NCBI RefSeq assembly: GCF_032191835.1
Contig: NC_083237.1
Location: forward strand, 24,056,001-24,120,000
Length of the DNA stretch: 64,000 bases
Reading direction: 5' to 3'
DNA from: Heteronotia binoei
Lineage: Eukaryota
Shown: positions 1-64,000 of the stretch, piece by piece
Layout of the letters: every line of letters begins with the position of its first letter
Position numbering within the stretch: the stretch's first letter is position 1
Translations under genes and position numbers: made by a program
The notes under the pieces: model-generated
What the model was told of the DNA's origin: nothing
Database searches by the model: none
Seen by the model: the letters and a program-made list of their open reading frames with translations, nothing else

Positions 1-280
1 GGAGGAAGGGGAAGGAGGCCGGGAGAAGCAGCAGCAAAGGGGGAAGAAGGCAGCAGGAATTTGGGGTGGAGAGGGAGGGGAAGGAGGCTGGGAGAAGTGG
101 AAGCGGGGAAGGAGGCAGCAGCGATTTAGGGTGGGGAGGGAGGGGAAGGAGGCCAGGAGAAGCGGTGGAAAGGGGAAAGAAGGCAGCAGCAATTTGGGGT
201 AGGGAGAAGCAGCGACAAAGGGAAGAAGTGATTTGGGGAGGGAGGGGAAGGAATTTTTTAAAACAAAAAGGTGGGAGTGC
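1..280 (+). repeat. Degenerate purine-rich tandem repeat
   Basis: Repeating ggggaaggaggc..gggagaag..gcagcaatttgggg units. Confidence 0.6.
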
Positions 281-1090
281 CTAATATGGTGCCCCTCCTG
301 GACCAGCGCCCTAGGCAGCCACCTAGTTTGCCTAGTGGAAGAGCTGGCCCTGTTTGCGGGACCTTTTTGTAAGCCTATATGACTGGCTCTAATAGGGGAG
401 GGATGTGCGCAGCACTGAAGCCCCATCCTCGATGTAGAAAATCAGTCAGCCAAAGCATTTGCTGCCACTGCTTGGCAGTTGTAAGGAGTACAAACTTGAC
501 TTTAAATTTTAAAGTAACAAACACCTACTTCTACAATGTAGTAGGGAGCCGTGGCCCAGTGTCCCAGGTTCGACCCCTGGCATCTCCAGTTAAAAGAATC
601 AGGCAGTAGGGGATCCTGAGACCCTAGACAGCCCCTGCCAGCCTGAGTTGACAACACTGACCTTGATGAACCTGCCCTCTTGGAGCCGGAACAGGGCAGC
701 CAGGAACTGGGACTGCTGGGTTCTCTAAAGCCGTCAGCCTCTGAGTCTCTTCTGGATTCTCTGGATGAAATGTGGTGTTTGGTGTTGATATGGGAGGTCC
801 AAGTTCCATATGTCTGTCTTGCTCATGAAGCTGTGATTATAAAAACCAGATAAGGATATGCAGGCGGTCACCTGTAATTCTTGCTTTAAGGTTTTCATCA
901 GTTTGGGCCCGGCAGGTTAAAGCAGGGCATGGATGGCATTTGGGACTCTCTGGGGCGGGGTGGGTTGAGCAGGGGCATCTGTATGAACGGGGGAAGGTGT
1001 TAGCTCACTGAGTCATGGCAAGGGAGGCAGCCATCCTGGGCTTCCTTCATAACGCCTCTCCCATCTCTCTCTCTCTCAATTCTGCTGCAG

Positions 1091-1440
1091 GTTCAGCCTC
1101 TGCTCCCGCCCCGTCTGCCTCCGGCACAAACCCCTTCCAGGCGACGGCAACCACCCCCCTTTCGCTCAACCAGCTGCGCGTCAGTCCGGTTCTCTCCCTG
1201 TCCCAGCCAGCACCCCCAGCTTTCGCCGCCACCGCTCCCATGGTCTCCGTGTCTCCCATGGCCCCCGGGATGCCCTTAGCCTCGGTCTCCCCAATGGTGG
1301 GGGTGCAGCCCTTGGGGGCTGTTCCGCCCATGGGCCTCCCTGCCATGGGGCTGCCCCCTCCTGCCATGCCTCCCGCTGGCATGGTCCCCAGCAGCACCTC
1401 GGCCTCCACCGTGGGGAGCACCAATCCATTCTTGCTATAA
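1091..1440 (+). CDS. EPN1: Epsin-1, last coding exon (C-terminal NPF region)
   Basis: Polypyrimidine tract and acceptor ctgcag|gttc at 1091 (phase 1). Translation ...GTNPFQ...[11 protein letters not shown]...TNPFLL* matches the recalled EPN1 C-terminus (TNPFQ..TLNQLRLSPV...NTNPFLL). TAA at 1438-1440. Confidence 0.92.
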
Positions 1441-3576
1441 TCAGTGGGGTCTTTGTCCTGTGGTGAACCACCCCTCTCCCCTCCCCTCCCCGCCCGGTTG
1501 TATTTCCAGATGGCAATGGTGCCCCCTCCCCTAAAATGTTACAGCTGAATGGGGCAGTTGGGGTGGGGCTGTGGAAAAGGAAGGAGAGAGACAGGACTTT
1601 TTTATGTTGAGCTCTTCCGCCCCCTTGATTCAGGGGCTGGGCACACGTTCCCCCATTTGTGTTGGTGGAGGCGAGGGTCCCTCCATCCCCCAACCGCTTT
1701 GGCCTTTAGGGTGGTCGAGAGGGTCCGCTTTTGCCGCGGTTCTAGGAGCGGCAAGTGGCAACTCTCCACAACCCTACAGGAGGCCAGAGTGACCTATGCA
1801 GGAGAGAATGAGAAACTGGCAAAACGGGCAGGGGGTAGAGGGGGCCTTTGAGTGCTCTCTCTCTCTTTTTGCCCCCCCCCCCACTTATCACACTATCAGC
1901 CCCACCTCTTGAGGCACTGATCAAAGAGGACCTCCTCTTGGCCACGGTGGCCCCCACGTCTCTCTCCTACCCCTGCAAAAGGGAGTTAGAAAGGGGAAAA
2001 GCCAACCCCCTACCTCTAGGCTCTTCCAAATCAATTCACACAGAGGGGGGCAAGCTCTAACCTTTTAAATATAATTTTCCCCCTAGACTTCTCCCTTTTC
2101 CAAGCGTGTCACTTCTCCTCCCCCCTCTATTTTCCCATTTTAGTTGGGACCAGCCCTCCTCTGCCTTTCTTTTTTCCTTGAAGGGCAGAAATAGGGCAAA
2201 ATCAATAAGGCCCCCTCACTCTAGAGGGCCTGGTTGAGACAGAGGGGAATCATTGGTCTGTCTCCTCCAGCCTTGGGGCCAAGAGGGAAACCACTAACTT
2301 GAAGGCCAGAGACCAAAACTGGATCTAGAGCAGGGAGCCAGGCTGGCCTACCTGGGGTGGGGCCATGCCTGAAGACCCACCTTCAGTAATCTTCCAGTTG
2401 GTCCTTTAAGAGAATCAGTCACCTTCACACCAAGCATGGAACCCTGTTTGAAGCGGGGAGCCTCAAAACCGTCGCTGCAGCCTCTTGCAGAGGAGGAACC
2501 CGGAAGCCGCCCGAGGATTCTAGAAACCGTCAAAGGGAGCTTTCCTGTGGCTCTAAAACAGTTGCAGGAACACCTGCAGGGAAGCTGGAGACTCACAAAG
2601 GGCTCTTCCCCATCTGGGAAAGCAGAGCCCACTCCTTCTTCACCCCACCCCAGTCTGTGGACTCGAGCAGCCCAGCCCGCCTTGGAGGAGTGCAGAGACA
2701 ACACCCTGGACTTGTGGATCGAAGGAGATGCTTTCCTGCCCCCCGTGCACATTGCTTGGAAGTTGAGGGGGGGGCATGGGCCCATGCACCTGTGGTCCCA
2801 GGACCCTATTTGGCAGCACTCTTCACGCGGATGGCGTTCAGACACAGTCAGCACGCTCACTTTTCCGTGCGTGATCCACTCTTCTTCCCACACCGGGTTC
2901 TCTTCTTGTGCCGCCATTCCCGTTACGTACTGAGGGCCTACTGGGGAGAGGTACTGTGGATTTACAAATGAAACTTTGAAATGTTCTCTCCCCCCTCGAA
3001 CTTTCATCTCCCAACAAGCGCAGCATTTGATGCGGGAGTGGGGGGTGGGGTGGGAACAGCAGAAGTACAGAAGAACCCCTTGGACTGGTTGAAAATACTA
3101 TGAGGAGAGTGGAGCATTGGATGGTTGTATTCTCTCCTTCCCTTCAGTGTCAGCAGCTTATGGGGAAGGGAGGGTCCAAGCCTGTGTGTGTGCGCGTGCG
3201 TATGCGTGTGTGGTGCTGCTGTAAGTGATTGTCCGTTCCTGTTTTTATGTTGGGGGGGCACTCACTCATAAGCACCCAGGACAATCTGCTGAATCCCTCA
3301 TCCCTGCCCCCTGTTCCTTGCAATTGTTTCCAAAGTGGGTGGTGTATGCTACTTCCCTTCCCCCCCTCCCCAATCGATCAATCATGTTTGGGGATCCTTT
3401 CCCACTACAACCCCGTATATTTGAAGAATTATCGTGTCATTGGTCAGGGGGTTTGGGAGAGTAAATCTTGGCTGTGTATGACCCTCCCTCTCTTGGCTCT
3501 TTTCACCCCTACCCACACCACCACCACCGCTCTGGTATGCATCAGAAAACAAAAAAAAAAACTCTTAATGAAATGA

Positions 3577-3582
3577 AATAAA
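3577..3582 (+). promoter_or_regulatory. Probable EPN1 polyadenylation signal (3' UTR about 1441-3600)
   Basis: First AATAAA I find downstream of the EPN1 stop; the intervening sequence looks UTR-like. Confidence 0.55.
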
Positions 3583-4644
3583 TGGAAGTTCTTCTATGGC
3601 ACCCGGAGGCTTTGCACCTGGGCTAGATTTTGTGGCCGGGGTGGGGGGGAAGGGGGCGCAGTGGGGGGATGCTCCTCCTCCATTTATACCATTACGTTGT
3701 GCCAGAGAAATTACAATTGTGTGACTTCTTGCATGCCATCAAGTCACAACAGATGCGTGGAGGTTTTCCAGGCAAGAGATGAAAAGAAGTGGCTCACTGT
3801 TGCCTTCCTCTGCATTGCAGTCCCCAGCCTCTTTGGTGATGTTCCATCCAAGGACTGACCGTGGCAGATACTGCTTAGCTTCCAAGTGGAGATGAGTTTG
3901 GGCTAGGCTGGGTTATCAGGCTGCTAAGTTTTTGTTAGGGAGGCTTTTTGTAAAATGGAGCGTTCTAAAGGGTGATTGTCCACCCGCAGCCTGAAGTTGT
4001 CCAGCCCGTGCTGCCTGCCCCCCCCCTTTCCATGTGTACGTGACCTGAGCCTTGGTGATGCAGAATTAAGGCAGAATTGGGGATTCAGCAATGGATGTGG
4101 CTCAAGCTTAACATTTAAAGCTTGAACCAGCCAGGAAGGCTCTTGGTTGTTTAGAACTTGTCTGCACAGTCATGGGTCAGAAAGATGGGCCCAAAGCTCA
4201 GTAGTCCTAAAATAAATCCTGTAATACTTTGGAATTGCCAACAAGGGCAACCCGCAAAGCCTTCTGCTCTCCCCACAAGTGCTGTGGATGATGCCCATCA
4301 GGGAGAGCATCCCTGCCCATTAGAATACAGGTGTGGTAAAAAGAGCACTCATTTTATCACATTTGACTGATTCTTGGTAACTTTTCAATCGCTTCTGTTT
4401 GTGATTGTTTTCCCTCCATCAACACGCAGATGACTTAGGGTGACCCCATAATGTTTTCAAGGCAAGAGATGTGCAGCAGCAGTGTGCCATTGCATTACCC
4501 GCCTCTGTTTAGCAACTGTCTGCTTCCTTGGTGGTCTCCCATCTAAGTATTAACCAGGGCTAACCCTGCTTTCCTTTCATGCCTGGGCTATCCAGGTCAG
4601 AGCCTGCCTCTGATGGGCTCCTGGAATTTGTAAACCACTTAGAG

Positions 4645-5093
4645 CAGGGGTGTCAAACTCACTGACATAAATGAGACCTTGGCAGGCAGTGCCTTGTGTG
4701 TACCTATTTAAATTAGGTAGCAGATATATAAACTTTTTTAAGGACACAGACAAACACATCTTAAAGATTTAAAAAAAAAAAACTTAAAACATGCTTGCAC
4801 TTCTTGGTCTTAAAGGTGCTTTCTTTGTACTTCTCCCATGGGATCCAGGGGACTGGCAAAGGAAGCTCTGGCTCTTTCCTTCCTTCCCAGGGGATCAGGA
4901 GGCGGAGGAGCCTCAACCAATGGAGAAAACAGAGGTTTTGCTCTGTGGCTCCTGTGCAATTGAGCAAACCTTGCAAAGCAAGCTGAGATGCAGAAGGAAG
5001 CAAGAGAGAGGGAGATGGAAGCAGACAAGAGCCAACTGAAGAAGATTGCTCAGGGGTCTGATTTGGCCCCCAGGCCACATGTTTGACACCCCG
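4645..5093. mobile_element. Non-autonomous hAT-like element
   Basis: TIR caggggtgtcaaac / gtttgacaccccg; 8-bp TSD acttagag. Confidence 0.8.
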
Positions 5094-6782
5094 ACTTAGA
5101 GCCTGACAGCTCATCCTTTAGGATGGTTCATTGCCTAGATTTGTAAACCACTTATCCTTTAGGGTGGTAAATTGCTTCGATTCAACACACTTTGGAACAT
5201 CTCTGGACTGTGAGAAAATTGTCTGTCTTGGGAAAGGAAAGAGCCAAGTACTTGGGCCTCATACCAAGGCTGGTGGGCGGAGGGCCTTCTGAGTCGAGGG
5301 TCTGTGTGTGATCTGAGGGTCAGGCATGGGCAGAGCTCGGTTACTTCTCCGCTATGTGATGGCTCAAAGCTAAATAATGAAGCAGCTCCATTCGAAAGTA
5401 TTGCAGACTTGATATTGAAAGCCAAGTTCTGCGTTGAAGCATGGGGAGAAAAATCCCATTTCTGCCCCTGCAGGAGCTCAGATGTTTTATGGCTGTCCTC
5501 AGGCCGCCCCCAACTAGTCATTAAGAGTATCTCCTGCTGAAGGACTGGCACTCCAGCATTCTTTCTTGTGTTGCCATTTAAAGACTGCACCTTAGCTTAG
5601 ATTCACTCTCACTATCTAACCTGGGGGCAGACAAACAAACTCGTGCCCTGTGGGATTGAAGGAGTTAACTGCAGTCCCTTCTCCTTATTCCGAGGTAAGT
5701 GTGGCCACTTGAGTACAGACATGTGGGTAAAGACATCAGTCTCCCAATGTTCTTAACAATTAATAAAGAAACATTCATTTTTGAAACTCTGGTGCAAATG
5801 AGCAAAGATCAAAAGAAAGTGATTTGAACCCTGAGTATCTTAAAAGATGGTTAGAATGGTGTTGGAAAGTGCCGTCCAGTCACAGCCGGCTTGCAGCAAC
5901 CTAGTAGGGTTTTCAAAGCAAGAACCATAAAGAGGCGGTTTGCCATTGCTTGCCTCTGTTTAGCCACCCTGGACTTCCTTGGCGGTTTCCTATCCAAGTT
6001 CCAACCAGGGCTGACCCTGTTTACCTGATAAGATTGGACTAGCCATCAGGTCCAACGCCACAGAATAAAGGCAGGTTATTTATTCTTACGATTGCACATT
6101 TCAGAGATGTTTCAGTTATCTGTGTTTCACGATATAGGGTTACTGCCCAGTGTTCAGCAGCATGTGGTCTTGGTTGATGGTGTAATGGAACTCCGGGGTG
6201 CGAGAGCTCCAGGTGAGAAGGCAACACAGCTAAGCTAACTCAGAAATAAGGCCTTCTTCAGCCTGCCCAGGGGCTTTAGAATCTACACTGGCCACTCCTG
6301 GAAGTAATCTTCCTTTTCCTATCCCAAGGGGAAGATGTGCTTTTCCCCCAGTCCTTTCCTGTCCCAGATTTGGTGGTTTAAATGTGATTTTTTTCCCTGT
6401 CCTTTGTTCTTCCCGGGCTAAGTCCACTTGCATATTGTGGAGCTGGATAGATCCAGTGCCGAGAGAGGAGTCCTAACCAACCTCAATTTCCCCTTGTTTC
6501 CAAAGCTTGTGAAAGATGCTTCATAGCCTCCACGCTTGTGCACAGTGCCAACCCAGCTATTGTCACCTTTTATGTAAATTCTGAGGGGTGAGGCGTTTTA
6601 TTGCAAGGTAATTAATTTGTTGTGGCATCGCGGTATGCCTTTCAAAGGATGGATTCAGAGCTTGATGCCCTAAGAAGAATAGATATCAGACCCCAAAAAA
6701 GGTCATTATTTATGGTTAACAGTTTAATTTCTGGCTTTGTTGTATCTTGGATGCCTTTGAGCTCTAAGCATGAGGCTGGGTT

Positions 6783-7131
6783 CTAGCTTGGTGGGCTCCA
6801 GATATGTGGTGGGCTTGGAATGGGTTCAAGGTTTTGGTATGTTGGCATGTTTTGGTATAACGGTTTGTTTTGATATGTTGGTGCATTTTGGTATAGTGGT
6901 TTGTTTTGGTATGTTGGCACGTTTTGGTATGCTGGTACATTTTGATATAGTTGGCTTCGAGTAGATGATGGGTTCGGGGCATTTGTGGAGTTTGGAGTCT
7001 TCTCTGCTGGAGGACTTGCGACACCTGTGTCTTCTGACCACTCTGAACTCCACGAGTCATCTGAACTTTCTGTGCCATCATCCTCTTGAGCTTTGGTCTC
7101 TCCTTTCCGTGCCCTTTTGCGACGGTAGTAC
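6783..7131 (-). CDS. Unassigned IZUMO gene exon 7 (cytoplasmic tail)
   Basis: ctctttgcctacag|g acceptor, phase 2; basic stop-transfer YYRRKRARK, acidic Ser-rich stretch, 7 YQN repeats, TAG at 6785-6783; AATAAA on the minus strand at 6597-6602. Confidence 0.87.
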
Positions 7132-10100
7132 CTGTAGGCAAAGAGAGAAATGAGCACTAAGGCTGCAATGGGAAGACACTGCTTTAGTGTCTGTGGCTGT
7201 GATCTATGCTGAAAGAGGTATTCTAATTCTTAGTATTTATGTATCCTTTTTAGCAAGCATTCATAAGAAGAGAAGCCATGTTGGATCAGGCCAATGGCCC
7301 ATCCAATCCAACACTCTGTGTCACACAGTGGCAAAAAAACCCAGGTGCCATCAGGAGGTCCATCAGTGGGGCCAGGACACTAGAAGTCCTCACACTGTTG
7401 CCTCTCCCAAGCACCACAAATACAGAGCAGGATTCCTCCCCCCTTTCTGGCCTCTCAGCAACTCTAATTAGAAGCCCTTTACACAGAGAGCAATCCCTAT
7501 TAGGACAGTCAAAATGCAAAATCTTGATTAAACACGCAAAGTCCATAGCAGTGCTCTTAATTCCTAATCAGAGTCTTTTTCGATCAGAGCATACTGACTT
7601 TCTTTGATTCTTGGTTGATGCATGCAATTTAAAATCAAGACAAGAAAGTAGTTTTATGGGTACACTTGTTACCTTGCTGTAATCCTTACAACAGCCTTAC
7701 AAAGCAGGCCAGATGCAGGCCCACATCTGAGAGGAAGTGGTTTGCAGAAGGGTGGGTGGCAGCTAAGATATAAAACAAATTCTTGAGTCACAGCCGGTGT
7801 GCTGCCCTCCTCTCCAGGAGTACCCTATAATTGTATGGTCTCCCAGATTTAAGATTGTGGGACTCGCATAGCCAGGGCTTTTTTGTAGCAGGAACTCTTT
7901 TGCATATTAGGCCACACCCCCTTGATGTAGCCAATCCTCCTGGAGCTTACAGTAGGCCCTGTACTAAGAGCCCTGTAAGCTCTTGGAGGTTTGGCTACAA
8001 GAGAGGGATGTGGCCTAATATGCAAAGGAGTTCCTGCCACAAAATAAGCCCTGTGCATAGCCATAGACTGCTGCCCCCCCACATACATATATCTGTAGAC
8101 TGTATAGCCTTACCACACTCCAACACCAGCAGCAAGCAGGATCACAAGGGTCACCAGCACACCCGCAAGAACGTTGGGCCCTGTAGGAAAGAAACAGCAC
8201 CTCTTTCAGAAAGTGGAAGAGATAATCTGGGAGGGAGACAAGTTAGCAAAGGTCTCTTAGATCTACAGCAAATCAGTGCTGGCTCTGCAACCAGTATAGG
8301 TTTGCCTGGGGCAGGGGAGAATCTGTCTGCATCTCGAGAACAAAACTGGAGTGCAGGAGCACCTTTAAGACCAACGAAGTTTTATTAAGTTTAACGCCCC
8401 CCTCCAAAAAAAAAGACCAACGAAGTTTTATTGAGAATGTAAGCTTTCATGTGCTAAAAGCACACTTCATCAGACAATGAAATGGGGTACAGTGTGCAGT
8501 GCTACATATAGCTTGTGGGCAGGGTTAAGCATGCAAAATAATACAAAATAAGAATCCAATGGCAAAATAGTGAAATTAACAAATTGAAAGAATAACAGTT
8601 TTTGGTCTGGATAGTATAAGTTGCCTGGGAAAACAGCAAAAAACAGTAAACATGTCGGAATTGGAGAATGATGGTGAGAATGGCAGTAAATGAGAAACCA
8701 GCACCCTAAAAAAAAGTAAGATCGCCAGCTTGTGACTGCAAATTGCACTGCTGTGCCTGTCCTAAACGGATGCAAAGGAAATGTAAATACTGTTGTGCCA
8801 CGTGGCTTAAATCAATAGTAAGTGCAGAATTGCTTTGTGGCATAAAGATGTCAGCAGAAGCTCCCAAGTTACATACAAGGTATGTAGGAAAGTAACTGCA
8901 GGTATCTGCAAGGAGCACGTGGGCCCTGGGGCTTCAAGTGCCATTCTCTTGGGCAGATAGTGATCGAAGGGCAAAGATAACTAGGCCAGGAGAAGAAGAT
9001 TGTTCCTTTGGGTCTGCCTGCCCCATAGCCCTGTGAACAGGGCTAGCTGAATTAAAGAACTGAGCCTAAGGTGATCAGGTGAACTCCAGGGCTGTGTGTG
9101 TCCTCTAAGCTTCTACTCTGCCTTACTGTAATTGGCTGCTAGTCTGTCTTGGCTGGAGGAGGAGAAGCAGCTGTGATTGGTGGATGAGGTGGAGATGGCA
9201 ACGGAGAGAGACCAGTTACCTGCACATAATAAGGAATCGTTGCAGGGTGCTTTGAGCAGGTGGCAGTCCCTACACTCTGCCACTTCATAAGGTCGAAACC
9301 GGATCTGCTCTGTGTAGGGAAAGAGAGAAGGGTAGTGAGATTTTAATGTGAGCACACACAGAGGAGAAAGTGTCAAGGGACACCCTGAGTTGTAACTGCT
9401 GAAACCGTATGTTGTTATGTGGGCATGCGATAACAGCTTGTGGGGAGGTATTTTTGCATACCCCACTGGAATGAACCTGTCTGTGCACCACCACCATGCC
9501 ATGCTGCCCTCGGGAAAATGATTATGCATTCAAAACAATCCTGTATTTGTTGAACTTTGCTGCTCAAAGGTCACTACAGCAGGATCTCCATTGCTCCAGG
9601 GCTACTTACTCTGTTAATTTAATCCTCCCAGAAATAGGGTGGTCCCACTTCGGAGGAGGGAGGAGAAATAGCTGGATCCTACCCTTTATGCTTAACGGTA
9701 TTCTCTCACACACAAGCAAATCGGAGGCTAACACACACAGATGCCAGATGGCTAGACGGGCACATTTAGTCTGGGCAGATGGACTCACCGCAGGAGGCGC
9801 TGCAGACTGTGAAATTGTAAAGAGAGAAACAAGGGATGAGACAGACCTGGGAAATCTGGTCCCCTTCTGGCCAAAGAACCCAAATCCTAACTCTTCCCCC
9901 AACCCCAACAGGCCATCTGTGGAATCCATCCCATACAAGTTCAAATTGGCCAGAGGTGCTGCCGCCACCTCCTCTTAACAATCCAGTCTTAAGCTCACAG
10001 CCTAGTTTTGTGTCTTCACTGGTCAGGCAACCCAGCTTCTGCGCTGGCAGTCCCCAAAACAGACTAGAATCTCTGCTTGACCCATAAGCAGACTTGGGAA

Positions 10101-13100
10101 GCGGAGGGTGATCTTGCAAATATACATGTGTCTTAAGTAGGGAAGCATTACCACAATATGATTTCTCTCTACCCGCTCCCCTCACCTCTTGAATGCAGCT
10201 GTTGCCATGACCCAAACATGAGGTGGATACATTTTAACAGGATTAAACAGACATGTCTAGCTTTTCCAGTCACTGGTTGCTTCTCCAGGAGCAGCTTGTC
10301 CTGTTTAAGAAGGGTGCTGCTCTGACTTCCGGGATTGGAAAATGGTGAGCTGAGTTGCTTTCCCTAACGGGGGCAGGCTGGCACTTCTGTTCAGGGTAGT
10401 AAAAGGCAAATTAATGCCTTCTTCCTACGTTTCTCAGCTAGAGAATTGTCCAAGATATGCACAGATACTTTGAGGAGACTTACCTTGGCTGAAAGGGAGT
10501 CCCGGGGGGGGGGGTGGGGATCCTTTGAGGGATCTCCGGAGAGAAGTTGCATATTCATCGTCTGCAGAAGTTTCGAGAGTCATTAATTTGACATAAGCGT
10601 GACAGGATCCAAACCTTCTTTTACAATTTTAAACATCTAATCTATAAAGGACTGGTGTTGATTTGGATAAACTACAGAAAAAAGGTACTGATTGCTATCT
10701 CTTCACTCCGGGACTAATTAAAGTTAAACAAAACAAAAGTAAAAGGTGGGAGTTGGAAATACTGAAAGCCTGAAAGGAGAAGATGATAAGGGGCTAAATT
10801 TGAACTTTGTAAACTTAAAAGACAGTGTTAAGAGAAGAAAGGAATTTATTGTTTAGTCTATCTGTGGTTGAGGAGGCAGCCCCATCGTCACAGATCTGCA
10901 GCATTCACAGTCAACACAGGAAATATGTCAGATATCGTGAGATTTCTCTACCAGTGAAACGAGATTTGAAGGCAAGAAAAGCAGGAAGTATTGGAGGAAG
11001 AAAAAGGAAGTCAACAAAGTAAACAGCCTACTCTAGGATTATAATACCAGAGAGAAACATCGGTGACCATTGTTGTTGGGAGGACTAAGTTTTAACATCG
11101 TTTTTAAAGTGAGTGGGACATTAAAAATTGGTGGAGTTAACAGATTTGGCAATTTAAAAATTACTACTGTTGGATAGTAGATAACAAGATTTGAACTGGT
11201 AAAAGGGAAAAAAGAAACATTTTTTAAAGTGAAGCAAAAGTTGCGACTGCCATTTTGGGAGAAATAAAAACTTTAAACATTAATATCTGAGCCTGGGAGG
11301 CTAAGAGGACAGCGAAATTGGGTGCATTGGAAAGGGTAACCTTCACTTTATCAAACCTGATGGTTCAAATTTAATTTGGTGAGATCAAAATTTTTGATCT
11401 TGTTTTACATGTCAGACCCGAAACAAACTCGTGCTAGGTCTGCTTCAAGAGAGAAAATGCAAGCCCAATTAGATGCAATGGAAGCTAGGATAATGAAGGG
11501 GGTGAAAGAAATGATAACTGCCTCTAAAAAAATAAGAAAGGATATTGAGGACTCAAAGAAAGAATTAAAAAAAGAAATAGAGAATCTCAGAAATGACACT
11601 GTGGTAATAACAAAGAAAGTACAAGAAGTGGAAGAGAGAGTGAAAACACATGACTCCACCTTGTTAAAATTACGAGAAAAAGTGACAATTCATGACTGCA
11701 AACTGATGGAAACTCAGATCCATCTGAGAGGTGTACCTGAAGATGAAGAATCAGACCTGAAAGAATACATAATAAAAATAATTGCAGAATTTTTGGAGGA
11801 AGATCCTGAAGGGAATAGAAATATGTATGTCTATATGTATAAATTCACTCTATGCAAAAAAGAACAATCTGCCAAGAGATGTGGTCATAAGATTTATGAC
11901 AAAAGAAATGGTGGGAAAGATCATGAATGAAAACTTTGAAAAATCATTGACAGTGGGAGGCAGTAGAATAAGAATTATGAAAGAACTGCCAAGACAAGCA
12001 CTAACTGACAGAAAGGCATATAAAAAATTGACAGAAAAACTACATGACAATGGAATGAGGTACAGATGGATAATACCTGAAGGTTTGAGCTTTGAACTTC
12101 AAAGGAAAAGGATTACAATCACAAATATACAGGAACTGCGTAGATTTTATGAAGAAAATAAAGAATTTGCACCATGATGGATTATAAATTGATATCTTGG
12201 AATGTAAATGGACTAAATTCACCACAAAAAAGAAAGGCAACATTTCACTGGATAAAAAACAAAATTGTAATATAATATGTTTACAAGAAGTGCATATTAG
12301 ACAAAAGGATTATAAATTTCTATGGAATAAACAATTGGGACTAGAATTTTTTACATTGGCTGAACAGAAGAAGAGAGGAGTAGTCTTTTATATTAAACAA
12401 GAATTAGACCCAAAATTGGTATTTAAAGATAAAGATGGAAGATATATAGCAGTAGAAATTACTTTTGAGTGCAAAAAAAAGTTGTTGTTGGGACTTTATG
12501 CTCCAAATGGTGCTAAAGACATTTTTTAAAAAAAAATTACACAACATTTTGATGAAGTGACCTATGAGCAAATTTTATTGATGGGGGACTTTAACGGAAC
12601 AATTCAAAATACTATAGATAGATCTGCAAAGAAAAAAATGATAAAGAATGGAAATTGCCAAAGTCTTTTTTTGAATTGGTTAAACAGGAGAGTTTGGAAG
12701 ATATATGGAGGAAGTTTAATCCTGAAGTACGGAACTATACCTTTTCAGCTAGACATAGCTCTTTCTCTAGAATTGACATGTTGTGGGGTACTAAAGATTT
12801 GGGACTTATAACAAAGAAAATAGAGATATTACCTAAAATAGGAGCTGATCATAACCCAATAATGTGGATTACAAAACTGTCGAAAAAGTCAAGAAGATGG
12901 AGATTAAATGAAGACTTACTACAAAATAAAGAAATAGTGACATCTCTAGAAAATGAAACCAAAGTGTACTTCCAAGTAAATGACAGAGAGGATATAGAAT
13001 TTCAGACGGTATGGGATGCCTACAAGGCAATAATGAGAGGATTACTAATAATATTGAATAATAAAGACGAGAGCAAAAGATAAACAGATGTTGGACATTC

Positions 13101-16100
13101 AAAATGAAATTAAGAAAAAAGGTGAATTAAGGAAAAGGCCAGGAAAAAAGAAAATTATTTGGGAGATTAGAATATTGCAAGCACAAATGAGACATCTGTT
13201 AAATAAAAAATTGGAATGGAATTTGAAAAAATTAAAACAGAAATCTTTCGAGGGAGCGAATAAACTTGGAAAATATTTGGCCTGGCAATTGAAGAAAAAG
13301 AGAGAAAGTAAAATTATTAATAAAATTGTGGCTGATGGAAGAGAGATGGTAGATCAAGAAGGAATAAAGAGAGAATCTTTTAAATATTATGCTAAACTAT
13401 TTAAAGGTGTTAAAGTAAAGAAGGAAAAGTTGGAAGCGTATTTGCAGACGATTAAAATAGCACCCTTAACTGATTATATGGGAAAAGTTTTGAATGATCC
13501 AATTGAAAAAAAATAGAAATTGAAGTAGCAATTAATGCAATAAAAATTGGAAAGGCACCTGGACCAGATGGATTTACGGAAAATTTTTTTAAAACGTTTA
13601 AAGAAGAATTAATACTGAGACTTCAAAAATTAATGAATGTGATAAGAATAAATGGGAAAATACCAAATACATGGAAGGAAGCGGTAATTTCGTTGATTCC
13701 AAAGGAAGATAGAGATGTCACTAATGTAAAGAATTATAGACCAATTTCATTATTAAACAATGATTATAAGATCTACACAATCTTAGCAGAACGGCTTAAA
13801 CAATATTTAATAAACTTTATAAAGGAAGACCAAGCGAGTTTTCTCCCTAAAAGGCAAATAAGAGACAATATTAGAACTGTTGTAAATATTGTAGAATACT
13901 ATGAAAGACATCCAGAGAAGAAAGTTGCATTATTTGGTGTAGTGGTTAAGTGTGTAGTTTGGTGTAGTGGTTAAGTGTGCGGACTCTTATCTGGGAGAAC
14001 CAGGTTTGATTCCCCACTCCTCCACTTGCACCTGCTGGAATGGCCTTGGGTCAGCCATAGCTCTGGCAGAGGTTGTCCTTGAAAGGGCAGCTGCTGTGAG
14101 AGCCCTCTCCAGCCCCACCCACCTCACAGGGTGTCTGTTGTGAGGGAAGAAGACATAGGAGATTGTAAGCCGCTCTGAGTCTCTGATTCAGGGAGAAGGG
14201 CAGGATATAAATCTGCAATTCTTCTTCTTCTTCTTTGCGGATGCAGAGAAAGCTTTTGATAATTTGAATTGGGACTATATGTTTGCAGTAATGGAGAAAA
14301 TAAAGTTGGGGGAAAACTTTATAAGAATTATAAAAGCAATTTATACTGAACAACGTGCAAGGTTATGTATAAATGCAGATCTTACAGAAGAAATGATAAT
14401 CAGCAAAGGTACAAGGCAAGGTTGTCCACTTTCACCATTATTATTTATGACTCTTGAAATTTTATTGGTGCAAATACAAGATGATGAAGAAATTGAAGGA
14501 ATGAGAATTAAAGAATTTTCCTATAAATATAGAGCATTTGCAGATGATATAATGTTTATAAATGAAAATCCTATGCAAGTAACACCTTTGTTGTTAGCCA
14601 AAATACAAGATTTTGGAGAATTGGTGGGACTTTATGTTAATAAAGAAAAGTCAAAAATTTTGTGTAAAAATATGCAAGTAAGTAAACAAAAGGAATTGCA
14701 GAGATTAACTGGATGTGAAGTTACCCCTAAAGTAAAATATTTGGGCGTGGAAATAACAATGAAGAATATTGATCTGTTTAAAAACAATTATGAAAAGCGA
14801 TGGCGTAAAGTGGATGAAGATATGATAAAATGGAACATGCTTAATTTGTTATTTCTTGGTAGAATAGCTGCAATTAAGATTAACATCTTGCCGAGAATAA
14901 TGTATTTGTTTCAAACTATTCCGATTGTGAAAGACAGTAAACAATTTAATAAATGGCAAAGAAAAATTTCAGAATTTCTATGGGCCGGGAAAAAACCAAG
15001 GGTTAAAATGAAAGTTTTAACAGATGCTAAAGAAAGAGGAGGATTTCAACTACCAGATTTAAGATTATATTATGAAGCAGTTTGTCTAGTGTGGATAAAA
15101 GATTGGGTGACGCTGTTGAATAAAAAACTTTTAACATTGGAAGGTCATGGAAATAAATTCGGCTGGCACGCTTATATGTACTATGGAAAGAAAAAGTCGG
15201 ATGTTATTTTTTTCTCACCATTATATAAGAAATAATCTAATAAATATTTGGATGAAGTACAAGAAATATGGCGATGAGAGAAAACCACTATGGATAGTGC
15301 CAGCAGAAGTAATAAGAATAACAGCTGAGACAGGAGAGGAAAAAGGGATGTCATATAATCAATTACTAAAAATACAAAGCGGTAAAATAGAATTGAAAAC
15401 TGCTGAAGAGTTGAATAATAAATATGATTGGTTTCAAATGCAACAAATAAAAAGTTTGGTGGAAAGCGATGTTAAAATTGAAGGAATAAGATGAGAACAA
15501 ACAGAAATGGAAAAAGTTCTGCTTGGAGATAATGAAAAATTAATTTCAAAAATCTATAAGTTACTTTTAAAATGGTCTACGGAAGATGAAGTAGTGAAAT
15601 CTCAAATGATTAAGTGGGCAATTAATGTAAATAAAGAAATACAGATGGACACATGAGAATATTTGTGGAAGAACTCTATGAAACTCTCAACATGTCAGAG
15701 TATTAAAGAAAATTGTTTTAAGATGATGTACAGATGGTATATGACTCCTAAAAAGTTTGCAAAGATGAACAATAAGATGCCAGATAGATGTTGGAAATGT
15801 AAAAAACATGAAGGTTATTTCTACCATATGTGGTGGACTTGTGAAAGAGCAAAAAAGTACTGGCAGATTATTCAACAAGAGACTTCTAAGATCTTGGGAT
15901 ACAAATTTAACACAGTTGCAAAGACTTTTCTGTTGAGATTACAAATGGAAAAATTTCCAAAAGAAGATAGAACTTTAATTTGGTACTTTCTCTCAGCTGC
16001 TAGGACATTGTATGCGCAGTTGTGGAAGCAAGAAAAAATACCAGAGAAATGGGATTGGATTGTAAAAGTTATGACATGGAGTGAAATGGACAAGTTAACA

Positions 16101-19100
16101 AAAACCTTAAGAGACTATGATTTAGAAGTATTTAAGATGGAGTGGGAAAAGTTCAGAAGATACATAGAAAAAGAGTGGAAAATAAAAGGACATTGGACAA
16201 TTTTTGATAATGATTGAGTACAAGAGGGAGGAGGATATTAATTTTGGTTCTTATTAATTAAGGGTACCTTTAATATTAAGATTTTAAGTATATAACACCA
16301 GCGGGGGTCAAGTAACAGGGGGAGGGTGGGTAGAAAGTAATATATGGGATAGATTAAAAAAAAAGTAATGATGTAAGAAATTGAAATTATTACCATATGT
16401 TACTAATAAAATTGTTTGAAACCTAAACCTAAAGACGGATGCTGCTCTGGGTTCTGGCCACTTGCATGGGTGCGTCACATCCAGTGCTCCCTCTAAGCTG
16501 AGTGAGTGTGAGCAAGCTCACAGTTTTTTAGTTTCCAGCTCACATGTTTTTGCCTTAGCTCTGGAAAAATGCCCCCAGAGCAAACTGATTTATGCAGTAG
16601 CTCACAACCTTAATGCCAGTAGCTCACAAAGTGGAAATTTTGCTCACAAGACTCTGCAGCTTAGAGAGAGTATTGGTCACATCTACCTTCGTGCTTGCAA
16701 TAGTGTTTAAAGTGGCAGCACAGTGTCATTAGAATGTCTTTGTGTTGTTTTACTGTCTGCAGGGCTGGGCTCAGGCAGGTCCTTCTGGGTAGGGGAGCCT
16801 AGAATATGGTGACACCGCTGAGAAGGCCCTGCTAAGCCCAGACGCCCGTGGAATCCTCTTGAATGCAGCTATTTCCAGGAGTCATTTTGTAGAAAAATAG
16901 GTGGTGGAATTCAGGGGTTGTTATGCAGCTGCACCTACTATTCAATGGACAAGGTGGGGAGGAGGGGGAACACTCAGAAAGGTTCAGGAACTGTGCTTCT
17001 GTGAGTTCCTGCAGAATTTGAGGCCTGGCTATTTCCATGACCCAAACATGAGGTGGGTCGATTACCCAAACATGAGGAGGGTGGGTAGAGAGAAATCATA
17101 TTGTGGTAATGCTTCCCTACTTAAGACATTTCAGAAATTGGCAATTTTCACTCATGACGTCAAATTTGTAACAAACTTGTAGAGGGCATGGAGAAAATAC
17201 GCTTGGATCCCTTCACAAACTGCTCCTCCTTGTTACCTACATATCTGCAAAGAAGTACACCCCAGATCTTTCTATGGGACCTAGATACTCCAACTACTTT
17301 GAAAGGTGGATGTGATGTTTTTTGGTGGAGGGGTTTCAGTCAGCCAGAAAAGAGGGCTTTGGACAGCTGGGCTGAAGAGGGTTTTCCACAGTGCAGTTCT
17401 TCAAAGTTCTGCCTCCTCCCACCACTATTCTTCAGAGCCGGGGCCCTGCCCTCCTTTGCCTGTGTTAACTCTTGGAGGGGAGTGAGTGGCACTTACTTTC
17501 TTTCAGAAAGGTGCTGGATGCCTCTATCAATCTCTTGCTGAAATTCTGTTTTGCCTGCCCTGCCTTTGTCAGGAGGCGCTCAGGATCTGTGGGTAAAAGG
17601 AGCTGAGGTTAATGGAAGTCAGGGCTGGATGGCTGGAGGCCAGAGAGCTGGGTGGGAAGGAACTTACACTGACCCTCTACAATCTGGGAGACTCAAGTTC
17701 CAGTCCTCCACTCTGCCATGAAGCTCACTGGGTGACAGGCCTAATTGTCACACTCCCAGCTTCATTTACCTCACAGGGTTGTTTTGAGGATGCAAAGGAG
17801 GGAGAAAAGAGGGTTGTTATTAATTATTTAAATTTATGCCAACTCCATCTTATGGCCAACGCCGGGCTCTAGGCAATGTACAACTGTGGCCTGGGAAATT
17901 CATGGAGATTTGTAGTCAGTGTCTGCGGGGGTGGGGTGGGGATCTAAAGAAGGATTTCTGCCTGGAATCTATGGTATACCATAGGTATACATCCCTTTCT
18001 CCAGGGGAAGTGATCTCTGCAGTCTGGAGAACAGTGGTAATTCCTGGAGACCTCCAGTGGCCACCTGGAGGTTGGCAGCCCTAGCAGAGAATCAGGTGTA
18101 CTGCCCTGAGCTCTTCAGATAAAGGACAGGGTTTAAAAAAAATGTATTAGGTGGATGAGAACTTCTAGCAAGTGGGGTCGGGGGTGAGCCCACACATGTC
18201 TACCTATCATAGATGGCAACATTAAATGACCCGCTTGTGTAAAGAGGCTACCACATCAGGCACATGGTGCTTTTTAAAAGAAATCATTCAATGAATGATT
18301 GACTGATGGCTGAATTAATCATTTGCCAATATGTGGATCCAGTTGAAGGAAGCATATCCAAGTTCACGTAGCACAGATTAATGAGCCTGTAGCAGTTATG
18401 AAGCCTTGACTCCTGAGTGGTGAATTCATTAAGGGTGTTATAATGTATAAGACCCAGTGCTTTTTTGGGGCAGGAGCACACAGGAGCAGAGCTCCACCTG
18501 AGCTGGCCAGGGCTGCAGCTGGCACGCTGGAGAAGGCACAGGGAGGCACCTTTAAATGCCTCCCCAGTAGCTTCAGCCTTCTCCAGCACACCCGCTACAG
18601 TGGGTGTACTGGGAAAGGCAAAGGGGAGCTCCTGCTGGGCTTTTTAAAAAAACAAAAACCCTGATAAGACCAGTCAGCAACTGGAAAAGGAAATGCTCAG
18701 CTCCTACCTTTTTTGTTTTCCTGTGTGATCTGTTGAAGCTGAAGAAAGAGATTCCCAGTCTCACGCTGCATATCTTCCCACTCTGTAAATAACAAGGGGG
18801 GACAGACAAAGATATGCCTGGTGATGTTTGGTCCTTATCTAGTTCTCAGGTCTAAGCACAACACCTGTTCTACCCCCCTGGCCTAACACATCAGTTTTTC
18901 TGACCTTTTCATTCTCTGTGTCATCAGGACTGTAAGCAAGAGAAGGTGAGAGGGAAACCCAGTGTCCAGGTAGGGCAGCTGAATGGAAGGGCTACATACC
19001 TCCCAATATTGTTTTTCAGACTTTCTGTTGTCCCAGACACTGCTTCATGCCAATTTTTCTCCTTACTTGCATATTTGACATGGCATCTTTCAGCCCTGAA

Positions 19101-21916
19101 GATAATCTTGGGGCACTTTCTATGGTACGCCCAGTCTGGTGGGCCAGAATTCCCAAACAGTTTGAGGCTGTGGCTACCGTTAGAATGTCGAGAGGGGGTG
19201 ATGAGTGCCAGCACAAAATGGCTAATGGAATATCTCTCTCTGCATGGCTAATGGAATATCTCTCTCTCCCTGGGAAGAAGGAAATCCTAGAAAAGGAATA
19301 GAACCACACACTGACTGAAGGAAGCCCAATTGCTTTCCAATCTTCCCTATCCTGTAGCAGAAAGCTTTTTCATTTGTATAATGGAAGCATATAACAATCC
19401 CTGCCTTACAGTGGCCCCACCCACATTCTGAAAAAACTTAGCAAGTTGAGAAACCTTGAGGTAGGCCATTTTGGTGCTGCTGTGAACTCATGCCAAGAGT
19501 ACACCTTGGTACATGTTCCGCCTTTTCCAGTAGCTTCATATGTCAGAAAACCAGCAACAGCAGGTGTTAAATGGATAATTAATTCTCCATTCCTGATATT
19601 CTCATTGAAGAGCCTCTACATTTCTGAGGAGCTCTAGAATGATTTGAAAACCACTGCTAGGTAATGCAGGTCCCACACACTGCGTAAACCATGTGTGTGT
19701 TTTGTGTGAGAAGCTGGGCATCTGATCCAAGATTACATCATTCCCCATTCCCAATTAAGATTCCAATGACCTGGGTGTTTGGAAGAAGAGAATGTCTTGT
19801 GGGAGACTCAAAGCACCTTTGTGTACACCTCTCCAACAAGAAACAGATGAATCTTTAGTTAATTTTCACAATCTATTCCACCCAAGGTATTGCGCTGCCC
19901 ATCTTTTCATCCCCATGCTCAGGTGATGGCGTGAGAAATCAAAGTGGGCAAATTTAATAAAAACAGGCTTTCAAATCCTGTGGAGTACAGGCCCAGAACA
20001 TTCTCCACTGCAAAAATCTACTTCACTTCATTCAAGGAACCCATAAAAGCAACAGCAGTTTCAAACAGTTCACATACATCACATATGGCAGCTATGCTGT
20101 CTGAACTAGCCTTGTGCTTGGACTGCTGATTGGCTGGGAGCCCTGTAGTAATTTGCTATCACGGGGCCGTTATCAGCCTTGGCAATTTTATTCTGAGGTG
20201 GTTGACTATACTGGATAAGAACATACGAACATAAGAGAAGCCATGTTGGATCAGGTCAATGGCCCATCTAGTCCAACACTCTGTGTTACACAGTGACTAA
20301 AAAAACCAGGTGCCATCAGGAGGTCCATCAGTGGGGCCGGGACACTAGAAACCCTCCCACTATGCCCCCCCAAGCACCAAGAATACAGAGCATCACTGTA
20401 CCAGACAGAGAGTTCCAGCAATATGATGTGGCTAATAGCCACTGATGGACCTCTGCTCCACATGTTTATCCAATATCCTCTTGAAGCCGTCTATGCTTGC
20501 AGCTGCCACCACCTCCTGTGGCAGTGAATTCCACATGTTAATCACCCTTTGGGTGAAGAAATACTTCCTTTTATCCATTCTAACTCGACTGCTCAGCAAT
20601 TTCATTGAATATCCACGAGTGAAGAATGATCCCCTTCACTCCTCTCCCATCTTCCCAGTACTGCCTAACCCTCATTTTTCTGTATCTGACCAACTGTTCT
20701 CTATATGTTGAATGGACTCAGGATGGCTTTATGGGATACTGACCCATTTGACCTTGATACTATCTAAATGTTGCTACTGTCATTATGATACTATTTAAAG
20801 AATTCAGAGTATTCATACTTGATCACAAAGGTCTGATCCAATAAAAGATCTTTGGCTATTTTTTGAGAACAGATAGAACTTTTTCTCCCTCTCCCAAAAT
20901 ACCAGAACTCAAGGGTGTCTAATGAAGCTGATGGACAGTAGATTCAGGATGAACAAAAAGGAAATACTGCTTAACACAATAAGTGATTAAAATGTGGGAT
21001 TTGCTGCCAGAGGATGACAGCTGCAAGCACAGACAACTTTACATAGGGATTAGACAGATAAGTGGAGGACAGGTCTATCGGTGGCTACTAGACATAGTGA
21101 CTAAAGGCGATCTCCACATTCAGAGGCAGTAAACCTCAATACTAGTGCTGGGAGGAAGGCCTTGGCCTCTATGCCCTGTTTGTTCGGGCTTCCAAGGCAT
21201 CTGGTTGGCTACTGGGTGAGACCGAATGCTGGGCTAGAAGGACCACTGATCTAATCCAGCAGGACTTTTCTTGTGAGAAATTTCCTAATATCTAAGGAGC
21301 AGGGCATAGAATCATAGAGTTGTAAGGAACCTCCAGGGTCATCTAGTCCAGCCCCCTGCACAATGCAGGAAATTCACAAATACCTCCCCCTAAATTCACA
21401 GGATACTAATTGCTGTCAGATGACCATCTAGCTTCTTGTTTAAAAACCTCCAAGGAAGGAGAGCCCACCACCTCCTGAGTAAGCCTGTTCCATTGAGGAA
21501 CCGCTCTGTCAGGAAGTTCTTCCTAATGTTGAGGGGAGTTTGTGGTGTCCAGACCACAGGATTACAGGGCTCTTCATACAGGGCCTACTGTAAGCTCCAG
21601 GAGGATTGGCTACATCAGGGGTGTGTGGCCTAAAATGCAAAGGAGTTCCTGCTACCAAAAAAGCCTACTAAGGAGTCATCACTTTGCTCCCCCCCTCTTT
21701 CCATCCTGTACCCAGAAATCTGTTGCCGCAGGTGTCACATTTTCCAGTGCTCCCCAGGAAAAGCGTCTCCAGCTTTTCAGCAACATCTTTGTTCCCACCA
21801 AGGAGAAGCTGCACATCATAGCGGAAATACTTGGCTGCATACGGCCAGCAATGGAGGCACGTGTCAGCCAGCTGCACAAACAGGGCCCAAATCAGCAGTC
21901 CAGGTAAACATGCCAT
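6783..21916 (-). CDS. Unassigned IZUMO-family type-I membrane protein, 7 coding exons, about 297 aa
   Basis: complement(join 21712-21916, 18708-18782, 17497-17586, 9789-9806, 9220-9309, 8114-8180, 6783-7131) = 894 nt. All introns are GT-AG with compatible phases and no stops. Protein: MACLPGLLIWALFVQLADTCLHCWPYAAKYFRYDVQLLLGGNKDVAEKLETLFLGSTGKCDTCGNRFLEWEDMQRETGNLFLQLQQITQENKKDPERLLTKAGQAKQNFSKRLIEASSTFLKEICSASCEQIRFRPYEVAECRDCHLLKAPCNDSLLCAGPNVLAGVLVTLVILLAAGVGVWYYRRKRARK...(xYQNxP)x7...WSPPS*. Exon sizes and Cys spacing mirror IZUMO2/3 in this window. Confidence 0.88.
6825..6950 (-). repeat. Coding 18-bp tandem repeat, 7 units (xYQNxP)
   Basis: LYQNVP AYQNVP TYQNKP LYQNAP TYQNKP LYQNMP TYQNLE; 126 bp = 7 x 18. 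Confidence 0.92.
7873..8053. mobile_element. Palindromic hAT-like MITE (cagggc TIR family)
   Basis: TIR cagggctt/aagccctg; TSD cgcatagc/tgcatagc. Confidence 0.8.
8114..8180 (-). CDS. Unassigned IZUMO gene exon 6 (transmembrane helix)
   Basis: tttcctacag|...|gtaagg; 67 nt, phase 1-2; GPNVLAGVLVTLVILLAAGVGVW. Confidence 0.87.
8357..8475 (+). mobile_element. Possible Penelope-like terminal fragment
   Basis: gcacctttaagaccaac..ttttatt..agctttc motif; similar pieces at about 60545-60600 and 63025-63110 (minus). The family call is from memory only. Confidence 0.35.
9220..9309 (-). CDS. Unassigned IZUMO gene exon 5 (CxxC...C...C)
   Basis: ttccctacacag|...|gtaact; 90 nt, phase 1-1; EQIRFRPYEVAECRDCHLLKAPCNDSLLCA. 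Confidence 0.85.
9789..9806 (-). CDS. Unassigned IZUMO gene micro-exon 4 (CSASC)
   Basis: Long pyrimidine tract tttcacag|18 nt|gtgagt; equivalent to ACSEDC (IZUMO3) and ACDKATC (IZUMO2). Confidence 0.85.
11409..12177 (+). pseudogene. L1 ORF1 (coiled coil plus RNA-binding region), frameshifted
   Basis: ORFs 11376..11930 and 11782..12177 in different frames; heptad-like N-terminus followed by an L1 ORF1p-like C-terminus (LRGVPE, PRDVVIRF). Confidence 0.8.
12174..16217 (+). pseudogene. L1 ORF2 (APE endonuclease, RT, CCHC), with several frameshifts and stops
   Basis: LISWNVNGLN, ICLQE, MGDFNG, SRID, DHNP (endonuclease); NYRPISLLN, QGCPLSPLLF, AFADD (RT); CWKC...HMWWTC; split across many ORF fragments. 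Confidence 0.92.
13933..14233 (+). mobile_element. tRNA-derived SINE (Squam3-like) inserted into L1 ORF2
   Basis: Pol III A/B-box head tggtgtagtggttaag..ggtttgattccc; (CTT)n tail; interrupts KKVALF|FADAEKAFD. The family name is tentative. Confidence 0.85.
17497..17586 (-). CDS. Unassigned IZUMO gene exon 3
   Basis: cttttacccacag|...|gtaagt; 90 nt, phase 1-1; DPERLLTKAGQAKQNFSKRLIEASSTFLKE. Confidence 0.85.
18708..18782 (-). CDS. Unassigned IZUMO gene exon 2
   Basis: ttatttacag|...|gtagga; 75 nt, phase 1-1, the same length as exon 2 of IZUMO2 and IZUMO3; EWEDMQRETGNLFLQLQQITQENKK. Confidence 0.85.
20216..21535. mobile_element. Cluster of CR1 3'-end fragments (about 20216-20620 minus, 20895-21275 plus, 21303-21535 minus)
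   Basis: cataagaacataaga.. and atagaatcatagag..gtcatctagtcca termini typical of CR1 3' ends; related copies at about 7259-7430, 23895-24015 and 45800-46020. Confidence 0.6.
21712..21916 (-). CDS. Unassigned IZUMO gene exon 1 (signal peptide, CLHC, extra CDTC)
   Basis: ATG at 21916; donor ctgg|gtacag; 205 nt, phase 1; lies in ORF 21668..22045. Confidence 0.88.
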
Positions 21917-22180
21917 AGTCACAGAACCAGAAGAAAAGGAGACACTTTCCAGCCAGACTCTGGCGGCAGCAGCTGTTCTCTCCCAATCTTCTCTTCGGCT
22001 TCTTACATCATATCCTGTTCTATCTCCAGCATCACAGCCAGTCACATTATCTGCTTATCCTCTCCTTGGCAGCACTTCCTTGTGTTACGGAGACCATTGT
22101 CTAGCCAACAATGCCTGACTTTAGAATGTTGCTTAGGCTGCGGTGTGTAGCTATGATGGGGAACCTGTTGCTATGGCAAT
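21917..22180. promoter_or_regulatory. Putative bidirectional promoter (unassigned IZUMO gene / IZUMO3) with X-box-like motifs
   Basis: Divergent ATGs at 21916 and 22173; GTTGCTATGGCAAT at 22167-22180 (RFX X-box-like) and GTTGCTTAGG at 22128. Confidence 0.55.
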
Positions 22181-25100
22181 GATGTCCAAATCCCTGCTGG
22201 CTTTCCCCCTGTTGCTCTGGTTCCTCCAAGGGGTGAGCAGCTGCCTTCAATGTGATCGTCACTTCTTGGACTCTGTGGCCACCTTGCTGAAGGAAATGCT
22301 GCCAGTAGAGATCCCTGAACGTAGCTCCTTAATTGCACGGCACATCAAGGCCTTGGCTGACTTGCATGGCACTTTCCTCCAACACAACTATGAACGAGTC
22401 CTGGGTATGATCTGAACTAAAGGCTGGACTAGCCGAGGGGGGTTTGTGGTGTCCAGCCCACAGGATCCCATAAGCTAATGTCACTTTTCAGATGTCCGAG
22501 GAGCGACATCTCTCAAATATAACATCATTAATCAGTTGCGTGAGATCAAGAAGCAACCATGGAAAGGTAAAAGAGGGGAAGGGAGGGCTGTAGGGGTAAC
22601 TGTTGGATTGGGTGGTGGTACCCATCTTCTCCCTTCCACTCCAGTCACATAAAGCCATTAACTCTGGTGAAATCTAAGCAGTATTGAATTTGTTCCCCTA
22701 ATTTCATCCGCTGTTCCTACTACTCAATTGAAGATGGAAGTGAATTGCAAATGGGCTGTTGGTGTGGGGGCCTACTAGGGCCTGTTTCTGCTATCTCCAC
22801 AGGCAATTATAAAGAGGGGCTTTTGTTAACCACCTGGCAGTCCACAAATCACAGCTGGTAGGTTATGTTTGGTATGGTGGATGCCAAGTTTCAGGCGCCC
22901 ACCAAAAGCCAATAAAACCAAATTAGGGGAGGGGCTTTGCAGAAGAGCCTGTTTGCAGGGCTTTTTTGTAGCAGGAGCTTTTTTGCATATTAGGCCACAC
23001 CCCCTGATGTAGCCAATCCTCCAAGAACTTACAGGGCTTTTAGTACAGGACCTACTGTAAGCTCCAGGAGAAATGGCTACATCAGGGGTGTTTGGCCTAA
23101 TATGCAAAGGAGTTTCTGCTACAAAAAAAGCCCTGCCTTTCTGGCATGCAGAAGGTGGCATCTCCAGTTAAAAGGACCAGGCAGATGGCAATGTGAAAGA
23201 CTTCCACCTGAGACCCTGGGGAGCAACTACCAGTCTGAATAAACAGTACTTACACTGATGGACTAATGGTCTGAATCAGGATAAAGCAGCTTCATATGTG
23301 TTGAGAAGTTTTATATTGGCATTCACTCATAAATTTAGTCCTAAATGTATACAAACTGAGATTGGTGTGGTAGATGGGTGGGTTGAGATTTTGGCTTCTG
23401 TTAAAGGTTTGGGAATCCAGCGTGCAATGAGGTGGTCCCTTTTTCTTCCACACTTAGTCTTGGCTCCAGCACCTGTCTCAGGTGGTTACAATACCAACAG
23501 CTTACTAGTTAATATCTCACCCCCCACCACCACTCTTTTCTGTTTTCAGGGGTCTTCCTGTGGCAACTCTCCATGTACCATTTCAGGGTCTCCCTGCGGA
23601 AGCAGATGAAGCAAACTCTTGAGCAATTTGCTGACTTAGGTACCTATCCTAAAGGGAAAGGCTTGCGGGGCAGAGGGAGGGATGAGAAACCAGATGGCCA
23701 AACTCCCAAAGTCCTTTGCTCCAACCCATTCCCAAATCACTGGGTGTTCGCTCCCAGCCCACTCCTCGGATTATCCTTGGCTGCCAGAAGTTCCCCAAAG
23801 AGAGCCAAATCTATTTGTGTTACCATTTGCATCCCAGCTGCTGAAGCCATGGGTTTCTCTCCTCCCGCAGGGGTTAAACTGGTATCAGAAAACTAAGAAC
23901 ATAAGAGAAGCCATGTTGGATAAGGCCAATGGCCCATCTAACCCAACACTCTGTGTCACACAGTGGCCAAAAAGCCTAGGTGCCATCAGGAGGTCCATAA
24001 GTGGGGCCAGGACTAGGAAGAAAGCCACACACACACACATTCCTAACTGCTGTGAACTGTTCCTGTGTTATCTTGTGTATATATTGGAGCATTGCGTAGG
24101 AATGTCACACATTGTAGCTTCTTAGTTTTGTGGCCTTTTGGCCTTGCCATGTGTGTACTTGTTTTGGACTCATCATTTTTTCTGAGGGGTGAGAAATTCC
24201 AGGAGCAGAGCTTCCTTTGGAGGAGAGACAGAGAGCACTAGAGACTTGGGGCCCTTTTGTAAAATTTGCTTTGCTGGTAAAGATACAGCGGTGCCTGGGG
24301 AGGCATCCCTGCAAAGTGGCCGAGCTTCTGTCCTGTGTCAGATCCCCAGAGAGAGATCCTGCCCCCTAAGCAGTTTTTCCTTCGCTCAACTTGCAGCTCT
24401 TTCGGAATGCTTCTTTCTCTCCCAGGGCCAAACTAGAGGTGATGACATCTTCACAGCCACCGTGAATACACTGCAGCCATCTTTAAACTTATTTTAAAAG
24501 GCTTCAAGGGCCTGATCCTGGTTAGGCCCGCAACACAGGGAGCTGTAGCACTTGATTTCCCCCTCCACACATCAAGTACTGAAACAGCAGTAGAAGCCCG
24601 AATGGCTGTTTTGGCACTTGAAAAGGTGTGTGTGTGTGGAGGTGAACAAGAGGGCCACACTGATGCTGGCAGGGCTTTTTTTGAGCAGGAACGCAGTTCT
24701 AGATGGCTTGGCGTCAGGAGTGTGGCCTAATATGCAAATAAGTTCCTACTGGGCTTTTCCTAAAAAACAGCCCTGTGTAAAACAATTGTGACCTCGGAAT
24801 GTGTAAATGAGTTCCTGCTGGGCTTTTCTTTTTTTTTTTTTTAAAAAAAAAAGCCCTGGGTGGTAGGCATCTTTGTGGCAGACACAACAAGAATGTCTCA
24901 CATTTAGTTTGGCTCTCTCTCTCTCACACACACACACACAAATACAGAGAGAAAACTGGACTCAGAGGTATCACTTCCTTTTAGAGGTATCAATTCCTCT
25001 TAGATCTGTTGGGTTCCAGAGCAAAAGAAATGGAGAGCATCTTCTGGAAGGACCACTAAGGATACATTTTACTGTCTCGAAAATATAAGCTTTCTTTTTG

Positions 25101-28100
25101 CCAATCTCCACCTCCTCAGGAATAATTTTAGGCAAGTCAGATATATAACAGAGGAAGGCAACTATCCCCTTGTAATGTATCCCTAGGTGACATTCACTTT
25201 GGGTCCAGTTCCCTGAGCTGCCAGTCATAGAAGTGGCTCGCATCCTTTGCTTTAGCCATTACATTGGTATCTGCTTTAGGTACTGGGTGTGCATAGATAC
25301 TGCCATGTTGCTTGCTAGCTAGCAAATATGGTGCAATCCTGTTTTGTATGCATCTCCCTCCCCTCTCATTTCAGCTTGCTCAGAGGATTGCAGTAAGTAT
25401 CAGACATCTCCCAACCCAGATGTTGCCCCAGAATCCCCCCCCCCGTTGCCCCTTTTCTTTCAGCAGTGGCAGGTTCGACCTGGTGCTCTTCCTTCCATAG
25501 CAGTGACTGAGGGCCCCATTTTGGACTGCTGGACCTGCTTGCGTATTGCCACCCAGTGCTTTGATGGCGAGCTCTGTGGAGGTACTGCTGGGGACGAGAA
25601 GGGGGCTGGGTTTAAACTCCTTTCTTATTGTCTCTTTTGGGGGGCACCTGCACGCTTAGGGAAGTGCTGGACCTAATGAACATTTCATACTAGTTTATCT
25701 GAAGTGGTTTCTTTCCCAAGAATCCTGAGAATTATAGTTCAGCAAGAATGTTGAGAATTTGTTATTTTAAATCCCTCTGCAACCAAACTGCAATCCTTTA
25801 GAGACCTCTGGAGAGAGAGAGAAAATGCCCCCATTCCTCTAGTTTTGGGGCTGAGAACACATCCCACTCCAAGTTGTTGTTGTTAGGGGAGGTTGTTTTA
25901 GAACTTTCACCCAATTTGTGAAGGAGCAAGCTGACAAGCCCTCCACAGGTTGGTCCTGGTGGGACAGGGAAACCCCCGCTGTATTCCCAAATCTCTGCTG
26001 ATTGCTACTGCCCCCTTCTCCTCAGCCTCAGGGGAACCAAAAACACACTGGGAATCAAGCACTGCCACCAGCACGGGATCTCCTGCTAGATGCAGGAGAT
26101 CCACTGCTGAATGGATCTCCTGCTAGATGCTGTTGAACATCTAGCACTCAGAAACTGCGTTGCTTGTCCCATATGCCATAGCTCTACAAGCTAACACAGC
26201 GACAGCATATTGCAGGGGTGGCCAATGGTAGCTCTCCAGCCCCATGCTGGCTGGGGCTGATGGGAGTTGTAGGCAAAAAATATCTGGAGAGCTACCATTG
26301 GCCACCCCTGGTATATTGCAACTTCACCCTCTGAGCTATCATGCACCCAGGACCCTGAACTTCTCCACAGCCCCTTCTTGTTACCACAATTAAGACAGCA
26401 AGATCAAACAGGGAGATAAGGAAGCTAAATAAATGAGCAACAACAACAAAAAGCGTATTCATGGCCTGTTTGAGCATGTGGGCTGAGCAAGCATACAAAG
26501 AAAAAGTGAAAATGGAGATTTCTTTCACTGCACTCGCTACTTACCATGGACGATGCTTAATTAGGACAGAGCAGTATTATTTACAGTAGTTGATCAGCTG
26601 AGACCTCTCCATTGTTCCTCACCACATGGACAAAGATGGCATCCCTAGGTGAAAGCTTAGTCCTTCATGGCTTGTGCCAATACATGGGAAAGAGCAAGAT
26701 ATGATCAGAGAATGTATAGTCTCTCCTTGGGAGAGTCCTTCCCCTTCCCCAGGATTGTGTTCAGATCTTCCTACTGCAAGAGGAAGAGAGATTTCTTGCT
26801 TTTTGGCTGTCCTCTGTCCCTTTAGATGAAACCTTCTAGCAGGGTGTGAGATGATAAACCTAGGATTGTCCTACTCCAGCCAGAGCCTGTTAGCATATGT
26901 AAACACAAAGTACTCTGTGCCTGGGCTTCATGGCTCAACCCATGCCCTCCTCCTTCCTGCCAGCCATGAGTTTGCAGCTTGGTTCCAATTCTGAAACAAT
27001 GCAGCCACCCCAATGGCTAAGATGTTGGTGTGAATGTTGTGGTAGAAGGCTTTTCACAGCACAGTATAAGGAAAAGGTAGTGTTTGTCTTGTCCAGTGAG
27101 AGTGTTCCCTAGTGCCACTGGCATATATATCCCTTTCTGACTTTATAATAACCCCTCCCCACAAAATAAAACCTACTCCCCAAAAAGGGTTCCCAGGTCA
27201 GTGTTGGAAAATACCTGGAGACCTAGGTAAAAGCTTAGTCCTTTGTGGCTTGTAAGAACCTCGTGGCGCAGCGTGTTAAGGCTGCAGTACTGCAGTCCTA
27301 AGCTCTGCTCGTGACCTGAGTTTGATCCCTGGTGGAAGCTGGGTTTTCAGGTAGCCAGCTCAAGGTTGACTCAACCTTCCATCCTTCTGAGGTCGGTAAA
27401 ATGAGTACCCAGCTTGCTGGGGGAAAAGTGTAGATGACTGGGGAAGGCAATGGCAAACCACCCTGTAAAAAGTCAGCTGTGAAACGTTGTGAAAGCAATG
27501 TCACCCCAAAGTCGGAAATGACTTGTGCTTGCACAGGGGACCTTTCCTTTTGGCTTGGGCCAATGCATGGAGAAAAGCAAGACAGCAAGATGTGCCCAGA
27601 GAATTTATAATATCTCCTTGGGAGCATGAGCTACTCAGATCAAAGGTTTGCTCAATTTGTTAATTTTACTGCATACTGCTGTTTTGTTGCTTTCGTATGC
27701 TCACGCTACTCAGATCAAAGGTTTGCTCAATTTGTTAATTTTACTATTCTGTCATTGTACCATTTTACATTCTAAACAACTGCCTACCAGATAATTTCAC
27801 TTCATTGTCATTGGTTCTTAAATCTGTACCATGTTGCATTCTGGGCCACTGCCTACCAGCTATGTATGGCTTTGCTCAGCTATTTATGGCTTTGCTCACT
27901 GTGCTGGATTCTTCGTCTGATGAAGTGTGCTTAAGCCACCATTTTGGTGGCTGGAGCATAATGCATATGGGGATATCTATTCCACAAACAAATACACCCA
28001 CACTCACATAAATTATGAGGGTGATCTCTTCATCCCACCACCCAATCCATACATAAAGCTAACACGGCTTGTCTCTTGCCCTCTAGTGGAAGATGCGCAT

Positions 28101-29611
28101 ATTGCAGAGCATAAAGAAATCAATCTCTACGTGTTCCTTGTGTGTGAGTCCGTGCTGATTTCTTCAGCTGTGCTTGTGTAAGTATATGGCTCTGGCCCGT
28201 CCCCCTCACTCTCTCGTGGAAAGCTTTTACTCTTCCCTGTTGGTTCCTCTCCATATTTGCCTTGCTTCCCAAAGAATCCATGGGGCCCCAGTCCCACAAA
28301 CCTGGCTCACATGGTCATGCTGTGGTCATAACAAACCAAGAATTTATTTATTTATTTATTTAATTCGATTTATATCCCGCCCTACCCCACCGAGGTGGGC
28401 TCAGGGCGGCTTACAACATAAAAACCAACAAAATCAATTTAAATACATTAATAATACATTAATAATTATAATTATACAATAAAATACATAAAAATATATA
28501 AAAACACATAAAGCTCACTTCAGTATGTACTATGCTACCTTCTTTAAATCAATTCTTCAATATTCCAGTATTAAATAATCTGGTGTTCGAGACTGAGTGT
28601 TCAGGCATTCCGATAACAATTAGTTGTATGCTAACTGGAAGAGGGCTGTTTTGCAGGCCCTGCGGAACTGTTCAAGGCCGTAAGCTGTAAGAAGTTTCTT
28701 ACAGCCCACTATTGCTGCTCAGTTTGGTGTAGTGGTTAAGTGCGCTGAATTTTATCTGGGAGAACAGGGTTTGATTCCCCACTTCTCCACTTGCAGCTGC
28801 TGGAATGGCCTTGGGTCAGTCATAGCTCTCGTAAGAGTTGTCCTTGAAAGGGCAGCTGCTGTGAGAGCTCTCTCAGCTCCACCCACCTCACAGGGTGTCT
28901 GTTGTGGGGGAGGAAGGTAAAGGAGACTGTAAGCCTTTAAGACTCTGAGATTCAGAGTGAAGGGTGGGGTATAAATCCAATATCATCATCTTTGTCATAC
29001 ACACATCTGAGAAGGAGTTAACAGGCAAGACAGTGGTGAGAGATCTAGAAACTGAAGCAAGTTTCTAGCCCTTGTGATGCCAGAGGGAGCTCAGGATCAC
29101 CTCTGTGTTCTTAACTTTCTGCCTGTTTTCTTCTGTCACAACTTTCACTTCCTTTACATTAAATTCCAGACGATTCAAATGGCAGAGATACAAACATAAA
29201 GAGCACAAAACCAGTTGGTGCAATAGCATGTCCCCTCCCCCCCCACACACTCATACAACGTTTCCAAGCTCAGAAATCATCCCTATCACTTGAAACCCCT
29301 AAAGTGGAGAAGGGGGGAGAGGTACAAAACAAGAACATATCTTTCACTCCCCTTAGATCCAGGGAAGAGTTAAACCCCCTTTACCCAGTTCTGCAACCCT
29401 GATCCATGTGGCTCACCCAGCACTGTGCATTTTAGAGCAAAAGAAAGGTTTGAGAAACATCCTTTTAGCTCTAAAGCAACAGGAACTGCTCCTGCCCCTG
29501 AAGACCTGATAGCTCTTCCTCTGCTTGTACTCACTGGACTTCTCCATTCCCAGGTATTTGGTGTGCTTCAAACACAAAAAGAAGATGTTGCAGAAAGCTC
29601 TGGCCCGCTAG
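22173..29611 (+). CDS. IZUMO3: Izumo sperm-egg fusion protein 3, 7 coding exons, about 214 aa
   Basis: join 22173-22404, 22492-22566, 23550-23639, 25375-25392, 25501-25581, 28087-28177, 29554-29611; GT-AG and in frame. Motifs CLQCD, WK|[21 protein letters not shown]...CFDGELCG closely match recalled human IZUMO3 ([23 protein letters not shown]). The start could be ATG 22173, 22179 or 22182. AATAAA at 29673-29678. Confidence 0.92.
22956..23135. mobile_element. Palindromic MITE, same family
   Basis: Same TIRs; degenerate 8-bp TSD. Confidence 0.75.
27256..27550 (+). mobile_element. Sauria SINE
   Basis: ggttgactcaaccttccatcc..gtcggtaaaatgagtacccagc..ggcaatggcaaaccacc..gcacaggggacctttcc, as in the recalled Sauria SINE consensus. 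Confidence 0.8.
28345..28680 (-). mobile_element. L2-like LINE 3' end
   Basis: (TTTA)n followed by tatatcccgccc..gctcagggcggcttac; a similar remnant at about 41480-41570. Confidence 0.55.
28720..28990 (+). mobile_element. Squam3-like SINE
   Basis: Near-identical to the 13933 copy. Confidence 0.8.
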
Positions 29612-30542
29612 AGGATTGGAGGAAGACGGACTGTCAAGGATGCTGTCCTCGACTGTCAACCTGTTAAGACCAAATAAAACCATTCTGCTTGCTTCTGTGT
29701 CCTCCTGATCACAGCAGAGATGAAGGAGCCCTGGACTGGCAGGGCTTGGGGGGTTTTTGTTTTTGTTTTTAGCAGAAACACAATTCTGGCTGCCTTGGTG
29801 TCAGGTGGTGTGGCCTTATATGTAAATATTTCTTTCTAAAATCCCTGATAGTAAGAATCACAGTTAGCAAACAAGTTCCTTTTTCTGGCTATAATTACCT
29901 TAGCTTGCCACCCTCTACCCCTAGTTTGGGCTCCTGGGCCTCTGAAACTTGCATGACAGAAATAAAGCAGGCAAGGCTTTCCTTATTTCTGCATTTCTGT
30001 GCAAAGGAAAAGTTGTACCTGTTTAATTTCTGCCTGTCAGCTGGCGAGGGAGGGAGATGGTTGCCATAGTTGTAATTTCAACAGCCCCTTTGTAGCCACA
30101 TCTCAAGGACTTCTTGCATGGGAAGGGGGAAGATTTCCCTCTCACATTTTTCCATGCACAGTTTGAGGGAGGTGCAGATCTAAAGCAAGAGTCTGCAGGT
30201 TTAAAATTATAGGACTGCAGGTTGTGAAGTACAATTGTGTGGCTTGGCTCATTGCGGGCATGTTTGTGGTATCTCGTGGTTGGAGCAGCAGGCCCAGGGG
30301 TGGTGGAGGAAGACTCTGGACTCCTGAAGCTATGAAATCACAGTGGGTTCACCCAGTGGAGAACCTCCACCACCAGGAGTCACAGCTTCTTTTATAGCTG
30401 GATGTATTTAAATAGCTAAGCGAGGAACTTAGACCAAGCCTACTTAGGAGGAACCACAGAACCAGTGGAAATCTGCTGTACTCCCAAGAAATCACTGGGG
30501 CTTAAAAGCACACACATGCATATGCTCATAGATCTGGTCTAG

Positions 30543-30710
30543 GCAGGGCTGGCCCTATATGTCTGACACCCTAGGCAAGGCTAACTTCTGGCGCGCGCCC
30601 CCTGCAATGGTGACATCACTGAGTCACATGGGGGGTGCCCAATTCGGCACCTCCAGAAGGCCGGCGCCCTAGGCAATTGTCTAGTTTGCCTAGTGCCAGG
30701 GCCTGCCCTG
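30543..30710. mobile_element. MITE with cagggc(c/t)ggccc termini
   Basis: gcgccctaggc..ctagtttgcctag core; relatives at about 285-352 and 63430-63590. Confidence 0.6.
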
Positions 30711-31069
30711 TGTCTACGTCCAGGATGAAGCTTAGCTAGAATATATACTCTGTAAGTAAAAGTGGATTAGTGCTGTATAGACTTGAAGTTGGCTACTAAG
30801 ACATGGCTTCTGGGGTCTCTCTCTCTCTCATTCCCTCTCCCTCCCTCAAAAAGGAAAACAAACAATTGGGATCTATGTTTATTATGGGATATTTGGTAAT
30901 GGGAAGGCCAATGGAGGGCAGACTGCATTGGTCAAGTAAAGATAAGGTTTGGTTGTGGCAGAACAAGCAGTTTGGGAAGCGGTTGTGTGGCCCGAGTCCT
31001 GCACTTCACCAGTGGAGGTAAAAGAGAATCTTTTCCATCAGACGTCCCATAGCAGCGAGAGGATCTTGA

Positions 31070-34000
31070 CTAAACATACAGATAGAGCCGGTTTCTCCAG
31101 TATGATATAATCCTGGGGAGAAGACAAAATTAGTGCTCTCCCCAGCTCCCCCCCAACTCTTTTACCAGGGCTGAGTCAGCTGCAGGTTCCTACATCAGAG
31201 GAACAAGCTTGCAATGCAGAGTTCCCTTTCTAGGCGAGCCCCTGCAGCCGACTCCAGGGTGGAGGTGGCTGTTTCTACTCACACGCCTATGATCACCAAG
31301 AACAGCACTCCGCCCATGCACAGGACAATGGCCACTCCGTTTTGGGCAATGTTGGGATCCCACAGGACTGGTCCGTAGCGAAGAGTGAGGCGGTCCTGGG
31401 AATCCACTGAACATACAAATCTTGGATTTAATGCATGGAAATTCATGTCCCTGCACTAAGATCTGGACATATCGGTTTAAGCATCACATCTTTCTCCCAG
31501 GCATGCACACCCTTCCAGCTGTTCTCAAAGTTTTTGAAGTGGGATCGACTTCTATATTGACTTTACTTTTTGGGGGACCCACCTGCAAAATAACACCAAT
31601 CTATTTTCACTGTCCTCAGAGCAAGACTTTCACATCAGTTAATAATGAACAAGTTTGCATTTTCAGGTTTTTTTTATTAGTGTTGTTTACTTCCCCACCC
31701 CCCATTTTCCTCCCCAGTGAGGACCCAAAGCTGCTGTTTTTTCCTCACGACAACTCTGTGAGGTAGGTTAGGCTCAGCTTGCATGACTGGCACAAGATCA
31801 CCCCAGTGAACTTTAAAAAAAAACAAAATGAATTTTCTTGAAGGATTTAAAAAGTCTAAAAAAGACAAAAGAAAGGCAGAGAAGAAAGAGAAGAGCCAGG
31901 AGGTCCAATTTTATGAGCCCCCCAAAATGTGCCCCTAGCCTTCATTATTTCCAAATGGAGGGAAGGCATTTAAAAGGCATGTGGTCCCTTTAAATGTGAT
32001 TGCCACCAGAACTCCCTTTACAGTTCAGTGGTGCTTGTCCCACCCTTACTCTTGGCTCCACCCCCAGAAGACCCCAGATATTTCTTGAGCTGGACCTGGC
32101 AACCCTTCTAGAGGGAAAGAATGTAAGGCAAATGTGACATGAACACGACTGCAGGACTATCTGACAAAAATGCCCCTTCCACACTCCTAGTGTTGAGTAT
32201 GTTTACTCCTTAAACATAAATTTGAAATCTGGATTTTGGTATCTCTAGGTAAGTGCTGCCCTCTGCTGGACAGGGCCACATGGACATGCACACAGATGGA
32301 CAGCCATTCCATGATTTCATCCTAAATATGCACCCTGAGCTGCTCTATCATCCATTCTGTCCAGCTTCTGATACTACAACAGGCCCCAAACCTGGGATCT
32401 TTGGTGCCACCACTCAGCTCTAGTCAAATAAAGGACCTGCAAGAGAAACCAGTTATATCACCAAGGGAGTTTCTTAACAGCAATCAGTCTCCACAAGTCA
32501 GGTGACACTTCCTGACCCCAGTGAGAACTCCCCAATCAGCCATCTTGGTCAATGTATTGCCTTCGCTTGCCCTCCTCCTGAAGGAACCCAGTCTGATATG
32601 TTGCTTTCCAGCCAAAAGCCATTTCTCTGTCACATGTAAGCCCTAGCCACCTCTTGATATCCCCAGATATACCTACCAAAGCACTGGTGTATCGTGTAAC
32701 AAATGGCATTGGCATCTTTACATCTGACACAATCCAAAACATTATATTGGAGTGAGTCTGCAACAATGGAGGAAGAGAGCAAACGTGAGGAAACCCCCAC
32801 CATAGTGTGATACTCAACTGGGCTAAGCAAGCAAGTTTTTTGGCCTGCCCAAGGCAAACCTAATGCTCTAACTCAGAGATGGCCACAGTTTTCTGGGAAT
32901 TGCACAGCCTCACAACTCAAGCATCACTTAACAAATGTTTCTAGTCTCACTCCACAGAACTCTCCTCATACATGGCCACCATGATTATAGGTTGACACGC
33001 CCTCCCAGGGGGGTCCAAAGTGTGGCTGAGGGAGCTGGACTAGAGACAATAATGTTGAGTTTTGCTCAGGTCACTGCTGGACTTCAACACAATAGGCTTT
33101 TCAATTTGCTAAGAGAGCCTGTTTGGTGTAGTGGTTAAATGTGCGGACTCTTATTCAGGAGAACTGGGTTTGATTCCCCACTCCTCCACTTGCGGCTGCT
33201 GGAATGGCCTTGAGTCAGCCATAACTCTTGCAGAGCTGTCCTTGAAAAGCCAGCTTCTGTGAGAGCTCTCAACCCCACCTACCTCATAGGGTGTCTGTTG
33301 TCGGGGAGGAAGGAAAAGGAAATTATAGGCCACTCGGAGACTCTGAGATTCAGAGAGAAGGGCAGGGTATAAATGCAGTATCATCTTCCTTCTTCTAACG
33401 TTTGCTCCCTTTTGTTCCTGGGTGCTACTCTAGTGCTACCTGTGCTCTAATGCCCCCCCCCCCAAACTGTAGTCCAGTAGGACAGCTTCTGCTTCACATG
33501 CAGAAGGTCACAAGTTCAGTTCCTGGTATCTCTAGTTAAAAGCAGGGCTTTTTTGGTAGAAAAAGCCCAGCTGGAACTCATTTACATATTAGGCCATGCT
33601 CTCTGATGTCACCATTGTGTCATATGAGGCTTTTTGTGGGAAAAGGCCAGCAAGGAATCATTTGCATATTAGGCCACACCCCCTCACAGCAAGCCAGCCG
33701 GAACTGCGTTCCTGGTTAAAGGAACTGGTAGAAAGTAAAGACCTCTTCCTGAAAGCCTGGAGAGCTGCTGCCATTCGAAGTGGACAAGTCTGACCTTGAT
33801 GGACTGATGGTCTTGTTCAGTTTAAGGTGGCTTCATGTGTTAACTGATCAGGTCCCTACATTTGAATACCCAGCAATACAACTCCTTGAACTTACCACAA
33901 GTTGCCTTGTCACAAGCTGTGAGGGAAAAAGAGAATCCAAAAATTAGTGAGACTAGACCCATTTTCAATTAACTACAGTTTTTTCCCCTCAACTTCAAAG

Positions 34001-37000
34001 TGTTCCCAGGAGACTATTTGCCCTCTGCTTCTATTCCTGGGCAGGAATATTACAGTTACTACAACCAGTAGTAGCAGATGAGAAAAGTACCACTAGATGC
34101 TGCAAGTAGATGGTCATATAGAACCCTTTTTTCCCTCCAGGCAGCTGGCAACCCTATTTTCATGTCAGCAGGAGCATAATGGGAAATGCACACTCTGCAT
34201 CTTTCCCCATAGAACTCCACAACAGAAAGGGCCAAAAATGAAACTTGGGAACTAACACATTGGGGCCACAGATCATTATAAAGTTGCTATGCTCTAGTGA
34301 TATAGCAATTCCTCTATGTGTGAATGCGCGCTCATATGTGTGTGTTTAAAGCCCTTCCAAAGCAGGAAAAAAATGACAGCCATGGAGTGCTGAGACAAGA
34401 AAGGATGGGGAAATGTACATGGGGTGGTTCCACTGTTAACCACAAATGCCGCTGCATTCGCTGCAACAATGACAGCTATACAGAGAATCCTATTTACACG
34501 GGACCAACTTTTCTACTGGTGAAAAAGGAAGGAGGGCTCCTCTTTTGTTCACTGCAAATGGCTATTTTAGGGATCACGGGGCATGCACATAAATATTTTT
34601 GTCATCAATCCTGTAATGGAAACAAGAAGCAGAAGAGACCTTGAAATCAGGGTGGTCAGCCTAAAGATTTTCAACAGTTGGCATTGGTGGGTGGGTGGGG
34701 AATGCAGTGGGGCAGAAGTGGGTGCCAGGGTGCCTGCCAGCACCTTTCATATCACCCACCAAGTGTGTTTAGAAACTGGGTGGGACCAGCTGAGCCTCTT
34801 GCTCAACAGAGCTTCTGATTGGCCACTGGAGATTCAACTGGCTATGCAAATGCAAATAATGTTGTTTCCGCGGCAAATTACCCTTCTTCTCCCCAGCACT
34901 TGGGCTTCCTCTCTGTGATTGGCTCTACTTCCTGCAGCAGCCATTTTGTGGTTGGTTCCACCTCCTTTGACAGCTCTGTTGCGGTTGTGCCCACCATGCT
35001 GTACCTGAATTTGAAAGGTGCCCACAGGGTGAAAAAGATTTGGATTATCTGGAATGGTGCACGAGGCTGGAGAAAAACCCCGTTACCTTTTGTCTGATGT
35101 TCCTTTAAAGCCTCCTTGAGCTTCATGGTTGTTTTCTTCCGGAATTCAACCAGTTCATCCAGCAGAGCCTGGTCTGAGGACACAGAACAAAAGATGCTGG
35201 GGGCGGCTGGGGATCCCACACAGAGCAAAGCATGCTACGGTTCAGAAAGTGTCTGTGTTGGAGGTGAAGCCATCTGCCTCCTGGTGGTGCCTGGGAAGAA
35301 ACAGCAGCTGAGGTGTGGTTGAGAAAATGGTTGCTGGTTGCACTGTAGGCCCAAGTTCTACAATTTGTAAATAAATCAGGTTTTTTTGTAAGCAGCTGGG
35401 ATCAGTTTTTTTGGGAACCTGGAGGACCTTTCTGTGTCCCTATTATAACACTGTACAAGACCCTTTATTAAGCGGTCAGCTTTCACCATCAAGTGCCAGC
35501 ACAGGCCACAGACAAAATGCAGCCTGGGAACCCCCTCACTTTCAGAAGAATCCACATAAGATCCTCGATTAATCTTATGTCCGGGCTGAAGTTTCCTAGG
35601 GGCTCTGTGAGCTTCAACCCAGACAGTAGAGCGCTAGGACTTAAGCAGTTGCAGTCTGGTTGGATGGGCTGCACTGGACTACCTATAGGGGGCTTGAAGG
35701 CCAATTTGAATGCACCTATAGGTTGGGAGCCGGGTGGAGCCTGACAATATTTAACCAGGCCGTGGTCTGGGGTTTACATGCTTGTTTATAGTTGCTGATC
35801 ACTATGATTGGAGCTCTTTCCATTGAACTCAGTATTTAACAATTAAGAATGCAGCTATGACCCCCCCGCCGCCCCAAGCAGTGACTTAGAGTTGCCAACT
35901 CCAGGTTAGGAAATTCCTGGAGATTTGGGGTTGGGTGGGAGGTACCTCATTGGGGTATAATACTATTGAGTTTATACTCCAACTGGGCCATTTTCTCCAG
36001 GCGAGCTAATCTCTGCCATCTGGAGATCAGTTGTAATGCCAGGTGATTCCCAGGCCCCAGCTGGAAGTTGGCAACCTTAGGCAGTGGTCCAGAGGACTAG
36101 TACACTTGATAGATGTTCAAGCGAGGAACACTGCTCAGGAGTGCCTCTGGAAACCGCAAAATGGCTCTCTAGGGGAAAAGGACTGATCTTGTACAGGACA
36201 AGAGTCCAGCTGCCCTTTTCATTAAGAGACCAAGAGGGGTTCCCCCCCTCCCAGACAACAACAGCAACAAAGAACGTGATTGGCTAAAGAAAGACCCAGG
36301 GAATGGCTTTTCCAGCAAAAGGGCAAACTAAGGAATGAGACATTAGGCCTCTCACCTGTACGAGTGTTTTTAGCCAACTCTTCCGTTCTTGACCTCACTT
36401 CTTTCATCAGGCCATCAACTGTACTCTTAACTGGGAGAAAGGAGAGAAAGATGGCAGCAGTCACCTCAATTTGCAGAGATCCTGCAGTAACGGTAGCCAG
36501 AGGGAACGGCTCTGGCAGAGCAACTCCAAAGGTATCCGACGCCCAGGGCTTTTTATGTAGAAACAGCCCAGCAGGAACTCATTTGAATATTAGGCCCCAC
36601 CCCCTGACATCACCATTGTTCCACACAGGACTTTTTGGTAGGGAAAACCCAGCGGAAACTCATTTGCATATTAGGCCACACCCCCTGGCATCACCATTGT
36701 CCCATGGGGCTTTTTTGTAGAAAAATGCCAGAAGGAACTCATTTTGCATATTAGGCCACACCCCTGATGCCCAGCTGGCCAGGACTGCGTTCCTGCTCAA
36801 ATAAAAGCCCTGTTGACATCTGCTGAGAAGGGGAGAATGACCCTATGAGCCTTTCCAAAGGGCAGGAAAGCACACTGGGTGTGATTCAGTCAGGTTTATT
36901 TTTCACTAAGCCTCATGCAGTCCTCCTCCTTACTGCAGCCCTTGTCTTACATGGAGGTTGTTGATGCAGGTACTATTTTTAACCAACACAAAAGCTGGTA

Positions 37001-37922
37001 GGGCCCAGCCCATTATTTTAATGCAATTCTACAGCTAACCAAGTGGTATAAGCACAATAGTTAAGGTCCTGTGCCAACTGACCAGGTGGGAGGGTGGGGA
37101 GAGCCTTGCTTGCAGAGACATTGTTGGGGTTTGGAAATGGCTTGCTCTACATGGTTCTCTTTGGAAGCAGATGGTACTGGGAGGAGGAGAATGCACAGAT
37201 CTATACTTGCCTTGAGCTTCATTGGAGACAGGTGGGTTAAAACGTAATAAATAAAAAGTGATGAAGAGAAGGTTCATGAAATTAGGGCACAACCATAGCG
37301 ACAGGGTAGCACTGTTAGCATTATCTATTTTTTTAAAAAAATCTTGGAAAAAATGCATATCAGCACCACTATACAGAACTGGGGAGGATGGAATGTTTAT
37401 CCTTTCTGGAAGGGAAAAATGGTTATGTAATATTTTAAAGAGGCAAAGCTTGTTGTCAAATAATGTCATGGACACTAGCCAATAATTGCCTCCCACACTC
37501 ATAAAACTACCCTTCCACACAACAACCCACAAACTGTAACAGATGCCCTCACTGGAGAGAGAAAATTATTTTTCTTGGAGGAGAAACCTTTTAGTTGATG
37601 GGAAGATGCCTGGGTAATGATTGCATTTAATGCCCAGTTAAGTAACTGTGTTTGATTGGTAGAGCCAGGCTGTACCTGCAAATCCAGCAAACTGGCTGGT
37701 AGCATAATGTGAGAAAAAATCTCCCTCAAGACCCTGCAGCAGTGCTTCAGCGCGTGCCTTGAGGCGAGAGTCATGGATCTGACGCTGAACGAGCCCAGTC
37801 CTGAGCTTAGCCAAGTTATCCTTGAACTTTTCATCACACTGTAGACAGCCCCAAAGGCCTGTGGGCAGGAAGGCCACAAGCTGTAGGACCAACAGCTGCA
37901 GAGGAGAGCCCAAGACAAGCAT
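31070..37922 (-). CDS. IZUMO2: Izumo sperm-egg fusion protein 2, 7 coding exons, about 225 aa
   Basis: complement(join 37676-37922, 36356-36430, 35087-35173, 33896-33916, 32677-32757, 31283-31406, 31070-31112); GT-AG and in frame; gccATG start. WGCLQCD..LKARAEALLQGLEGDFF, DQALLDELV, ACDKATC, VLDCVRC, FVDSQDRLTLRY, TM, YWRNRLYLYV* align to recalled human IZUMO2 (WGCLQCD, LQARAGAVLMGMEGPFF, DEPLLEELV, FVDRQPRVALQY). Minus-strand AATAAA at 30878-30883. Confidence 0.9.
33115..33396 (+). mobile_element. Squam3-like SINE
   Basis: Same head, body and CTT-type tail. Confidence 0.8.
33543..33714. mobile_element. MITE nested in a tRNA SINE
   Basis: TSD gttaaaag/gttaaagg; the SINE resumes after it. 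Confidence 0.7.
36544..36812. mobile_element. MITE with internally triplicated subunit
   Basis: cagggc TIRs; three aggaactcatttgcatattaggcc-like units. Confidence 0.7.
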
Positions 37923-38306
37923 GGCTGATCCTCAGCCAAGATTCTGGCCTACTTCAGGGTTCTCCAAAGAATGAAGTCACAATTGAAGTTGCTGTTTGTG
38001 GAATGTAGATCAGAGCCATGTTAAGCCATAAAGTCAGATCCTAAGAGGTTGCCATGAGTTTGGCAATAAACAGATTGGAAACCTTAGAAGAGGGTTGGAA
38101 ACAGATTGGAAACCTTGGAATACTTAGAAGAACTGCAGGATCTCATGGCCAGGACATGCGTTGGTTCCTTGGGATGGAATGTTTTCAACAAAAAGTCTAA
38201 GGCAACTTTGATGAGCCTGTGGATATTTTTAGAACGGATAGTAGGCATCACTACAAAATGGCTCCCATGGGAGGTTGGAAGAGTCACAGAATGGCTGCCA
38301 TAAAGT

Positions 38307-38488
38307 CAGGGCTTTTTTGTAGCAGGAACTCCTTTACATATTAGGCCACACACCCCTGATGTAGCCAATCCTCCTGGAGCTTACAGTAGGCCCTGTACTA
38401 AAAGTCCTGTAAGGTCTTGGAGGATTGGCTACATCAGAGGCGTGTGGCCTAATATGCAAAGGAGTTCTTGCTACAAAAAAACACCCTG
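38307..38488. mobile_element. Palindromic MITE, same family
   Basis: Perfect TSD cataaagt. Confidence 0.8.
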
Positions 38489-39210
38489 CATAAAGTCAAT
38501 AAGCAACCACAAAATATGCCAAGCCAAGTATCCCCCTTTGATTAAGGTAGTTGTTTACAAACAGATGCTCCCTGCAGACATTAAGATAACGCCCCCCCCA
38601 ACTTTTCTGAAGCGCCTCTGGTTTCAAGTCAGGATGGCTTTTTGCATTGCAAGTGTGCACCAGAATACATCAGTAGGCAACATGGGTGTCATATTGGGGC
38701 TCAAGGGTATAAGAAGGATCATTTTGTTCAAACACAGCAGTTTTTACACAGTGTTTTAGAATGGTCAGACCATTTCACATACTATTGATGTCATTCTTAC
38801 ATTTACGCTGTAAGGTAAAACAGACCGCTATATTTTCTGAGGAAACACAGGAGACTGAGGGAGCACTCTCAGATTTCATGTACCTCAACCTTAGGACCCT
38901 GGGATGTGGTTACAGATATTGTAAAGGCTGGATACTGGAACTCACATCTGGTGCCAGAATGCAAGGGACAGATATTGCCATAAAACAGAAATGGAGAAAT
39001 TAACTCACGTAGGATGCTCCTGAAAATACAAATTTATGGTGTGTTCATGTGTATGAAATAATAAGTATGGTTTATGTCACAATGTATATTTCATATCCCA
39101 TCAATTATGCTGTGAAAACGTACATAAGTGGTTTACACAAGCTTATTTGGGCTTTCCTTTCCCGTTTGTCCTATTTTAATCTTTTTTTAAAAGTAGTGTA
39201 TTATATGATA

Positions 39211-39515
39211 CAGGAGCCCCATGCAGCAGAGTGGTAAGCTGCAGTACTGCAGTCCAAACTCTGCTCACGACCTGAGTTCGATCCCTGTGGAAGCTGGGTT
39301 CAGGTAGCCAGCTCAAGGTTGACTCAATTTTCCATCCTTCCAAAGTTGGCGAAATGAGTACCCAGCTTGCTGGGGGTAAAGTGTAGGTGACTGAGGAAGT
39401 CAATGGCAAACCACCCCGTGAAAAGTCTGCCATAAAAACATCCTGATGTGACGTCACCTTATGGGTTGGTAACAACCTGTTGCTTGCACAGGAGACTACC
39501 TTTACCTACCTTTAT
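39211..39515 (+). mobile_element. Sauria SINE
   Basis: Same family; acctttacc-type tail. Confidence 0.8.
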
Positions 39516-39804
39516 TGTATGCTACGCTTCTTCTCTGTACTGATTTTTGATTCAATAATAATAATATTTTTCTGAAAACAAATACCTACACAAAACCAGA
39601 AAAGTCCATCTTTAGATGCAAAAGAGCCCCTGAACAAAACAAGTTGGACTCTAATACAAACCAACTTGTACTATTTGGGATTTTGTCCTTTGATCTGTTT
39701 GATGCCACCCACCTACAGGATGTCAAGCCAGAAAAAAACCAAGTACCATAAATGAAGGAAGGAGAAACATCATTAATGATATAAGGATTTATTGAGTCCC
39801 TTAG

Positions 39805-42800
39805 TTATCTCTCAGAGGGCAAGTTTACTCCCTTCTCATTTGCTTGAGATGGAAAGAGACCTGCCAAGCCTGGCAGTGCCCGGAAGATTTGGGCAGTGGT
39901 ATTCTGGGCATCATTTTGGCGCAGGTAGCAGAGAAAAGCTGTCCACAGGAAAGAGCAGGCACCCACGTAGGTGGTACGCAGCACCGGTGGAACAAGAGTG
40001 AAATTCACTGCCTGGTTGAGGGAGAGAGATGAGAAGGCAAAAACTAGCAGCAGTTCCAAGATGGAGACAGTTTTCCTATGTAGTGCCTCTTTTGGTCTGG
40101 CAAATGGTTGGTTTGGCACTTTTACCCTGTGAGGAACAATTCATATCACCAGGTCCAGGAACCTGCCAAAGCCCACACCTAAGTAAGGGATACTGCCAAT
40201 CACTAGAATCCCTGGGTCCAGTTTGTCTCTTCCCTGCTGCTGAAGCTTGCTCTTTCTGAGCAACCATGTAGTGACAGGATCAAGGCATCTCAGCTCTCCC
40301 ACTGGGTAGAGTTGCAGAGGAACATGAGAGAGGAATAAGAAGCAGGTGGGCCCACACAGGTAGAGGATCCCTCTACTACAATAATCTTCCATAACCTCCT
40401 TGCGATGGGCAAGGCTAAGTCCATTACACCTTTCCTTTATCTGCCAACCCCCTGTTTACTCGGGAGGCCAGAAGTAGCCAATCAGAGACCTCAGAACCCT
40501 GAGAGGGGCATGGGAGTGGAGAGCTGGAGGAGTATAAAGGAAAAGGTTAACTGCCATTTCTTATAAAATTGGGTTTATAACCTCTACAGGCAGGTTAGGG
40601 ATAGCTCTGCTTCACATTCTCTTCGGGCAGAAGCCGACTGGTTTAGTGTGGTTGCCAGAAATGGTGCACATTGGTGGTTAAACTCTAAATTAGTCTTCCT
40701 AGGCAGACTAGGAATAAGCACCAGTGAACTTTAAACGAGATTTTGAAAACCTGAGGAAAAGGCACACTCTCTCTGTCTCTCAGATATCCTGAAGTGAAAC
40801 TGTTTCTCTAAGCAGTCTCTCACATGTTACATATGTATACCATTTTATTCTTGAATATCAAAATTAAGTTCCCTTCCAGGGGAATAAATAAAAGTGGGAG
40901 TGTAAACGGTAGTATAACTCACTGGGGGCTAGCCTATAGAGAACTTACCACACACTTTCAGGTCCACTCCCCAATACTTCTGAGGCCACCCAGTTATCTG
41001 AATTTGCCTTGTGATGGGATACTATGGCATGGGAGTTAGTCTTCAAATATCCACAAAAACTTCCATGCTACCGTAAAGTAAATACTCAGTTTTTAAGTTG
41101 TGGAATATTCCCGCCAAAATAGGAAATTACCTCACAGGTGCCTCACAAACCTGCAAATAATCAAGCCATGCTACTGTCAGCCACACTCCCCTTGTCCAAA
41201 GCCCTAGAACTGGCACTGAAACACATCAGGTAAAACTTTCCCACCGCTTCACTTTCCTGCCAGGAAAAGCTTCTCCTGCTAAACTGCTGCCCGTCTTGCA
41301 GTTGTTTAAAGGGACTGGAGCTCAACCAGAAAAAAATTCAGAAGTTGGGTTGAGGAAAGGAGGAGGGAGCAGTACTCACTTGTAACAAAGTCCAGCAGAG
41401 TACTCCAGCCTGAAAGAGAAAATATGACAAACGGAGAGTTAAAGTTATGATTCCATGCCAGTTCTCGGATTTAGCACTCCGAGTTTGTTATTTATTAACT
41501 TTCGTTTATTTTAAATGTTTATTAGCCACCTTTCTTCTTACGAAGCTCGAGGCAGCTTACAACAGAAGTTAAAAATTTACTCTGAAAGGATCTATTGATC
41601 AATAAAAGGTGCCCTGGTTTAATTGCGCAGAATTTTTTTTTTTAAGTAAATGATTTTTAGAACAAGTTCTGAGAAAAACAGCAGGTGGCTGCAGAAGAGG
41701 CATCCCCCTTTTAGTGCCGAACAGCCAGGAATGTCTGTTCTAAGTTGGTGCCTACAGCAAAATTGAAAAAAAAGTATGCTCTTTTTCTTCAGTAGTATAG
41801 TTTTACTCATATGCAGTTTAACACATGTTAAACTGATTCATCAAGTGATTGCTTAAAGTTATACAGTCAGCTACAGGGTTTTTTTTTAAAGTGGGACACG
41901 CAGATGTACTTGAAATTTAAAAAGGGCCCAAGCTTATTTTAGTATAGTGCAGGGTTGGCCACATGTGGCTCTTCCACACATACTGCATGGCTCTTGAAGC
42001 CCCCACTGCTCCATCAGCTGGCTTGGAGAAGGCATTTCTCTCTTTAAATCACTTGTCCAAGCCAGCCAGTGACTTGGAGAATGCATTCAAAGTTAAAAGT
42101 TGCTTTCTTTCCACCTCTCCTTCCCCATCTTCCTTCCTTCCTTCCCAACATATGACATTCGTGTCTTGCAGCTCTCAAACATCTGACATTTATTCTATGT
42201 GATTCTTATGTCAAGCAAGTTTGGCCACCCCTGGTATAGTGGCTGAAAGACTGTGTCATGAAATAGGGAGTCCCTGGATTAAATATGAGACAGCAGAAGA
42301 TCCATGACTGGAAGCTACCTTTGTGTGGTATCCTACAGACATTCAATTTGTGTAAATGGATCTTTCTCCTCTTTCCCATTCTCTCAGGAGCCTTCTGGGA
42401 CTCCCAGAGGGCCTTGCCAGTGCTTGGAAGACCCTCATAGATAAAAAGCCAAGTGGCTCAGAGAGGGCCATCATGTAGATGGGAATCAGATGAGATTGCT
42501 CCTTGCTCATCTTCCATCAGCAGAAAATCTGTAGGACAACCAGGTATGTTTTCCCCTTTGGGCCAACTAACAGTTTGGTGGGTGGTTTGCAATGAGGAAA
42601 AAAAACACACTGGGGAAAGGACAAAGGTTAACATTACTTTGGGTTCCCCCTCTTTGTTCTAAATTAGAGCCCCCTGCAGATATTCTTCAAGTTTTAAAAA
42701 GATTATAGGCGATCACAGATCCCCCACTGTCTCCATTAACTCAGCCCTAAATCTCATCATCTTTAACATGACCTCAGTAGATTGCCTTTACCTGAATGGG

Positions 42801-43828
42801 TCTCTGTTCCCTGCAGGGTGATAATACTGACTTACCCAACAAACAGGCACATAGCTAACCAGAGGCCTGTCCCCCTGACTGTTTTGGGAGGCCCCTCACC
42901 CCCATCCCAGGGCTGCCCCATCCCTCCCCATCCTGTATGATTTAAATCGTGCAGGAAGGGGCACCCAGCAGCAGCCACTGCCCCTCCCATGCCATTTTAG
43001 GGCCCATGAATCAGCTGATTGGTGGGCTCTAAATCACACAGCAGGGGCCACTGGAGCAGTCACCAGCTTCCTGCATGATTTAAAGGACCCTCTCCTCCCA
43101 CAGCCCCCATGGCCCCTTGCTACGGGCTGCCGACAAACTGAGGTTATTGGCATGATTGCTGAGATAACATGTGTTGAAGCACTTGGAGCCCTACAAAGTG
43201 CTGATAAATGCTTCTGTTATGATTGCTTGTTTATTGTAATATCTGCTGGAAATATTTATACTCCACTCCCTTGCAGTTTGCTCATGAGGCTACTTTCAAC
43301 AGTAATTAAAATACCCACCAAACACACACATACTCTTGTAATTACCTTGTATGTTGGCCAAAATGTCTCCCGTAAGTTCCCAAGAACATCACTTTCACCT
43401 TCTAGCAGAGACAGGCCTGAAATGGGTACAAGATCCCATTTTTTTCCCCAGATCACCATCTCTGAAGGGTCCTCCCATCTACTCCAGCCCCCACACCATC
43501 TCTCACCAGTATAAAATGCTCCAATGGTGATCGGTGCTGCTATGGCCTGGTCACAAGCAACTTTCACTATCACTCTGGCTGCATTCGTTCCTGGAAGAAG
43601 GCGCTCCAGACTCCGGAACCAGATGTAATTGAAGTTGGCATGGAAGGTGAATCCTACCAGTGCTGTTTTTCCTGTCTGCTTCAGATCCAAATATTCTAGC
43701 TCAGAGAGATCCCACTGAGACCTGGCCAACACCTGCTGGGCCACATCTGCTGCTGAAAACAGTGTCCCATAAGCGGCCACGTTTGCCACCCAAGGGTGGC
43801 GGTGCACAAGGCCCAGTAGAGGCCACAT
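39805..43828 (-). CDS. Mpv17/PMP22-family protein, MPV17L-like, 4 coding exons, about 209 aa
   Basis: complement(join 43507-43828, 43346-43416, 41380-41409, 39805-40011). RHPWVANVAAYG, KVACDQAIAAP, FWPTYK, CWTLLQ, NFTLVPP..RTTYVGACSFLW match MPV17L motifs and its recalled 4-exon layout. AATAAA at 39788-39793 (minus). One-to-one orthology is not established. Confidence 0.88.
41950..42233. mobile_element. hAT-like MITE (cagggRtggcca TIR family)
   Basis: Perfect TSD gtatagtg; shorter relatives at 26213-26310 and 44689-44824, also with 8-bp TSDs. Confidence 0.75.
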
Positions 43829-44064
43829 TAGACTACAGAGTTGGAGTACTGCAACTGCAATTCTGCAACTGCAATTCCTTGAAAAGCCACTAGCTGGATG
43901 GTTCCTACTGAGAGACAGTAAGGCTGCTTTATAATGGTAAATTACCTGCAAATATACAAACACAAATCTGTTACCTGCATGGCTGCAGTTGTGTGTTCAA
44001 TTGGATGAAAAGCTAACCTCATGATAGTTCCTTGCATGGGGTGTGCATGTTTTCTGCTTCTATT

Positions 44065-44340
44065 GAAGAAGATAAGAAGAAGATATTGGATTTATATCCC
44101 GCCCTCCACTCCGAAGAGTCTCAGAGCGGCTCACAATCTCCTTTACCTTCCTCCCCCACAATAGACAGGAGGGTGGGGCTGGAGAGGGCTCTCACAGCAG
44201 CTGCCCTTTCAAGGACAACCTCTGCCAGAGCTATGACTGACCCAAGGCCATGCTAGCAGGTGCAAGTGGAGGAGTGGGGAATCAAACCCGGTTCTCCCAG
44301 ATAAGAGTCCGCACACTTAACCACTACACCAAACTGGCTC
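44065..44340 (-). mobile_element. Squam3-like SINE
   Basis: Reverse-complement copy of the same family. Confidence 0.8.
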
Positions 44341-46539
44341 TATTCACTGCAATGTCTTCTGTGTGCTGATACTCAACAGTGGTAGAACACAAAGACCTCC
44401 TTTCCTTGTTTGGGAAGTTGTGTCCTATACTGTTGACGCAGTGCCTTGTCTAAGGAAACACAGGGAGTTTAGGCTCTGATAAAGTTTGAACTGGACACTT
44501 ACACAATTCCCACCCCCATTAATTTACTCTCACGCATCAACAGCCCCTATGCACATGTAAAACTTAACCAATTACCTGCCTACACATACATCCTTCTTAT
44601 CAAACAACACAACCCACTTCAAGCCCTTACACAGTTCTGTAGAGAAACATGTGCATGTAAGTGCCACCAAGTTGTAACCGACTTATAGCAGGAGTGGCCA
44701 ACAGTAGCTCTCCAGATGTTTTTGCCTACAACTCCAATCAGCCCCAGCCAGCATGGCCAATGGCTGGGGCTGATGGGAGTTGTAGGCAAAAAAACATCTG
44801 GAGAACTACCATTGGCCACCCCTGACCTATAGTGATCTCAGCAAGTGTCTTTCAAGGCAAGTGAGATGCAGAGTTGGTTTGCCATTGCCTTCCTCTGCAG
44901 AGCTACCTTAGTGGTCTCCTATTCAATTACTGACCCAGCTGAGCTTCCAAGATACGGCAAGATCATGCTATACCATGCTTCCTTCTCTCCCACACAGTAA
45001 CATATTTTTAAAAAAGCAACAGCTTCATAGCTTGGGGTGCTATAAAACCCATTTCTGCAGATTTATGCTATTGTGTATGGCCTGCAATGCCTTTTAGCAG
45101 CTTCAGCCAATCCATCAACTACATCCCTTCCTTGAGGAACTCCAGTCACTGCTATCCACATATTATAGTGGTGACTTCCAGGTTAGATTACTGCCTTTGA
45201 AGTCTATTCAAATACTCCAATGTCTTAGGAACACTGCTGCAAGATGGGTCAAAGGGGTTTTTTTGAGCAGGAATGCAGTTCCAGCTGCCTTGGCATCAGG
45301 GGGGAGTGGACTAATGTGCAAATGAGTTCCTGCTGCGCTTTTTCTACAGAAAAGCCCTGGTCAAGGTGATCAACAACATTTCTCACCACTCTTGAAGAGA
45401 CTTAATTAGCTGCAAGTGTGTTTCTGAGCACAATGCAAAGTTCCTGGTACACCTTCATACACCGTGGCCTCTTTGTATCTCTGTCCCTATGTCCAGTTGT
45501 TAACACATCATTATGCACACTGCATTTAGGCATTATTGTATTCTGAGCTGTCGTTGCACTCTAAACACTAATTCACAACTGGTTTTTGCTGTGTGGGCAA
45601 GGCAATCCAGTTACTGCAGCGTAATAGTACATTATCCAAAAAAGGATTTTTGAAAGCATCAAGGCGCCTTTGAAAACATCACCGTCTTTTTTGCACATAA
45701 TAGGCAACACCCATCACACAATCTCTTCAGCCATCACCCCGGGCCATGGGAACTGCACACACATAGGGAAAGTTAAAATTAATGGGTTCTACAGTAGATA
45801 ACAGAACCCCAGATAACTTTTCTAAGCACAAGGACAGGAACTCAAAGGGTGGCATCAAAAACTGACTACCCTATTAGTGGGAAATCCCTATAGGAGAGGG
45901 TACCAGGGAGCATCTGCAGACTGCAGAATATCTGTTCTGCACCCTCACAGAACAAACACAAGACAACTCTCGCAGGTGGGACTGAGGTGATAGCACACCA
46001 GCTTAGAAACCCATCCCTCTAAAAGTCCACAGGTGCACCCTCCGACTCCTTTCCCTCTTTCTCACTAGGATTGTCAGTCTGTGTTGGAAAATCCTTGGAG
46101 ACGTTGAGTTTGGGGAGCAGAGGGTCCTCAGCCTGGTGCATCCTTCAGCTCAGCCAGCTGGAGATCAGTTGTAAAAGCAGGAGATCTCCAGCTCCCACCT
46201 GGAGGCTGGCAACCCTATTTCTGCAGACACACTCACAGTTCCTCCCAGTACTCCCCCCACCCTCCAGCTAGGGTTGCCAGGTCTGGGTTGGAAAATACCT
46301 GGAGATTTTGGGGGTGGATCCGGGAGAGGGGAGGATTTGGGGAGGGGAGGGGCCTCAGTATGGTACAATGCCACAGAGACCACCCTCCAAAGCATCCATT
46401 TTCTCCAGGGGAGCTGATCTCTGCCAGCTAGAGATCAGTTGTAAAAGCTGGAGATCCCAGGCCCCACCTGGAGGCTGGCAACCCTACCTCCAGCCACTCT
46501 CAAGCTCGCGTTCTTTCTTTCCTCCCTCCTGGGCTAGCA

Positions 46540-47280
46540 GAAGGGACAGGGAAGGTCCATTCAGCATGCGGCCTGTTCCGCGAGTCTATAAATAGCCCAC
46601 AAATATATACAGGAACGATTCTGGGAAGGAGAACAGCTAGAGGGGAAACCCCAGCACTCGCTCATTGAAGACCTGCCCACTTTTTCCCTAGGCTGACCCC
46701 CGGCTTCCAAGCAACTACAGAAAAGGGGCAGCCCATTCCAACCAATAAGAGCCCATGGTCCATCCTTCAGCTATAAATACGTGTCGGGGAAGAAAGAGTC
46801 AATTAAAGAGCGCCCTGGGAAAGCGCTGACATGCTGAGATGCAGGCCGCGCAATGCAACGCAAGCGAGCTCCACCGCCCCGGCGTCTGTGGAAGGACGTT
46901 GGGTCTCCGGCTCGCCTACCTTTCCCCTTAGAAGAACTACACAGTATGCCCTACGCTTCGATTCATGGAATGGAAATGTTGTTTCTTTACATTTCCTTAT
47001 TGTTGATATCTATAATTAGCAAACAACGTAACTCTAATTTTTTTTCTTGTGAATATATTTTAGCTTGTTGGAAAAGCAATTGCTAAAGAATGTTTTGCTG
47101 CAACTTTTGACAAGGTTCGTAAATTCGAAGCCACGCGAACGTACTCTTTTAGCCCTAGATCCCGTTCCGGCGCCTTTCTTCACTGTTAAGCGCACATTGC
47201 AGAACTCGGGAATGTTATTCGGCCACCAGAGGGCGCAGTTTACCACTCTTTTCTGGGAACCATGAGGCAGAATGGTGCGA
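46540..47280 (-). promoter_or_regulatory. CpG-enriched probable promoter / non-coding first exon of the MPV17L-like gene
   Basis: Local CpG excess relative to flanks; minus-strand donor aag|gtaggc near 46920; CCAAT near 46743; located 3 kb upstream of the coding exon. Confidence 0.45.
47221..47238 (+). promoter_or_regulatory. CTCF-like motif
   Basis: GGCCACCAGAGGGCGCAG matches the core CCACCAG(A/G)(G/T)GGCGC. Confidence 0.6.
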
Positions 47281-47300
47281 GGCAGGAGGAGATTCTCCTG

Positions 47301-47597
47301 CAAGGAAAGGAAAGGTCTCCTGTGCAAGCACCAGTCGTTTACGACTCTGGGGTGACGTTGCTTTCACGGCTGACACTTTTACGGGGTGGTTTGCCATTGC
47401 CTTCCCCAGTTTTTTACACTTTCCCCCCAGCAAGCTGGGTACTCATTTTACCAACCTCGGAAGGATGGAAGGCTGAGTCAACCTTGGGCCGGCTACCTGA
47501 ATCCAGCTTCCGCCAGAATCGAACTCAGGTCGTGAGCAGAGAGTTCAGACCACAGTACTGCAGTACTGCTGCTTTACCACTTTGTGCCACTCTCCTG
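47301..47597 (-). mobile_element. Sauria SINE
   Basis: Reverse-complement copy. Confidence 0.8.
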
Positions 47598-47644
47598 CAA
47601 GAAGCCCCTGCAAATGAATTAAAAGGAGTCATGCAGACGCCTAT

Positions 47645-47927
47645 TCTGTGCGGCGCAGTGGTAAAGCGTGCTGTTTGTATGTCGAAGACCCCAGACCCAG
47701 GTGGTGGAAAAAAACCTTTGGGTTTTCAGGTAGCCGGCTTGAGGTTGACTCAGCCTTCCATCCTTCCGAGGTCGGTAAAATGAGTACCCAGCTTGCTGGG
47801 GGGAAAGTGTAGATGACTGGGGAAGGCAATGGCAAACCACCCTGTAAAAAAGTCTGCCGTGAAAACATTGTGAAAGCAATGTCACCCCAGAGTTGGAAAC
47901 GACTGGTGCTCGCACAGGGGACCTTTC
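47645..47927 (+). mobile_element. Sauria SINE
   Basis: Forward copy lying head-to-head with 47301-47597. Confidence 0.8.
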
Positions 47928-48278
47928 CGCTCCCTTATGTTAAGCAAGTTTGGCCACCCTTGTGCTGGACTCTGGAAAGCATATGACTTTCAGAGTAGAC
48001 AATACTGAGATAAATGGCCCCATGACCTTACTTGGTATTAGGCCTGTTCCTATGTTTATATTTCAGTAGGATCAGGATGCGTGTAGGGAAATGCTAGGGG
48101 TGTGTTCTGCTTTTTCTAGCTCATCTCTAACACTGACAGCAGGATGTGCTCTTTGGGTACTTGGCACAGTTGGTTCAAATACCATCAGTGTACACTAAAA
48201 GTAAAGGGGTTTTGCCCCAAAGTGCAGCACTTTACACTTCCTTTGAATGGTTTGTAACTGGTGCAGGTGAAATCATTG

Positions 48279-48527
48279 AGAGCCAGTTTGGTGTAGTGGT
48301 TAAGAGCACAGACTCTTACATGGGAGAACCCGGTATGATTCCCCACTCCTCTACTTACAGCTGTTGGAATGGTCTTGGGTCAGCCATAGCTCTTGAAAGG
48401 GCAGCTGCTATAAGAGCTCTGTCAGCCCCACCTACTTCACAGGGTGTCTGTTGGGTGGTGGGGGAGGTAAAGGAAATTATGACCACTCTGAGATTCAGAG
48501 TATAGAGCGGGCTATAAATCCAATATC
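48279..48527 (+). mobile_element. Squam3-like SINE
   Basis: Same family, more diverged. Confidence 0.75.
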
Positions 48528-48617
48528 CTGCATAAGCTGATTGATTGAAAGGGTCACTTCACTTCTGTACAAAGACACTCTTCTGGCCCAAGTGAGCCTT
48601 ATGGTCATTATCTAAAC

Positions 48618-49114
48618 CAGGGGTGTCAAACATGCGGCCTGGGGGTCGAATCAGACCATTGGAGGGCTCCTATCAGGCCCCTGAGCAACTATCTCTTGTC
48701 TGCTTCCTTCTCCCTCTCTCTTGCTTCCTTCTGTATCTCAGCTTGCTTTGCAAGACTTGCTCAATTGCACATGAGCTACAGAGCAAAACCTTGATTTTCT
48801 ACATTGGTTGAGGCTCCTTCCCCTTCTGGTCCCCGGGTTGGGGGGGTGGGGAGGCCAGAACTTCCTTTGCCCAGTTCCCTGGATCCCATGGGAGAAATAC
48901 AATGAAAGTACCTATAAGACCAACAAGTGCTAATGTTTTAAGTATGTTTTATTTTAAGGGTTTTTTAAAATTTAGTTATGTTTGTGTCCTTTAAAAAGTT
49001 TATATCTCTTAAATAGGTACACGCATGGCCCGACCCAACATGGCCCAGCCCGGCCCTACAAGGTCTCATTTATTTCAGATCCAGCCCTCATAACAAATGA
49101 GTTCGACACCCCTG
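48618..49114. mobile_element. Non-autonomous hAT-like element (same family as 4645, opposite orientation)
   Basis: TIR caggggtgtc; perfect 8-bp TSD atctaaac. Confidence 0.8.
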
Positions 49115-49289
49115 ATCTAAACCTTACAGCAGAATTTGTTTCACATCAGCTGCCTGCTACATGGGGAGGCCATGGCTCAGATATGCATCAACTGTGCACC
49201 ACTGTGCAACTACTAAAGGATCCAGGTGGCAGTGGTGCATATCCAGAATGACAAGTATCAGCATTAATAGATCATCTGAGGCCCATCCA

Positions 49290-50600
49290 ATTTATAGTGA
49301 ACCAAATATAAGAAAATAAGGGCAGATTTTTGGAATCAGACCAATGGTCCATCTTGCTTCCCACAGTGGCCACTCTGATGTTGATGGAAAGGCTATAAGC
49401 AGGGCACAGAGGCCAACGGTACTGCTTTCTCCATCCCATGCATTCCTTAGCTGTGTTTTCTCTAAATGGAAAAACTCCAGATTCCTTAGCCTTTTACAGA
49501 AGGGAAGGTATTTCAACTAATTGATCACTTTGGTTGCCTTTTTCTGGATTTCCCTCAACCTCCACCCCCGATCTATAGTATCTTTCTTGAGAAACACTGT
49601 ATTCCATATGAGGCTGCACCATAGATCTATAGAAGGGTATAACAATATTGGCAATTTTATTTTTCAATTCCTTTCCTAATAATCCCTGGGTTCAAATTTG
49701 CCTTTTTCATTGTTGCTGCAGACTGAGTTGAAATTTGCATTGAGCTATTCACTACAACCCCAAGTTCTCTTTTCTGGTGAGTCATGGCTGGTTCAGATGC
49801 CTTAAATGTACACTAAAAGCAGGGCTTTTTTTTGCAGGAACAGCCCAGCAGGAACTTATTTGTATATTAGGCCACACCCCCTGACATCACAGGGGTTTTT
49901 TGTAGAGAAAACCCAGCAGGAACTCCTTTGCATATTACCAAGCCGGTCGGATCTATGTTCCTGTGTACTCCTGCTCAAAAAATGCCCTGACTAAAATTTA
50001 AGGGGTTTTACCCTGAAGTGCAGCAGTTTATACTTAAATCACTTTCTTTGCCACCTTTCACTCAGTTTGGAGACGTTCTTCCAATGCTCTTCATAATCAG
50101 GTGGTACTCACCATTTGGAATATTTTGTGTCACCTGGAAACTTGGCTACATCATTGCTTGCCTCCAATTCCAGATCATTTCCGAACAAATTAAATAGCAC
50201 CATCCCAATACCAATCTTCATGGAATCTTCCATTTCCTCTTAACTCTCTGTTTTTTTCTTCTTTTTCCACAGTTTCTAGTCCACAAGAGGACCTGCCCTC
50301 TTATCCCAGGACTGCAGAGATCACACAGAACTCTTTGGGGAAGAACTTTGTTGATATTTTTTGGGAAATCCAAGTATGTCTACTGGATCACCCTCCTCCA
50401 TGTGTGCTAACCCTGCAAAGATAAGTGGGACAGGACTTCTGTTTGTAGAAGCCATACGGATTATTTCTTTTTCCATAACGCTCACTCCTCTATGTGTTGA
50501 ATCTGCATAACAGTTTCCACCAATTTACACAGAAGATATATTAGGACAATTGGCTTGTAATTTCCTCATAACCTCTTTTAACAAAATAGTGTTAGATTTG
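49290..50600 (-). mobile_element. Decayed CR1 LINE (RT region and 3' end)
   Basis: Minus-strand remnants of GNYKPI, VDI..LDF, VLFNLF.NDL and AKF..DTK, plus a CR1-type 3' region; no intact ORF. Confidence 0.7.
49820..49989. mobile_element. MITE nested in CR1
   Basis: TSD actaaaag/actaaaat. Confidence 0.75.
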
Positions 50601-52710
50601 CTGCTTCTCAGTTCTCTGGAAGGGAGGCCAATTTTAGCAACAAGTTGTATGATTTTGTTAAGAGACATGTTTGATAACTTTGATCTTGTTGACTTTGTCT
50701 TTGAGTTCCTTAAGAACTGCTCTTCCTTTTTACTTAGTGAAAGGTTCTTTATGTCTCGGGAGCCTGGATATGGCTACAGTAACAAGTCTTGCGAAAGACA
50801 TAGCTCGCAGTCGCAGTCTGAGATGCTGACTTCATGCTGCTATCTGGGACAGGAGAAAGTTTTATTTTGCTCATGAGCTTTGTGTTTGCCAAGAGTCTGA
50901 GCGCTGCATAATCTTGTGGCACCTGAAAGATTAACAGAGATATTATGGCTTATATTGTGGCAGTGTAGACACAGGAAATGTTGGAGAGGGGCCATGGCTT
51001 AGTGGTTAGAATACCTGTCTCGCATGCAGAAAGCCTTAGATTCAATTTCCAGCACCTTCGGTTAAAAAATTATCAGGCCATGTGGAAGACCTCTGCCTGA
51101 GACCCCAGAGAACTGCTCCCAATCCGAGTGGACAGTGTTGACCTTCATAAACCAAGGGTCTAACTCAGTATACGGCCCCTTTATGGGCCTTATATCATCA
51201 GACCAAGAAAACTTTGGCCTGCAAAAGCTTGTGCCACAAGACTCTGTTTTGGCAGCAACAGACCAACAGTGCTACTACTCTGGTATTTGTGTGAGCTCTG
51301 CATGTATAAATATAGCTGTGCATTGTGAGCATCGTCGTTCCGGTGACAGAATGGTAACAGGCTAGTTTGATGAGTCACTTATACCTCTAAAAGTGGCTTG
51401 ACAAACCTTTTCCTCGGGCCCTGCTCCAGTGAATCTTATTTACGGTTGTGACACTTTCGGACCCCACATTTAATCTGTGACGTTTTTCCTGGGTCCTCCT
51501 GGGCAGTTTCTGCTGTGTCATTTGGTCAATTCATGGGCACAGTCGTCATTGAGGAATGGAGCTTTGATACCTGCCTGCCACAAGGGGGAAGTGTCGCTTT
51601 TAGAGAGCGAATGCAAAGGCAGTCATGTCAGGATTTATGTGCCTCAAAACTATCATGCAAAAATTGTGTTGGTGTGAAGGTAGGCTCATGCCACCATTAT
51701 GACATGACATAACCTTGGGGAAATCAGTAGTTTGCCAAGAACTGAACTCTACATGTGGAAACAGAAGTGTTCAACTATTTCTTCTCCCCACTGCTTTTTC
51801 TCAGGGTTGGATGCTGTGCACAGCTATATGTACAACAGCAGCATTCCACATTCTGTAAGGAATTAGGCCTGTTGAGATTTAAAGGGGCAGCTGGGAGTGA
51901 AAGATGGGGAGACACAGCTGGATTGTGCAGAAAGCAGCATGCAAGCTTAAGGAAGAGGGAGCAGCTGGTTGATAATGAAGCCTGGTTCATAAAAACAGAA
52001 GAAGAATGAGGTGGTGGGATATTGAGGTTGTAGAACAGGATACAGGTGGTGGAGTTGCCAGCCTCCAGGTGGGACCTGGAGATCTGCCACTTTTACAACT
52101 GATCTCCAGCTGGCAGAGCTCAGCTCCCCTGGAAAAAATGGCTGCTTTAAAGGGTGGACTCTATGGCCTTGCACCATGCTGAGGCCCCTCCCCTCCTCAA
52201 ATCCCGCCCTCCTGGATCCACCCCCAAAGTCTCCAAGTATTTTCCAACACAGGCCTGGCAACCCTAGCAGGTGGTGGGTTTCAGTTTTAAATGTTTCATC
52301 ACATTAAAAAAAACCCCTATGGGACTAGAACATTAGGACAACAGATAGAGAGGGAGAAAGAAAATGGTTCTGCCTCCTTCGTTTCCTGTACTGGTTTTCT
52401 ATCTATTTGCAGGGAGTTTTCCACAAAGAGGAATATTTCAAAGCACAATTGTCTACAGGCAATCTAAAGTGGTGCAGTCTATTCTGCCATCTCTTTTCTA
52501 CCCCCATCCCCCTGTATGTGTGAACCAGACCTTAATAGGAAAGTAGAGTGGGAGAAACAGTGTAGCAGAGGAGGCACAGAGATTTGGGGGGCGGGGTGAG
52601 GAATATCTTGACCGGAAAAGAATGGATCATTTTTTTTAAAGTAAATTTTCAAAAGCAAAGAAATACGTCTTCTAAGCAGGGAAGGGTGATTGTTGTAAGA
52701 TGCATCAAAA

Positions 52711-52925
52711 GCCAGTGTGGTATAGTGGGTAGAAGAGCATCAGACTAAAATCTGGGAGACCAGGGTTCAAATTCCCACTCTGTCACATAAATGTTCTGAG
52801 TGACGGTTGGCAAATCACATGCTTAACCTATCTTGTTGTGAGGATAAAATGGAGGAGTGGAAAACAATGTAAGCTGCTTGGGGTCACCATTGGGAAAGGT
52901 GGGATATAAAGCAAGCAAGTAAATA
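52711..52925 (+). mobile_element. Older tRNA-head SINE (MIR/Squam3-related)
   Basis: gtggtatagtgg...ccagggttcaaattccc head and gttgtgaggataaaatgg core. Confidence 0.55.
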
Positions 52926-52982
52926 CATGAAATTATTAACAACAGTCCATAAGCAAGAAGCCTCAGAGGCCAAGGGCAGTTA

Positions 52983-53483
52983 TAGGGTTGCCAAGTCCAA
53001 TTCAAGAAATATCTGGGGACTTTGGGGGTGGAGCCAGGAGACATTAGGGGTGGAGCCAAGATCAAGGCTGTGACAAGCATAATTGAACTCCAAAGGGAGT
53101 TCTGGCCATCACATTTAAAGGGACAGCACATCTTTTCAATTCCTTCCTTCCATAGGAAATAATGAAGGATAGGGGCACCTTCTTTTGAGGCTCACAAAAC
53201 TGGTCCAATCTTTTTTAAATTTGGGGAGTATTTTGGGGAGAGGCACTAGATGCTATACTGAAAATTTGGTGCCTCTATCCCAAAAAACAGCCCCCCCCCA
53301 GAGCCCCAGATACCCGCAGATCAATTCTCCATGATTTTCTATGGGAATAAATCTCCATAGGGAATAACAGAGTTCCCAGCAGACATTTCCCTCCCCTCCC
53401 CCCGCTTTCTGATGACCCTGAAGCGGGGGGAGGGTCTCCAAACCGGGGGATCCCCTGCCCCCACCTGGGGATTGGCAACCCTA
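52983..53483. mobile_element. MITE with TAGGGTTGCCA termini
   Basis: Inverted termini; relatives at about 17980-18083, 35880-36080, 46269-46486, 52050-52266 and 56038-56480. Confidence 0.65.
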
Positions 53484-54607
53484 GGCAGTTATCATAACTT
53501 TGCATATCTGAGTCGGCCCAGCAGCAGGATTATAGCAACAAGGACATCAGCTCTAAATTAGTTGCCAAATATAGATTTTAAAATGTCTTTTATCTTGGTC
53601 TCAAACACTACCTAGTCAAGTGTTATATGTGATTGTATGAATAGAGGGGCAGCAGCAACACAGCTGGGAGATATCTTTTTTTTTTTTTAATGCTAGGCAC
53701 TGAGCAGAATCAGAACAAATAAGTTTTACATTTGTTTCATCCTGTCTCTCAGAACAATTACTTTTGCTTCAACTTCCTTAAAAGCATCCCTGGTATACCA
53801 CAGGTGTATTGTTGGCCTGGCTTCTGGGAGACCCAGAATCCCCACTCTTGTTGTAAGGATAAAATGGAGGGAAATGATGTAAGCCATTTTAGATTCCCTT
53901 GGAGGAGTAAGACAGGGCATAAATGAAGTAAGTAAAAGAAAACATTTTGCTATCTGTTTCAAGAAATGTGTCCCAGGAGACAATATTACAAAGGATTCTA
54001 AAGCACAGCTGTCATATCAGGGGGTAAAAATTGACTTTTATGTGAGTTGCTGACTGGATATCAACCATAAAAGCAAATTAAAAATGAGACTAAACCCAAT
54101 TTTTCTGCAGTAATGAAACCAAGCTATATCCTTTTTGAAAATAAAATAAGAGAACATTGGACTGATTTAACAGAGATCTTTTTTGTTTGTTTTATAGATG
54201 TTGGGATTAAAACTGTCAGACACTGAAGGAAGAAGAATTTAGGGATGAATAGAGAAATTATTGCATACTAGACCCATAAGGTGAATGTGGGAGGTGAGTG
54301 GCGGCCCTTTGTCGATAATCAAAAGGGAAAGAGGTTGGAATTTACATTTGTAGAGCAATCTTCAGCAAAGATACAGATTGCTTATCTTTCCTACCAGCTC
54401 CAAAACCATGTTTGTCTGACAAAATAATTTGAATTTAATTGGAGTGATAGTGGAAGAAAGATTCTGCAACACAGTAGACAAAAACAGGAAATAACTGTTA
54501 TGATTAAAAAGAAATAAGGTGAAGTATAGGGACGAAAATAGAAATTGCAAGGAATTTCATGCCTATACAATATTAGTTATTTTTACATGCATATGTACAG
54601 GCTGCTG

Positions 54608-55190
54608 CAGGAGTCATTTCATAGAAAAAGAGGTGCCAGAGCTCATTAAACTCATTTGCATAACTCCTTTGCATATGCCACACACCCCTGATATCACCAG
54701 AAGGTGTACCAAAATTATATCAGCTCAGCATCTGCCTTAAAATGCTTCTTGGATTATAATTGTCATAATAAAACCTTATTCCCACAGTGGCATTATGAAG
54801 ATTTCTGTCTGTCTGCTTTATATGTTTTGGCTATTTTCCCCTTTTTTGTGTGGAGAAAAATATTAGAAAATTTGTCAGATCTTAAAGTTCAGCAAAATTC
54901 TCACAGGAGGTTTGAACAATGGAGCCCAGAAGCAAGTATTAGGGAGGGGGGAGAGAAAGAAAGAGCATAATAAAGAGGTGCCAAAGCTCTGCTCCTGTGA
55001 GCTCCTGCTCAAAATGAGGTCTGGGCTGCTTCCACATGGATGGTTTGGTCCACTTTGGCTTTGTTACAACAGCACCTGGGCTTTTTTTGAGCAGAAACAC
55101 ACAGGAACGCAGTTTCGGCTGGCTTGGTGTTGGGGTGTGGTCTAATATGCAAATAAGTTCCTGCTGGGCTTTTCCTACAAAAACACCCTG
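54608..55190. mobile_element. Two related MITEs (54608-55023 and 55076-55190)
   Basis: TSDs ggctgctg/ggctgctt and aacagcac/agcagcgc; further copies at about 16876-17026, 18447-18663, 24670-24858 and 45250-45360. Confidence 0.7.
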
Positions 55191-55479
55191 AGCAGCGCTG
55201 TTTTCAAGAACATCCTCATGACAACATCCTTTATTCATCCTGCTTCTGTTGTTTTCTCCCACTTTTTTGGTTTGATACGATCTTTTGGAAAGAATGCAAA
55301 GCGCCTTTGGACTCCATGTGGACAAGAAAATGTGCATTTTCGCATGTCCCACTTACATGTGTCCCATTTTCCTTGCCTTAACCCCTTCAAAACCACCAGT
55401 TTCTCCTAACCAGGGCCTTTTCTAGGCTTTTTTAAAAATGGTAACTGACGGACTGCTACTGTGCAAAACCATTATTACA

Positions 55480-55713
55480 NNNNNNNNNNNNNNNNNNNNN
55501 NNNNNNNNNNNNNNNNNNNNNNNNNNNNNNNNNNNNNNNNNNNNNNNNNNNNNNNNNNNNNNNNNNNNNNNNNNNNNNNNNNNNNNNNNNNNNNNNNNNN
55601 NNNNNNNNNNNNNNNNNNNNNNNNNNNNNNNNNNNNNNNNNNNNNNNNNNNNNNNNNNNNNNNNNNNNNNNNNNNNNNNNNNNNNNNNNNNNNNNNNNNN
55701 NNNNNNNNNNNNN
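55480..55713. other. Assembly gap (234 N)
   Basis: Run of N. Confidence 0.99.
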
Positions 55714-55893
55714 AAAGGGCTAGGAACTTACTGTTAGTTAGAAATGAAAGGTGGGAATTAATAGATGAAGGCAATAAATAAGTGTAATAGAATAGCATTA
55801 TAGCAGCAGTTCTCCTTTAGGGGAAAAAAACCCACTTTCCAGTAGAAGAGGGATATTGAGGCAAGGAAAGTGCAGGGGAAACTGCTGTGTGCA

Positions 55894-56037
55894 CTAGTTT
55901 GGTATAGTGGTTAAGTGAGCAGACTCTTATCTGGGAGAACCAGGTTTGATTCCCCACTCCTCCAGGAGATTGTGAGCCGCTCTGAGACTTTGAGATTCAG
56001 AGTGGAGGGCGAGATATAAATCCATCATCATCACCAT
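55894..56037 (+). mobile_element. Squam3-like SINE, internally deleted
   Basis: Head joined directly to the 3' end. Confidence 0.7.
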
Positions 56038-56610
56038 TAGGGTTGCCAGGTCTATGTTGGAAAATACCTGGAGACTTTGTGGGTGGATCCAGTTGAGGGT
56101 GGGTTTTGGAGAGGAGAGGGGCCTCAGCATGGTACAATGCCATAGAGTCTCCCCTGCAAAGCAGCCATTTTCTCCACATCTGTTTGGGAATTATTGGACT
56201 TCAGGAAGTCCTACAAACAAACAAAGAATATTACACATTGTCTTTGTAAAGTGGACTGTAAAATACTTCTAGATTAATATGTGAATATACTGTGGTTAAA
56301 CATTGTTTTCCAGTATATGTATTAGTAAAAACTCTCACAGGCATGTTCAATAGTCATGAGCACTCATATCCGTGAGCTCTCTGGTTTGACATTTTCTCCA
56401 GGGGAGCTGATCTCTGCCAGATGGAGATCGGTTGTAAAAGTGGGAGATCTCCAGGCCCCACCTAGAGGCTGGCAACCCATGGACATTCCATTGCCACAGT
56501 AAATGGCTCTGCATTCTTAGCAGCAAGCAATGAGAGAACCACCTCTGTGTGGAAACAGACTGTGTATGCTTGCAATTTCTGTTCTGGTTTCTCAGTCGCA
56601 AAGCAGTATA

Positions 56611-56896
56611 GAAGAAGAAGAAGAATTGCAGATTTATACCCTGCCCTTCTCTCTGAATCAGAGACTCAGAGCGGCTTACAATCACCTATATCTTCTCCCC
56701 CACAATAGACACCCTGTTAGGTAGGTGGGTGGGGCTGAGAGGGCTCTTACAGCAACTGCCCTTTCAAGGAAAACTCCTGCAATAGCTATGGCTAACCCAA
56801 GGCCATTCCAGCAGGTGCAAGTGGAGGAGTGGGGAATCAAACCCGGTTCTCCCAGATAAGAGTCCACACACTTAACCACTACACCAAACTGGCTCT
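56611..56896 (-). mobile_element. Squam3-like SINE
   Basis: Reverse-complement copy with a (GAA)n tail on the + strand. Confidence 0.8.
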
Positions 56897-56897
56897 C

Positions 56898-56975
56898 ACA
56901 TATACAAAAATAAATATGTCCAGGATACAAAATACAAAAATAAATATGTCCAGAATACAAAATAAATATGTTAAA
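56898..56975 (+). repeat. Short AT-rich tandem repeat
   Basis: atacaaaaataaatatgtccag repeated about three times. Confidence 0.6.
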
Positions 56976-58779
56976 ATGTCCATGCTAAAACAACTAAGAG
57001 CAGCAATAAGTACCAATACTAAGAATTCTAAAAGAGCAAAGATGTTAGTCTGTTGCAAGAAAGCAACTCTTGAAAGCCTGCCAAATTTCATTGCGTCCAA
57101 AATTTTAATGAATTAGATTCTACTTTGTCCTCCTGCTCTCAGAAGCTTATGCAAATGCATACATATATACACACTTGCATACATACACTAAAATACTAAG
57201 AAATTTCAAAGCCAAGCAGAACAAGATTTTCTTCCTAAGGACTGTGGGCAGAAGAACGTTTCTGGGTGACCCCTGAGAAGGCCCTGTTCCTTGTGGAAGC
57301 CACTCTGGCTGATAAAAAAAATGTCAGGGTGGATGCAGCCCCTGAGAAGCTCAGATAGAGCTTTGTAGGTCAGTCACGCATGCTTCATAAACATAATTTC
57401 ACTCCCGCTAATAGGAGGCAAGTGGGTGGCTTGAACTAGTCACAAAAGCAGCAAAACCAGGCTACCCAAAGCCACAGTAGAAGTTTCTACATATTCAAGG
57501 GACTCCCTTTTGCTATGGAGAAAAAAAATGGCTTTGTAAAGTAACCAAGAGGAAAGGGGGGGGCACCCAATGAGGACTTCGCCTCCCCTCATTGCCCTCT
57601 GGGAGCCATGAAAGGTAGAGGGCCTGTGTGCATGTGAGCTGAAGGGAGAAAAGGAGAAGAGAGATACAGGTTGCAGAAGCTTCTAAAGGTTTACAATATC
57701 TCGAAGAGGGAGATTTGGGTTAGGGAAATTTCCCAGTTGGTTACCTCTGCTACCCCCATAATTCCTTGCAAGGCAAGCCAATAACTTGTAAAGATTTTTT
57801 TTAAAACAAACAAGTAGTTCCATCAACTTTATGATACCCCCATTCAGAAGTGCCTCCAGGTGTCACTTGTCCATATCTGCTACTATCTCTCTGGATACAG
57901 ATTTGAAAATAGGATTTGCATTTAGTATTTTGTGGGAAGAGAAGCTGCTGTGGTTTTCTTACCACAAGATATGCTTTCTTCCTGAATTAAAATTGGAAGC
58001 AGAATTTCAGTCTTACATCCAAAAAGTTTCAAATTACAAAATAATAAAAATTATCTGACTAAAGAGGAGCACACTTTGTGCGTATCCACACAAAGTTGTG
58101 TCTGCCTTCTGACCGAAAAGAGGCAAGCCAAGGCTCATGTATAGATGCAGCAGGCAGTCTCCTGATGACAGGTAATCTCCCCCACCTTTCCAAAAGTAAC
58201 TGCATGATCCAATCACACCTGATACTTGGACTAGTCAATTTTGTAATATCTGTGCATCACAAGTTAATCCAATCGCATGTTATAAAGCAAATTATGTACC
58301 TCCTATGGTGGCTAAGAGGCAAGTGATTTGTGCAAATTCTAGTTGGCAGCCTCTTCCAACTTCTGAAATGTCTCTGAAATCCAAGCACACAATGCAGAGA
58401 TGAGGTAGAACTGCTCACCCACCTCTACTGGAAGTGGATTGAAAGGAGGCAAATTCAGAACAGTGATTCATGCAGAGATACAGTAGGCAGCCTCCTCCAC
58501 ATATTGCTTCAGGATTTTTGAAGCACAAACTTTGGAAGTTACTGATCTAATGGGTTAAGCAGGATGGGAAGAGGGAAGGCTGAATTATGCAGAAGGGTCC
58601 ATTAATGGGTTGGAATAAGAGAGAATACAGCACTGGGGGGGATCCTATTCTCTGACGTAATCCCAATCCCCCTCCCAGTAGACAATAGACCTCATTCATT
58701 CTCCCTCCCCTCCCTTCCTCTCAAGATCTGTTCACGCACAAAGAAATCCATTCAACCTCCCAAAGGCCCGCCTCCTCTA

Positions 58780-59070
58780 CTTGCTCTGTTTGGCAGGCTG
58801 TCCCATCAGTCATTTTAACCCCACCCCCCCTTAAAGGAGGTGTGTATGGCTGCCTTTTCCAGCCTGCCTTTATCTTGCAGTCAGATTTTTCTCCCCACCA
58901 TCACTACCGCACCCTCTCTGCGGTGATTGGTTAGGGTGGGCGTGGTCACCGCACCCGGACTCCTCCCCTTCGCCAGTTGCCTCTCAGTTGCTGTTGGGCC
59001 TTGGAGGTGTCAACATCTCTCTCTGCCAGGAGTGGGGAGGGGAAAGCGTTTCTGTCTGCTAAGGTAATGT
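58780..59070 (+). promoter_or_regulatory. Probable promoter and first exon of an unidentified downstream gene
   Basis: CpG-richer segment; inverted CCAAT (gattgg, 58925); GC/CACCC box gggtgggcgtgg (58934-58945); donor aag|gtaatg after 59063. Confidence 0.4.
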
Positions 59071-62000
59071 ACGCCTCATACGGGGCCTCCTTCCTCTGCG
59101 TCTTATCGTGGCCTCTGTTTCAGCGCCTCCCTGGTGCAGTGGATAATGGCAAGGGTCTCGCACAGGCCGGGAGGGGGGAGGGGTGGGCAGTGTGTGTGTG
59201 TGTCATGTCCAGACATCGGCAGTAATAGTCTAAGCTGCGGGTGGAATGTGTAGAGATGTGACCCTTTGCAGTTAACTGGGGTGTTCTTTTGCTTGGAATT
59301 TGGAAACTACAGGAAAACTGGCATTTGGCATTGTGTTATGGGACAGGGACGAATTGCCTGTAATGTAATCGGTTTGCCCTCGTGGTAAAACAATTGATGC
59401 TGCTTGACATCTTTCGGCCCATCCCCCACCCTACTTGCTGGCTTTGGACTCAGCCTCTGTTTGCTTTTGATTCCCTGGTTCGCACCTGCCTCCTACTTAA
59501 TGGTGTCCAGGTATGGACGTCTGGTTTTTTCGGCTCTCAGTCCATACCCTTTGTTCTCTTATCTCTGTATCTGCCCCAGCCCTCTGTCTGCTCCTTCAAC
59601 CTGCTAGTGCCCAGTCAGGAGGCATGAACCGGTGAAATTCTTGCAAGGTTTCTTCCCACATTTTTACTCCCCTCCTTCCCCGCCTTCATCCCCATTCTGG
59701 GCTTTCCTCAGGTATGGAGTCTTTTCTGCTCCCCCAAGTCTGTCACCTTGTAGTGTGAAAGAAAACCCGCTGGGGCTGGGAGGGATGGAGAGAATTGTTC
59801 CTGCCAAGGAGAAATGCCTTCAGTACCGCAAAGGCCTCTGTTTTTACATTGCTGAGGGGTCAGTGCATCCAGCATAAGACTGAATTACAGGGAAGGAGAA
59901 TGCAAGGGGAGAGTGGATGGTTTAGGAAGCTGGGACTGTCATAGCTGGGAGTGGTTCTTGTCGCCTCCATACAGTCAGATTTACCGGTAAGAACAGGCCC
60001 AGCTGTATACCCAGAATGACTACTTAATGCAGGTTTCTTGCTGCAAGGGGATTGTGCTGCTGCCTTTTTCTCAAAATGCAAAATCCTTAAGGATAATGTG
60101 ATTGATTGTGCTATTAATATGTTTGCTGCAGCCAGGGAGGCGCTCCGTGGGTTGTAAAGACTGAAAATGTCACAGAATGAATTGCAAATGTGATTGGGCA
60201 CATGCGCCCATTGCCTTTTGAGACAAAAAAAAAGTCCAGGAATTTTTGTTTTATGCTCCAAAATAACGTCAAGTATGCCAGGAATGCAGCTTTGTGTTTT
60301 CATGATGAAAAAAGAGAGGTATTTGAAGCTTCTTTCTCTGTGTGTGTGACTAACCTCTAATTCAAGGCAGCTGAATGAACCATCTGAATTTAATCAATTC
60401 AATTAAGGAGTTTTATCTAGCAAGTCCACCAAAGCGCACAGATGCAATCTGCAAATCCAGAGAATTCTTAGCATTTGCTGTGTCAACAGAGCAATGAATT
60501 CCAGAGGGGATTGCTATGTTAGTCTGTTGTGGCAAAAACAGCAAAGACTCTTGGGGTACCTTAAAGACTGAATGATTTTATTGGGGCATGAGCTTTTGTC
60601 TTGCCCATGTTTTTTCCAGATGTGTGAACAATAGAATAGCAAAACAAATTTGCTTCTTTTTTTACATATTAAAGGGGAAAGAGACTTGGACAAGGTGTAA
60701 AGAGTCGAATTTGACATGTGATTTGACTTCTAGATTGTAATTCCCGGACCCCCTGACTACCACCCCTATGAAAATTTTAAATGGAAAGGGTAATTTAACC
60801 AATGAAATGTTGAGGCATTCTTCAGTGAGGTGATTTAGTACAGAAGTAATACTGTTTGGTCTAAAACCACATTCTTTCTCTTTCTCTCTCTCTCTCTCTC
60901 TGTGCTATTCAACTACTGTGGTATGCGCTATTCAAAAGGCATCCACTGGCCGTTAGCTGCGAAGTAGCTCTTTGTATCTGAAGAGAGACTCTGTCTGATT
61001 TCATAATCCTGGATAGGTTCATATTTTGGTGAAGCAGATTGATGGAAATATAGTTTTAGTCGAGGGGTGGCAGGGTTGTTCCCCAGTTCTTGGTGATTTT
61101 TCACATGGCTGAGAACAGTTCTAGGAAGCTGTGTTTGACTTTTTTCAGAAAAGAAAAAGTATTCTTGGGATACATAATTCACTGATACTGAGATGTTCAT
61201 TAATGGGCCAAACTTGAGCATTTTACTCCAAGAAAAATTCTCAAAATAAAAGGGCTAGCTAGCAATGGCATAGTAAATGCCATACAACAAATGTTGATCA
61301 TTGTGATTTAAGAAAAAAAAATTGATTTCATACATAGCTTTATATTGAGTAAGGACAAGAACTGAGAGAGACCCTTTGCTTCTCTGAGTTTCCCATGGGA
61401 CGTCTCTGCTGGATTTGAGCACCAGTTATGTTGTAGGCAACTGATATTTATAGCAGCAATGGGTACGTATGCGCCATGAAAACCGTCTGTTCCCTGCCCC
61501 CCCACCTCCCAGCCCTCTCTGCATCATCCTAAACTTGGAACAGTGATCTTGGCAGAAGGTTTGGAGGATACGTTAAGAGTCATATGAACTGGCCAGCACA
61601 ACAATTAGCAGGCGTGCCGTTTGCTCTGGAGAAAGGGGCGGAGGCCATGGGCAGATGCAGAAGTGGCAAATTTAAACTTTATTAGATAGATGATTTATTA
61701 GATTAGGCATTCAAGCCAGGTTTGAGAGTTATAAAGGTAGTGGTGGTCGCTCCAGAGAGGCCCAGAGAACACAGGAACCCTGCCTCCCAGCCACTTGGCT
61801 ATAGCCCACGCAATTTCTCATCCTGTCTTTGGAGAACCCAAGAATCCTGCCTCCTTGCTCTGACACCCCTGGGTGAATTTTCCATACTCTCCTGGCTGCC
61901 AGCCATCTTCCTTGACATACTTCTGTCCTTAACCCGCTTTCAGGACTCTTGACACCCCCCCCTGCCATCATCCGCTAAAGTCCTCTCAAAGAAACCAGGC

Positions 62001-62225
62001 ACGCTTGCTCCCAAATTCCTGTTGACTCGTAGATACCCAAACTCCTACAGTCTCTGAATTCTGGCTAAATGATAGGCAGATAAAGAACTGAGGGCAGCTT
62101 TGGGAAGAACAGGTCATAAACTAGGGGAAGGATTGTTGCTACACACTCCTGGGAAAGGGTCCAGAATTCTTTGAGCATCACTAGTGTGGCTAATACTGGA
62201 GGTGTCGGTGGAAGGACAAAGTGGG

Positions 62226-62439
62226 ACACATGAAATGGCCTTATATTGAATCAGACTGCTTGTCCAATTTGGTCAGTGTTGTCCACTGAGACTGCCAGTG
62301 GCTCTTCAGGATGATCTCTTTCCTGGCAGAGGTCTTTCACATTACCTGCTACCTGATCCGTTAAATGGAGATACCGGGGATTGAACCTGGGACCTTCTGC
62401 ATGGCAAGCAAGATACTCTACCACTGAGCCACATTCCCT
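62226..62439 (-). mobile_element. tRNA-derived SINE of a third family (head ggctcagtggtagag...ggttcaatcccc)
   Basis: Intact A/B boxes followed by a non-tRNA body; related copies at about 541-670, 23144-23300, 33480-33842 and 50985-51200. Confidence 0.7.
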
Positions 62440-64000
62440 CCTCAAGTGAGGCCTATGCCCTCCAGAGACCCATGGTATTTATTTACTTTGTATGAAGCCT
62501 GCATGCTTGCTGACCTTAGGGTTGTATACCCTTAAATTGTACTGGGTTAATACTTGCAATATTTACATTATAATAAGTTTCCTGGGGTTTTCTAGCCTTG
62601 TAGTGGTTGCCAGTAGCTGTATCAGCACAGCTTACTGAATCCCACAGGTTTTCATAGTCCTTCATATGAGCACTAACAGTGGTGGGGCTAAAGGGGAATA
62701 AGCCCTCATTCCTACTTCTGCTAACAGGTGACTCCAACATGGTATCAACAAGATAAGCTTAACAGCAGAATCTCAGTTGCTCTTAATGATTAAGAAAGAT
62801 ATTTTTACATATTAGTCTCCTGTTTTGACATATTTATTGCTCCACTGGTTCCCCCCCCCCCAGTAATTAAATCCAAACATATTGTGATCTATAAACTTGC
62901 TTATTATTGTTATTTAGTCTTTGCATATGTCAAAATATTTTCATTAAGTTCTATGCTAATTTGCTGTTCGCTTATGTAGAAGCACCTGCCTATATTTATG
63001 AGACGTTAACTTTTGTTTGTATGTATCTGAATAAGTGAGCTTGCACAAGGAAGCTCATATCTTGAATAAACTTTTGTTTGTCTTAAAGGTGCCACTGGAC
63101 TCAAAATTTGTTCCACAATCTACACAGACTGGCATGCCAACCTTAAACCAGCACAGTGGTCATATGGCTTTTCCCATGACCCACGTTCTCTGCTTTCTGG
63201 ACAGCAGGCCAACAGGATTTTGTGAAAATGCAGCCCTGATCTTGCTGTTCACCTGTCAAAAGTTCTAGTTGTGCAAAAACAAGTAGTACTTCAGGACCAG
63301 CCTCCCATGTGCCCTGGTGAACTGGGGAGTCAAGTCCTTCCTCGTTTCAGAATGGCTGCTGTCCTATCATCTTCTTTGCCCTCGTTTTGAAGTCAAAAGT
63401 CACAGGGCTCTCAGGTGAAAGGGAGCAGTCAGGGCCAGCCCTACCACTAGGCAAACTAGGCGGCCTAGGGTACCAGGCTTCTGGGGCGCCTAATTGCCCC
63501 CCCCATGTGACTCAGTAACGTTATCAGTGGGGGGGCACCAGAAGTCAGTTTTGCCTAGGGTGCCAGACAGTCTAGGGCCAGTCCTGGAAGCGGGAAAGTG
63601 GGACTCTGGGTCCCCAGAGCAGCAACAGTGGCTGGTGACCCTCACCCTAGTGCCTTTGTTCTGCCTGGAATTTCTACTAGCCCTTAGGAGCTACGCGTAC
63701 AGCCTGGTTTTAAGTCTAGTTTTAAAGGCTGATACTATAGAGAGAGAAACAAACATAACATGGTATTGTTGACTGCTTGTTGCTCACCCACAAACAATTG
63801 CTGTTCACCCCATGTGAGCAGGGAAGTAGCAAGAGTTCTGCAAGGCTTTAATATTTCATAAGGTGGTTGATGGGGGGCTCACAAGCAGGCCTGTAGAAGG
63901 ACCCAAGCTGGGTTGCTGTAGTAACTGAAGCAGCCTTGTTCACTGATTGCAAAATGGGTAGTGCCTGTCCCCCCTGCCCTTGGAACCTTTGGAACTGTCA

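What the first reader, a model, noticed from the sequence alone, without database searches (positions are those of the whole stretch)
6783..21916. A candidate additional IZUMO paralog hidden across seven scattered exons
Seen: seven exons with canonical splice sites and matching phases give a 297-aa protein with signal peptide, CxxC, three helix-like segments, CxxxC micro-exon, CxxC...C...C, TM helix and long tail. Established: this Cys pattern defines the IZUMO domain (IZUMO1-4, SPACA6, TMEM95 superfamily of sperm fusion factors). IZUMO1 and SPACA6 have an Ig domain before the TM and IZUMO4 has no TM. I see no Ig exon in 8181-9219, and IZUMO2 and IZUMO3 are already present next door. Inference: this is a distinct family member, possibly reptile-retained or lineage-specific. 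The ORF track shows only fragments of it.
Basis: partly seen in the sequence, partly recalled or inferred. Interest (0 to 1): 0.9.

Follow-up and report, generated by a model that had tools for sequence, protein, structure and literature searches.

The report
Gecko TEX51 gene beside IZUMO3
The seven scattered exons are real and encode a 297-residue sperm-type membrane protein, but it is the lizard copy of the already known gene TEX51, not a new IZUMO paralog; it lies head-to-head with IZUMO3 and has the same exon layout.

Summary
On the minus strand, seven exons join into an intact 297-codon frame. All six introns are GT-AG, with phases 1,1,1,1,1,2. The exons are 21916-21712, 18782-18708, 17586-17497, 9806-9789 (an 18-nt CxxxC micro-exon), 9309-9220, 8180-8114 and 7131-6783.

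The protein does belong to the IZUMO/SPACA6/TMEM95 (IST) fold superfamily and is distinct from IZUMO1-4, SPACA6 and TMEM95. It is not new or reptile-specific.
- Its relatives in about 15 squamates are named "testis-expressed protein 51" by NCBI.
- A model of the closest complete gecko relative matches mammalian TEX51 clusters best (Foldseek E 1.7e-7 and 1.9e-6, up to 31% identity), ahead of IZUMO3 (8.8e-3).
- A 2025 paper (PMC12615630) already places TEX51 in the IST superfamily and reports it in lizards, snakes and turtles.

Added here:
- TEX51 sits 256 bp head-to-head with IZUMO3. Both genes have the same intron phases and identical 75/90/18-nt exons 2-4.
- The order epsin-TEX51-IZUMO3-IZUMO recurs in a second gecko, a turtle and an alligator.
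- Squamate TEX51 has a long cytoplasmic tail that the aligned human entry appears to lack; here it carries seven YQN repeats.

Expression could not be tested.

The parts
21712..21916 (-). TEX51 exon 1 (205 nt). Start codon, signal peptide, first CxxC (C20/C23), helices 1-2 and a species-specific second CxxC (C60/C63).
   Evidence: phmmer E 5.5e-27 to the Gekko kuhli protein. TEX51 profile E 4.5e-21 in the own-genome search. tblastn of the Paroedura protein.
18708..18782 (-). TEX51 exon 2 (75 nt, phase 1-1). Start of helix 3.
   Evidence: Splice scan. tblastn 70% identity to P0013. Profile hit.
17497..17586 (-). TEX51 exon 3 (90 nt, phase 1-1). Helix 4.
   Evidence: 70% identity to P0013.
9789..9806 (-). 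TEX51 exon 4, an 18-nt micro-exon encoding the CxxxC pair (C125/C129).
   Evidence: Canonical AG/GT flanks. The same six residues are present in the Paroedura, Pogona, Podarcis, Sceloporus, snake and Anolis proteins. Paroedura also has an 18-nt exon.
9220..9309 (-). TEX51 exon 5 (90 nt). Beta-hairpin hinge with the second CxxC plus two further Cys (C142/C145/C152/C158).
   Evidence: Profile hit E 4.5e-9. tblastn 74% identity.
8114..8180 (-). TEX51 exon 6 (67 nt). Transmembrane helix.
   Evidence: Hydropathy peak at residues about 155-185. tblastn 87% identity.
6783..7131 (-). TEX51 exon 7 (349 nt including the stop). Basic stop-transfer residues, an acidic/Ser-rich block, seven YQN repeats and a conserved IPSPPHIW end.
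6831..6954 (-). 18-nt tandem repeat (6.8 copies) inside exon 7. It encodes YQN at an exact 6-residue period (residues 244-280).
   Evidence: Tandem Repeats Finder. Motif positions.
21917..22172 (.). 256-bp spacer between the divergent start codons of TEX51 (-) and IZUMO3 (+). It is a candidate shared bidirectional promoter.
   Evidence: Start codons. The same head-to-head arrangement is seen in Paroedura with a gap of about 200 bp; turtle and alligator also have the two genes on opposite strands. Promoter activity is inferred, not shown.

Best explanation
This is the gecko ortholog of TEX51 (testis-expressed protein 51). It is a single-copy, seven-exon gene for a type I membrane protein.

Ectodomain: an IZUMO-like four-helix bundle tied to a two-stranded beta-hairpin hinge. 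Eight conserved cysteines hold it together, in the pattern CxxC ... CxxxC ... CxxC ... C ... C.

Likely function, by analogy with mouse TEX51: it acts in spermatids during acrosome attachment and sperm-head shaping, not as an egg-binding or fusion factor.

Tail: the squamate protein has a cytoplasmic tail of about 115 residues, with an acidic serine-rich block and tandem aromatic motifs (seven YQN repeats here). I read this as a sorting or adaptor-docking module.

Origin: the gene most likely arose by tandem duplication within an IZUMO2/IZUMO3 array. It still shares a 256-bp divergent spacer with IZUMO3.

Shown here: the gene structure, conservation, purifying selection, the fold class, the match to TEX51 and the gene order.

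Inferred: testis expression, the role in the acrosome and sperm head, the disulfide pairing, the tail's function and shared promoter use.
For: - Gene model: intact 297-codon frame with canonical splice sites.
- Relatives: about 15 squamate proteins, nearly all named TEX51 by NCBI, align along the whole length. Most of them include the micro-exon residues.
- Copy number: the TEX51 profile hits only this locus in the genome.
- Selection: dN/dS against Paroedura is 0.27, and the exon sizes are identical.
- Predicted fold: an AF2 model of the Paroedura protein (P0013), the closest complete relative, has four helices, a hairpin and a membrane helix, with pLDDT 65.9.
- Foldseek against Swiss-Prot models: 15 of the top 18 hits are IST proteins. 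Human TEX51 has the highest identity, 25%.
- Foldseek against AFDB clusters: the top hits are mammalian TEX51-type entries (E 1.7e-7; E 1.9e-6 with 31% identity and TM 0.52). Human IZUMO3 follows at 8.8e-3.
- VIA-align against 48,161 solved chains: IZUMO1 Z 7.8, SPACA6 Z 7.2 and TMEM95 Z 6.4 all fall in the top six.
- hhalign of TEX51 against IZUMO3: E 2.9e-5, collinear, with every Cys motif aligned.
- Literature: TEX51 is an IST member with a four-helix bundle, beta-hinge, two CXXC motifs and a membrane helix. It is spermatid-specific and is reported in lizards, snakes and turtles. Knock-out mice show acrosome and sperm-head defects (PMC12615630; PMC12917576).
Against: - No transcript evidence. 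The only RNA-labelled runs that hold the locus cover introns and exons alike and show no spliced joints.
- Sequence searches reached squamates only. No mammalian or turtle TEX51 protein was retrieved, so the link to mammals rests on Foldseek, NCBI names and the paper's PSI-BLAST statement.
- ERCC3, which I recall lies near human TEX51 on chromosome 2, is on a different contig here (C21). Synteny with the mammalian locus is therefore not supported.
- The structural model has only middling confidence. It is of the Paroedura relative, not of the window's own protein, which has no reference that the folding tool would accept.
- Foldseek against solved structures was not significant (best E 1.2).
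Confidence: 0.88

Rival explanations
1. It is a reptile-specific IZUMO-family paralog. On this reading it is a sauropsid duplicate of IZUMO3 or IZUMO2 that databases have mislabelled TEX51, and it has no one-to-one mammalian ortholog.
For: - It lies in tandem with IZUMO3 and an IZUMO2-like gene and shares their exon layout.
- Profile searches retrieved squamate proteins only.
- The one marker tried for the mammalian TEX51 neighbourhood, ERCC3, lies on another contig.
Against: - The best structural hits are mammalian TEX51 clusters (E 1.7e-7 and 1.9e-6, 25-31% identity), three to four orders of magnitude better than IZUMO3 at 17%.
- Human TEX51 has the highest identity of all Swiss-Prot hits.
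- The genome holds no other TEX51-like locus.
- NCBI's names and the published PSI-BLAST survey agree.
- IZUMO3 itself moved to another chromosome in mammals (from memory, not tested), so lost synteny is weak evidence.
Confidence: 0.07
2. It is a decaying or unexpressed gene copy. On this reading the seven open exons survive, but the locus is no longer a working gene in this species.
For: - No spliced RNA was seen.
- No protein from the window's own genome turned up in the protein searches.
- A roughly 5-kb LINE sits in intron 3.
- This species has an extra, non-conserved Cys pair (C60/C63).
Against: - The frame is intact and all six introns have canonical sites.
- dN/dS is 0.27, with both the ectodomain and the tail constrained.
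- All eight family cysteines are kept.
- The RNA runs were small metatranscriptomes that look like genomic background, so they test nothing.
Confidence: 0.04

Closest known systems
Mammalian TEX51 (human A0A1B0GUA7; mouse Tex51)
   Same: - Type I membrane protein with a four-helix bundle, beta-hairpin hinge, two CXXC motifs and no Ig domain.
- Best Foldseek matches, at 25-31% identity.
- Same name given by NCBI to the squamate relatives.
   Different: - The human entry is 166 aa. The alignment ends about 13 residues before its C-terminus, so its tail appears short. The window protein has a 114-residue tail with an acidic/Ser block and seven YQN repeats.
- Different neighbourhood. Human TEX51 is on chromosome 2. 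Here the gene sits between an epsin gene and IZUMO3.
- Testis expression and the knock-out phenotype are known only for mammals.
IZUMO3 (Pfam PF15005 IZUMO)
   Same: - Immediate head-to-head neighbour.
- Seven exons with identical intron phases (1,1,1,1,1,2), and exons 2-4 of exactly 75, 90 and 18 nt in both genes.
- Collinear hhalign match at E 2.9e-5 with all Cys motifs aligned.
- No Ig domain and a single membrane helix.
- Mouse knock-outs of both genes give acrosome defects (PMC12615630).
   Different: - About 21% identity in the profile alignment.
- IZUMO3 matches Pfam IZUMO at 4.3e-30, whereas TEX51 proteins do not reach the threshold.
- The IZUMO3 tail is only about 18 residues.
IZUMO1, SPACA6 and TMEM95 (solved IST ectodomains)
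   Same: - Same bundle-plus-hinge fold class: Z 7.8, 7.2 and 6.4, all in the top six of 48,161 chains.
- The cysteine spacings after the CxxxC are 13/3/7/6 here. As I recall, human IZUMO1 has 10/3/7/6.
   Different: - IZUMO1 and SPACA6 carry an Ig-like domain, which is absent here.
- Those three are needed for gamete adhesion or fusion, whereas TEX51-null mouse sperm can still fertilise.
- TMEM95 and IZUMO1 have their own separate loci in this genome.

Membership tests
IST superfamily (IZUMO1/SPACA6/TMEM95/TEX51) | N-terminal antiparallel four-helix bundle | tested here: met
   The AF2 model of the Paroedura relative has helices at 26-39, 44-55, 72-92 and 97-128. VIA-align gives Z 7.8 to IZUMO1, 7.2 to SPACA6 and 6.4 to TMEM95. 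This is a prediction on a relative, with pLDDT 65.9.
IST superfamily (IZUMO1/SPACA6/TMEM95/TEX51) | Pair of CXXC motifs linking bundle and hinge | tested here: met
   C20-x-x-C23 and C142-x-x-C145 are in the window protein. Both are invariant across 12 squamate sequences. The disulfide pairing itself is inferred.
IST superfamily (IZUMO1/SPACA6/TMEM95/TEX51) | Beta-hairpin hinge after the bundle, and/or an Ig-like domain | tested here: met
   Strands are predicted at 139-143 and 148-152. There is no Ig exon, as in TMEM95, IZUMO2-4 and TEX51.
IST superfamily (IZUMO1/SPACA6/TMEM95/TEX51) | Spermatid-enriched expression | tested here: inconclusive
   The only RNA-labelled runs that hold the locus cover introns and exons alike and show no spliced joints.
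TEX51 orthogroup | Closest similarity is to mammalian TEX51, not to another IST member | tested here: met
   In Foldseek against AFDB clusters, ranks 1-3 are TEX51-type entries (two are named TEX51; E 1.7e-7, 1.9e-6 and 2.6e-3; 23-31% identity). Human IZUMO3 follows at 8.8e-3 and 17%. Human TEX51 has the highest identity in the Swiss-Prot search. This is one-directional, and no tree was built.
TEX51 orthogroup | Single locus in the genome | tested here: met
   The squamate TEX51 profile hits only window exons 1, 2, 3, 5 and 6 in the 2.63-Gb assembly.
TEX51 orthogroup | Conserved synteny with the mammalian TEX51 locus | tested here: not met
   ERCC3, which I recall as a neighbour on human chromosome 2, lies on contig C21 and not on C15. 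Only one marker was tried. Synteny is conserved among sauropsids instead.
Pfam IZUMO domain (PF15005) | Score above the gathering threshold of 25 bits | tested here: not met
   Window exons 1, 5 and 7 gave no IZUMO hit at E<=1. Of the four full-length squamate TEX51 proteins, only Pogona gave a hit, at 13.7 bits (E 0.1); the other three gave none. The neighbouring IZUMO3 scores 105.6 bits.
TMEM95 (PF15203) | Match to the TMEM95 model at this locus | tested here: not met
   The TMEM95 model hits C15:2,072,536-2,074,601, 22 Mb away, and nothing in the window.

The most novel reading that the evidence does not exclude
TEX51 is a tandem duplicate born inside an ancestral amniote array in the order epsin, TEX51, IZUMO3, IZUMO2, myosin heavy chain.
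- The array survives in geckos, turtles and crocodilians and was dispersed in mammals.
- TEX51 and IZUMO3 keep identical intron phases and identical 75/90/18-nt exons.
- The two genes share a spacer of about 250 bp that may co-regulate them. Their mouse knock-outs give similar acrosome defects.
- Squamate TEX51 also carries a long tail of tyrosine-based repeats that the aligned human entry appears to lack, which hints at a sorting or signalling role lost or never gained in mammals.

The TEX51 paper contains no mention of synteny, duplication or paralogs.
Probability: 0.55. Interest if true: 0.4.

Novelty: already known. Interest (0 to 1): 0.22.

Why it matters
As a discovery claim it does not stand. 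TEX51 is a named gene, and it was placed in the IZUMO/SPACA6/TMEM95 superfamily in 2025.

Two points still have modest value.
This included an 18-nt micro-exon that some annotated models omit (for example Gekko kuhli and one Hemicordylus isoform). No protein from this genome turned up for the gene, so it may be unannotated here.
- The locus gives a concrete account of where TEX51 came from: a head-to-head tandem partner of IZUMO3 with the same exon layout. This fits the similar acrosome phenotypes of the two mouse knock-outs. It also offers a testable case of a shared promoter for two spermatid genes.

Tried and rejected
- Pfam on three candidate exons (1, 5, 7) singly, and on four full-length relatives: no IZUMO match above threshold.
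- Earlier notes of this scan: nothing by place or by the word IZUMO.
- Rfam on the window: only a tRNA at 62366-62438. There was no mir-99/let-7/mir-125 cluster, which I would have read as a sign of the SPACA6 locus.
- My first guess for the CxxxC exon, around 18,050, sits in repeat-like sequence and has no usable donor. I dropped it in favour of the 18-nt exon at 9806-9789.
- RNA evidence: the single read-laying run on 6300-9900 showed contigs running colinearly through introns and exons, with no gene joints. It is therefore uninformative.
- Foldseek against solved structures: IZUMO1 ranks first, but at E 1.2, which is not significant on its own.
- Profile search for mammalian or turtle TEX51 proteins: squamates only.
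- ERCC3 as a synteny marker for the human TEX51 region: it lies on another contig.
- An RFX X-box-like palindrome at 22167-22180 overlaps the IZUMO3 start. It is only loosely kept in Paroedura and was not found in the turtle or alligator, so I did not pursue it.
- The look-up of encoding contigs on the Heteronotia binoei IZUMO3 protein returned nothing. The tool warns that records of the window's own genome, or of one very near it, may be left out.
Full report
**What is in the sequence**

The window is G000:C15:24,056,001-24,120,000 of a 2.63-Gb vertebrate assembly.
- The ATG is at 21916 and the first donor at 21712/21711.
- A splice-site scan between 21,712 and 9,300 found only a few open AG...GT exons with good scores outside the LINE region at about 11.3-16.3 kb. 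Three of them chain in phase: 18782-18708, 17586-17497 and an 18-nt exon at 9806-9789.
- With 9309-9220, 8180-8114 and 7131-6783, the seven exons give an 894-nt frame of 297 codons plus a stop.
- All introns are GT-AG, with phases 1,1,1,1,1,2.

The product has these features:
- a hydrophobic N-terminus;
- cysteines at 20/23 (CxxC), 125/129 (CxxxC, the micro-exon) and 142/145/152/158 (CxxC...C...C);
- one strong hydrophobic segment at about residues 160-183;
- a 114-residue tail.

**Is it real?**

- Exon 1 alone, searched with phmmer against 1.8 billion representative proteins, found 12 hits. The best is 81% identical over all 68 residues (E 5.5e-27).
- The full-length hits align with the model along its whole length. 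Most of them contain the six residues of the micro-exon. A few predictions skip that exon or exon 5. These may be annotation slips, since both exons are short and skipping either keeps the reading frame.
- tblastn of the Paroedura picta protein (P0013) places every exon except the micro-exon at my coordinates.
- P0013 threads exactly onto its own locus with exons of 259, 75, 90, 18, 90, 67 and 364 nt. The internal sizes are the same as here.
- dN/dS between the two geckos is 0.27 overall, 0.29 for the ectodomain and 0.18 for the tail.
- A profile of 12 squamate sequences, searched against the whole genome in six frames, hits only window exons 1, 5, 6, 3 and 2 (E 4.5e-21 to 0.27). The gene is therefore single-copy.

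**What it is**

Nearly all the relatives carry NCBI's name "testis-expressed protein 51". They come from Paroedura, Hemicordylus, Pogona, Podarcis, Zootoca, Sceloporus, Anolis, Notechis, Pseudonaja, Crotalus, Pantherophis and Python.

TEX51 is a known gene.
[quoted passage not shown] - The paper reports spermatid-specific expression.

I tested the fold and the link to mammals on the closest complete relative.
- **Model.** The AF2 model of Paroedura TEX51 residues 17-215 has pLDDT 65.9. It shows four helices, a two-stranded hairpin and a membrane helix.
- **Swiss-Prot models.** In Foldseek, 15 of the top 18 hits are IZUMO1, 2, 3 or 4, TEX51, TMEM95 or SPACA6. Human TEX51 has the highest identity, 25%.
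- **AFDB clusters.** The first three hits are TEX51-type entries. Two are named TEX51 and all are mammal-sized, at 180-204 aa. Their E-values are 1.7e-7, 1.9e-6 (31% identity, TM 0.52) and 2.6e-3. Human IZUMO3 follows at 8.8e-3 with 17% identity.
- **Solved structures.** VIA-align against 48,161 chains puts IZUMO1 (Z 7.8), SPACA6 (Z 7.2) and TMEM95 (Z 6.4) in the top six. SPECT1, the known structural analogue of this bundle, scores Z 6.1. Each Z is middling for a helical protein. Finding all three solved IST ectodomains together at the top is the telling part.
- **Weaker results.** Plain Foldseek against the PDB ranks IZUMO1 first, but without significance. Pfam's IZUMO model misses TEX51. A profile-profile comparison with reptile IZUMO3 gives E 2.9e-5 over 175 collinear columns, with every cysteine motif aligned.

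The other candidates are accounted for elsewhere on contig C15.
- TMEM95 lies at 2.07 Mb.
- IZUMO1, with its Ig exons, lies at 24.485-24.497 Mb, about 0.4 Mb from this gene.

**Caveats on orthology**

- I could not retrieve a mammalian TEX51 sequence, so I built no tree.
- The sequence-profile search reached squamates only.
- ERCC3, which I recall lies near human TEX51, is on a different contig.
- I therefore give about 7% to the reading that squamate "TEX51" is a sauropsid-specific IZUMO-array duplicate that has been mislabelled.

**Surroundings**

The plus-strand neighbour is IZUMO3.
- A hairpin-exon query returned IZUMO3 from many squamates, turtles, an alligator and a ground squirrel.
- The 214-residue Heteronotia binoei IZUMO3 protein threads through the window at 100% identity. 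Its seven exons are 22173-22404, 22492-22566, 23550-23639, 25375-25392, 25501-25581, 28087-28177 and 29554-29611.
- Its exon sizes are 232, 75, 90, 18, 81, 91 and 58 nt, with phases 1,1,1,1,1,2. TEX51 has 205, 75, 90, 18, 90, 67 and 349 nt with the same phases.
- Exons 2-4, including the cysteine micro-exon, are identical in length. The two start codons face away from each other, 256 bp apart.

A third gene on the minus strand has the same layout.
- Its first exon is near 37,922-37,676 and matches Pfam IZUMO at 4.2e-6.
- It has a 21-nt micro-exon and a hairpin exon.
- A myosin heavy-chain N-terminal exon lies about 9.6 kb past the window's end.
- In the alligator, the equivalent 219-residue IZUMO gene is followed by a myosin heavy-chain gene.
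- Human IZUMO2 sits beside MYH14, as I recall. On that basis the third gene is probably IZUMO2.

The order epsin (ENTH), TEX51, IZUMO3, IZUMO is the same in three other species.
- It is seen in Paroedura, Chrysemys and Alligator.
- TEX51-like exons are detectable in collinear order in the turtle and alligator loci.
- The alligator copy is an unnamed 147-residue gene model, and crocodilians are not mentioned in the TEX51 paper.
- The window's own epsin is represented by its last coding exon at 1012-1437. I recognised it by its NPF motifs and its resemblance to epsin C-termini as I recall them; the match to the ENTH gene at the same position in the other loci is inferred.

Taken together, this points to tandem duplication as the origin of TEX51. 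The array would be at least as old as the common ancestor of squamates, turtles and crocodilians. The paper does not discuss synteny or duplication.

**How it most likely works**

Shown here:
- a secreted-pathway type I membrane protein;
- eight conserved cysteines spaced like those of IZUMO1, where as I recall the four pairs staple the first and last helices to the hinge;
- sequence constraint on both the ectodomain and the tail.

From the literature:
- Mouse Tex51 is spermatid-specific.
- One knock-out line gives hypofertility, with loosely anchored acrosomes, cytoplasmic remnants and flagellar defects (PMC12615630).
- Another line has normal litter sizes, but over 80% of sperm have malformed heads (PMC12917576).
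- The authors liken the role to that of IZUMO3.

Inferred for this gene:
- The same role in acrosome and sperm-head formation.
- A tail that acts as a sorting or docking module. It begins with basic stop-transfer residues. An acidic serine-rich block follows and is conserved across squamates. Then come tandem aromatic motifs.
- In this gecko the motif is YQN, seven times at an exact six-residue period, encoded by an 18-nt DNA repeat. In other lizards it is YEN or YAN, and in snakes and iguanians it is PSPPEF/Y.
- These motifs resemble YxN and YxxPhi or PPxY short linear motifs. That reading is a guess.
- The human Swiss-Prot entry is 166 residues, and the alignment ends about 13 residues before its C-terminus, so the long tail appears to be absent there.

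**Expression**

- One search found three small RNA-labelled runs from a single study that hold part of exon 7 and the 3' flank.
- Laid on 6300-9900, their contigs run straight across the exon 7 acceptor, both sides of exon 6, the exon 5 donor and the micro-exon.
- No joints correspond to the introns. The pattern looks like genomic or unspliced background and settles nothing.

**Verdict**

- Observation: confirmed.
- Interpretation: right about the fold family and about the gene being distinct from IZUMO1-4, SPACA6 and TMEM95. Wrong about novelty, because this is TEX51.
- Novelty: already known.
- Residual interest: the conserved TEX51-IZUMO3-IZUMO2 array with its matching exon layout, the divergent spacer, and the squamate tail.

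Noticed in passing
window 22173-29611 (+): IZUMO3 gene with seven exons: 22173-22404, 22492-22566, 23550-23639, 25375-25392, 25501-25581, 28087-28177 and 29554-29611. The 214-residue Heteronotia binoei IZUMO3 protein threads through them at 100% identity, which suggests the window comes from that gecko or a very close relative. The protein matches Pfam IZUMO at 4.3e-30.
   Followed up: yes
window about 31,280-37,922 (-): A third IZUMO-domain gene. Exon 1 matches Pfam IZUMO at 4.2e-6. It has the same layout, including a 21-nt Cys micro-exon near 33,900 and a hairpin exon near 32,700. It is probably IZUMO2, because a myosin heavy-chain N-terminal exon lies about 9.6 kb beyond the window's end, as beside the equivalent gene in the alligator.
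   Followed up: partly
L003 9,737-11,857 (-), Alligator mississippiensis; L002 4,747-8,305 (-), Chrysemys picta: TEX51-like exons (exon 1, exon 2, exon 3 and the hairpin exon) lie in collinear order, head-to-head with IZUMO3. The alligator gene model is an unnamed 147-residue product, and the TEX51 paper lists lizards, snakes and turtles but not crocodilians.
   Followed up: partly
window 11,361-16,214 (+): A degraded LINE lies antisense inside TEX51 intron 3. It has a coiled-coil ORF1-like frame and a reverse transcriptase split over several frames (Pfam RVT_1 at 6.5e-21 and 3.6e-8). It accounts for the AT-rich, G-skewed stretch at 11-16 kb.
   Followed up: partly
window 1012-1437 (+): Last coding exon of an epsin gene, with NPF motifs and ending in NPFLL. 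It lies tail-to-tail with TEX51, as the ENTH-domain gene does in the Paroedura, turtle and alligator loci. I did not resolve which epsin paralog it is.
   Followed up: partly
window 43,259-43,996 (-): A long open frame with a weak match to Mpv17/PMP22 (E 0.089). It resembles the first coding exon of an MPV17L2-like gene and lies between the IZUMO2-like gene and the myosin gene.
   Followed up: no
window 22,167-22,180 (+): An X-box-like palindrome (GTTGCTATGGCAAT) overlaps the IZUMO3 start codon in the spacer shared with TEX51. A similar palindrome is present in Paroedura, but none was found in the turtle or alligator. It may be an RFX site for spermatid expression, or it may be chance.
   Followed up: partly
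window 21,727-21,738 (-), TEX51 residues 60-63: This species has an extra CxxC (C60/C63) in the loop between helices 2 and 3. Gekko kuhli and Paroedura keep only the first of the two cysteines, and other squamates have neither.
   Followed up: no
window 7,268-7,400 and 7,880-8,060: Two interspersed repeats in TEX51 introns 5 and 6 are present at very high depth in the RNA-labelled runs (summed contig depth 10^5-10^6). They look like highly abundant, possibly transcribed SINE-type elements of this lineage.
   Followed up: no
window 62,366-62,438 (-): A tRNA gene or tRNA-derived element (Rfam RF00005, 44.8 bits).
   Followed up: no

What the first reader, a model, noticed from the sequence alone, without database searches (positions are those of the whole stretch)
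6825..6950. Seven tandem YQN motifs: a possible signalling tail on a gamete-fusion-type protein
Seen: an 18-bp unit repeated 7 times in which Y-Q-N is invariant while flanking residues vary, following an acidic Ser-rich stretch (ESSDDSWSSEWSED). Established: pY-x-N is the GRB2-family SH2 consensus, and acidic Ser stretches suit CK2. The IZUMO2 and IZUMO3 tails here are short and lack such arrays. Inference: a multivalent, LAT-like phosphotyrosine scaffold coupling an IZUMO ectodomain to GRB2 signalling or clustering. Invariance alone could also reflect recent expansion.
Basis: partly seen in the sequence, partly recalled or inferred. Interest (0 to 1): 0.8.

Follow-up and report, generated by a model that had tools for sequence, protein, structure and literature searches.

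The report
Tyrosine-motif tail on gecko TEX51
The seven YQN repeats are real and form the cytoplasmic tail of the sperm protein TEX51 (an IZUMO relative) in a gecko-like lizard; the motif is kept by selection and matches GRB2 docking sites, but nothing yet shows that it is phosphorylated or even expressed.

Summary
Observation confirmed. On the minus strand, seven 18-bp units (6831-6956) each encode xPxYQN, preceded by an acidic Ser/Trp-rich stretch.

The exon (7131-6783) is the last coding exon of TEX51, not of an IZUMO gene. TEX51 is a recently described IZUMO/SPACA6/TMEM95 (IST) superfamily member. The true splice acceptor is at 7131, and the membrane helix lies in the upstream exon 8180-8114.

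YQN is under purifying selection. Across 15 motifs in three gecko genomes there are 9 synonymous and 0 non-synonymous codon changes, while the flanking codons differ at about half of their non-synonymous sites. Arrays with different unit lengths (6, 11, 13 and 17 residues) expanded independently in different geckos.

In ten squamate species, 35 of 40 internal tail tyrosines have Asn at +2. The motif Y-[Q/E]-N-[V/I] matches the published GRB2-SH2 optimum.

Against a conserved function: Anolis, Pogona and the five snakes have Phe/Ile-containing proline repeats instead, turtles have GDGAPA repeats, and human TEX51 has almost no tail. Expression, phosphorylation and SH2 binding are all untested. 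The only RNA-labelled runs cover exon and intron alike and show no splice joint.

Verdict: a lineage-specific, selected YxN docking array on a known sperm protein. The LAT-like GRB2 reading is the leading hypothesis but unproven (about 0.35).

The parts
21712..21916 (-). TEX51 coding exon 1: start codon, signal peptide, first CXXC (CLHC), first helices
   Evidence: tblastn with Gekko kuhli TEX51 P0001, 81% identity; ATG and GT donor
18708..18782 (-). TEX51 coding exon 2 (helix, conserved EDMQRETGNLF)
   Evidence: AG/GT borders in phase
17497..17586 (-). TEX51 coding exon 3 (long helix)
9789..9806 (-). 18-nt microexon encoding (I)CSASC(E); included in most squamate TEX51 models, skipped in some
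   Evidence: Pattern search with AG/GT borders; matches Paroedura KEICSASCEQ
9220..9309 (-). TEX51 exon encoding the beta-hairpin with the second CXXC (CRDC) and two further Cys
   Evidence: strands at the equivalent residues in the AF2 model
8114..8180 (-). TEX51 transmembrane exon (GPNVLAGVLVTLVILLAAGVGVW)
   Evidence: 91% identical to the Gekko TM segment; donor TG|gt completes the Trp codon with G at 7131
6783..7131 (-). TEX51 last coding exon: whole 115-residue cytoplasmic tail plus stop (TAG 6785-6783)
   Evidence: single copy in the genome; dN/dS of the pre-repeat part 0.2-0.43, against 0.35 for the ectodomain
7104..7130 (-). Basic stop-transfer segment YYRRKRARK directly after the TM helix, which fixes the cytoplasmic topology of the tail
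   Evidence: read from sequence; conserved W-Y-Y/R-R-R-K-K in all squamates
7029..7085 (-). Acidic Ser/Trp-rich stretch (EDDGTESSDDSWSSEWSED), conserved in kind across squamates
   Evidence: CK2 or sorting role only inferred
6831..6956 (-). Array of seven 18-bp units encoding xPxYQN (SQL, VPA, VPT, KPL, APT, KPL, MPT before each YQN), with a 36-bp super-period
6786..6824 (-). C-terminal PIPSPPHIWSPPS, identical in Gekko, Sphaerodactylus and Eublepharis
6723..6728 (-). ATTAAA, a candidate polyadenylation signal about 55 nt after the stop
   Evidence: read from sequence; not tested

Best explanation
The array is the distal half of the cytoplasmic tail of TEX51. TEX51 is a testis/spermatid type-I membrane protein whose small ectodomain (four-helix bundle, beta-hairpin, two CXXC motifs) has the IZUMO/SPACA6/TMEM95 (IST) fold. 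The host is a gecko-like squamate. In this lineage a short linear motif, Y-x-N(-x-P), ancestral to squamate TEX51 tails, was multiplied by slippage of an 18/36-bp unit to seven copies and has since been held by purifying selection. Most likely (inferred, about 0.35 on its own) the tyrosines are phosphorylated in spermatids or sperm, and each pY-Q-N is then read by a GRB2-family SH2 domain. The tail would thus be a multivalent docking platform that ties this membrane protein to SH3-linked cytoskeletal or trafficking machinery. That would fit the acrosome-anchoring and head-shape defects of mouse Tex51 knockouts. Shown here: the gene identity, the topology, the selection on YQN, the independent expansions and the match to the GRB2 consensus. 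Inferred: phosphorylation, the reader domain and the cellular role.
For: Gene identity. phmmer with the tail finds full-length orthologues that NCBI names testis-expressed protein 51 in 13 squamate species. A seven-exon model has canonical splice sites in phase. The AF2 model (pLDDT 70.7) has four helices, a hairpin and a TM helix. Its Foldseek hits are IZUMO2/3, human TEX51 (highest identity, 27%), TMEM95, SPACA6 and IZUMO1. TEX51 was published as an IST member (PMC12615630). Selection. Within the array, the YQN codons show 20 pairwise synonymous and 0 non-synonymous differences, while the flanking xPx codons have pN 0.50. Fifteen YQN in three gecko genomes carry 9 synonymous and 0 non-synonymous changes. 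The pre-repeat tail has dN/dS 0.2-0.43, similar to the ectodomain at 0.35. Independent expansions: unit lengths of 6, 11, 13 and 17 residues in four geckos. Motif. 35 of 40 internal tail tyrosines in 10 species have N at +2, with no F-x-N; where Podarcis lost the Tyr (HADVP), the Asn is lost too. The GRB2-SH2 consensus is pY-E/V/Q/K-N-V/I/L with N+2 essential, and known GRB2 ligands include yQNV, yENVP and yVNVP. Mouse knockout phenotypes.
Against: There is no evidence of transcription or splicing of this exon in this species. The three RNA-labelled runs cover introns and exons alike at low depth and show no 8114-to-7131 joint. There is no phosphorylation or binding data anywhere; the TEX51 paper does not mention tyrosine or phosphorylation. 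Anolis and Pogona have no internal tail tyrosine, and the snakes only Tyr that do not follow the motif (one YSN in Pantherophis); all carry PPPFDIPS or PPEFDMPS repeats in the equivalent place. Turtles have GDGAPA repeats and human TEX51 almost no tail. Whatever the motif does is therefore dispensable for the core TEX51 function. Six-residue spacing cannot hold an SH2 domain on every motif at once. Pro or Thr/Leu at -1 and the lack of nearby acidic residues are not typical of good tyrosine-kinase substrates (general knowledge).
Confidence: 0.45

Rival explanations
1. The functional element is a non-phosphorylated proline-type docking motif whose shared core is [N/D]-[I/V/M]-P(-x-P-P). It would be read by an SH3, WW, EVH1-like or still unknown domain. 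Tyr is a lineage-specific flanking residue, not a phospho-acceptor.
For: The same slot in Anolis, Pogona and snakes holds F-D-I-P-S-P-P-P or E-F-D-M-P-S-P-P repeats. Hemicordylus has YENIPSPP next to ELDIPKPP. P at +4 is kept in 29 of 40 motifs, and all squamate tails end in IPSPP-type sequence.
Against: In the window species the amplified unit has lost the PxPP part but kept Y, Q and N without a single amino-acid change. +3 is free (V, K, A, M, L) while Y and N are not. Tyr is never replaced by Phe in ten species, although that is a one-base change.
Confidence: 0.2
2. The tyrosines are YxxPhi sorting signals read by clathrin-adaptor mu subunits. They would steer TEX51 to or from the acrosomal or plasma membrane. 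The acidic Ser/Trp cluster would be a second trafficking signal.
For: 31 of 40 motifs have a hydrophobic residue at +3, including the lacertid YAEV and YDTV motifs that lack Asn. An acidic cluster with conserved Trp lies upstream.
Against: Three of the seven motifs here (YQNK, YQNA, YQNK) and three of four in Phrynosoma (YENP) lack Phi at +3, while Asn at +2, irrelevant for mu binding, is nearly invariant. One signal normally suffices, so repeated independent multiplication is not expected (general knowledge).
Confidence: 0.15
3. The Y/Q/N/P-rich array is a low-complexity 'sticker-spacer' segment that promotes self-association or clustering of TEX51 without a specific reader domain.
For: The composition of the array is about half Y+Q+N with regularly spaced Pro. 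It is multivalent and disordered by nature. The ESM Atlas and Pfam recognise nothing.
Against: Strict invariance of each of three residues in register, together with conservation of Y-x-N in tails with much longer and different spacers, points to a specific motif rather than to composition.
Confidence: 0.1
4. The array is a neutral slippage product in a fast-evolving disordered tail and has no function of its own.
For: TEX51 tails are repeat hot spots with different repeats in each lineage. One contig in an RNA-labelled run has 36 extra bases in the array.
Against: Zero non-synonymous against 9 synonymous changes in 45 YQN codons, with pN 0.5 in the adjacent codons. The motif is retained in four major squamate lineages.
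Confidence: 0.05

Closest known systems
Mammalian TEX51 (human A0A1B0GUA7; mouse Tex51), IST superfamily
   Same: Orthologous by NCBI naming and by best sequence identity among fold hits (27%). Same ectodomain plan: signal peptide, helical bundle, beta-hairpin, two CXXC motifs, single TM helix (PMC12615630).
   Different: Human TEX51 is 166 residues, and the fold alignment already reaches residue 153, so it has almost no cytoplasmic tail. The 115-residue tail with an acidic stretch and a YxN array is specific to squamates, and the seven-copy form to this lineage.
LAT, LAX1 and NTAL-type transmembrane adaptor proteins
   Same: Single-pass membrane proteins with a disordered cytoplasmic tail, an acidic stretch and several Y-x-N motifs. 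LAT yVNVP and LAX1 yENVP are near-identical to the squamate TEX51 consensus Y-x-N-[VI]-P.
   Different: Those adaptors have almost no ectodomain and carry juxtamembrane palmitoylated Cys (general knowledge). Their motifs lie about 20-45 residues apart by the LAT residue numbers; here they are 6 apart. TEX51 has a folded IST ectodomain and no juxtamembrane Cys in geckos. There is no sequence homology, only motif convergence, and phosphorylation here is untested.
IZUMO1, IZUMO2 and IZUMO3
   Same: Same fold superfamily. IZUMO3-like and IZUMO2-like genes lie directly next to TEX51 in this window and in other reptiles.
   Different: TEX51 does not match Pfam IZUMO. [quoted passage not shown] The neighbouring IZUMO genes carry no YxN array.

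Membership tests
TEX51 / IST superfamily | N-terminal antiparallel helical bundle followed by a beta-hairpin hinge | tested here: met
   AF2 model of the closest full-length gecko orthologue (Paroedura, aligned with 11 squamate sequences): helices 25-38, 43-54, 71-91 and 96-125; strands 138-142 and 147-151; pLDDT 70.7. Foldseek top hits are only IST proteins. The window's own ectodomain was not folded because it is spliced; it is 77% identical to Gekko.
TEX51 / IST superfamily | Pair of CXXC motifs | tested here: met
   CLHC in exon 1 and CRDC in the hairpin exon of the window gene. Both Cys pairs are invariant in 12 squamate sequences.
TEX51 / IST superfamily | Signal peptide and single C-terminal transmembrane helix (type I) | tested here: met
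   Hydrophobic N-terminus MACLPGLLIWALFVQLA. TM exon 8180-8114 followed by YYRRKRARK.
TEX51 / IST superfamily | Testis/spermatid-specific expression | tested here: inconclusive
   Only three RNA-labelled (metatranscriptomic) runs hold the locus. They cover introns and exons evenly and show no splice joints. Expression is known only for mammals.
IZUMO family (Pfam PF15005) | Significant match to the IZUMO domain profile | tested here: not met
   No Pfam IZUMO hit for TEX51 orthologues at E<=10 or for window exon 1. The two neighbouring genes do match.
GRB2-family SH2 ligand (pY-x-N class) | Asn at +2 of the tyrosine | tested here: met
   7 of 7 here; 35 of 40 across ten squamate species. N+2 is essential for GRB2 SH2 binding.
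GRB2-family SH2 ligand (pY-x-N class) | Preferred E/Q/V at +1 and a hydrophobic residue at +3 | tested here: met
   +1 is Gln in 7 of 7. +3 is V, V, M, L in four motifs and K, A, K in three. The published preference at +1 and +3 is 'less stringent'.
GRB2-family SH2 ligand (pY-x-N class) | The tyrosine is phosphorylated in vivo and binds the SH2 domain | not testable with these tools
   Needs phosphoproteomics and binding assays. The structure tools here do not model phosphotyrosine.
LAT-like transmembrane adaptor | Minimal ectodomain, juxtamembrane palmitoylation Cys, and motifs spaced for simultaneous SH2 binding | tested here: not met
   Folded ectodomain of about 145 residues. No Cys after the TM helix in geckos (WYYRRK). 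Motifs are 6 residues apart. It resembles LAT in motif content only.
YxxPhi adaptor-sorting signal | Bulky hydrophobic residue at +3 | tested here: inconclusive
   4 of 7 here; 31 of 40 across species.

The most novel reading that the evidence does not exclude
Squamate TEX51 is a receptor-like hybrid: a gamete-fusion-family (IST) ectodomain fused to a LAT-type multi-pYxN adaptor tail. An extracellular or intra-acrosomal binding event would be converted into GRB2-family-driven clustering and actin or trafficking responses in spermatids or sperm. That would be a signalling capacity not known for any IST protein. It would have been gained at the base of squamates, amplified independently in geckos, and lost in snakes, Anolis and Pogona.
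Probability: 0.2. Interest if true: 0.75.

Novelty: new variant of a known kind. Interest (0 to 1): 0.45.

Why it matters
No IST-family protein (IZUMO1, SPACA6, TMEM95, TEX51) is so far known to signal through its cytoplasmic tail, and the two TEX51 knockout papers read here do not discuss a tail function. A selected, repeatedly amplified Y-x-N array on TEX51 in lizards gives a concrete, testable handle on what the cytoplasmic side of such a protein can bind. It may also help explain the acrosome-anchoring and head-shape phenotypes of Tex51 knockouts. It is in addition a clean natural example of a short linear motif multiplied independently in sister lineages and then replaced by a different repeat in others. 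If the tyrosines are not phosphorylated, it remains a lineage-specific curiosity of a fast-evolving sperm protein tail.

Tried and rejected
1. Taking the long ORF at face value (start near 7162, with LVLISLFAY as the TM end). Rejected: orthologues show the TM helix in exon 8180-8114, and the acceptor is at 7131.

2. An Ig-like exon at 9142-9342, suggested by eye. Rejected: wrong frame, and no Pfam hit. The real exon there is the hairpin exon 9309-9220.

3. Pfam on the tail: only noise (Mitofilin, E 0.1). Pfam on ten other minus-strand ORF pieces: nothing.

4. PDB sequence search with the IZUMO2-like exon: no hit.

5. ESM Atlas search with the tail: no usable hit.

6. phmmer hits P0002-P0009, P0011-P0013 and P0016-P0019 were not followed. 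The three inspected (P0003, P0006, P0019) are unrelated repeat proteins matching only the low-complexity array.

7. Profile search with full-length sequences was swamped by low-complexity tail words. Repeating it with the ectodomain only reached turtles but not mammals, birds or crocodilians.

8. RNA evidence. The runs found are labelled metatranscriptomic and hold intron and intergenic sequence at the same low depth, so they say nothing about expression.

9. Earlier notes of this scan: none for this place or for these words.

10. A complex prediction with GRB2 was not attempted. Phosphotyrosine cannot be modelled, and no suitable GRB2 sequence was in hand.

11. The TM and tail exons of the two neighbouring IZUMO genes were not assembled. 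A strict hydrophobic-segment scan found none.

Full report
**1. The observation**

Tandem Repeats Finder reports an array at 6831-6954. The period is 18 (6.8 copies, 72% matches), with a better-scoring 36-bp super-period. The coding sense is the minus strand. There the open frame reads, after an acidic stretch, seven units xPxYQN, with Tyr codons at 6947, 6929, 6911, 6893, 6875, 6857 and 6839. It ends with LEPIPSPPHIWSPPS and TAG at 6785-6783. No other place in any of the six frames of the window has four or more in-register copies of a tripeptide, or three or more YxN within 42 stop-free residues.

**2. Which gene**

A phmmer search with the tail against 1.8 billion representatives returned four proteins that align over the whole tail (P0001, P0010, P0014, P0015). 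The many other hits match only the low-complexity array.

P0001 (Gekko kuhli, 277 aa) and its relatives are named "testis-expressed protein 51" by NCBI in 13 squamate species. These include Paroedura, Hemicordylus, Pogona, Podarcis, Zootoca, Sceloporus, Anolis and six snakes. An ectodomain-only profile also reaches turtles.

tblastn with these proteins places all parts of the gene on the minus strand of the window. Canonical AG/GT borders give an in-phase model:
- 21916-21712
- 18782-18708
- 17586-17497
- an 18-nt microexon at 9806-9789 (CSASC)
- 9309-9220
- 8180-8114 (transmembrane helix)
- 7131-6783 (tail)

The long ORF that begins near 7162 is partly intron. The acceptor is cctacag|G at 7131, and its G completes the Trp codon begun at the end of the TM exon.

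The product is 297 residues with the microexon. It consists of a signal peptide, an ectodomain of about 145 residues, a TM helix, a basic stop-transfer YYRRKRARK, and then a 115-residue cytoplasmic tail. The exon is single-copy in the 2.63-Gb assembly. An ATTAAA lies about 55 nt past the stop.

**3. Fold and family**

Pfam sees nothing in TEX51 orthologues, not even IZUMO at E<=10. An AlphaFold2 model was made for the closest full-length gecko orthologue with 11 other squamate sequences. It has mean pLDDT 70.7 and shows four helices, a two-stranded hairpin and the TM helix.

- Foldseek against Swiss-Prot models returns, in order, IZUMO2, IZUMO3, human TEX51 (27% identity, the highest), TMEM95, SPACA6, IZUMO1 and IZUMO4.
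- Against the PDB, ranks 1-11 and 13-15 are IZUMO1 crystal structures, SPACA6 is rank 12 and TMEM95 rank 33. All are weak, with a best E of 0.08.

This agrees with a 2025 paper that added TEX51 to the IST superfamily on structural grounds. That paper found hypofertility, loosely anchored acrosomes and cytoplasmic remnants in a mouse knockout (PMC12615630). A second knockout was fertile, but more than 80% of its sperm heads were malformed (PMC12917576). So "gamete-fusion-type protein" is right at the superfamily level, but the gene is TEX51, not an IZUMO.

A maximum-likelihood tree of ectodomains puts the window sequence with the geckos (support 92/86), outside Gekko+Paroedura+Sphaerodactylus.

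**4. Is the invariance of YQN more than recent duplication?**

Yes.
- Within the array, the 21 YQN codons use TAC/TAT and AAC/AAT. That gives 20 pairwise synonymous and 0 non-synonymous differences. The three codons before each YQN differ at half of their non-synonymous sites (pN 0.50).
- I fetched the orthologous exon DNA from Paroedura and Gekko. Together with the window they hold 15 YQN motifs, carrying 9 synonymous deviations from TAC-CAA-AAC and no amino-acid change.
- The non-repeat part of the tail has dN/dS 0.43 (against Gekko) and 0.20 (against Paroedura), compared with 0.35 for the ectodomain+TM exons. The tail therefore evolves like translated, constrained sequence.
- Unit length differs among geckos: 6 residues here, 11 in Paroedura, 13 in Gekko and 17 in Sphaerodactylus. 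Eublepharis has two YENIP motifs. The motif was thus multiplied independently.

**5. Distribution**

In five gekkotans, a cordylid, two lacertids and two phrynosomatids, 35 of 40 internal tail tyrosines have Asn at +2. Of the same 40, 31 have a hydrophobic residue at +3 and 29 have Pro at +4. Phe never replaces Tyr. The one Podarcis unit that lost Tyr (HADVP, against YANVP in Zootoca) also lost Asn.

Other lineages differ.
- Anolis and Pogona have no internal tail tyrosine and carry PPPFDIPS repeats.
- Snakes carry PPE[F/Y/I][D/N][M/I]PS repeats.
- Turtles carry GDGAPAEQ/GNGAPADL repeats.
- In human TEX51 (166 aa) the fold alignment already reaches residue 153.

Given the squamate tree, Y-x-N is most simply ancestral to squamates and was lost at least three times. 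A core [N/D]-[I/V/M]-P is shared by both kinds of repeat.

**6. What the motif looks like**

GRB2-family SH2 domains bind pY-x-N. A phosphopeptide-array study gives pY-E/V/Q/K-N-V/I/L, with N+2 essential and +1/+3 less stringent. It lists the GRB2 ligands FLT3 yQNV, LAX1 yENVP and LAT yVNVP; the LAT YVNV and YENL sites are classical GRB2 sites. The squamate TEX51 consensus Y-[Q/E/A]-N-[V/I]-P is therefore a textbook match.

In the window species the pattern of constraint (Y and N fixed, +3 free) is what a YxN reader predicts. It does not fit a YxxPhi reader: three of the seven motifs have K or A at +3.

**7. What is not shown**

- Expression. The only public runs holding the locus are three RNA-labelled metatranscriptomic runs from one study. 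Their contigs lie on introns and exons alike at depth 2-8, one runs straight across the 7131 acceptor, and no splice joint is seen. They say nothing about transcription.
- Variation seen in those runs. A C>T change at 6846 turns YQNM into YQNI. One contig has 36 extra bases inside the array, which would be two more units in frame. The reference array has no repeated word of 21 bases or more that could create an assembly loop, so this may be a real length allele. It rests, however, on a single contig of depth 2.9.
- Phosphorylation, SH2 binding and localisation are untested, and these tools cannot test them.
- Spacing. Six residues is shorter than the footprint of an SH2 domain (general knowledge), so at most every second motif could be occupied at once. 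The longer units of other geckos do not have this problem.

**8. Verdict**

This is a real, translated-looking, selected array of Y-x-N motifs on the cytoplasmic tail of a known sperm protein, specific to part of the squamates and maximally amplified in this lineage.

| Reading | Probability |
|---|---|
| Phosphotyrosine/GRB2-class docking | about 0.35 |
| Non-phospho proline-type motif | 0.2 |
| YxxPhi sorting signals | 0.15 |
| Low-complexity self-association | 0.1 |
| Neutral repeat | 0.05 |

I found no mention of this tail in the TEX51 literature I could search (19 papers). It is a new variant of a known kind, of moderate interest.

Noticed in passing
window 6783-37931 (TEX51 minus strand; IZUMO hits at 22239-22412 and 25503-25577 plus strand, 37641-37931 minus strand); loci L002, L003, L004, L005: Three IST-superfamily genes sit together. 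TEX51 lies head-to-head with an IZUMO3-like gene, followed by a convergent IZUMO2-like gene, with an epsin (ENTH) gene on the other side. The same order is called in Paroedura, Gekko and Podarcis, and IZUMO-TEX51-ENTH in the turtle Mauremys. This suggests that TEX51 arose as a tandem paralogue of IZUMO genes. The 2025 TEX51 paper argues from structure only and does not mention synteny.
   Followed up: partly
window 9789-9806 (minus strand): An 18-nt microexon with AG/GT borders encodes CSASC and adds two cysteines just before the beta-hairpin. It is present in most squamate TEX51 models (ICSFSC or ICSASC) but skipped in the Gekko kuhli model and in Hemicordylus isoform X2. It may be alternatively spliced.
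   Followed up: partly
orthologue tails (P0022, P0026-P0028, P0030, P0034, P0036-P0038): The TEX51 cytoplasmic tail is a hot spot for lineage-specific tandem repeats: PPPFDIPS in Anolis and Pogona, PPEFDMPS or PPEINMPS in snakes, a long EDK expansion in Anolis, and GDGAPAEQ/GNGAPADL octapeptides in turtles. Snakes also have a juxtamembrane Cys-Cys (WYCCRKK) that geckos lack.
   Followed up: partly
window 6819-6963, runs X1 and X3: A contig in run X3 carries 36 extra bases inside the YQN array, which would be two more units in frame. X1 and X3 share 6846 C>T, which changes Met to Ile at +3 of the sixth motif. These may be length and sequence polymorphisms, seen only in low-depth contigs.
   Followed up: partly
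window 7029-7085 (minus strand): The acidic Ser-rich stretch contains two Trp (SWSSEWSED), conserved in geckos. At least one Trp in an acidic Ser context is kept in the cordylid, lacertids and phrynosomatids. This resembles Trp-acidic trafficking or motor-binding motifs more than a plain CK2 cluster.
   Followed up: no
window about 11360-16210 (plus strand): A LINE with long ORFs, including a reverse transcriptase (Pfam RVT_1, E 6.5e-21 at 14159-15232), lies inside the long TEX51 intron. Several SINE-like repeats recur across the window.
   Followed up: partly
window 1012-1437 (plus strand) and 43259-43996 (minus strand): An NPF-rich C-terminal exon, likely of the epsin gene that flanks TEX51 in other reptiles. 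Also an ORF with a weak Mpv17/PMP22 Pfam match (E 0.09).
   Followed up: no
window 55480-55713: A run of 234 N (assembly gap or masked); left as is.
   Followed up: no

Follow-up and report, generated by a model that had tools for sequence, protein, structure and literature searches.

TEX51, IZUMO3 and IZUMO2 in one 31-kb cluster of Heteronotia binoei: three genes of one exon plan and a probable common origin by local duplication

In the genome of Heteronotia binoei, a 31-kb region carries three genes in the order TEX51 (minus strand), IZUMO3 (plus strand) and IZUMO2 (minus strand). We regard them, with a probability of roughly 85%, as three intact paralogues that encode type I sperm-membrane proteins of IZUMO/IST type and would have arisen by local duplication before the amniote ancestor in a cluster that was broken up toward eutherians. 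The window, i.e., the whole analyzed stretch of 64,000 nucleotides, belongs to CM063339.1 of assembly GCA_032191835.1 and is identical at 12173-39611 to the H. binoei locus on record (L006).

Exon models were obtained by an exact-size scan for splice-flanked open exons, and the candidates were then picked under the guidance of homologues. All 21 exon sizes of the original prediction were recovered with canonical AG/GT borders, as were the phases (1,1,1,1,1,2 in each gene) and the minus, plus, minus orientation. A pyrimidine tract precedes each internal AG...GT exon border in all three genes, and all 18 split codons are sense. The coding exons measure 205/75/90/18/90/67/349 nt in TEX51 (297 codons), 232/75/90/18/81/91/58 in IZUMO3 (214 codons) and 247/75/87/21/81/124/43 in IZUMO2 (225 codons), and the introns cut the coding sequence at equal places and in equal phases. 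Chance does not account for the shared sizes and phases, because the same ones are seen again in the orthologues of other species. The three products follow a common plan: a signal peptide comes first, then a four-helix bundle opening with a CXXC motif, the Cys-x3/4-Cys stretch of the micro-exon, a beta-hairpin that bears another CXXC, and finally a transmembrane helix and a tail. According to the exon translations, the CXXC pairs (start of helix 1 and hairpin), which are of the IST type, read CLHC/CRDC in TEX51, CLQC/CWTC in IZUMO3 and CLQC/CVRC in IZUMO2.

IZUMO3 is located on the plus strand, and all seven of its exons are exact substrings of the annotated H. binoei IZUMO3 protein (P0082), which as a whole scores 105.6 bits on Pfam IZUMO. 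Exon 1 (22173-22404; Pfam IZUMO 30.1 bits), exon 2 (22492-22566) and exon 3 (23550-23639) are followed by an 18-nt micro-exon encoding CSEDC (exon 4, 25375-25392), the hairpin with CWTC (exon 5, 25501-25581; Pfam IZUMO 27.3 bits at profile positions 119-143), the transmembrane helix (exon 6, 28087-28177) and exon 7 with the stop codon (29554-29611). The CSEDC micro-exon is kept in Podarcis, Gekko, alligator, echidna and Chelonia, while Cavia has an 18-nt exon at the equivalent place, and amniotes share 85-100% identity in the hairpin exon. In a tree of IZUMO proteins built without an outgroup, P0082 nests among gecko IZUMO3, within an IZUMO3 clade that includes turtles and five eutherians (support 95/98); it therefore groups with mammalian IZUMO3 and not with IZUMO2, and the gene structure is the same. 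Specifically, the guinea pig (Cavia) gene has the exon plan 232/75/90/18/81/91 and the phases of gecko IZUMO3. They differ in the last exon, which is 58 nt in the gecko (a short tail) and 139 nt in the guinea pig, and in their surroundings, as the gecko gene belongs to a cluster whereas the mammalian gene compared here stands alone.

IZUMO2 is encoded on the minus strand. Its first exon (37676-37922) scores 28.0 bits on Pfam IZUMO and is 69.5% identical to Rhineura IZUMO2 (P0003), a protein that itself reaches 92.4 bits. Exon 2 (36356-36430) is the weakest, with exact size, phase and splice sites and no tblastn match of its own. Exon 3 (35087-35173; 87 nt) shares 83% identity with P0003 residues 105-134, and exon 4 (33896-33916), recognized by its splice sites, is a micro-exon of 21 nt that translates as CDKATC. 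Alligator and echidna IZUMO2 likewise have a CxxxxC exon of 21 nt, and Sorex IZUMO2 has a 21-nt exon at the equivalent place. Exon 5 (32677-32757) encodes the hairpin with CVRC and was detected by Pfam IZUMO (14.5 bits, E-value = 0.057) and by tblastn with P0003, exon 6 (31283-31406) encodes the transmembrane helix with 73% identity to P0003 residues 166-209, and exon 7 (31070-31112) was placed by size, phase and stop codon. The full plan resembles those of echidna (244/75/87/21/81/127/73) and Sorex (232/75/87/21/81/93/47). Exon by exon, the closest relatives, which come from Rhineura, Podarcis, Alligator, echidna, wallaby and caecilians, bear the name IZUMO2, and together with the gene structure they assign this gene to the IZUMO2 orthogroup. 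The IZUMO2 group of the tree, which consists of sequences other than the joined model of this gene, has a support of only 74/69. The H. binoei record contains a 135-aa IZUMO model that also ends at 31070; the annotation of IZUMO2 is truncated.

The remaining gene, on the minus strand, is an intact, unannotated TEX51 rather than an orphan IZUMO. Exon 1 (21712-21916) extends from an ATG start to a GT donor, encodes the signal peptide, the CLHC motif and helices 1-2, and is 81% identical to residues 1-68 of Gekko kuhli P0018. Exon 2 (18708-18782; 75 nt, phase 1/1, AG/GT borders) and exon 3 (17497-17586; 90 nt) were matched by tblastn to P0018 residues 67-93 and 94-123, respectively, each at 70% identity. 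Exon 4 (9789-9806) is an 18-nt micro-exon encoding CSASC, flanked by strong splice sites and also present as an 18-nt exon in TEX51 of Gekko, Podarcis and Chelonia. Exon 5 (9220-9309) carries the beta-hairpin, in which CRDC is the second CXXC, along with two further cysteines (76% identity to residues 126-154), and exon 6 (8114-8180) the transmembrane helix (91% identity to residues 154-176). Finally, exon 7 (6783-7131; tblastn, residues 186-277) encodes a cytoplasmic tail that combines an acidic/serine stretch with seven PxYQNx repeats before the stop codon, and contains an 18-bp tandem repeat of 6.8 copies at 6831-6954. In total, six of the seven exons match P0018.

The H. binoei annotation on record calls no gene at this position, upstream of IZUMO3, as would be expected if TEX51 were, in this species, a relic that is silent or in decay, an incipient pseudogene. 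Its 7.7-kb intron 3 holds a degraded LINE with reverse-transcriptase fragments, which on this reading has swollen the intron, and the substitutions R70W, E74Q, A77T and E105A fall on positions at which 12 other squamates show no variation, both in line with decay. We nevertheless consider a relic unlikely, given that the 297-codon ORF is intact, 12 of 12 splice sites are canonical, every split codon is sense, and neither the micro-exon nor the transmembrane helix nor any cysteine has been lost. Purifying selection acts on TEX51: in the comparison with G. kuhli, its overall dN/dS is 0.43 and that of the ectodomain exons 0.35, similar to the value for IZUMO3 (0.31). Missed annotation is, moreover, common in this family, since the Gekko and Hemicordylus models lack the micro-exon.

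With regard to the identity of this gene, the original prediction had taken it for a further IZUMO paralogue that was lost, or diverged beyond recognition, in mammals. Pfam IZUMO (PF15005, gathering score 25 bits), which genes IZUMO3 and IZUMO2 pass, gave no match to TEX51 exons 1, 2, 3, 5 and 7, and the word searches for relatives yielded squamates only; both results would suit such a loss. Among the TEX51 proteins of other species, Podarcis P0042 has Pfam IZUMO as its top match, below threshold (16.2 bits, E-value = 0.016), and Paroedura P0038 has no match to it. Because the gathering score is not reached, the gene is not filed as a member of the IZUMO family, and the claim of three IZUMO genes holds for two of them. 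On the other hand, the homologues of P0018 bear the NCBI name testis-expressed protein 51 (TEX51) in more than 10 squamates. The relatives comprise 17-19 homologues from squamates and a turtle, mostly of that name and with 39-81% identity, and membership in the TEX51 orthogroup, judged by closest relatives and conserved position, was found among squamates and a turtle only. A PSI-BLAST survey has described TEX51 as conserved in mammals, lizards, snakes and turtles, with the human gene on chromosome 2 and the mouse gene on chromosome 18 (PMC12615630), so the third member is probably present in mammals and a lost paralogue is quite improbable. An Atlas cluster of TEX51 proteins (90 members, ~175 residues) near the Podarcis protein also speaks against it. 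The squamate gene is accordingly named here as the putative orthologue of mammalian TEX51, judging from the NCBI names, the published PSI-BLAST distribution and the Atlas lead.

Kinship of TEX51 with the IZUMO genes is indicated by its gene structure. Its plan x/75/90/18/90/67/y and that of IZUMO3, x/75/90/18/81/91/y, have identical phases, and each gene has an 18-nt micro-exon starting with Cys-Ser. Profile alignment by hhalign joined TEX51 and IZUMO3 with an E-value of 3.7e-4, a probability of only 36% and ~17% identity; it is collinear from the signal peptide to the transmembrane helix, with all cysteine motifs aligned. For TEX51 and IZUMO2 the probability was 5.6%. The language-model clusters nearest to Podarcis TEX51 are those of IZUMO3 (0.92) and TEX51 (0.90). 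At the level of sequence, homology of TEX51 and the IZUMO genes has weak support, and a sequence search of the PDB with TEX51 exon 1 as query found nothing. TEX51 has been placed in the IST (IZUMO1/SPACA6/TMEM95) superfamily by structure (Dupuis et al., 2025, Commun Biol, PMC12615630; also PMC12917576), and the AlphaFold model of Paroedura picta TEX51 (P0038; pLDDT 75.7) contains, besides four helices, a hairpin and a transmembrane helix. Foldseek returned IZUMO1 for all of the top 14 matches of this model, followed by TMEM95. VIA-align Z scores were 9.7-7.8 for IZUMO1, 6.7 for TMEM95, 6.4 for SPACA6 and at most 5.3 for unrelated chains, although a Z of 6-10 can occur between unrelated helical bundles. 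The best structural match is IZUMO1 (crystal structures 5JK9, 5F4T, 5B5K, 9MYL), aligned over its whole IZUMO domain (Z 9.7, 126 residues, rmsd 4.1). Bundle and beta-hinge, with solved IST structures as best matches, are thus seen in the model of the Paroedura orthologue rather than in the window's own protein, and the fold predicted for that orthologue is IZUMO1-like.

TEX51 could in principle merely resemble IZUMO, the two being convergent four-helix sperm proteins that became neighbors without common descent. The low identity and hhalign probabilities given above would fit this, as would the middling Z scores, which arise by chance among helical bundles. It is nonetheless very hard to reconcile with six of six identical intron phases, with three consecutive exon sizes equal to those of IZUMO3 (75/90/18), the Cys-Ser-x-x-Cys micro-exon included, with cysteine motifs that align collinearly, and with the head-to-head adjacency of TEX51 and IZUMO3, which is kept in squamates, a turtle and alligator. 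Common descent of TEX51 and the IZUMO genes is the reading followed below.

The model coordinates leave 256 bp between the start codons of TEX51 and IZUMO3 (21917..22172), which face each other head to head. This interval contains blocks conserved with Gekko and Podarcis, and it is probably a shared bidirectional promoter of the two genes, which makes it a candidate spermatid promoter. Spermatid expression and a role in the formation of the acrosome or sperm head may be proposed by analogy with the mouse Izumo3 and Tex51 knockouts. The former results in subfertility with acrosome defects (cited in PMC12615630).

The cluster is flanked on one side by the final coding exon of an EPN1-like epsin gene, an ORF ending in NPF motifs (1015..1440, plus strand) that lies tail to tail with TEX51; an ENTH-domain gene occupies the EPN1-equivalent position in Gekko, Podarcis and Chelonia. 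On the other side, upstream of IZUMO2 and on the same strand, an ORF (43256..43963, minus strand) contains an exon of an MPV17/PMP22-like gene, with a weak Pfam Mpv17_PMP22 match (E-value = 0.093), and an Mpv17_PMP22 gene is found at the equivalent position in two caecilians. Synteny study showed EPN1–TEX51–IZUMO3–IZUMO2 in the same order and orientation in Gekko kuhli and Podarcis raffonei, whose assemblies are independent. The block is present in part in the turtle Chelonia mydas (EPN1–TEX51–IZUMO3) and in Alligator sinensis (IZUMO2, IZUMO3 and unannotated TEX51 exons, in conserved order). This repetition in independent assemblies refutes an assembly artefact, against which also speaks the absence of any N run in 6783-37922 (the window's sole gap is at 55480-55713).

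In echidna a myosin gene is followed by IZUMO2 and this by IZUMO3, and in the two caecilians IZUMO2 lies between the MPV17-like gene and a second IZUMO-domain gene; TEX51 was not seen within 0.4-4 kb beyond IZUMO3 in echidna and caecilians. In the eutherians the genes are apart: a zinc-finger gene follows IZUMO2 of the shrew (Sorex), and neither this gene nor IZUMO3 of the guinea pig has a family member within 10 kb, the latter having no neighbor of any kind over that distance. These data support the view of an ancestral cluster that the original prediction had put forward, together with a relocation of IZUMO3 in mammals; neither of the refuting conditions that it had set, unlinked genes in outgroups or a misassembly, was borne out. 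The relocation of IZUMO3 postdates the monotreme split, which dates the break-up of the cluster as well.

The simplest history would be local duplication before the amniote ancestor, with TEX51 and IZUMO3 as an inverted, head-to-head pair and with an inferred order of the duplications. If the caecilian neighbor of IZUMO2 is IZUMO3, the IZUMO2–IZUMO3 pair would be at least of tetrapod age. The cluster was broken up in the line of descent toward eutherians. We moderately favor the more specific proposal that TEX51 amounts to a fifth IZUMO gene, an inverted tandem duplicate of IZUMO3 within an ancient IZUMO2–IZUMO3 block, and that in squamates the two genes still have a bidirectional promoter of 0.25 kb in common. 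The block would be whole in sauropsids, retained at least as IZUMO2–IZUMO3 in monotremes, and then scattered to three chromosomes toward eutherians. Should this be true, common descent within part of the IST superfamily would gain genomic evidence, whereas in that superfamily the membership of TEX51 has hitherto been assigned by predicted fold.

IZUMO1, SPACA6, TMEM95 and lately TEX51, proteins that vertebrates need for sperm–egg fusion and for forming the sperm head, evolve rapidly in sequence and have for this reason been grouped mainly by fold, whether predicted or solved. A conserved head-to-head TEX51–IZUMO3 pair beside IZUMO2, with the same phases and the same cysteine micro-exon, offers independent genomic evidence that at least three genes came from one by local duplication. 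The picture of how IZUMO/IST proteins work is unchanged. The adjacency of IZUMO2 and IZUMO3 in reptiles is not new, as Izumo2 and Izumo3 were reported adjacent on reptilian contigs (Grayson, 2015, R Soc Open Sci, PMC4807442). That work describes the same two genes without the third and has Izumo2/3 in mammals and reptiles only, whereas here IZUMO2 and a second IZUMO-domain gene are neighbors in two caecilians; the echidna pair and TEX51 within the block also go beyond it. Concerning TEX51, the published protein has the same predicted architecture (signal peptide, four-helix bundle, beta-hinge, two CXXC, transmembrane helix, no Ig domain) and was assigned by a structure search of the human proteome, in a paper that does not mention synteny, duplication or paralogues (PMC12615630). 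We found no report in the literature of a physical and exon-level link between TEX51 and IZUMO3. The locus also exposes failures of annotation, with TEX51 uncalled here, the IZUMO2 model truncated and the micro-exon missing from several models. IZUMO1, which binds JUNO, has an Ig-like domain, but the Ig exon is absent from TEX51, IZUMO3 and IZUMO2 of this cluster. Lastly, TEX51 differs in length, with 297 codons here and a long repeat-rich tail in squamate proteins, compared to 166-203 aa in the human isoforms.

Exon models were obtained from a scan in which open exons had to be bordered by splice sites and match the predicted sizes exactly, and the choice between candidates was made through their translations and homologues. 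The three seven-exon genes of the original prediction were all recovered with the same phases (1,1,1,1,1,2). The first one, identified here as TEX51, is located on the minus strand at 6783-21916 and has coding exons of 205/75/90/18/90/67/349 nt. IZUMO3 is located on the plus strand at 22173-29611 (232/75/90/18/81/91/58) and IZUMO2 on the minus strand at 31070-37922 (247/75/87/21/81/124/43). Every internal border is AG/GT with a pyrimidine tract ahead, all 18 split codons are sense, and the window contains a single run of N (55480-55713). A candidate for the last exon of IZUMO3 at 28405-28462 was ruled out, as homologues led to 29554-29611.

Concerning IZUMO3, the annotated H. binoei protein (P0082) contains the translation of every exon unchanged and in the same order, and the locus of this protein has the same sequence as window 12173-39611, which places the window in H. 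binoei (GCA_032191835.1, CM063339.1). A tree built from 31 proteins, without outgroup, puts P0082 among gecko IZUMO3, in a clade with turtle and eutherian IZUMO3 (support 95/98). The exon-wise relatives of the minus-strand gene at 31070-37922 are named IZUMO2 in Rhineura, Podarcis, Alligator, echidna, wallaby, rodents and two caecilians. At 135 residues, the annotated IZUMO2 model of H. binoei is short and ends before reaching exon 1; the model predicted from the DNA is more complete. Pfam is mostly blind to single small exons, and matches to the IZUMO family (PF15005, cut-off 25 bits) came only from the translations of exon 1 and exon 5 of IZUMO3 (30.1 and 27.3 bits) and IZUMO2 (28.0 and 14.5 bits), while a PDB sequence search with single exons returned nothing relevant. 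In several squamate IZUMO3 models, ACSEDC is swapped for unrelated residues (GTNPEGKA and similar; family alignments A3 and A4).

Two thirds of the cluster had already been published, as Izumo2 and Izumo3 were described as neighbors on contigs of reptiles, with an occurrence limited to mammals and reptiles (Grayson, 2015; PMC4807442). The third gene is TEX51 and not a lost IZUMO. Searches for this gene and for IZUMO2 were run exon by exon. A profile of the exon 1 peptides of the three genes against 1.84 billion representatives led to 37 proteins, including one of Gekko kuhli (P0018, 277 aa) which matched six of the seven exons with 56-91% identity. Its homologues carry the name testis-expressed protein 51 in Paroedura, Hemicordylus, Pogona, Podarcis, Sceloporus, Zootoca, Notechis, Crotalus, Pantherophis, Anolis, Python and Pseudonaja. 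When all squamate TEX51 sequences were combined into one profile, the search gave these squamates again and no turtle or mammalian TEX51, probably because low-complexity words of the tail filled the candidate list. TEX51 maps to chromosome 2 in humans and chromosome 18 in mice, has 8 exons in mouse, and shows conservation across mammals, lizards, snakes and turtles (PMC12615630); judging from this distribution and the NCBI names, the squamate and mammalian genes are probably orthologous. The idea that a third member was lost in mammals was not borne out, since the gene is TEX51 by the names of its squamate homologues and is present in mammals (PMC12615630).

The H. binoei annotation has no gene call upstream of IZUMO3, and the homologue searches returned no H. 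binoei TEX51, which thus appears to be unannotated in this genome. Its ORF of 297 codons is intact, with a dN/dS against G. kuhli of 0.43 summed over exons (0.35 for exons 1-5), next to 0.31 for IZUMO3; by these coding features the gene does not seem to have decayed. An identity as an Ig-bearing IZUMO1 was rejected, as the ORFs of at least 60 aa between exons 5 and 7 are repeat-like rather than Ig-like. At four sites that are invariant in 12 other squamates, H. binoei TEX51 carries a different residue (R70W, E74Q, A77T and E105A in the numbering of the Gekko kuhli protein; exons at 18708-18782, 17497-17586 and 21712-21916). CDTC is present in its helix 2-helix 3 loop, in which the other geckos have one cysteine. 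The TEX51 models of Gekko kuhli and Hemicordylus omit the 18-nt micro-exon, which is present in the Gekko DNA (locus L002, 15209-15226).

Kinship of TEX51 with the IZUMO genes was sought at several levels. PF15005 did not match exons 1, 2, 3, 5 and 7 of H. binoei TEX51, so by Pfam it is not an IZUMO member; Podarcis TEX51 has IZUMO as its top Pfam match, yet with 16.2 bits (cut-off 25). TEX51 was put in the IST superfamily, together with IZUMO1, SPACA6 and TMEM95, in 2025 through a structure search (PMC12615630). Alignment of TEX51 (12 sequences) with IZUMO3 (21 sequences) by hhalign gave an E-value of 3.7e-4 and a probability of 36%; it runs collinearly from the signal peptide through to the transmembrane helix and keeps in register the CLxC motif, the cysteines of the micro-exon, the second CXXC and the final two cysteines. 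The probability was 5.6% for TEX51 vs. IZUMO2 and 96.9% for IZUMO3 vs. IZUMO2. The fold was taken from the Paroedura picta orthologue (P0038). Its AlphaFold model (pLDDT 75.7) displays a transmembrane helix in addition to four helices and a hairpin, and the best 14 Foldseek matches in PDB were all IZUMO1, followed by TMEM95. With IZUMO1, the VIA-align Z scores were 9.7-7.8 across the entire IZUMO domain; TMEM95 reached 6.7 and SPACA6 6.4, and unrelated helical chains at most 5.3. In a language-model feature space the clusters nearest to TEX51 were IZUMO3 (0.92) and a TEX51 cluster (0.90), which serves as a lead only.

The strongest argument for this kinship is gene structure. Exact protein-to-genome mapping gave 211/75/90/18/90/67/241 for TEX51 in Podarcis and 205/75/90/18/90/67/349 in H. 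binoei. IZUMO3 is 232/75/90/18/81/91/y in gecko and guinea pig, with 75/90/18/81/91 in Chelonia, and IZUMO2 is x/75/87/21/81/124-127/y in echidna and H. binoei, exon 6 being 93 nt in Sorex. The micro-exon occurred exactly once in each interval searched. That of TEX51 (18 nt) encodes CSASC in Gekko and Chelonia and CSLSC in Podarcis, that of IZUMO3 (18 nt) CSEDC in Podarcis, Gekko, alligator, echidna and Chelonia, and that of IZUMO2 is 21 nt long in alligator and echidna. Convergence of TEX51 and the IZUMO genes was considered and rejected. TEX51 and IZUMO3 have three consecutive exon sizes in common as well as the Cys-Ser start of the micro-exon and, because they also lie head to head, the data point to a probable inverted local duplication, the three-family tree of TEX51, IZUMO3 and IZUMO2 having no outgroup to order them.

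Synteny study confirmed the cluster and its conservation. The order and orientation of the window return in Gekko kuhli and Podarcis raffonei, with IZUMO2, IZUMO3, TEX51 and an epsin gene (ENTH domain), and misassembly was considered and rejected. Chelonia mydas has epsin, a 231-aa gene matching TEX51 exon by exon, and IZUMO3, with no IZUMO2 within 10 kb. In Alligator sinensis a 2118-aa gene is followed by IZUMO2, IZUMO3 and, 2.2 kb further on, divergent unannotated exons 1 and 2 of TEX51. The echidna locus, which ends 438 bp past IZUMO3, contains a myosin gene and IZUMO2, followed by a convergent gene closer to IZUMO3 than to IZUMO2. In both Rhinatrema and Microcaecilia, the annotated locus has IZUMO2 between an MPV17/PMP22 gene and a second gene with an IZUMO domain, which is convergent, and the MPV17-like gene stands beside IZUMO2 as in the window. 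The original prediction of an ancestral cluster in genuine gene order withstood both of its tests, one on unlinked outgroups and one on misassembly. The convergent neighbor of IZUMO2 in Sorex is a zinc-finger gene and Cavia has IZUMO3 alone; TEX51-like sequence is absent from these two loci. Human IZUMO2 and IZUMO3 are at 19q13.33 and 9p21, respectively. The second caecilian genes encode 222 and 227 aa in Rhinatrema and Microcaecilia, respectively; with them the pair would extend to amphibians, past the range described previously (Grayson, 2015). With 484 aa, the IZUMO2 of Rhinatrema is of unusual length. Podarcis also has a single-exon 322-aa gene without Pfam match between TEX51 and epsin (locus L001, 19248-20246), none being called in Gekko, and a 219-aa ORF at window 2348-3007 (minus) has no Pfam match.

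The start codons of TEX51 and IZUMO3 are separated by 256 bp (21917-22172) in H. binoei, and the gene ranges by ~250 bp in Gekko (L002, 9747-10000) and ~240 bp in Podarcis (L001, 9762-10000). The interval contains blocks invariant in two geckos and one lacertid, such as GCTTCTTACATCA and TCCTTGGCA. The distance between the first matches of the two genes is ~1 kb in Chelonia and ~2.2 kb in alligator. A common bidirectional promoter would be a likely reason for the pair staying together. For each of the three genes, the predicted product is a type I membrane protein whose ectodomain is of the IZUMO type. Loss of mouse Izumo3 or Tex51 affects acrosome or sperm-head formation and not fusion (PMC12615630; PMC12917576), and the latter source describes a second Tex51 knockout with normal fertility and >80% of sperm heads malformed. 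By analogy, the same role may be played in lizard spermatids. The main TEX51 paper (PMC12615630) does not mention synteny, duplication or paralogues, the TEX51 passages of PMC12917576 give position and knockout only, and among the papers mentioning TEX51 that were surveyed by title and abstract, none appears to deal with synteny or evolution. No published report of a genomic link between TEX51 and IZUMO3 was found, and the link is of modest interest.

Most of the 7.7-kb intron 3 of TEX51 is a degraded AT-rich non-LTR retrotransposon at 11376-16217 (plus), antisense to TEX51, with two reverse-transcriptase fragments (RVT_1 at 13633-13974 and 14264-15235). Exon 7 carries an 18-bp tandem repeat of 6.8 copies at 6831-6954, encoding PxYQNx seven times. 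In the tail repeats, geckos have YQN, whereas YEN or YAN is present in cordylids, lacertids and phrynosomatids and PSPPxFDI/M in snakes and Anolis; the TEX51 tail is therefore a fast-changing repeat array. The Y-x-N motif fits the Grb2-SH2 consensus. Finally, one short interspersed repeat occurs on both strands (7849-8088, 21542-21650, 22826-23161, 36500-36720 and 38442-38520) and a second family is located at 27298-27627, 39176-39475 and 47262-47868.
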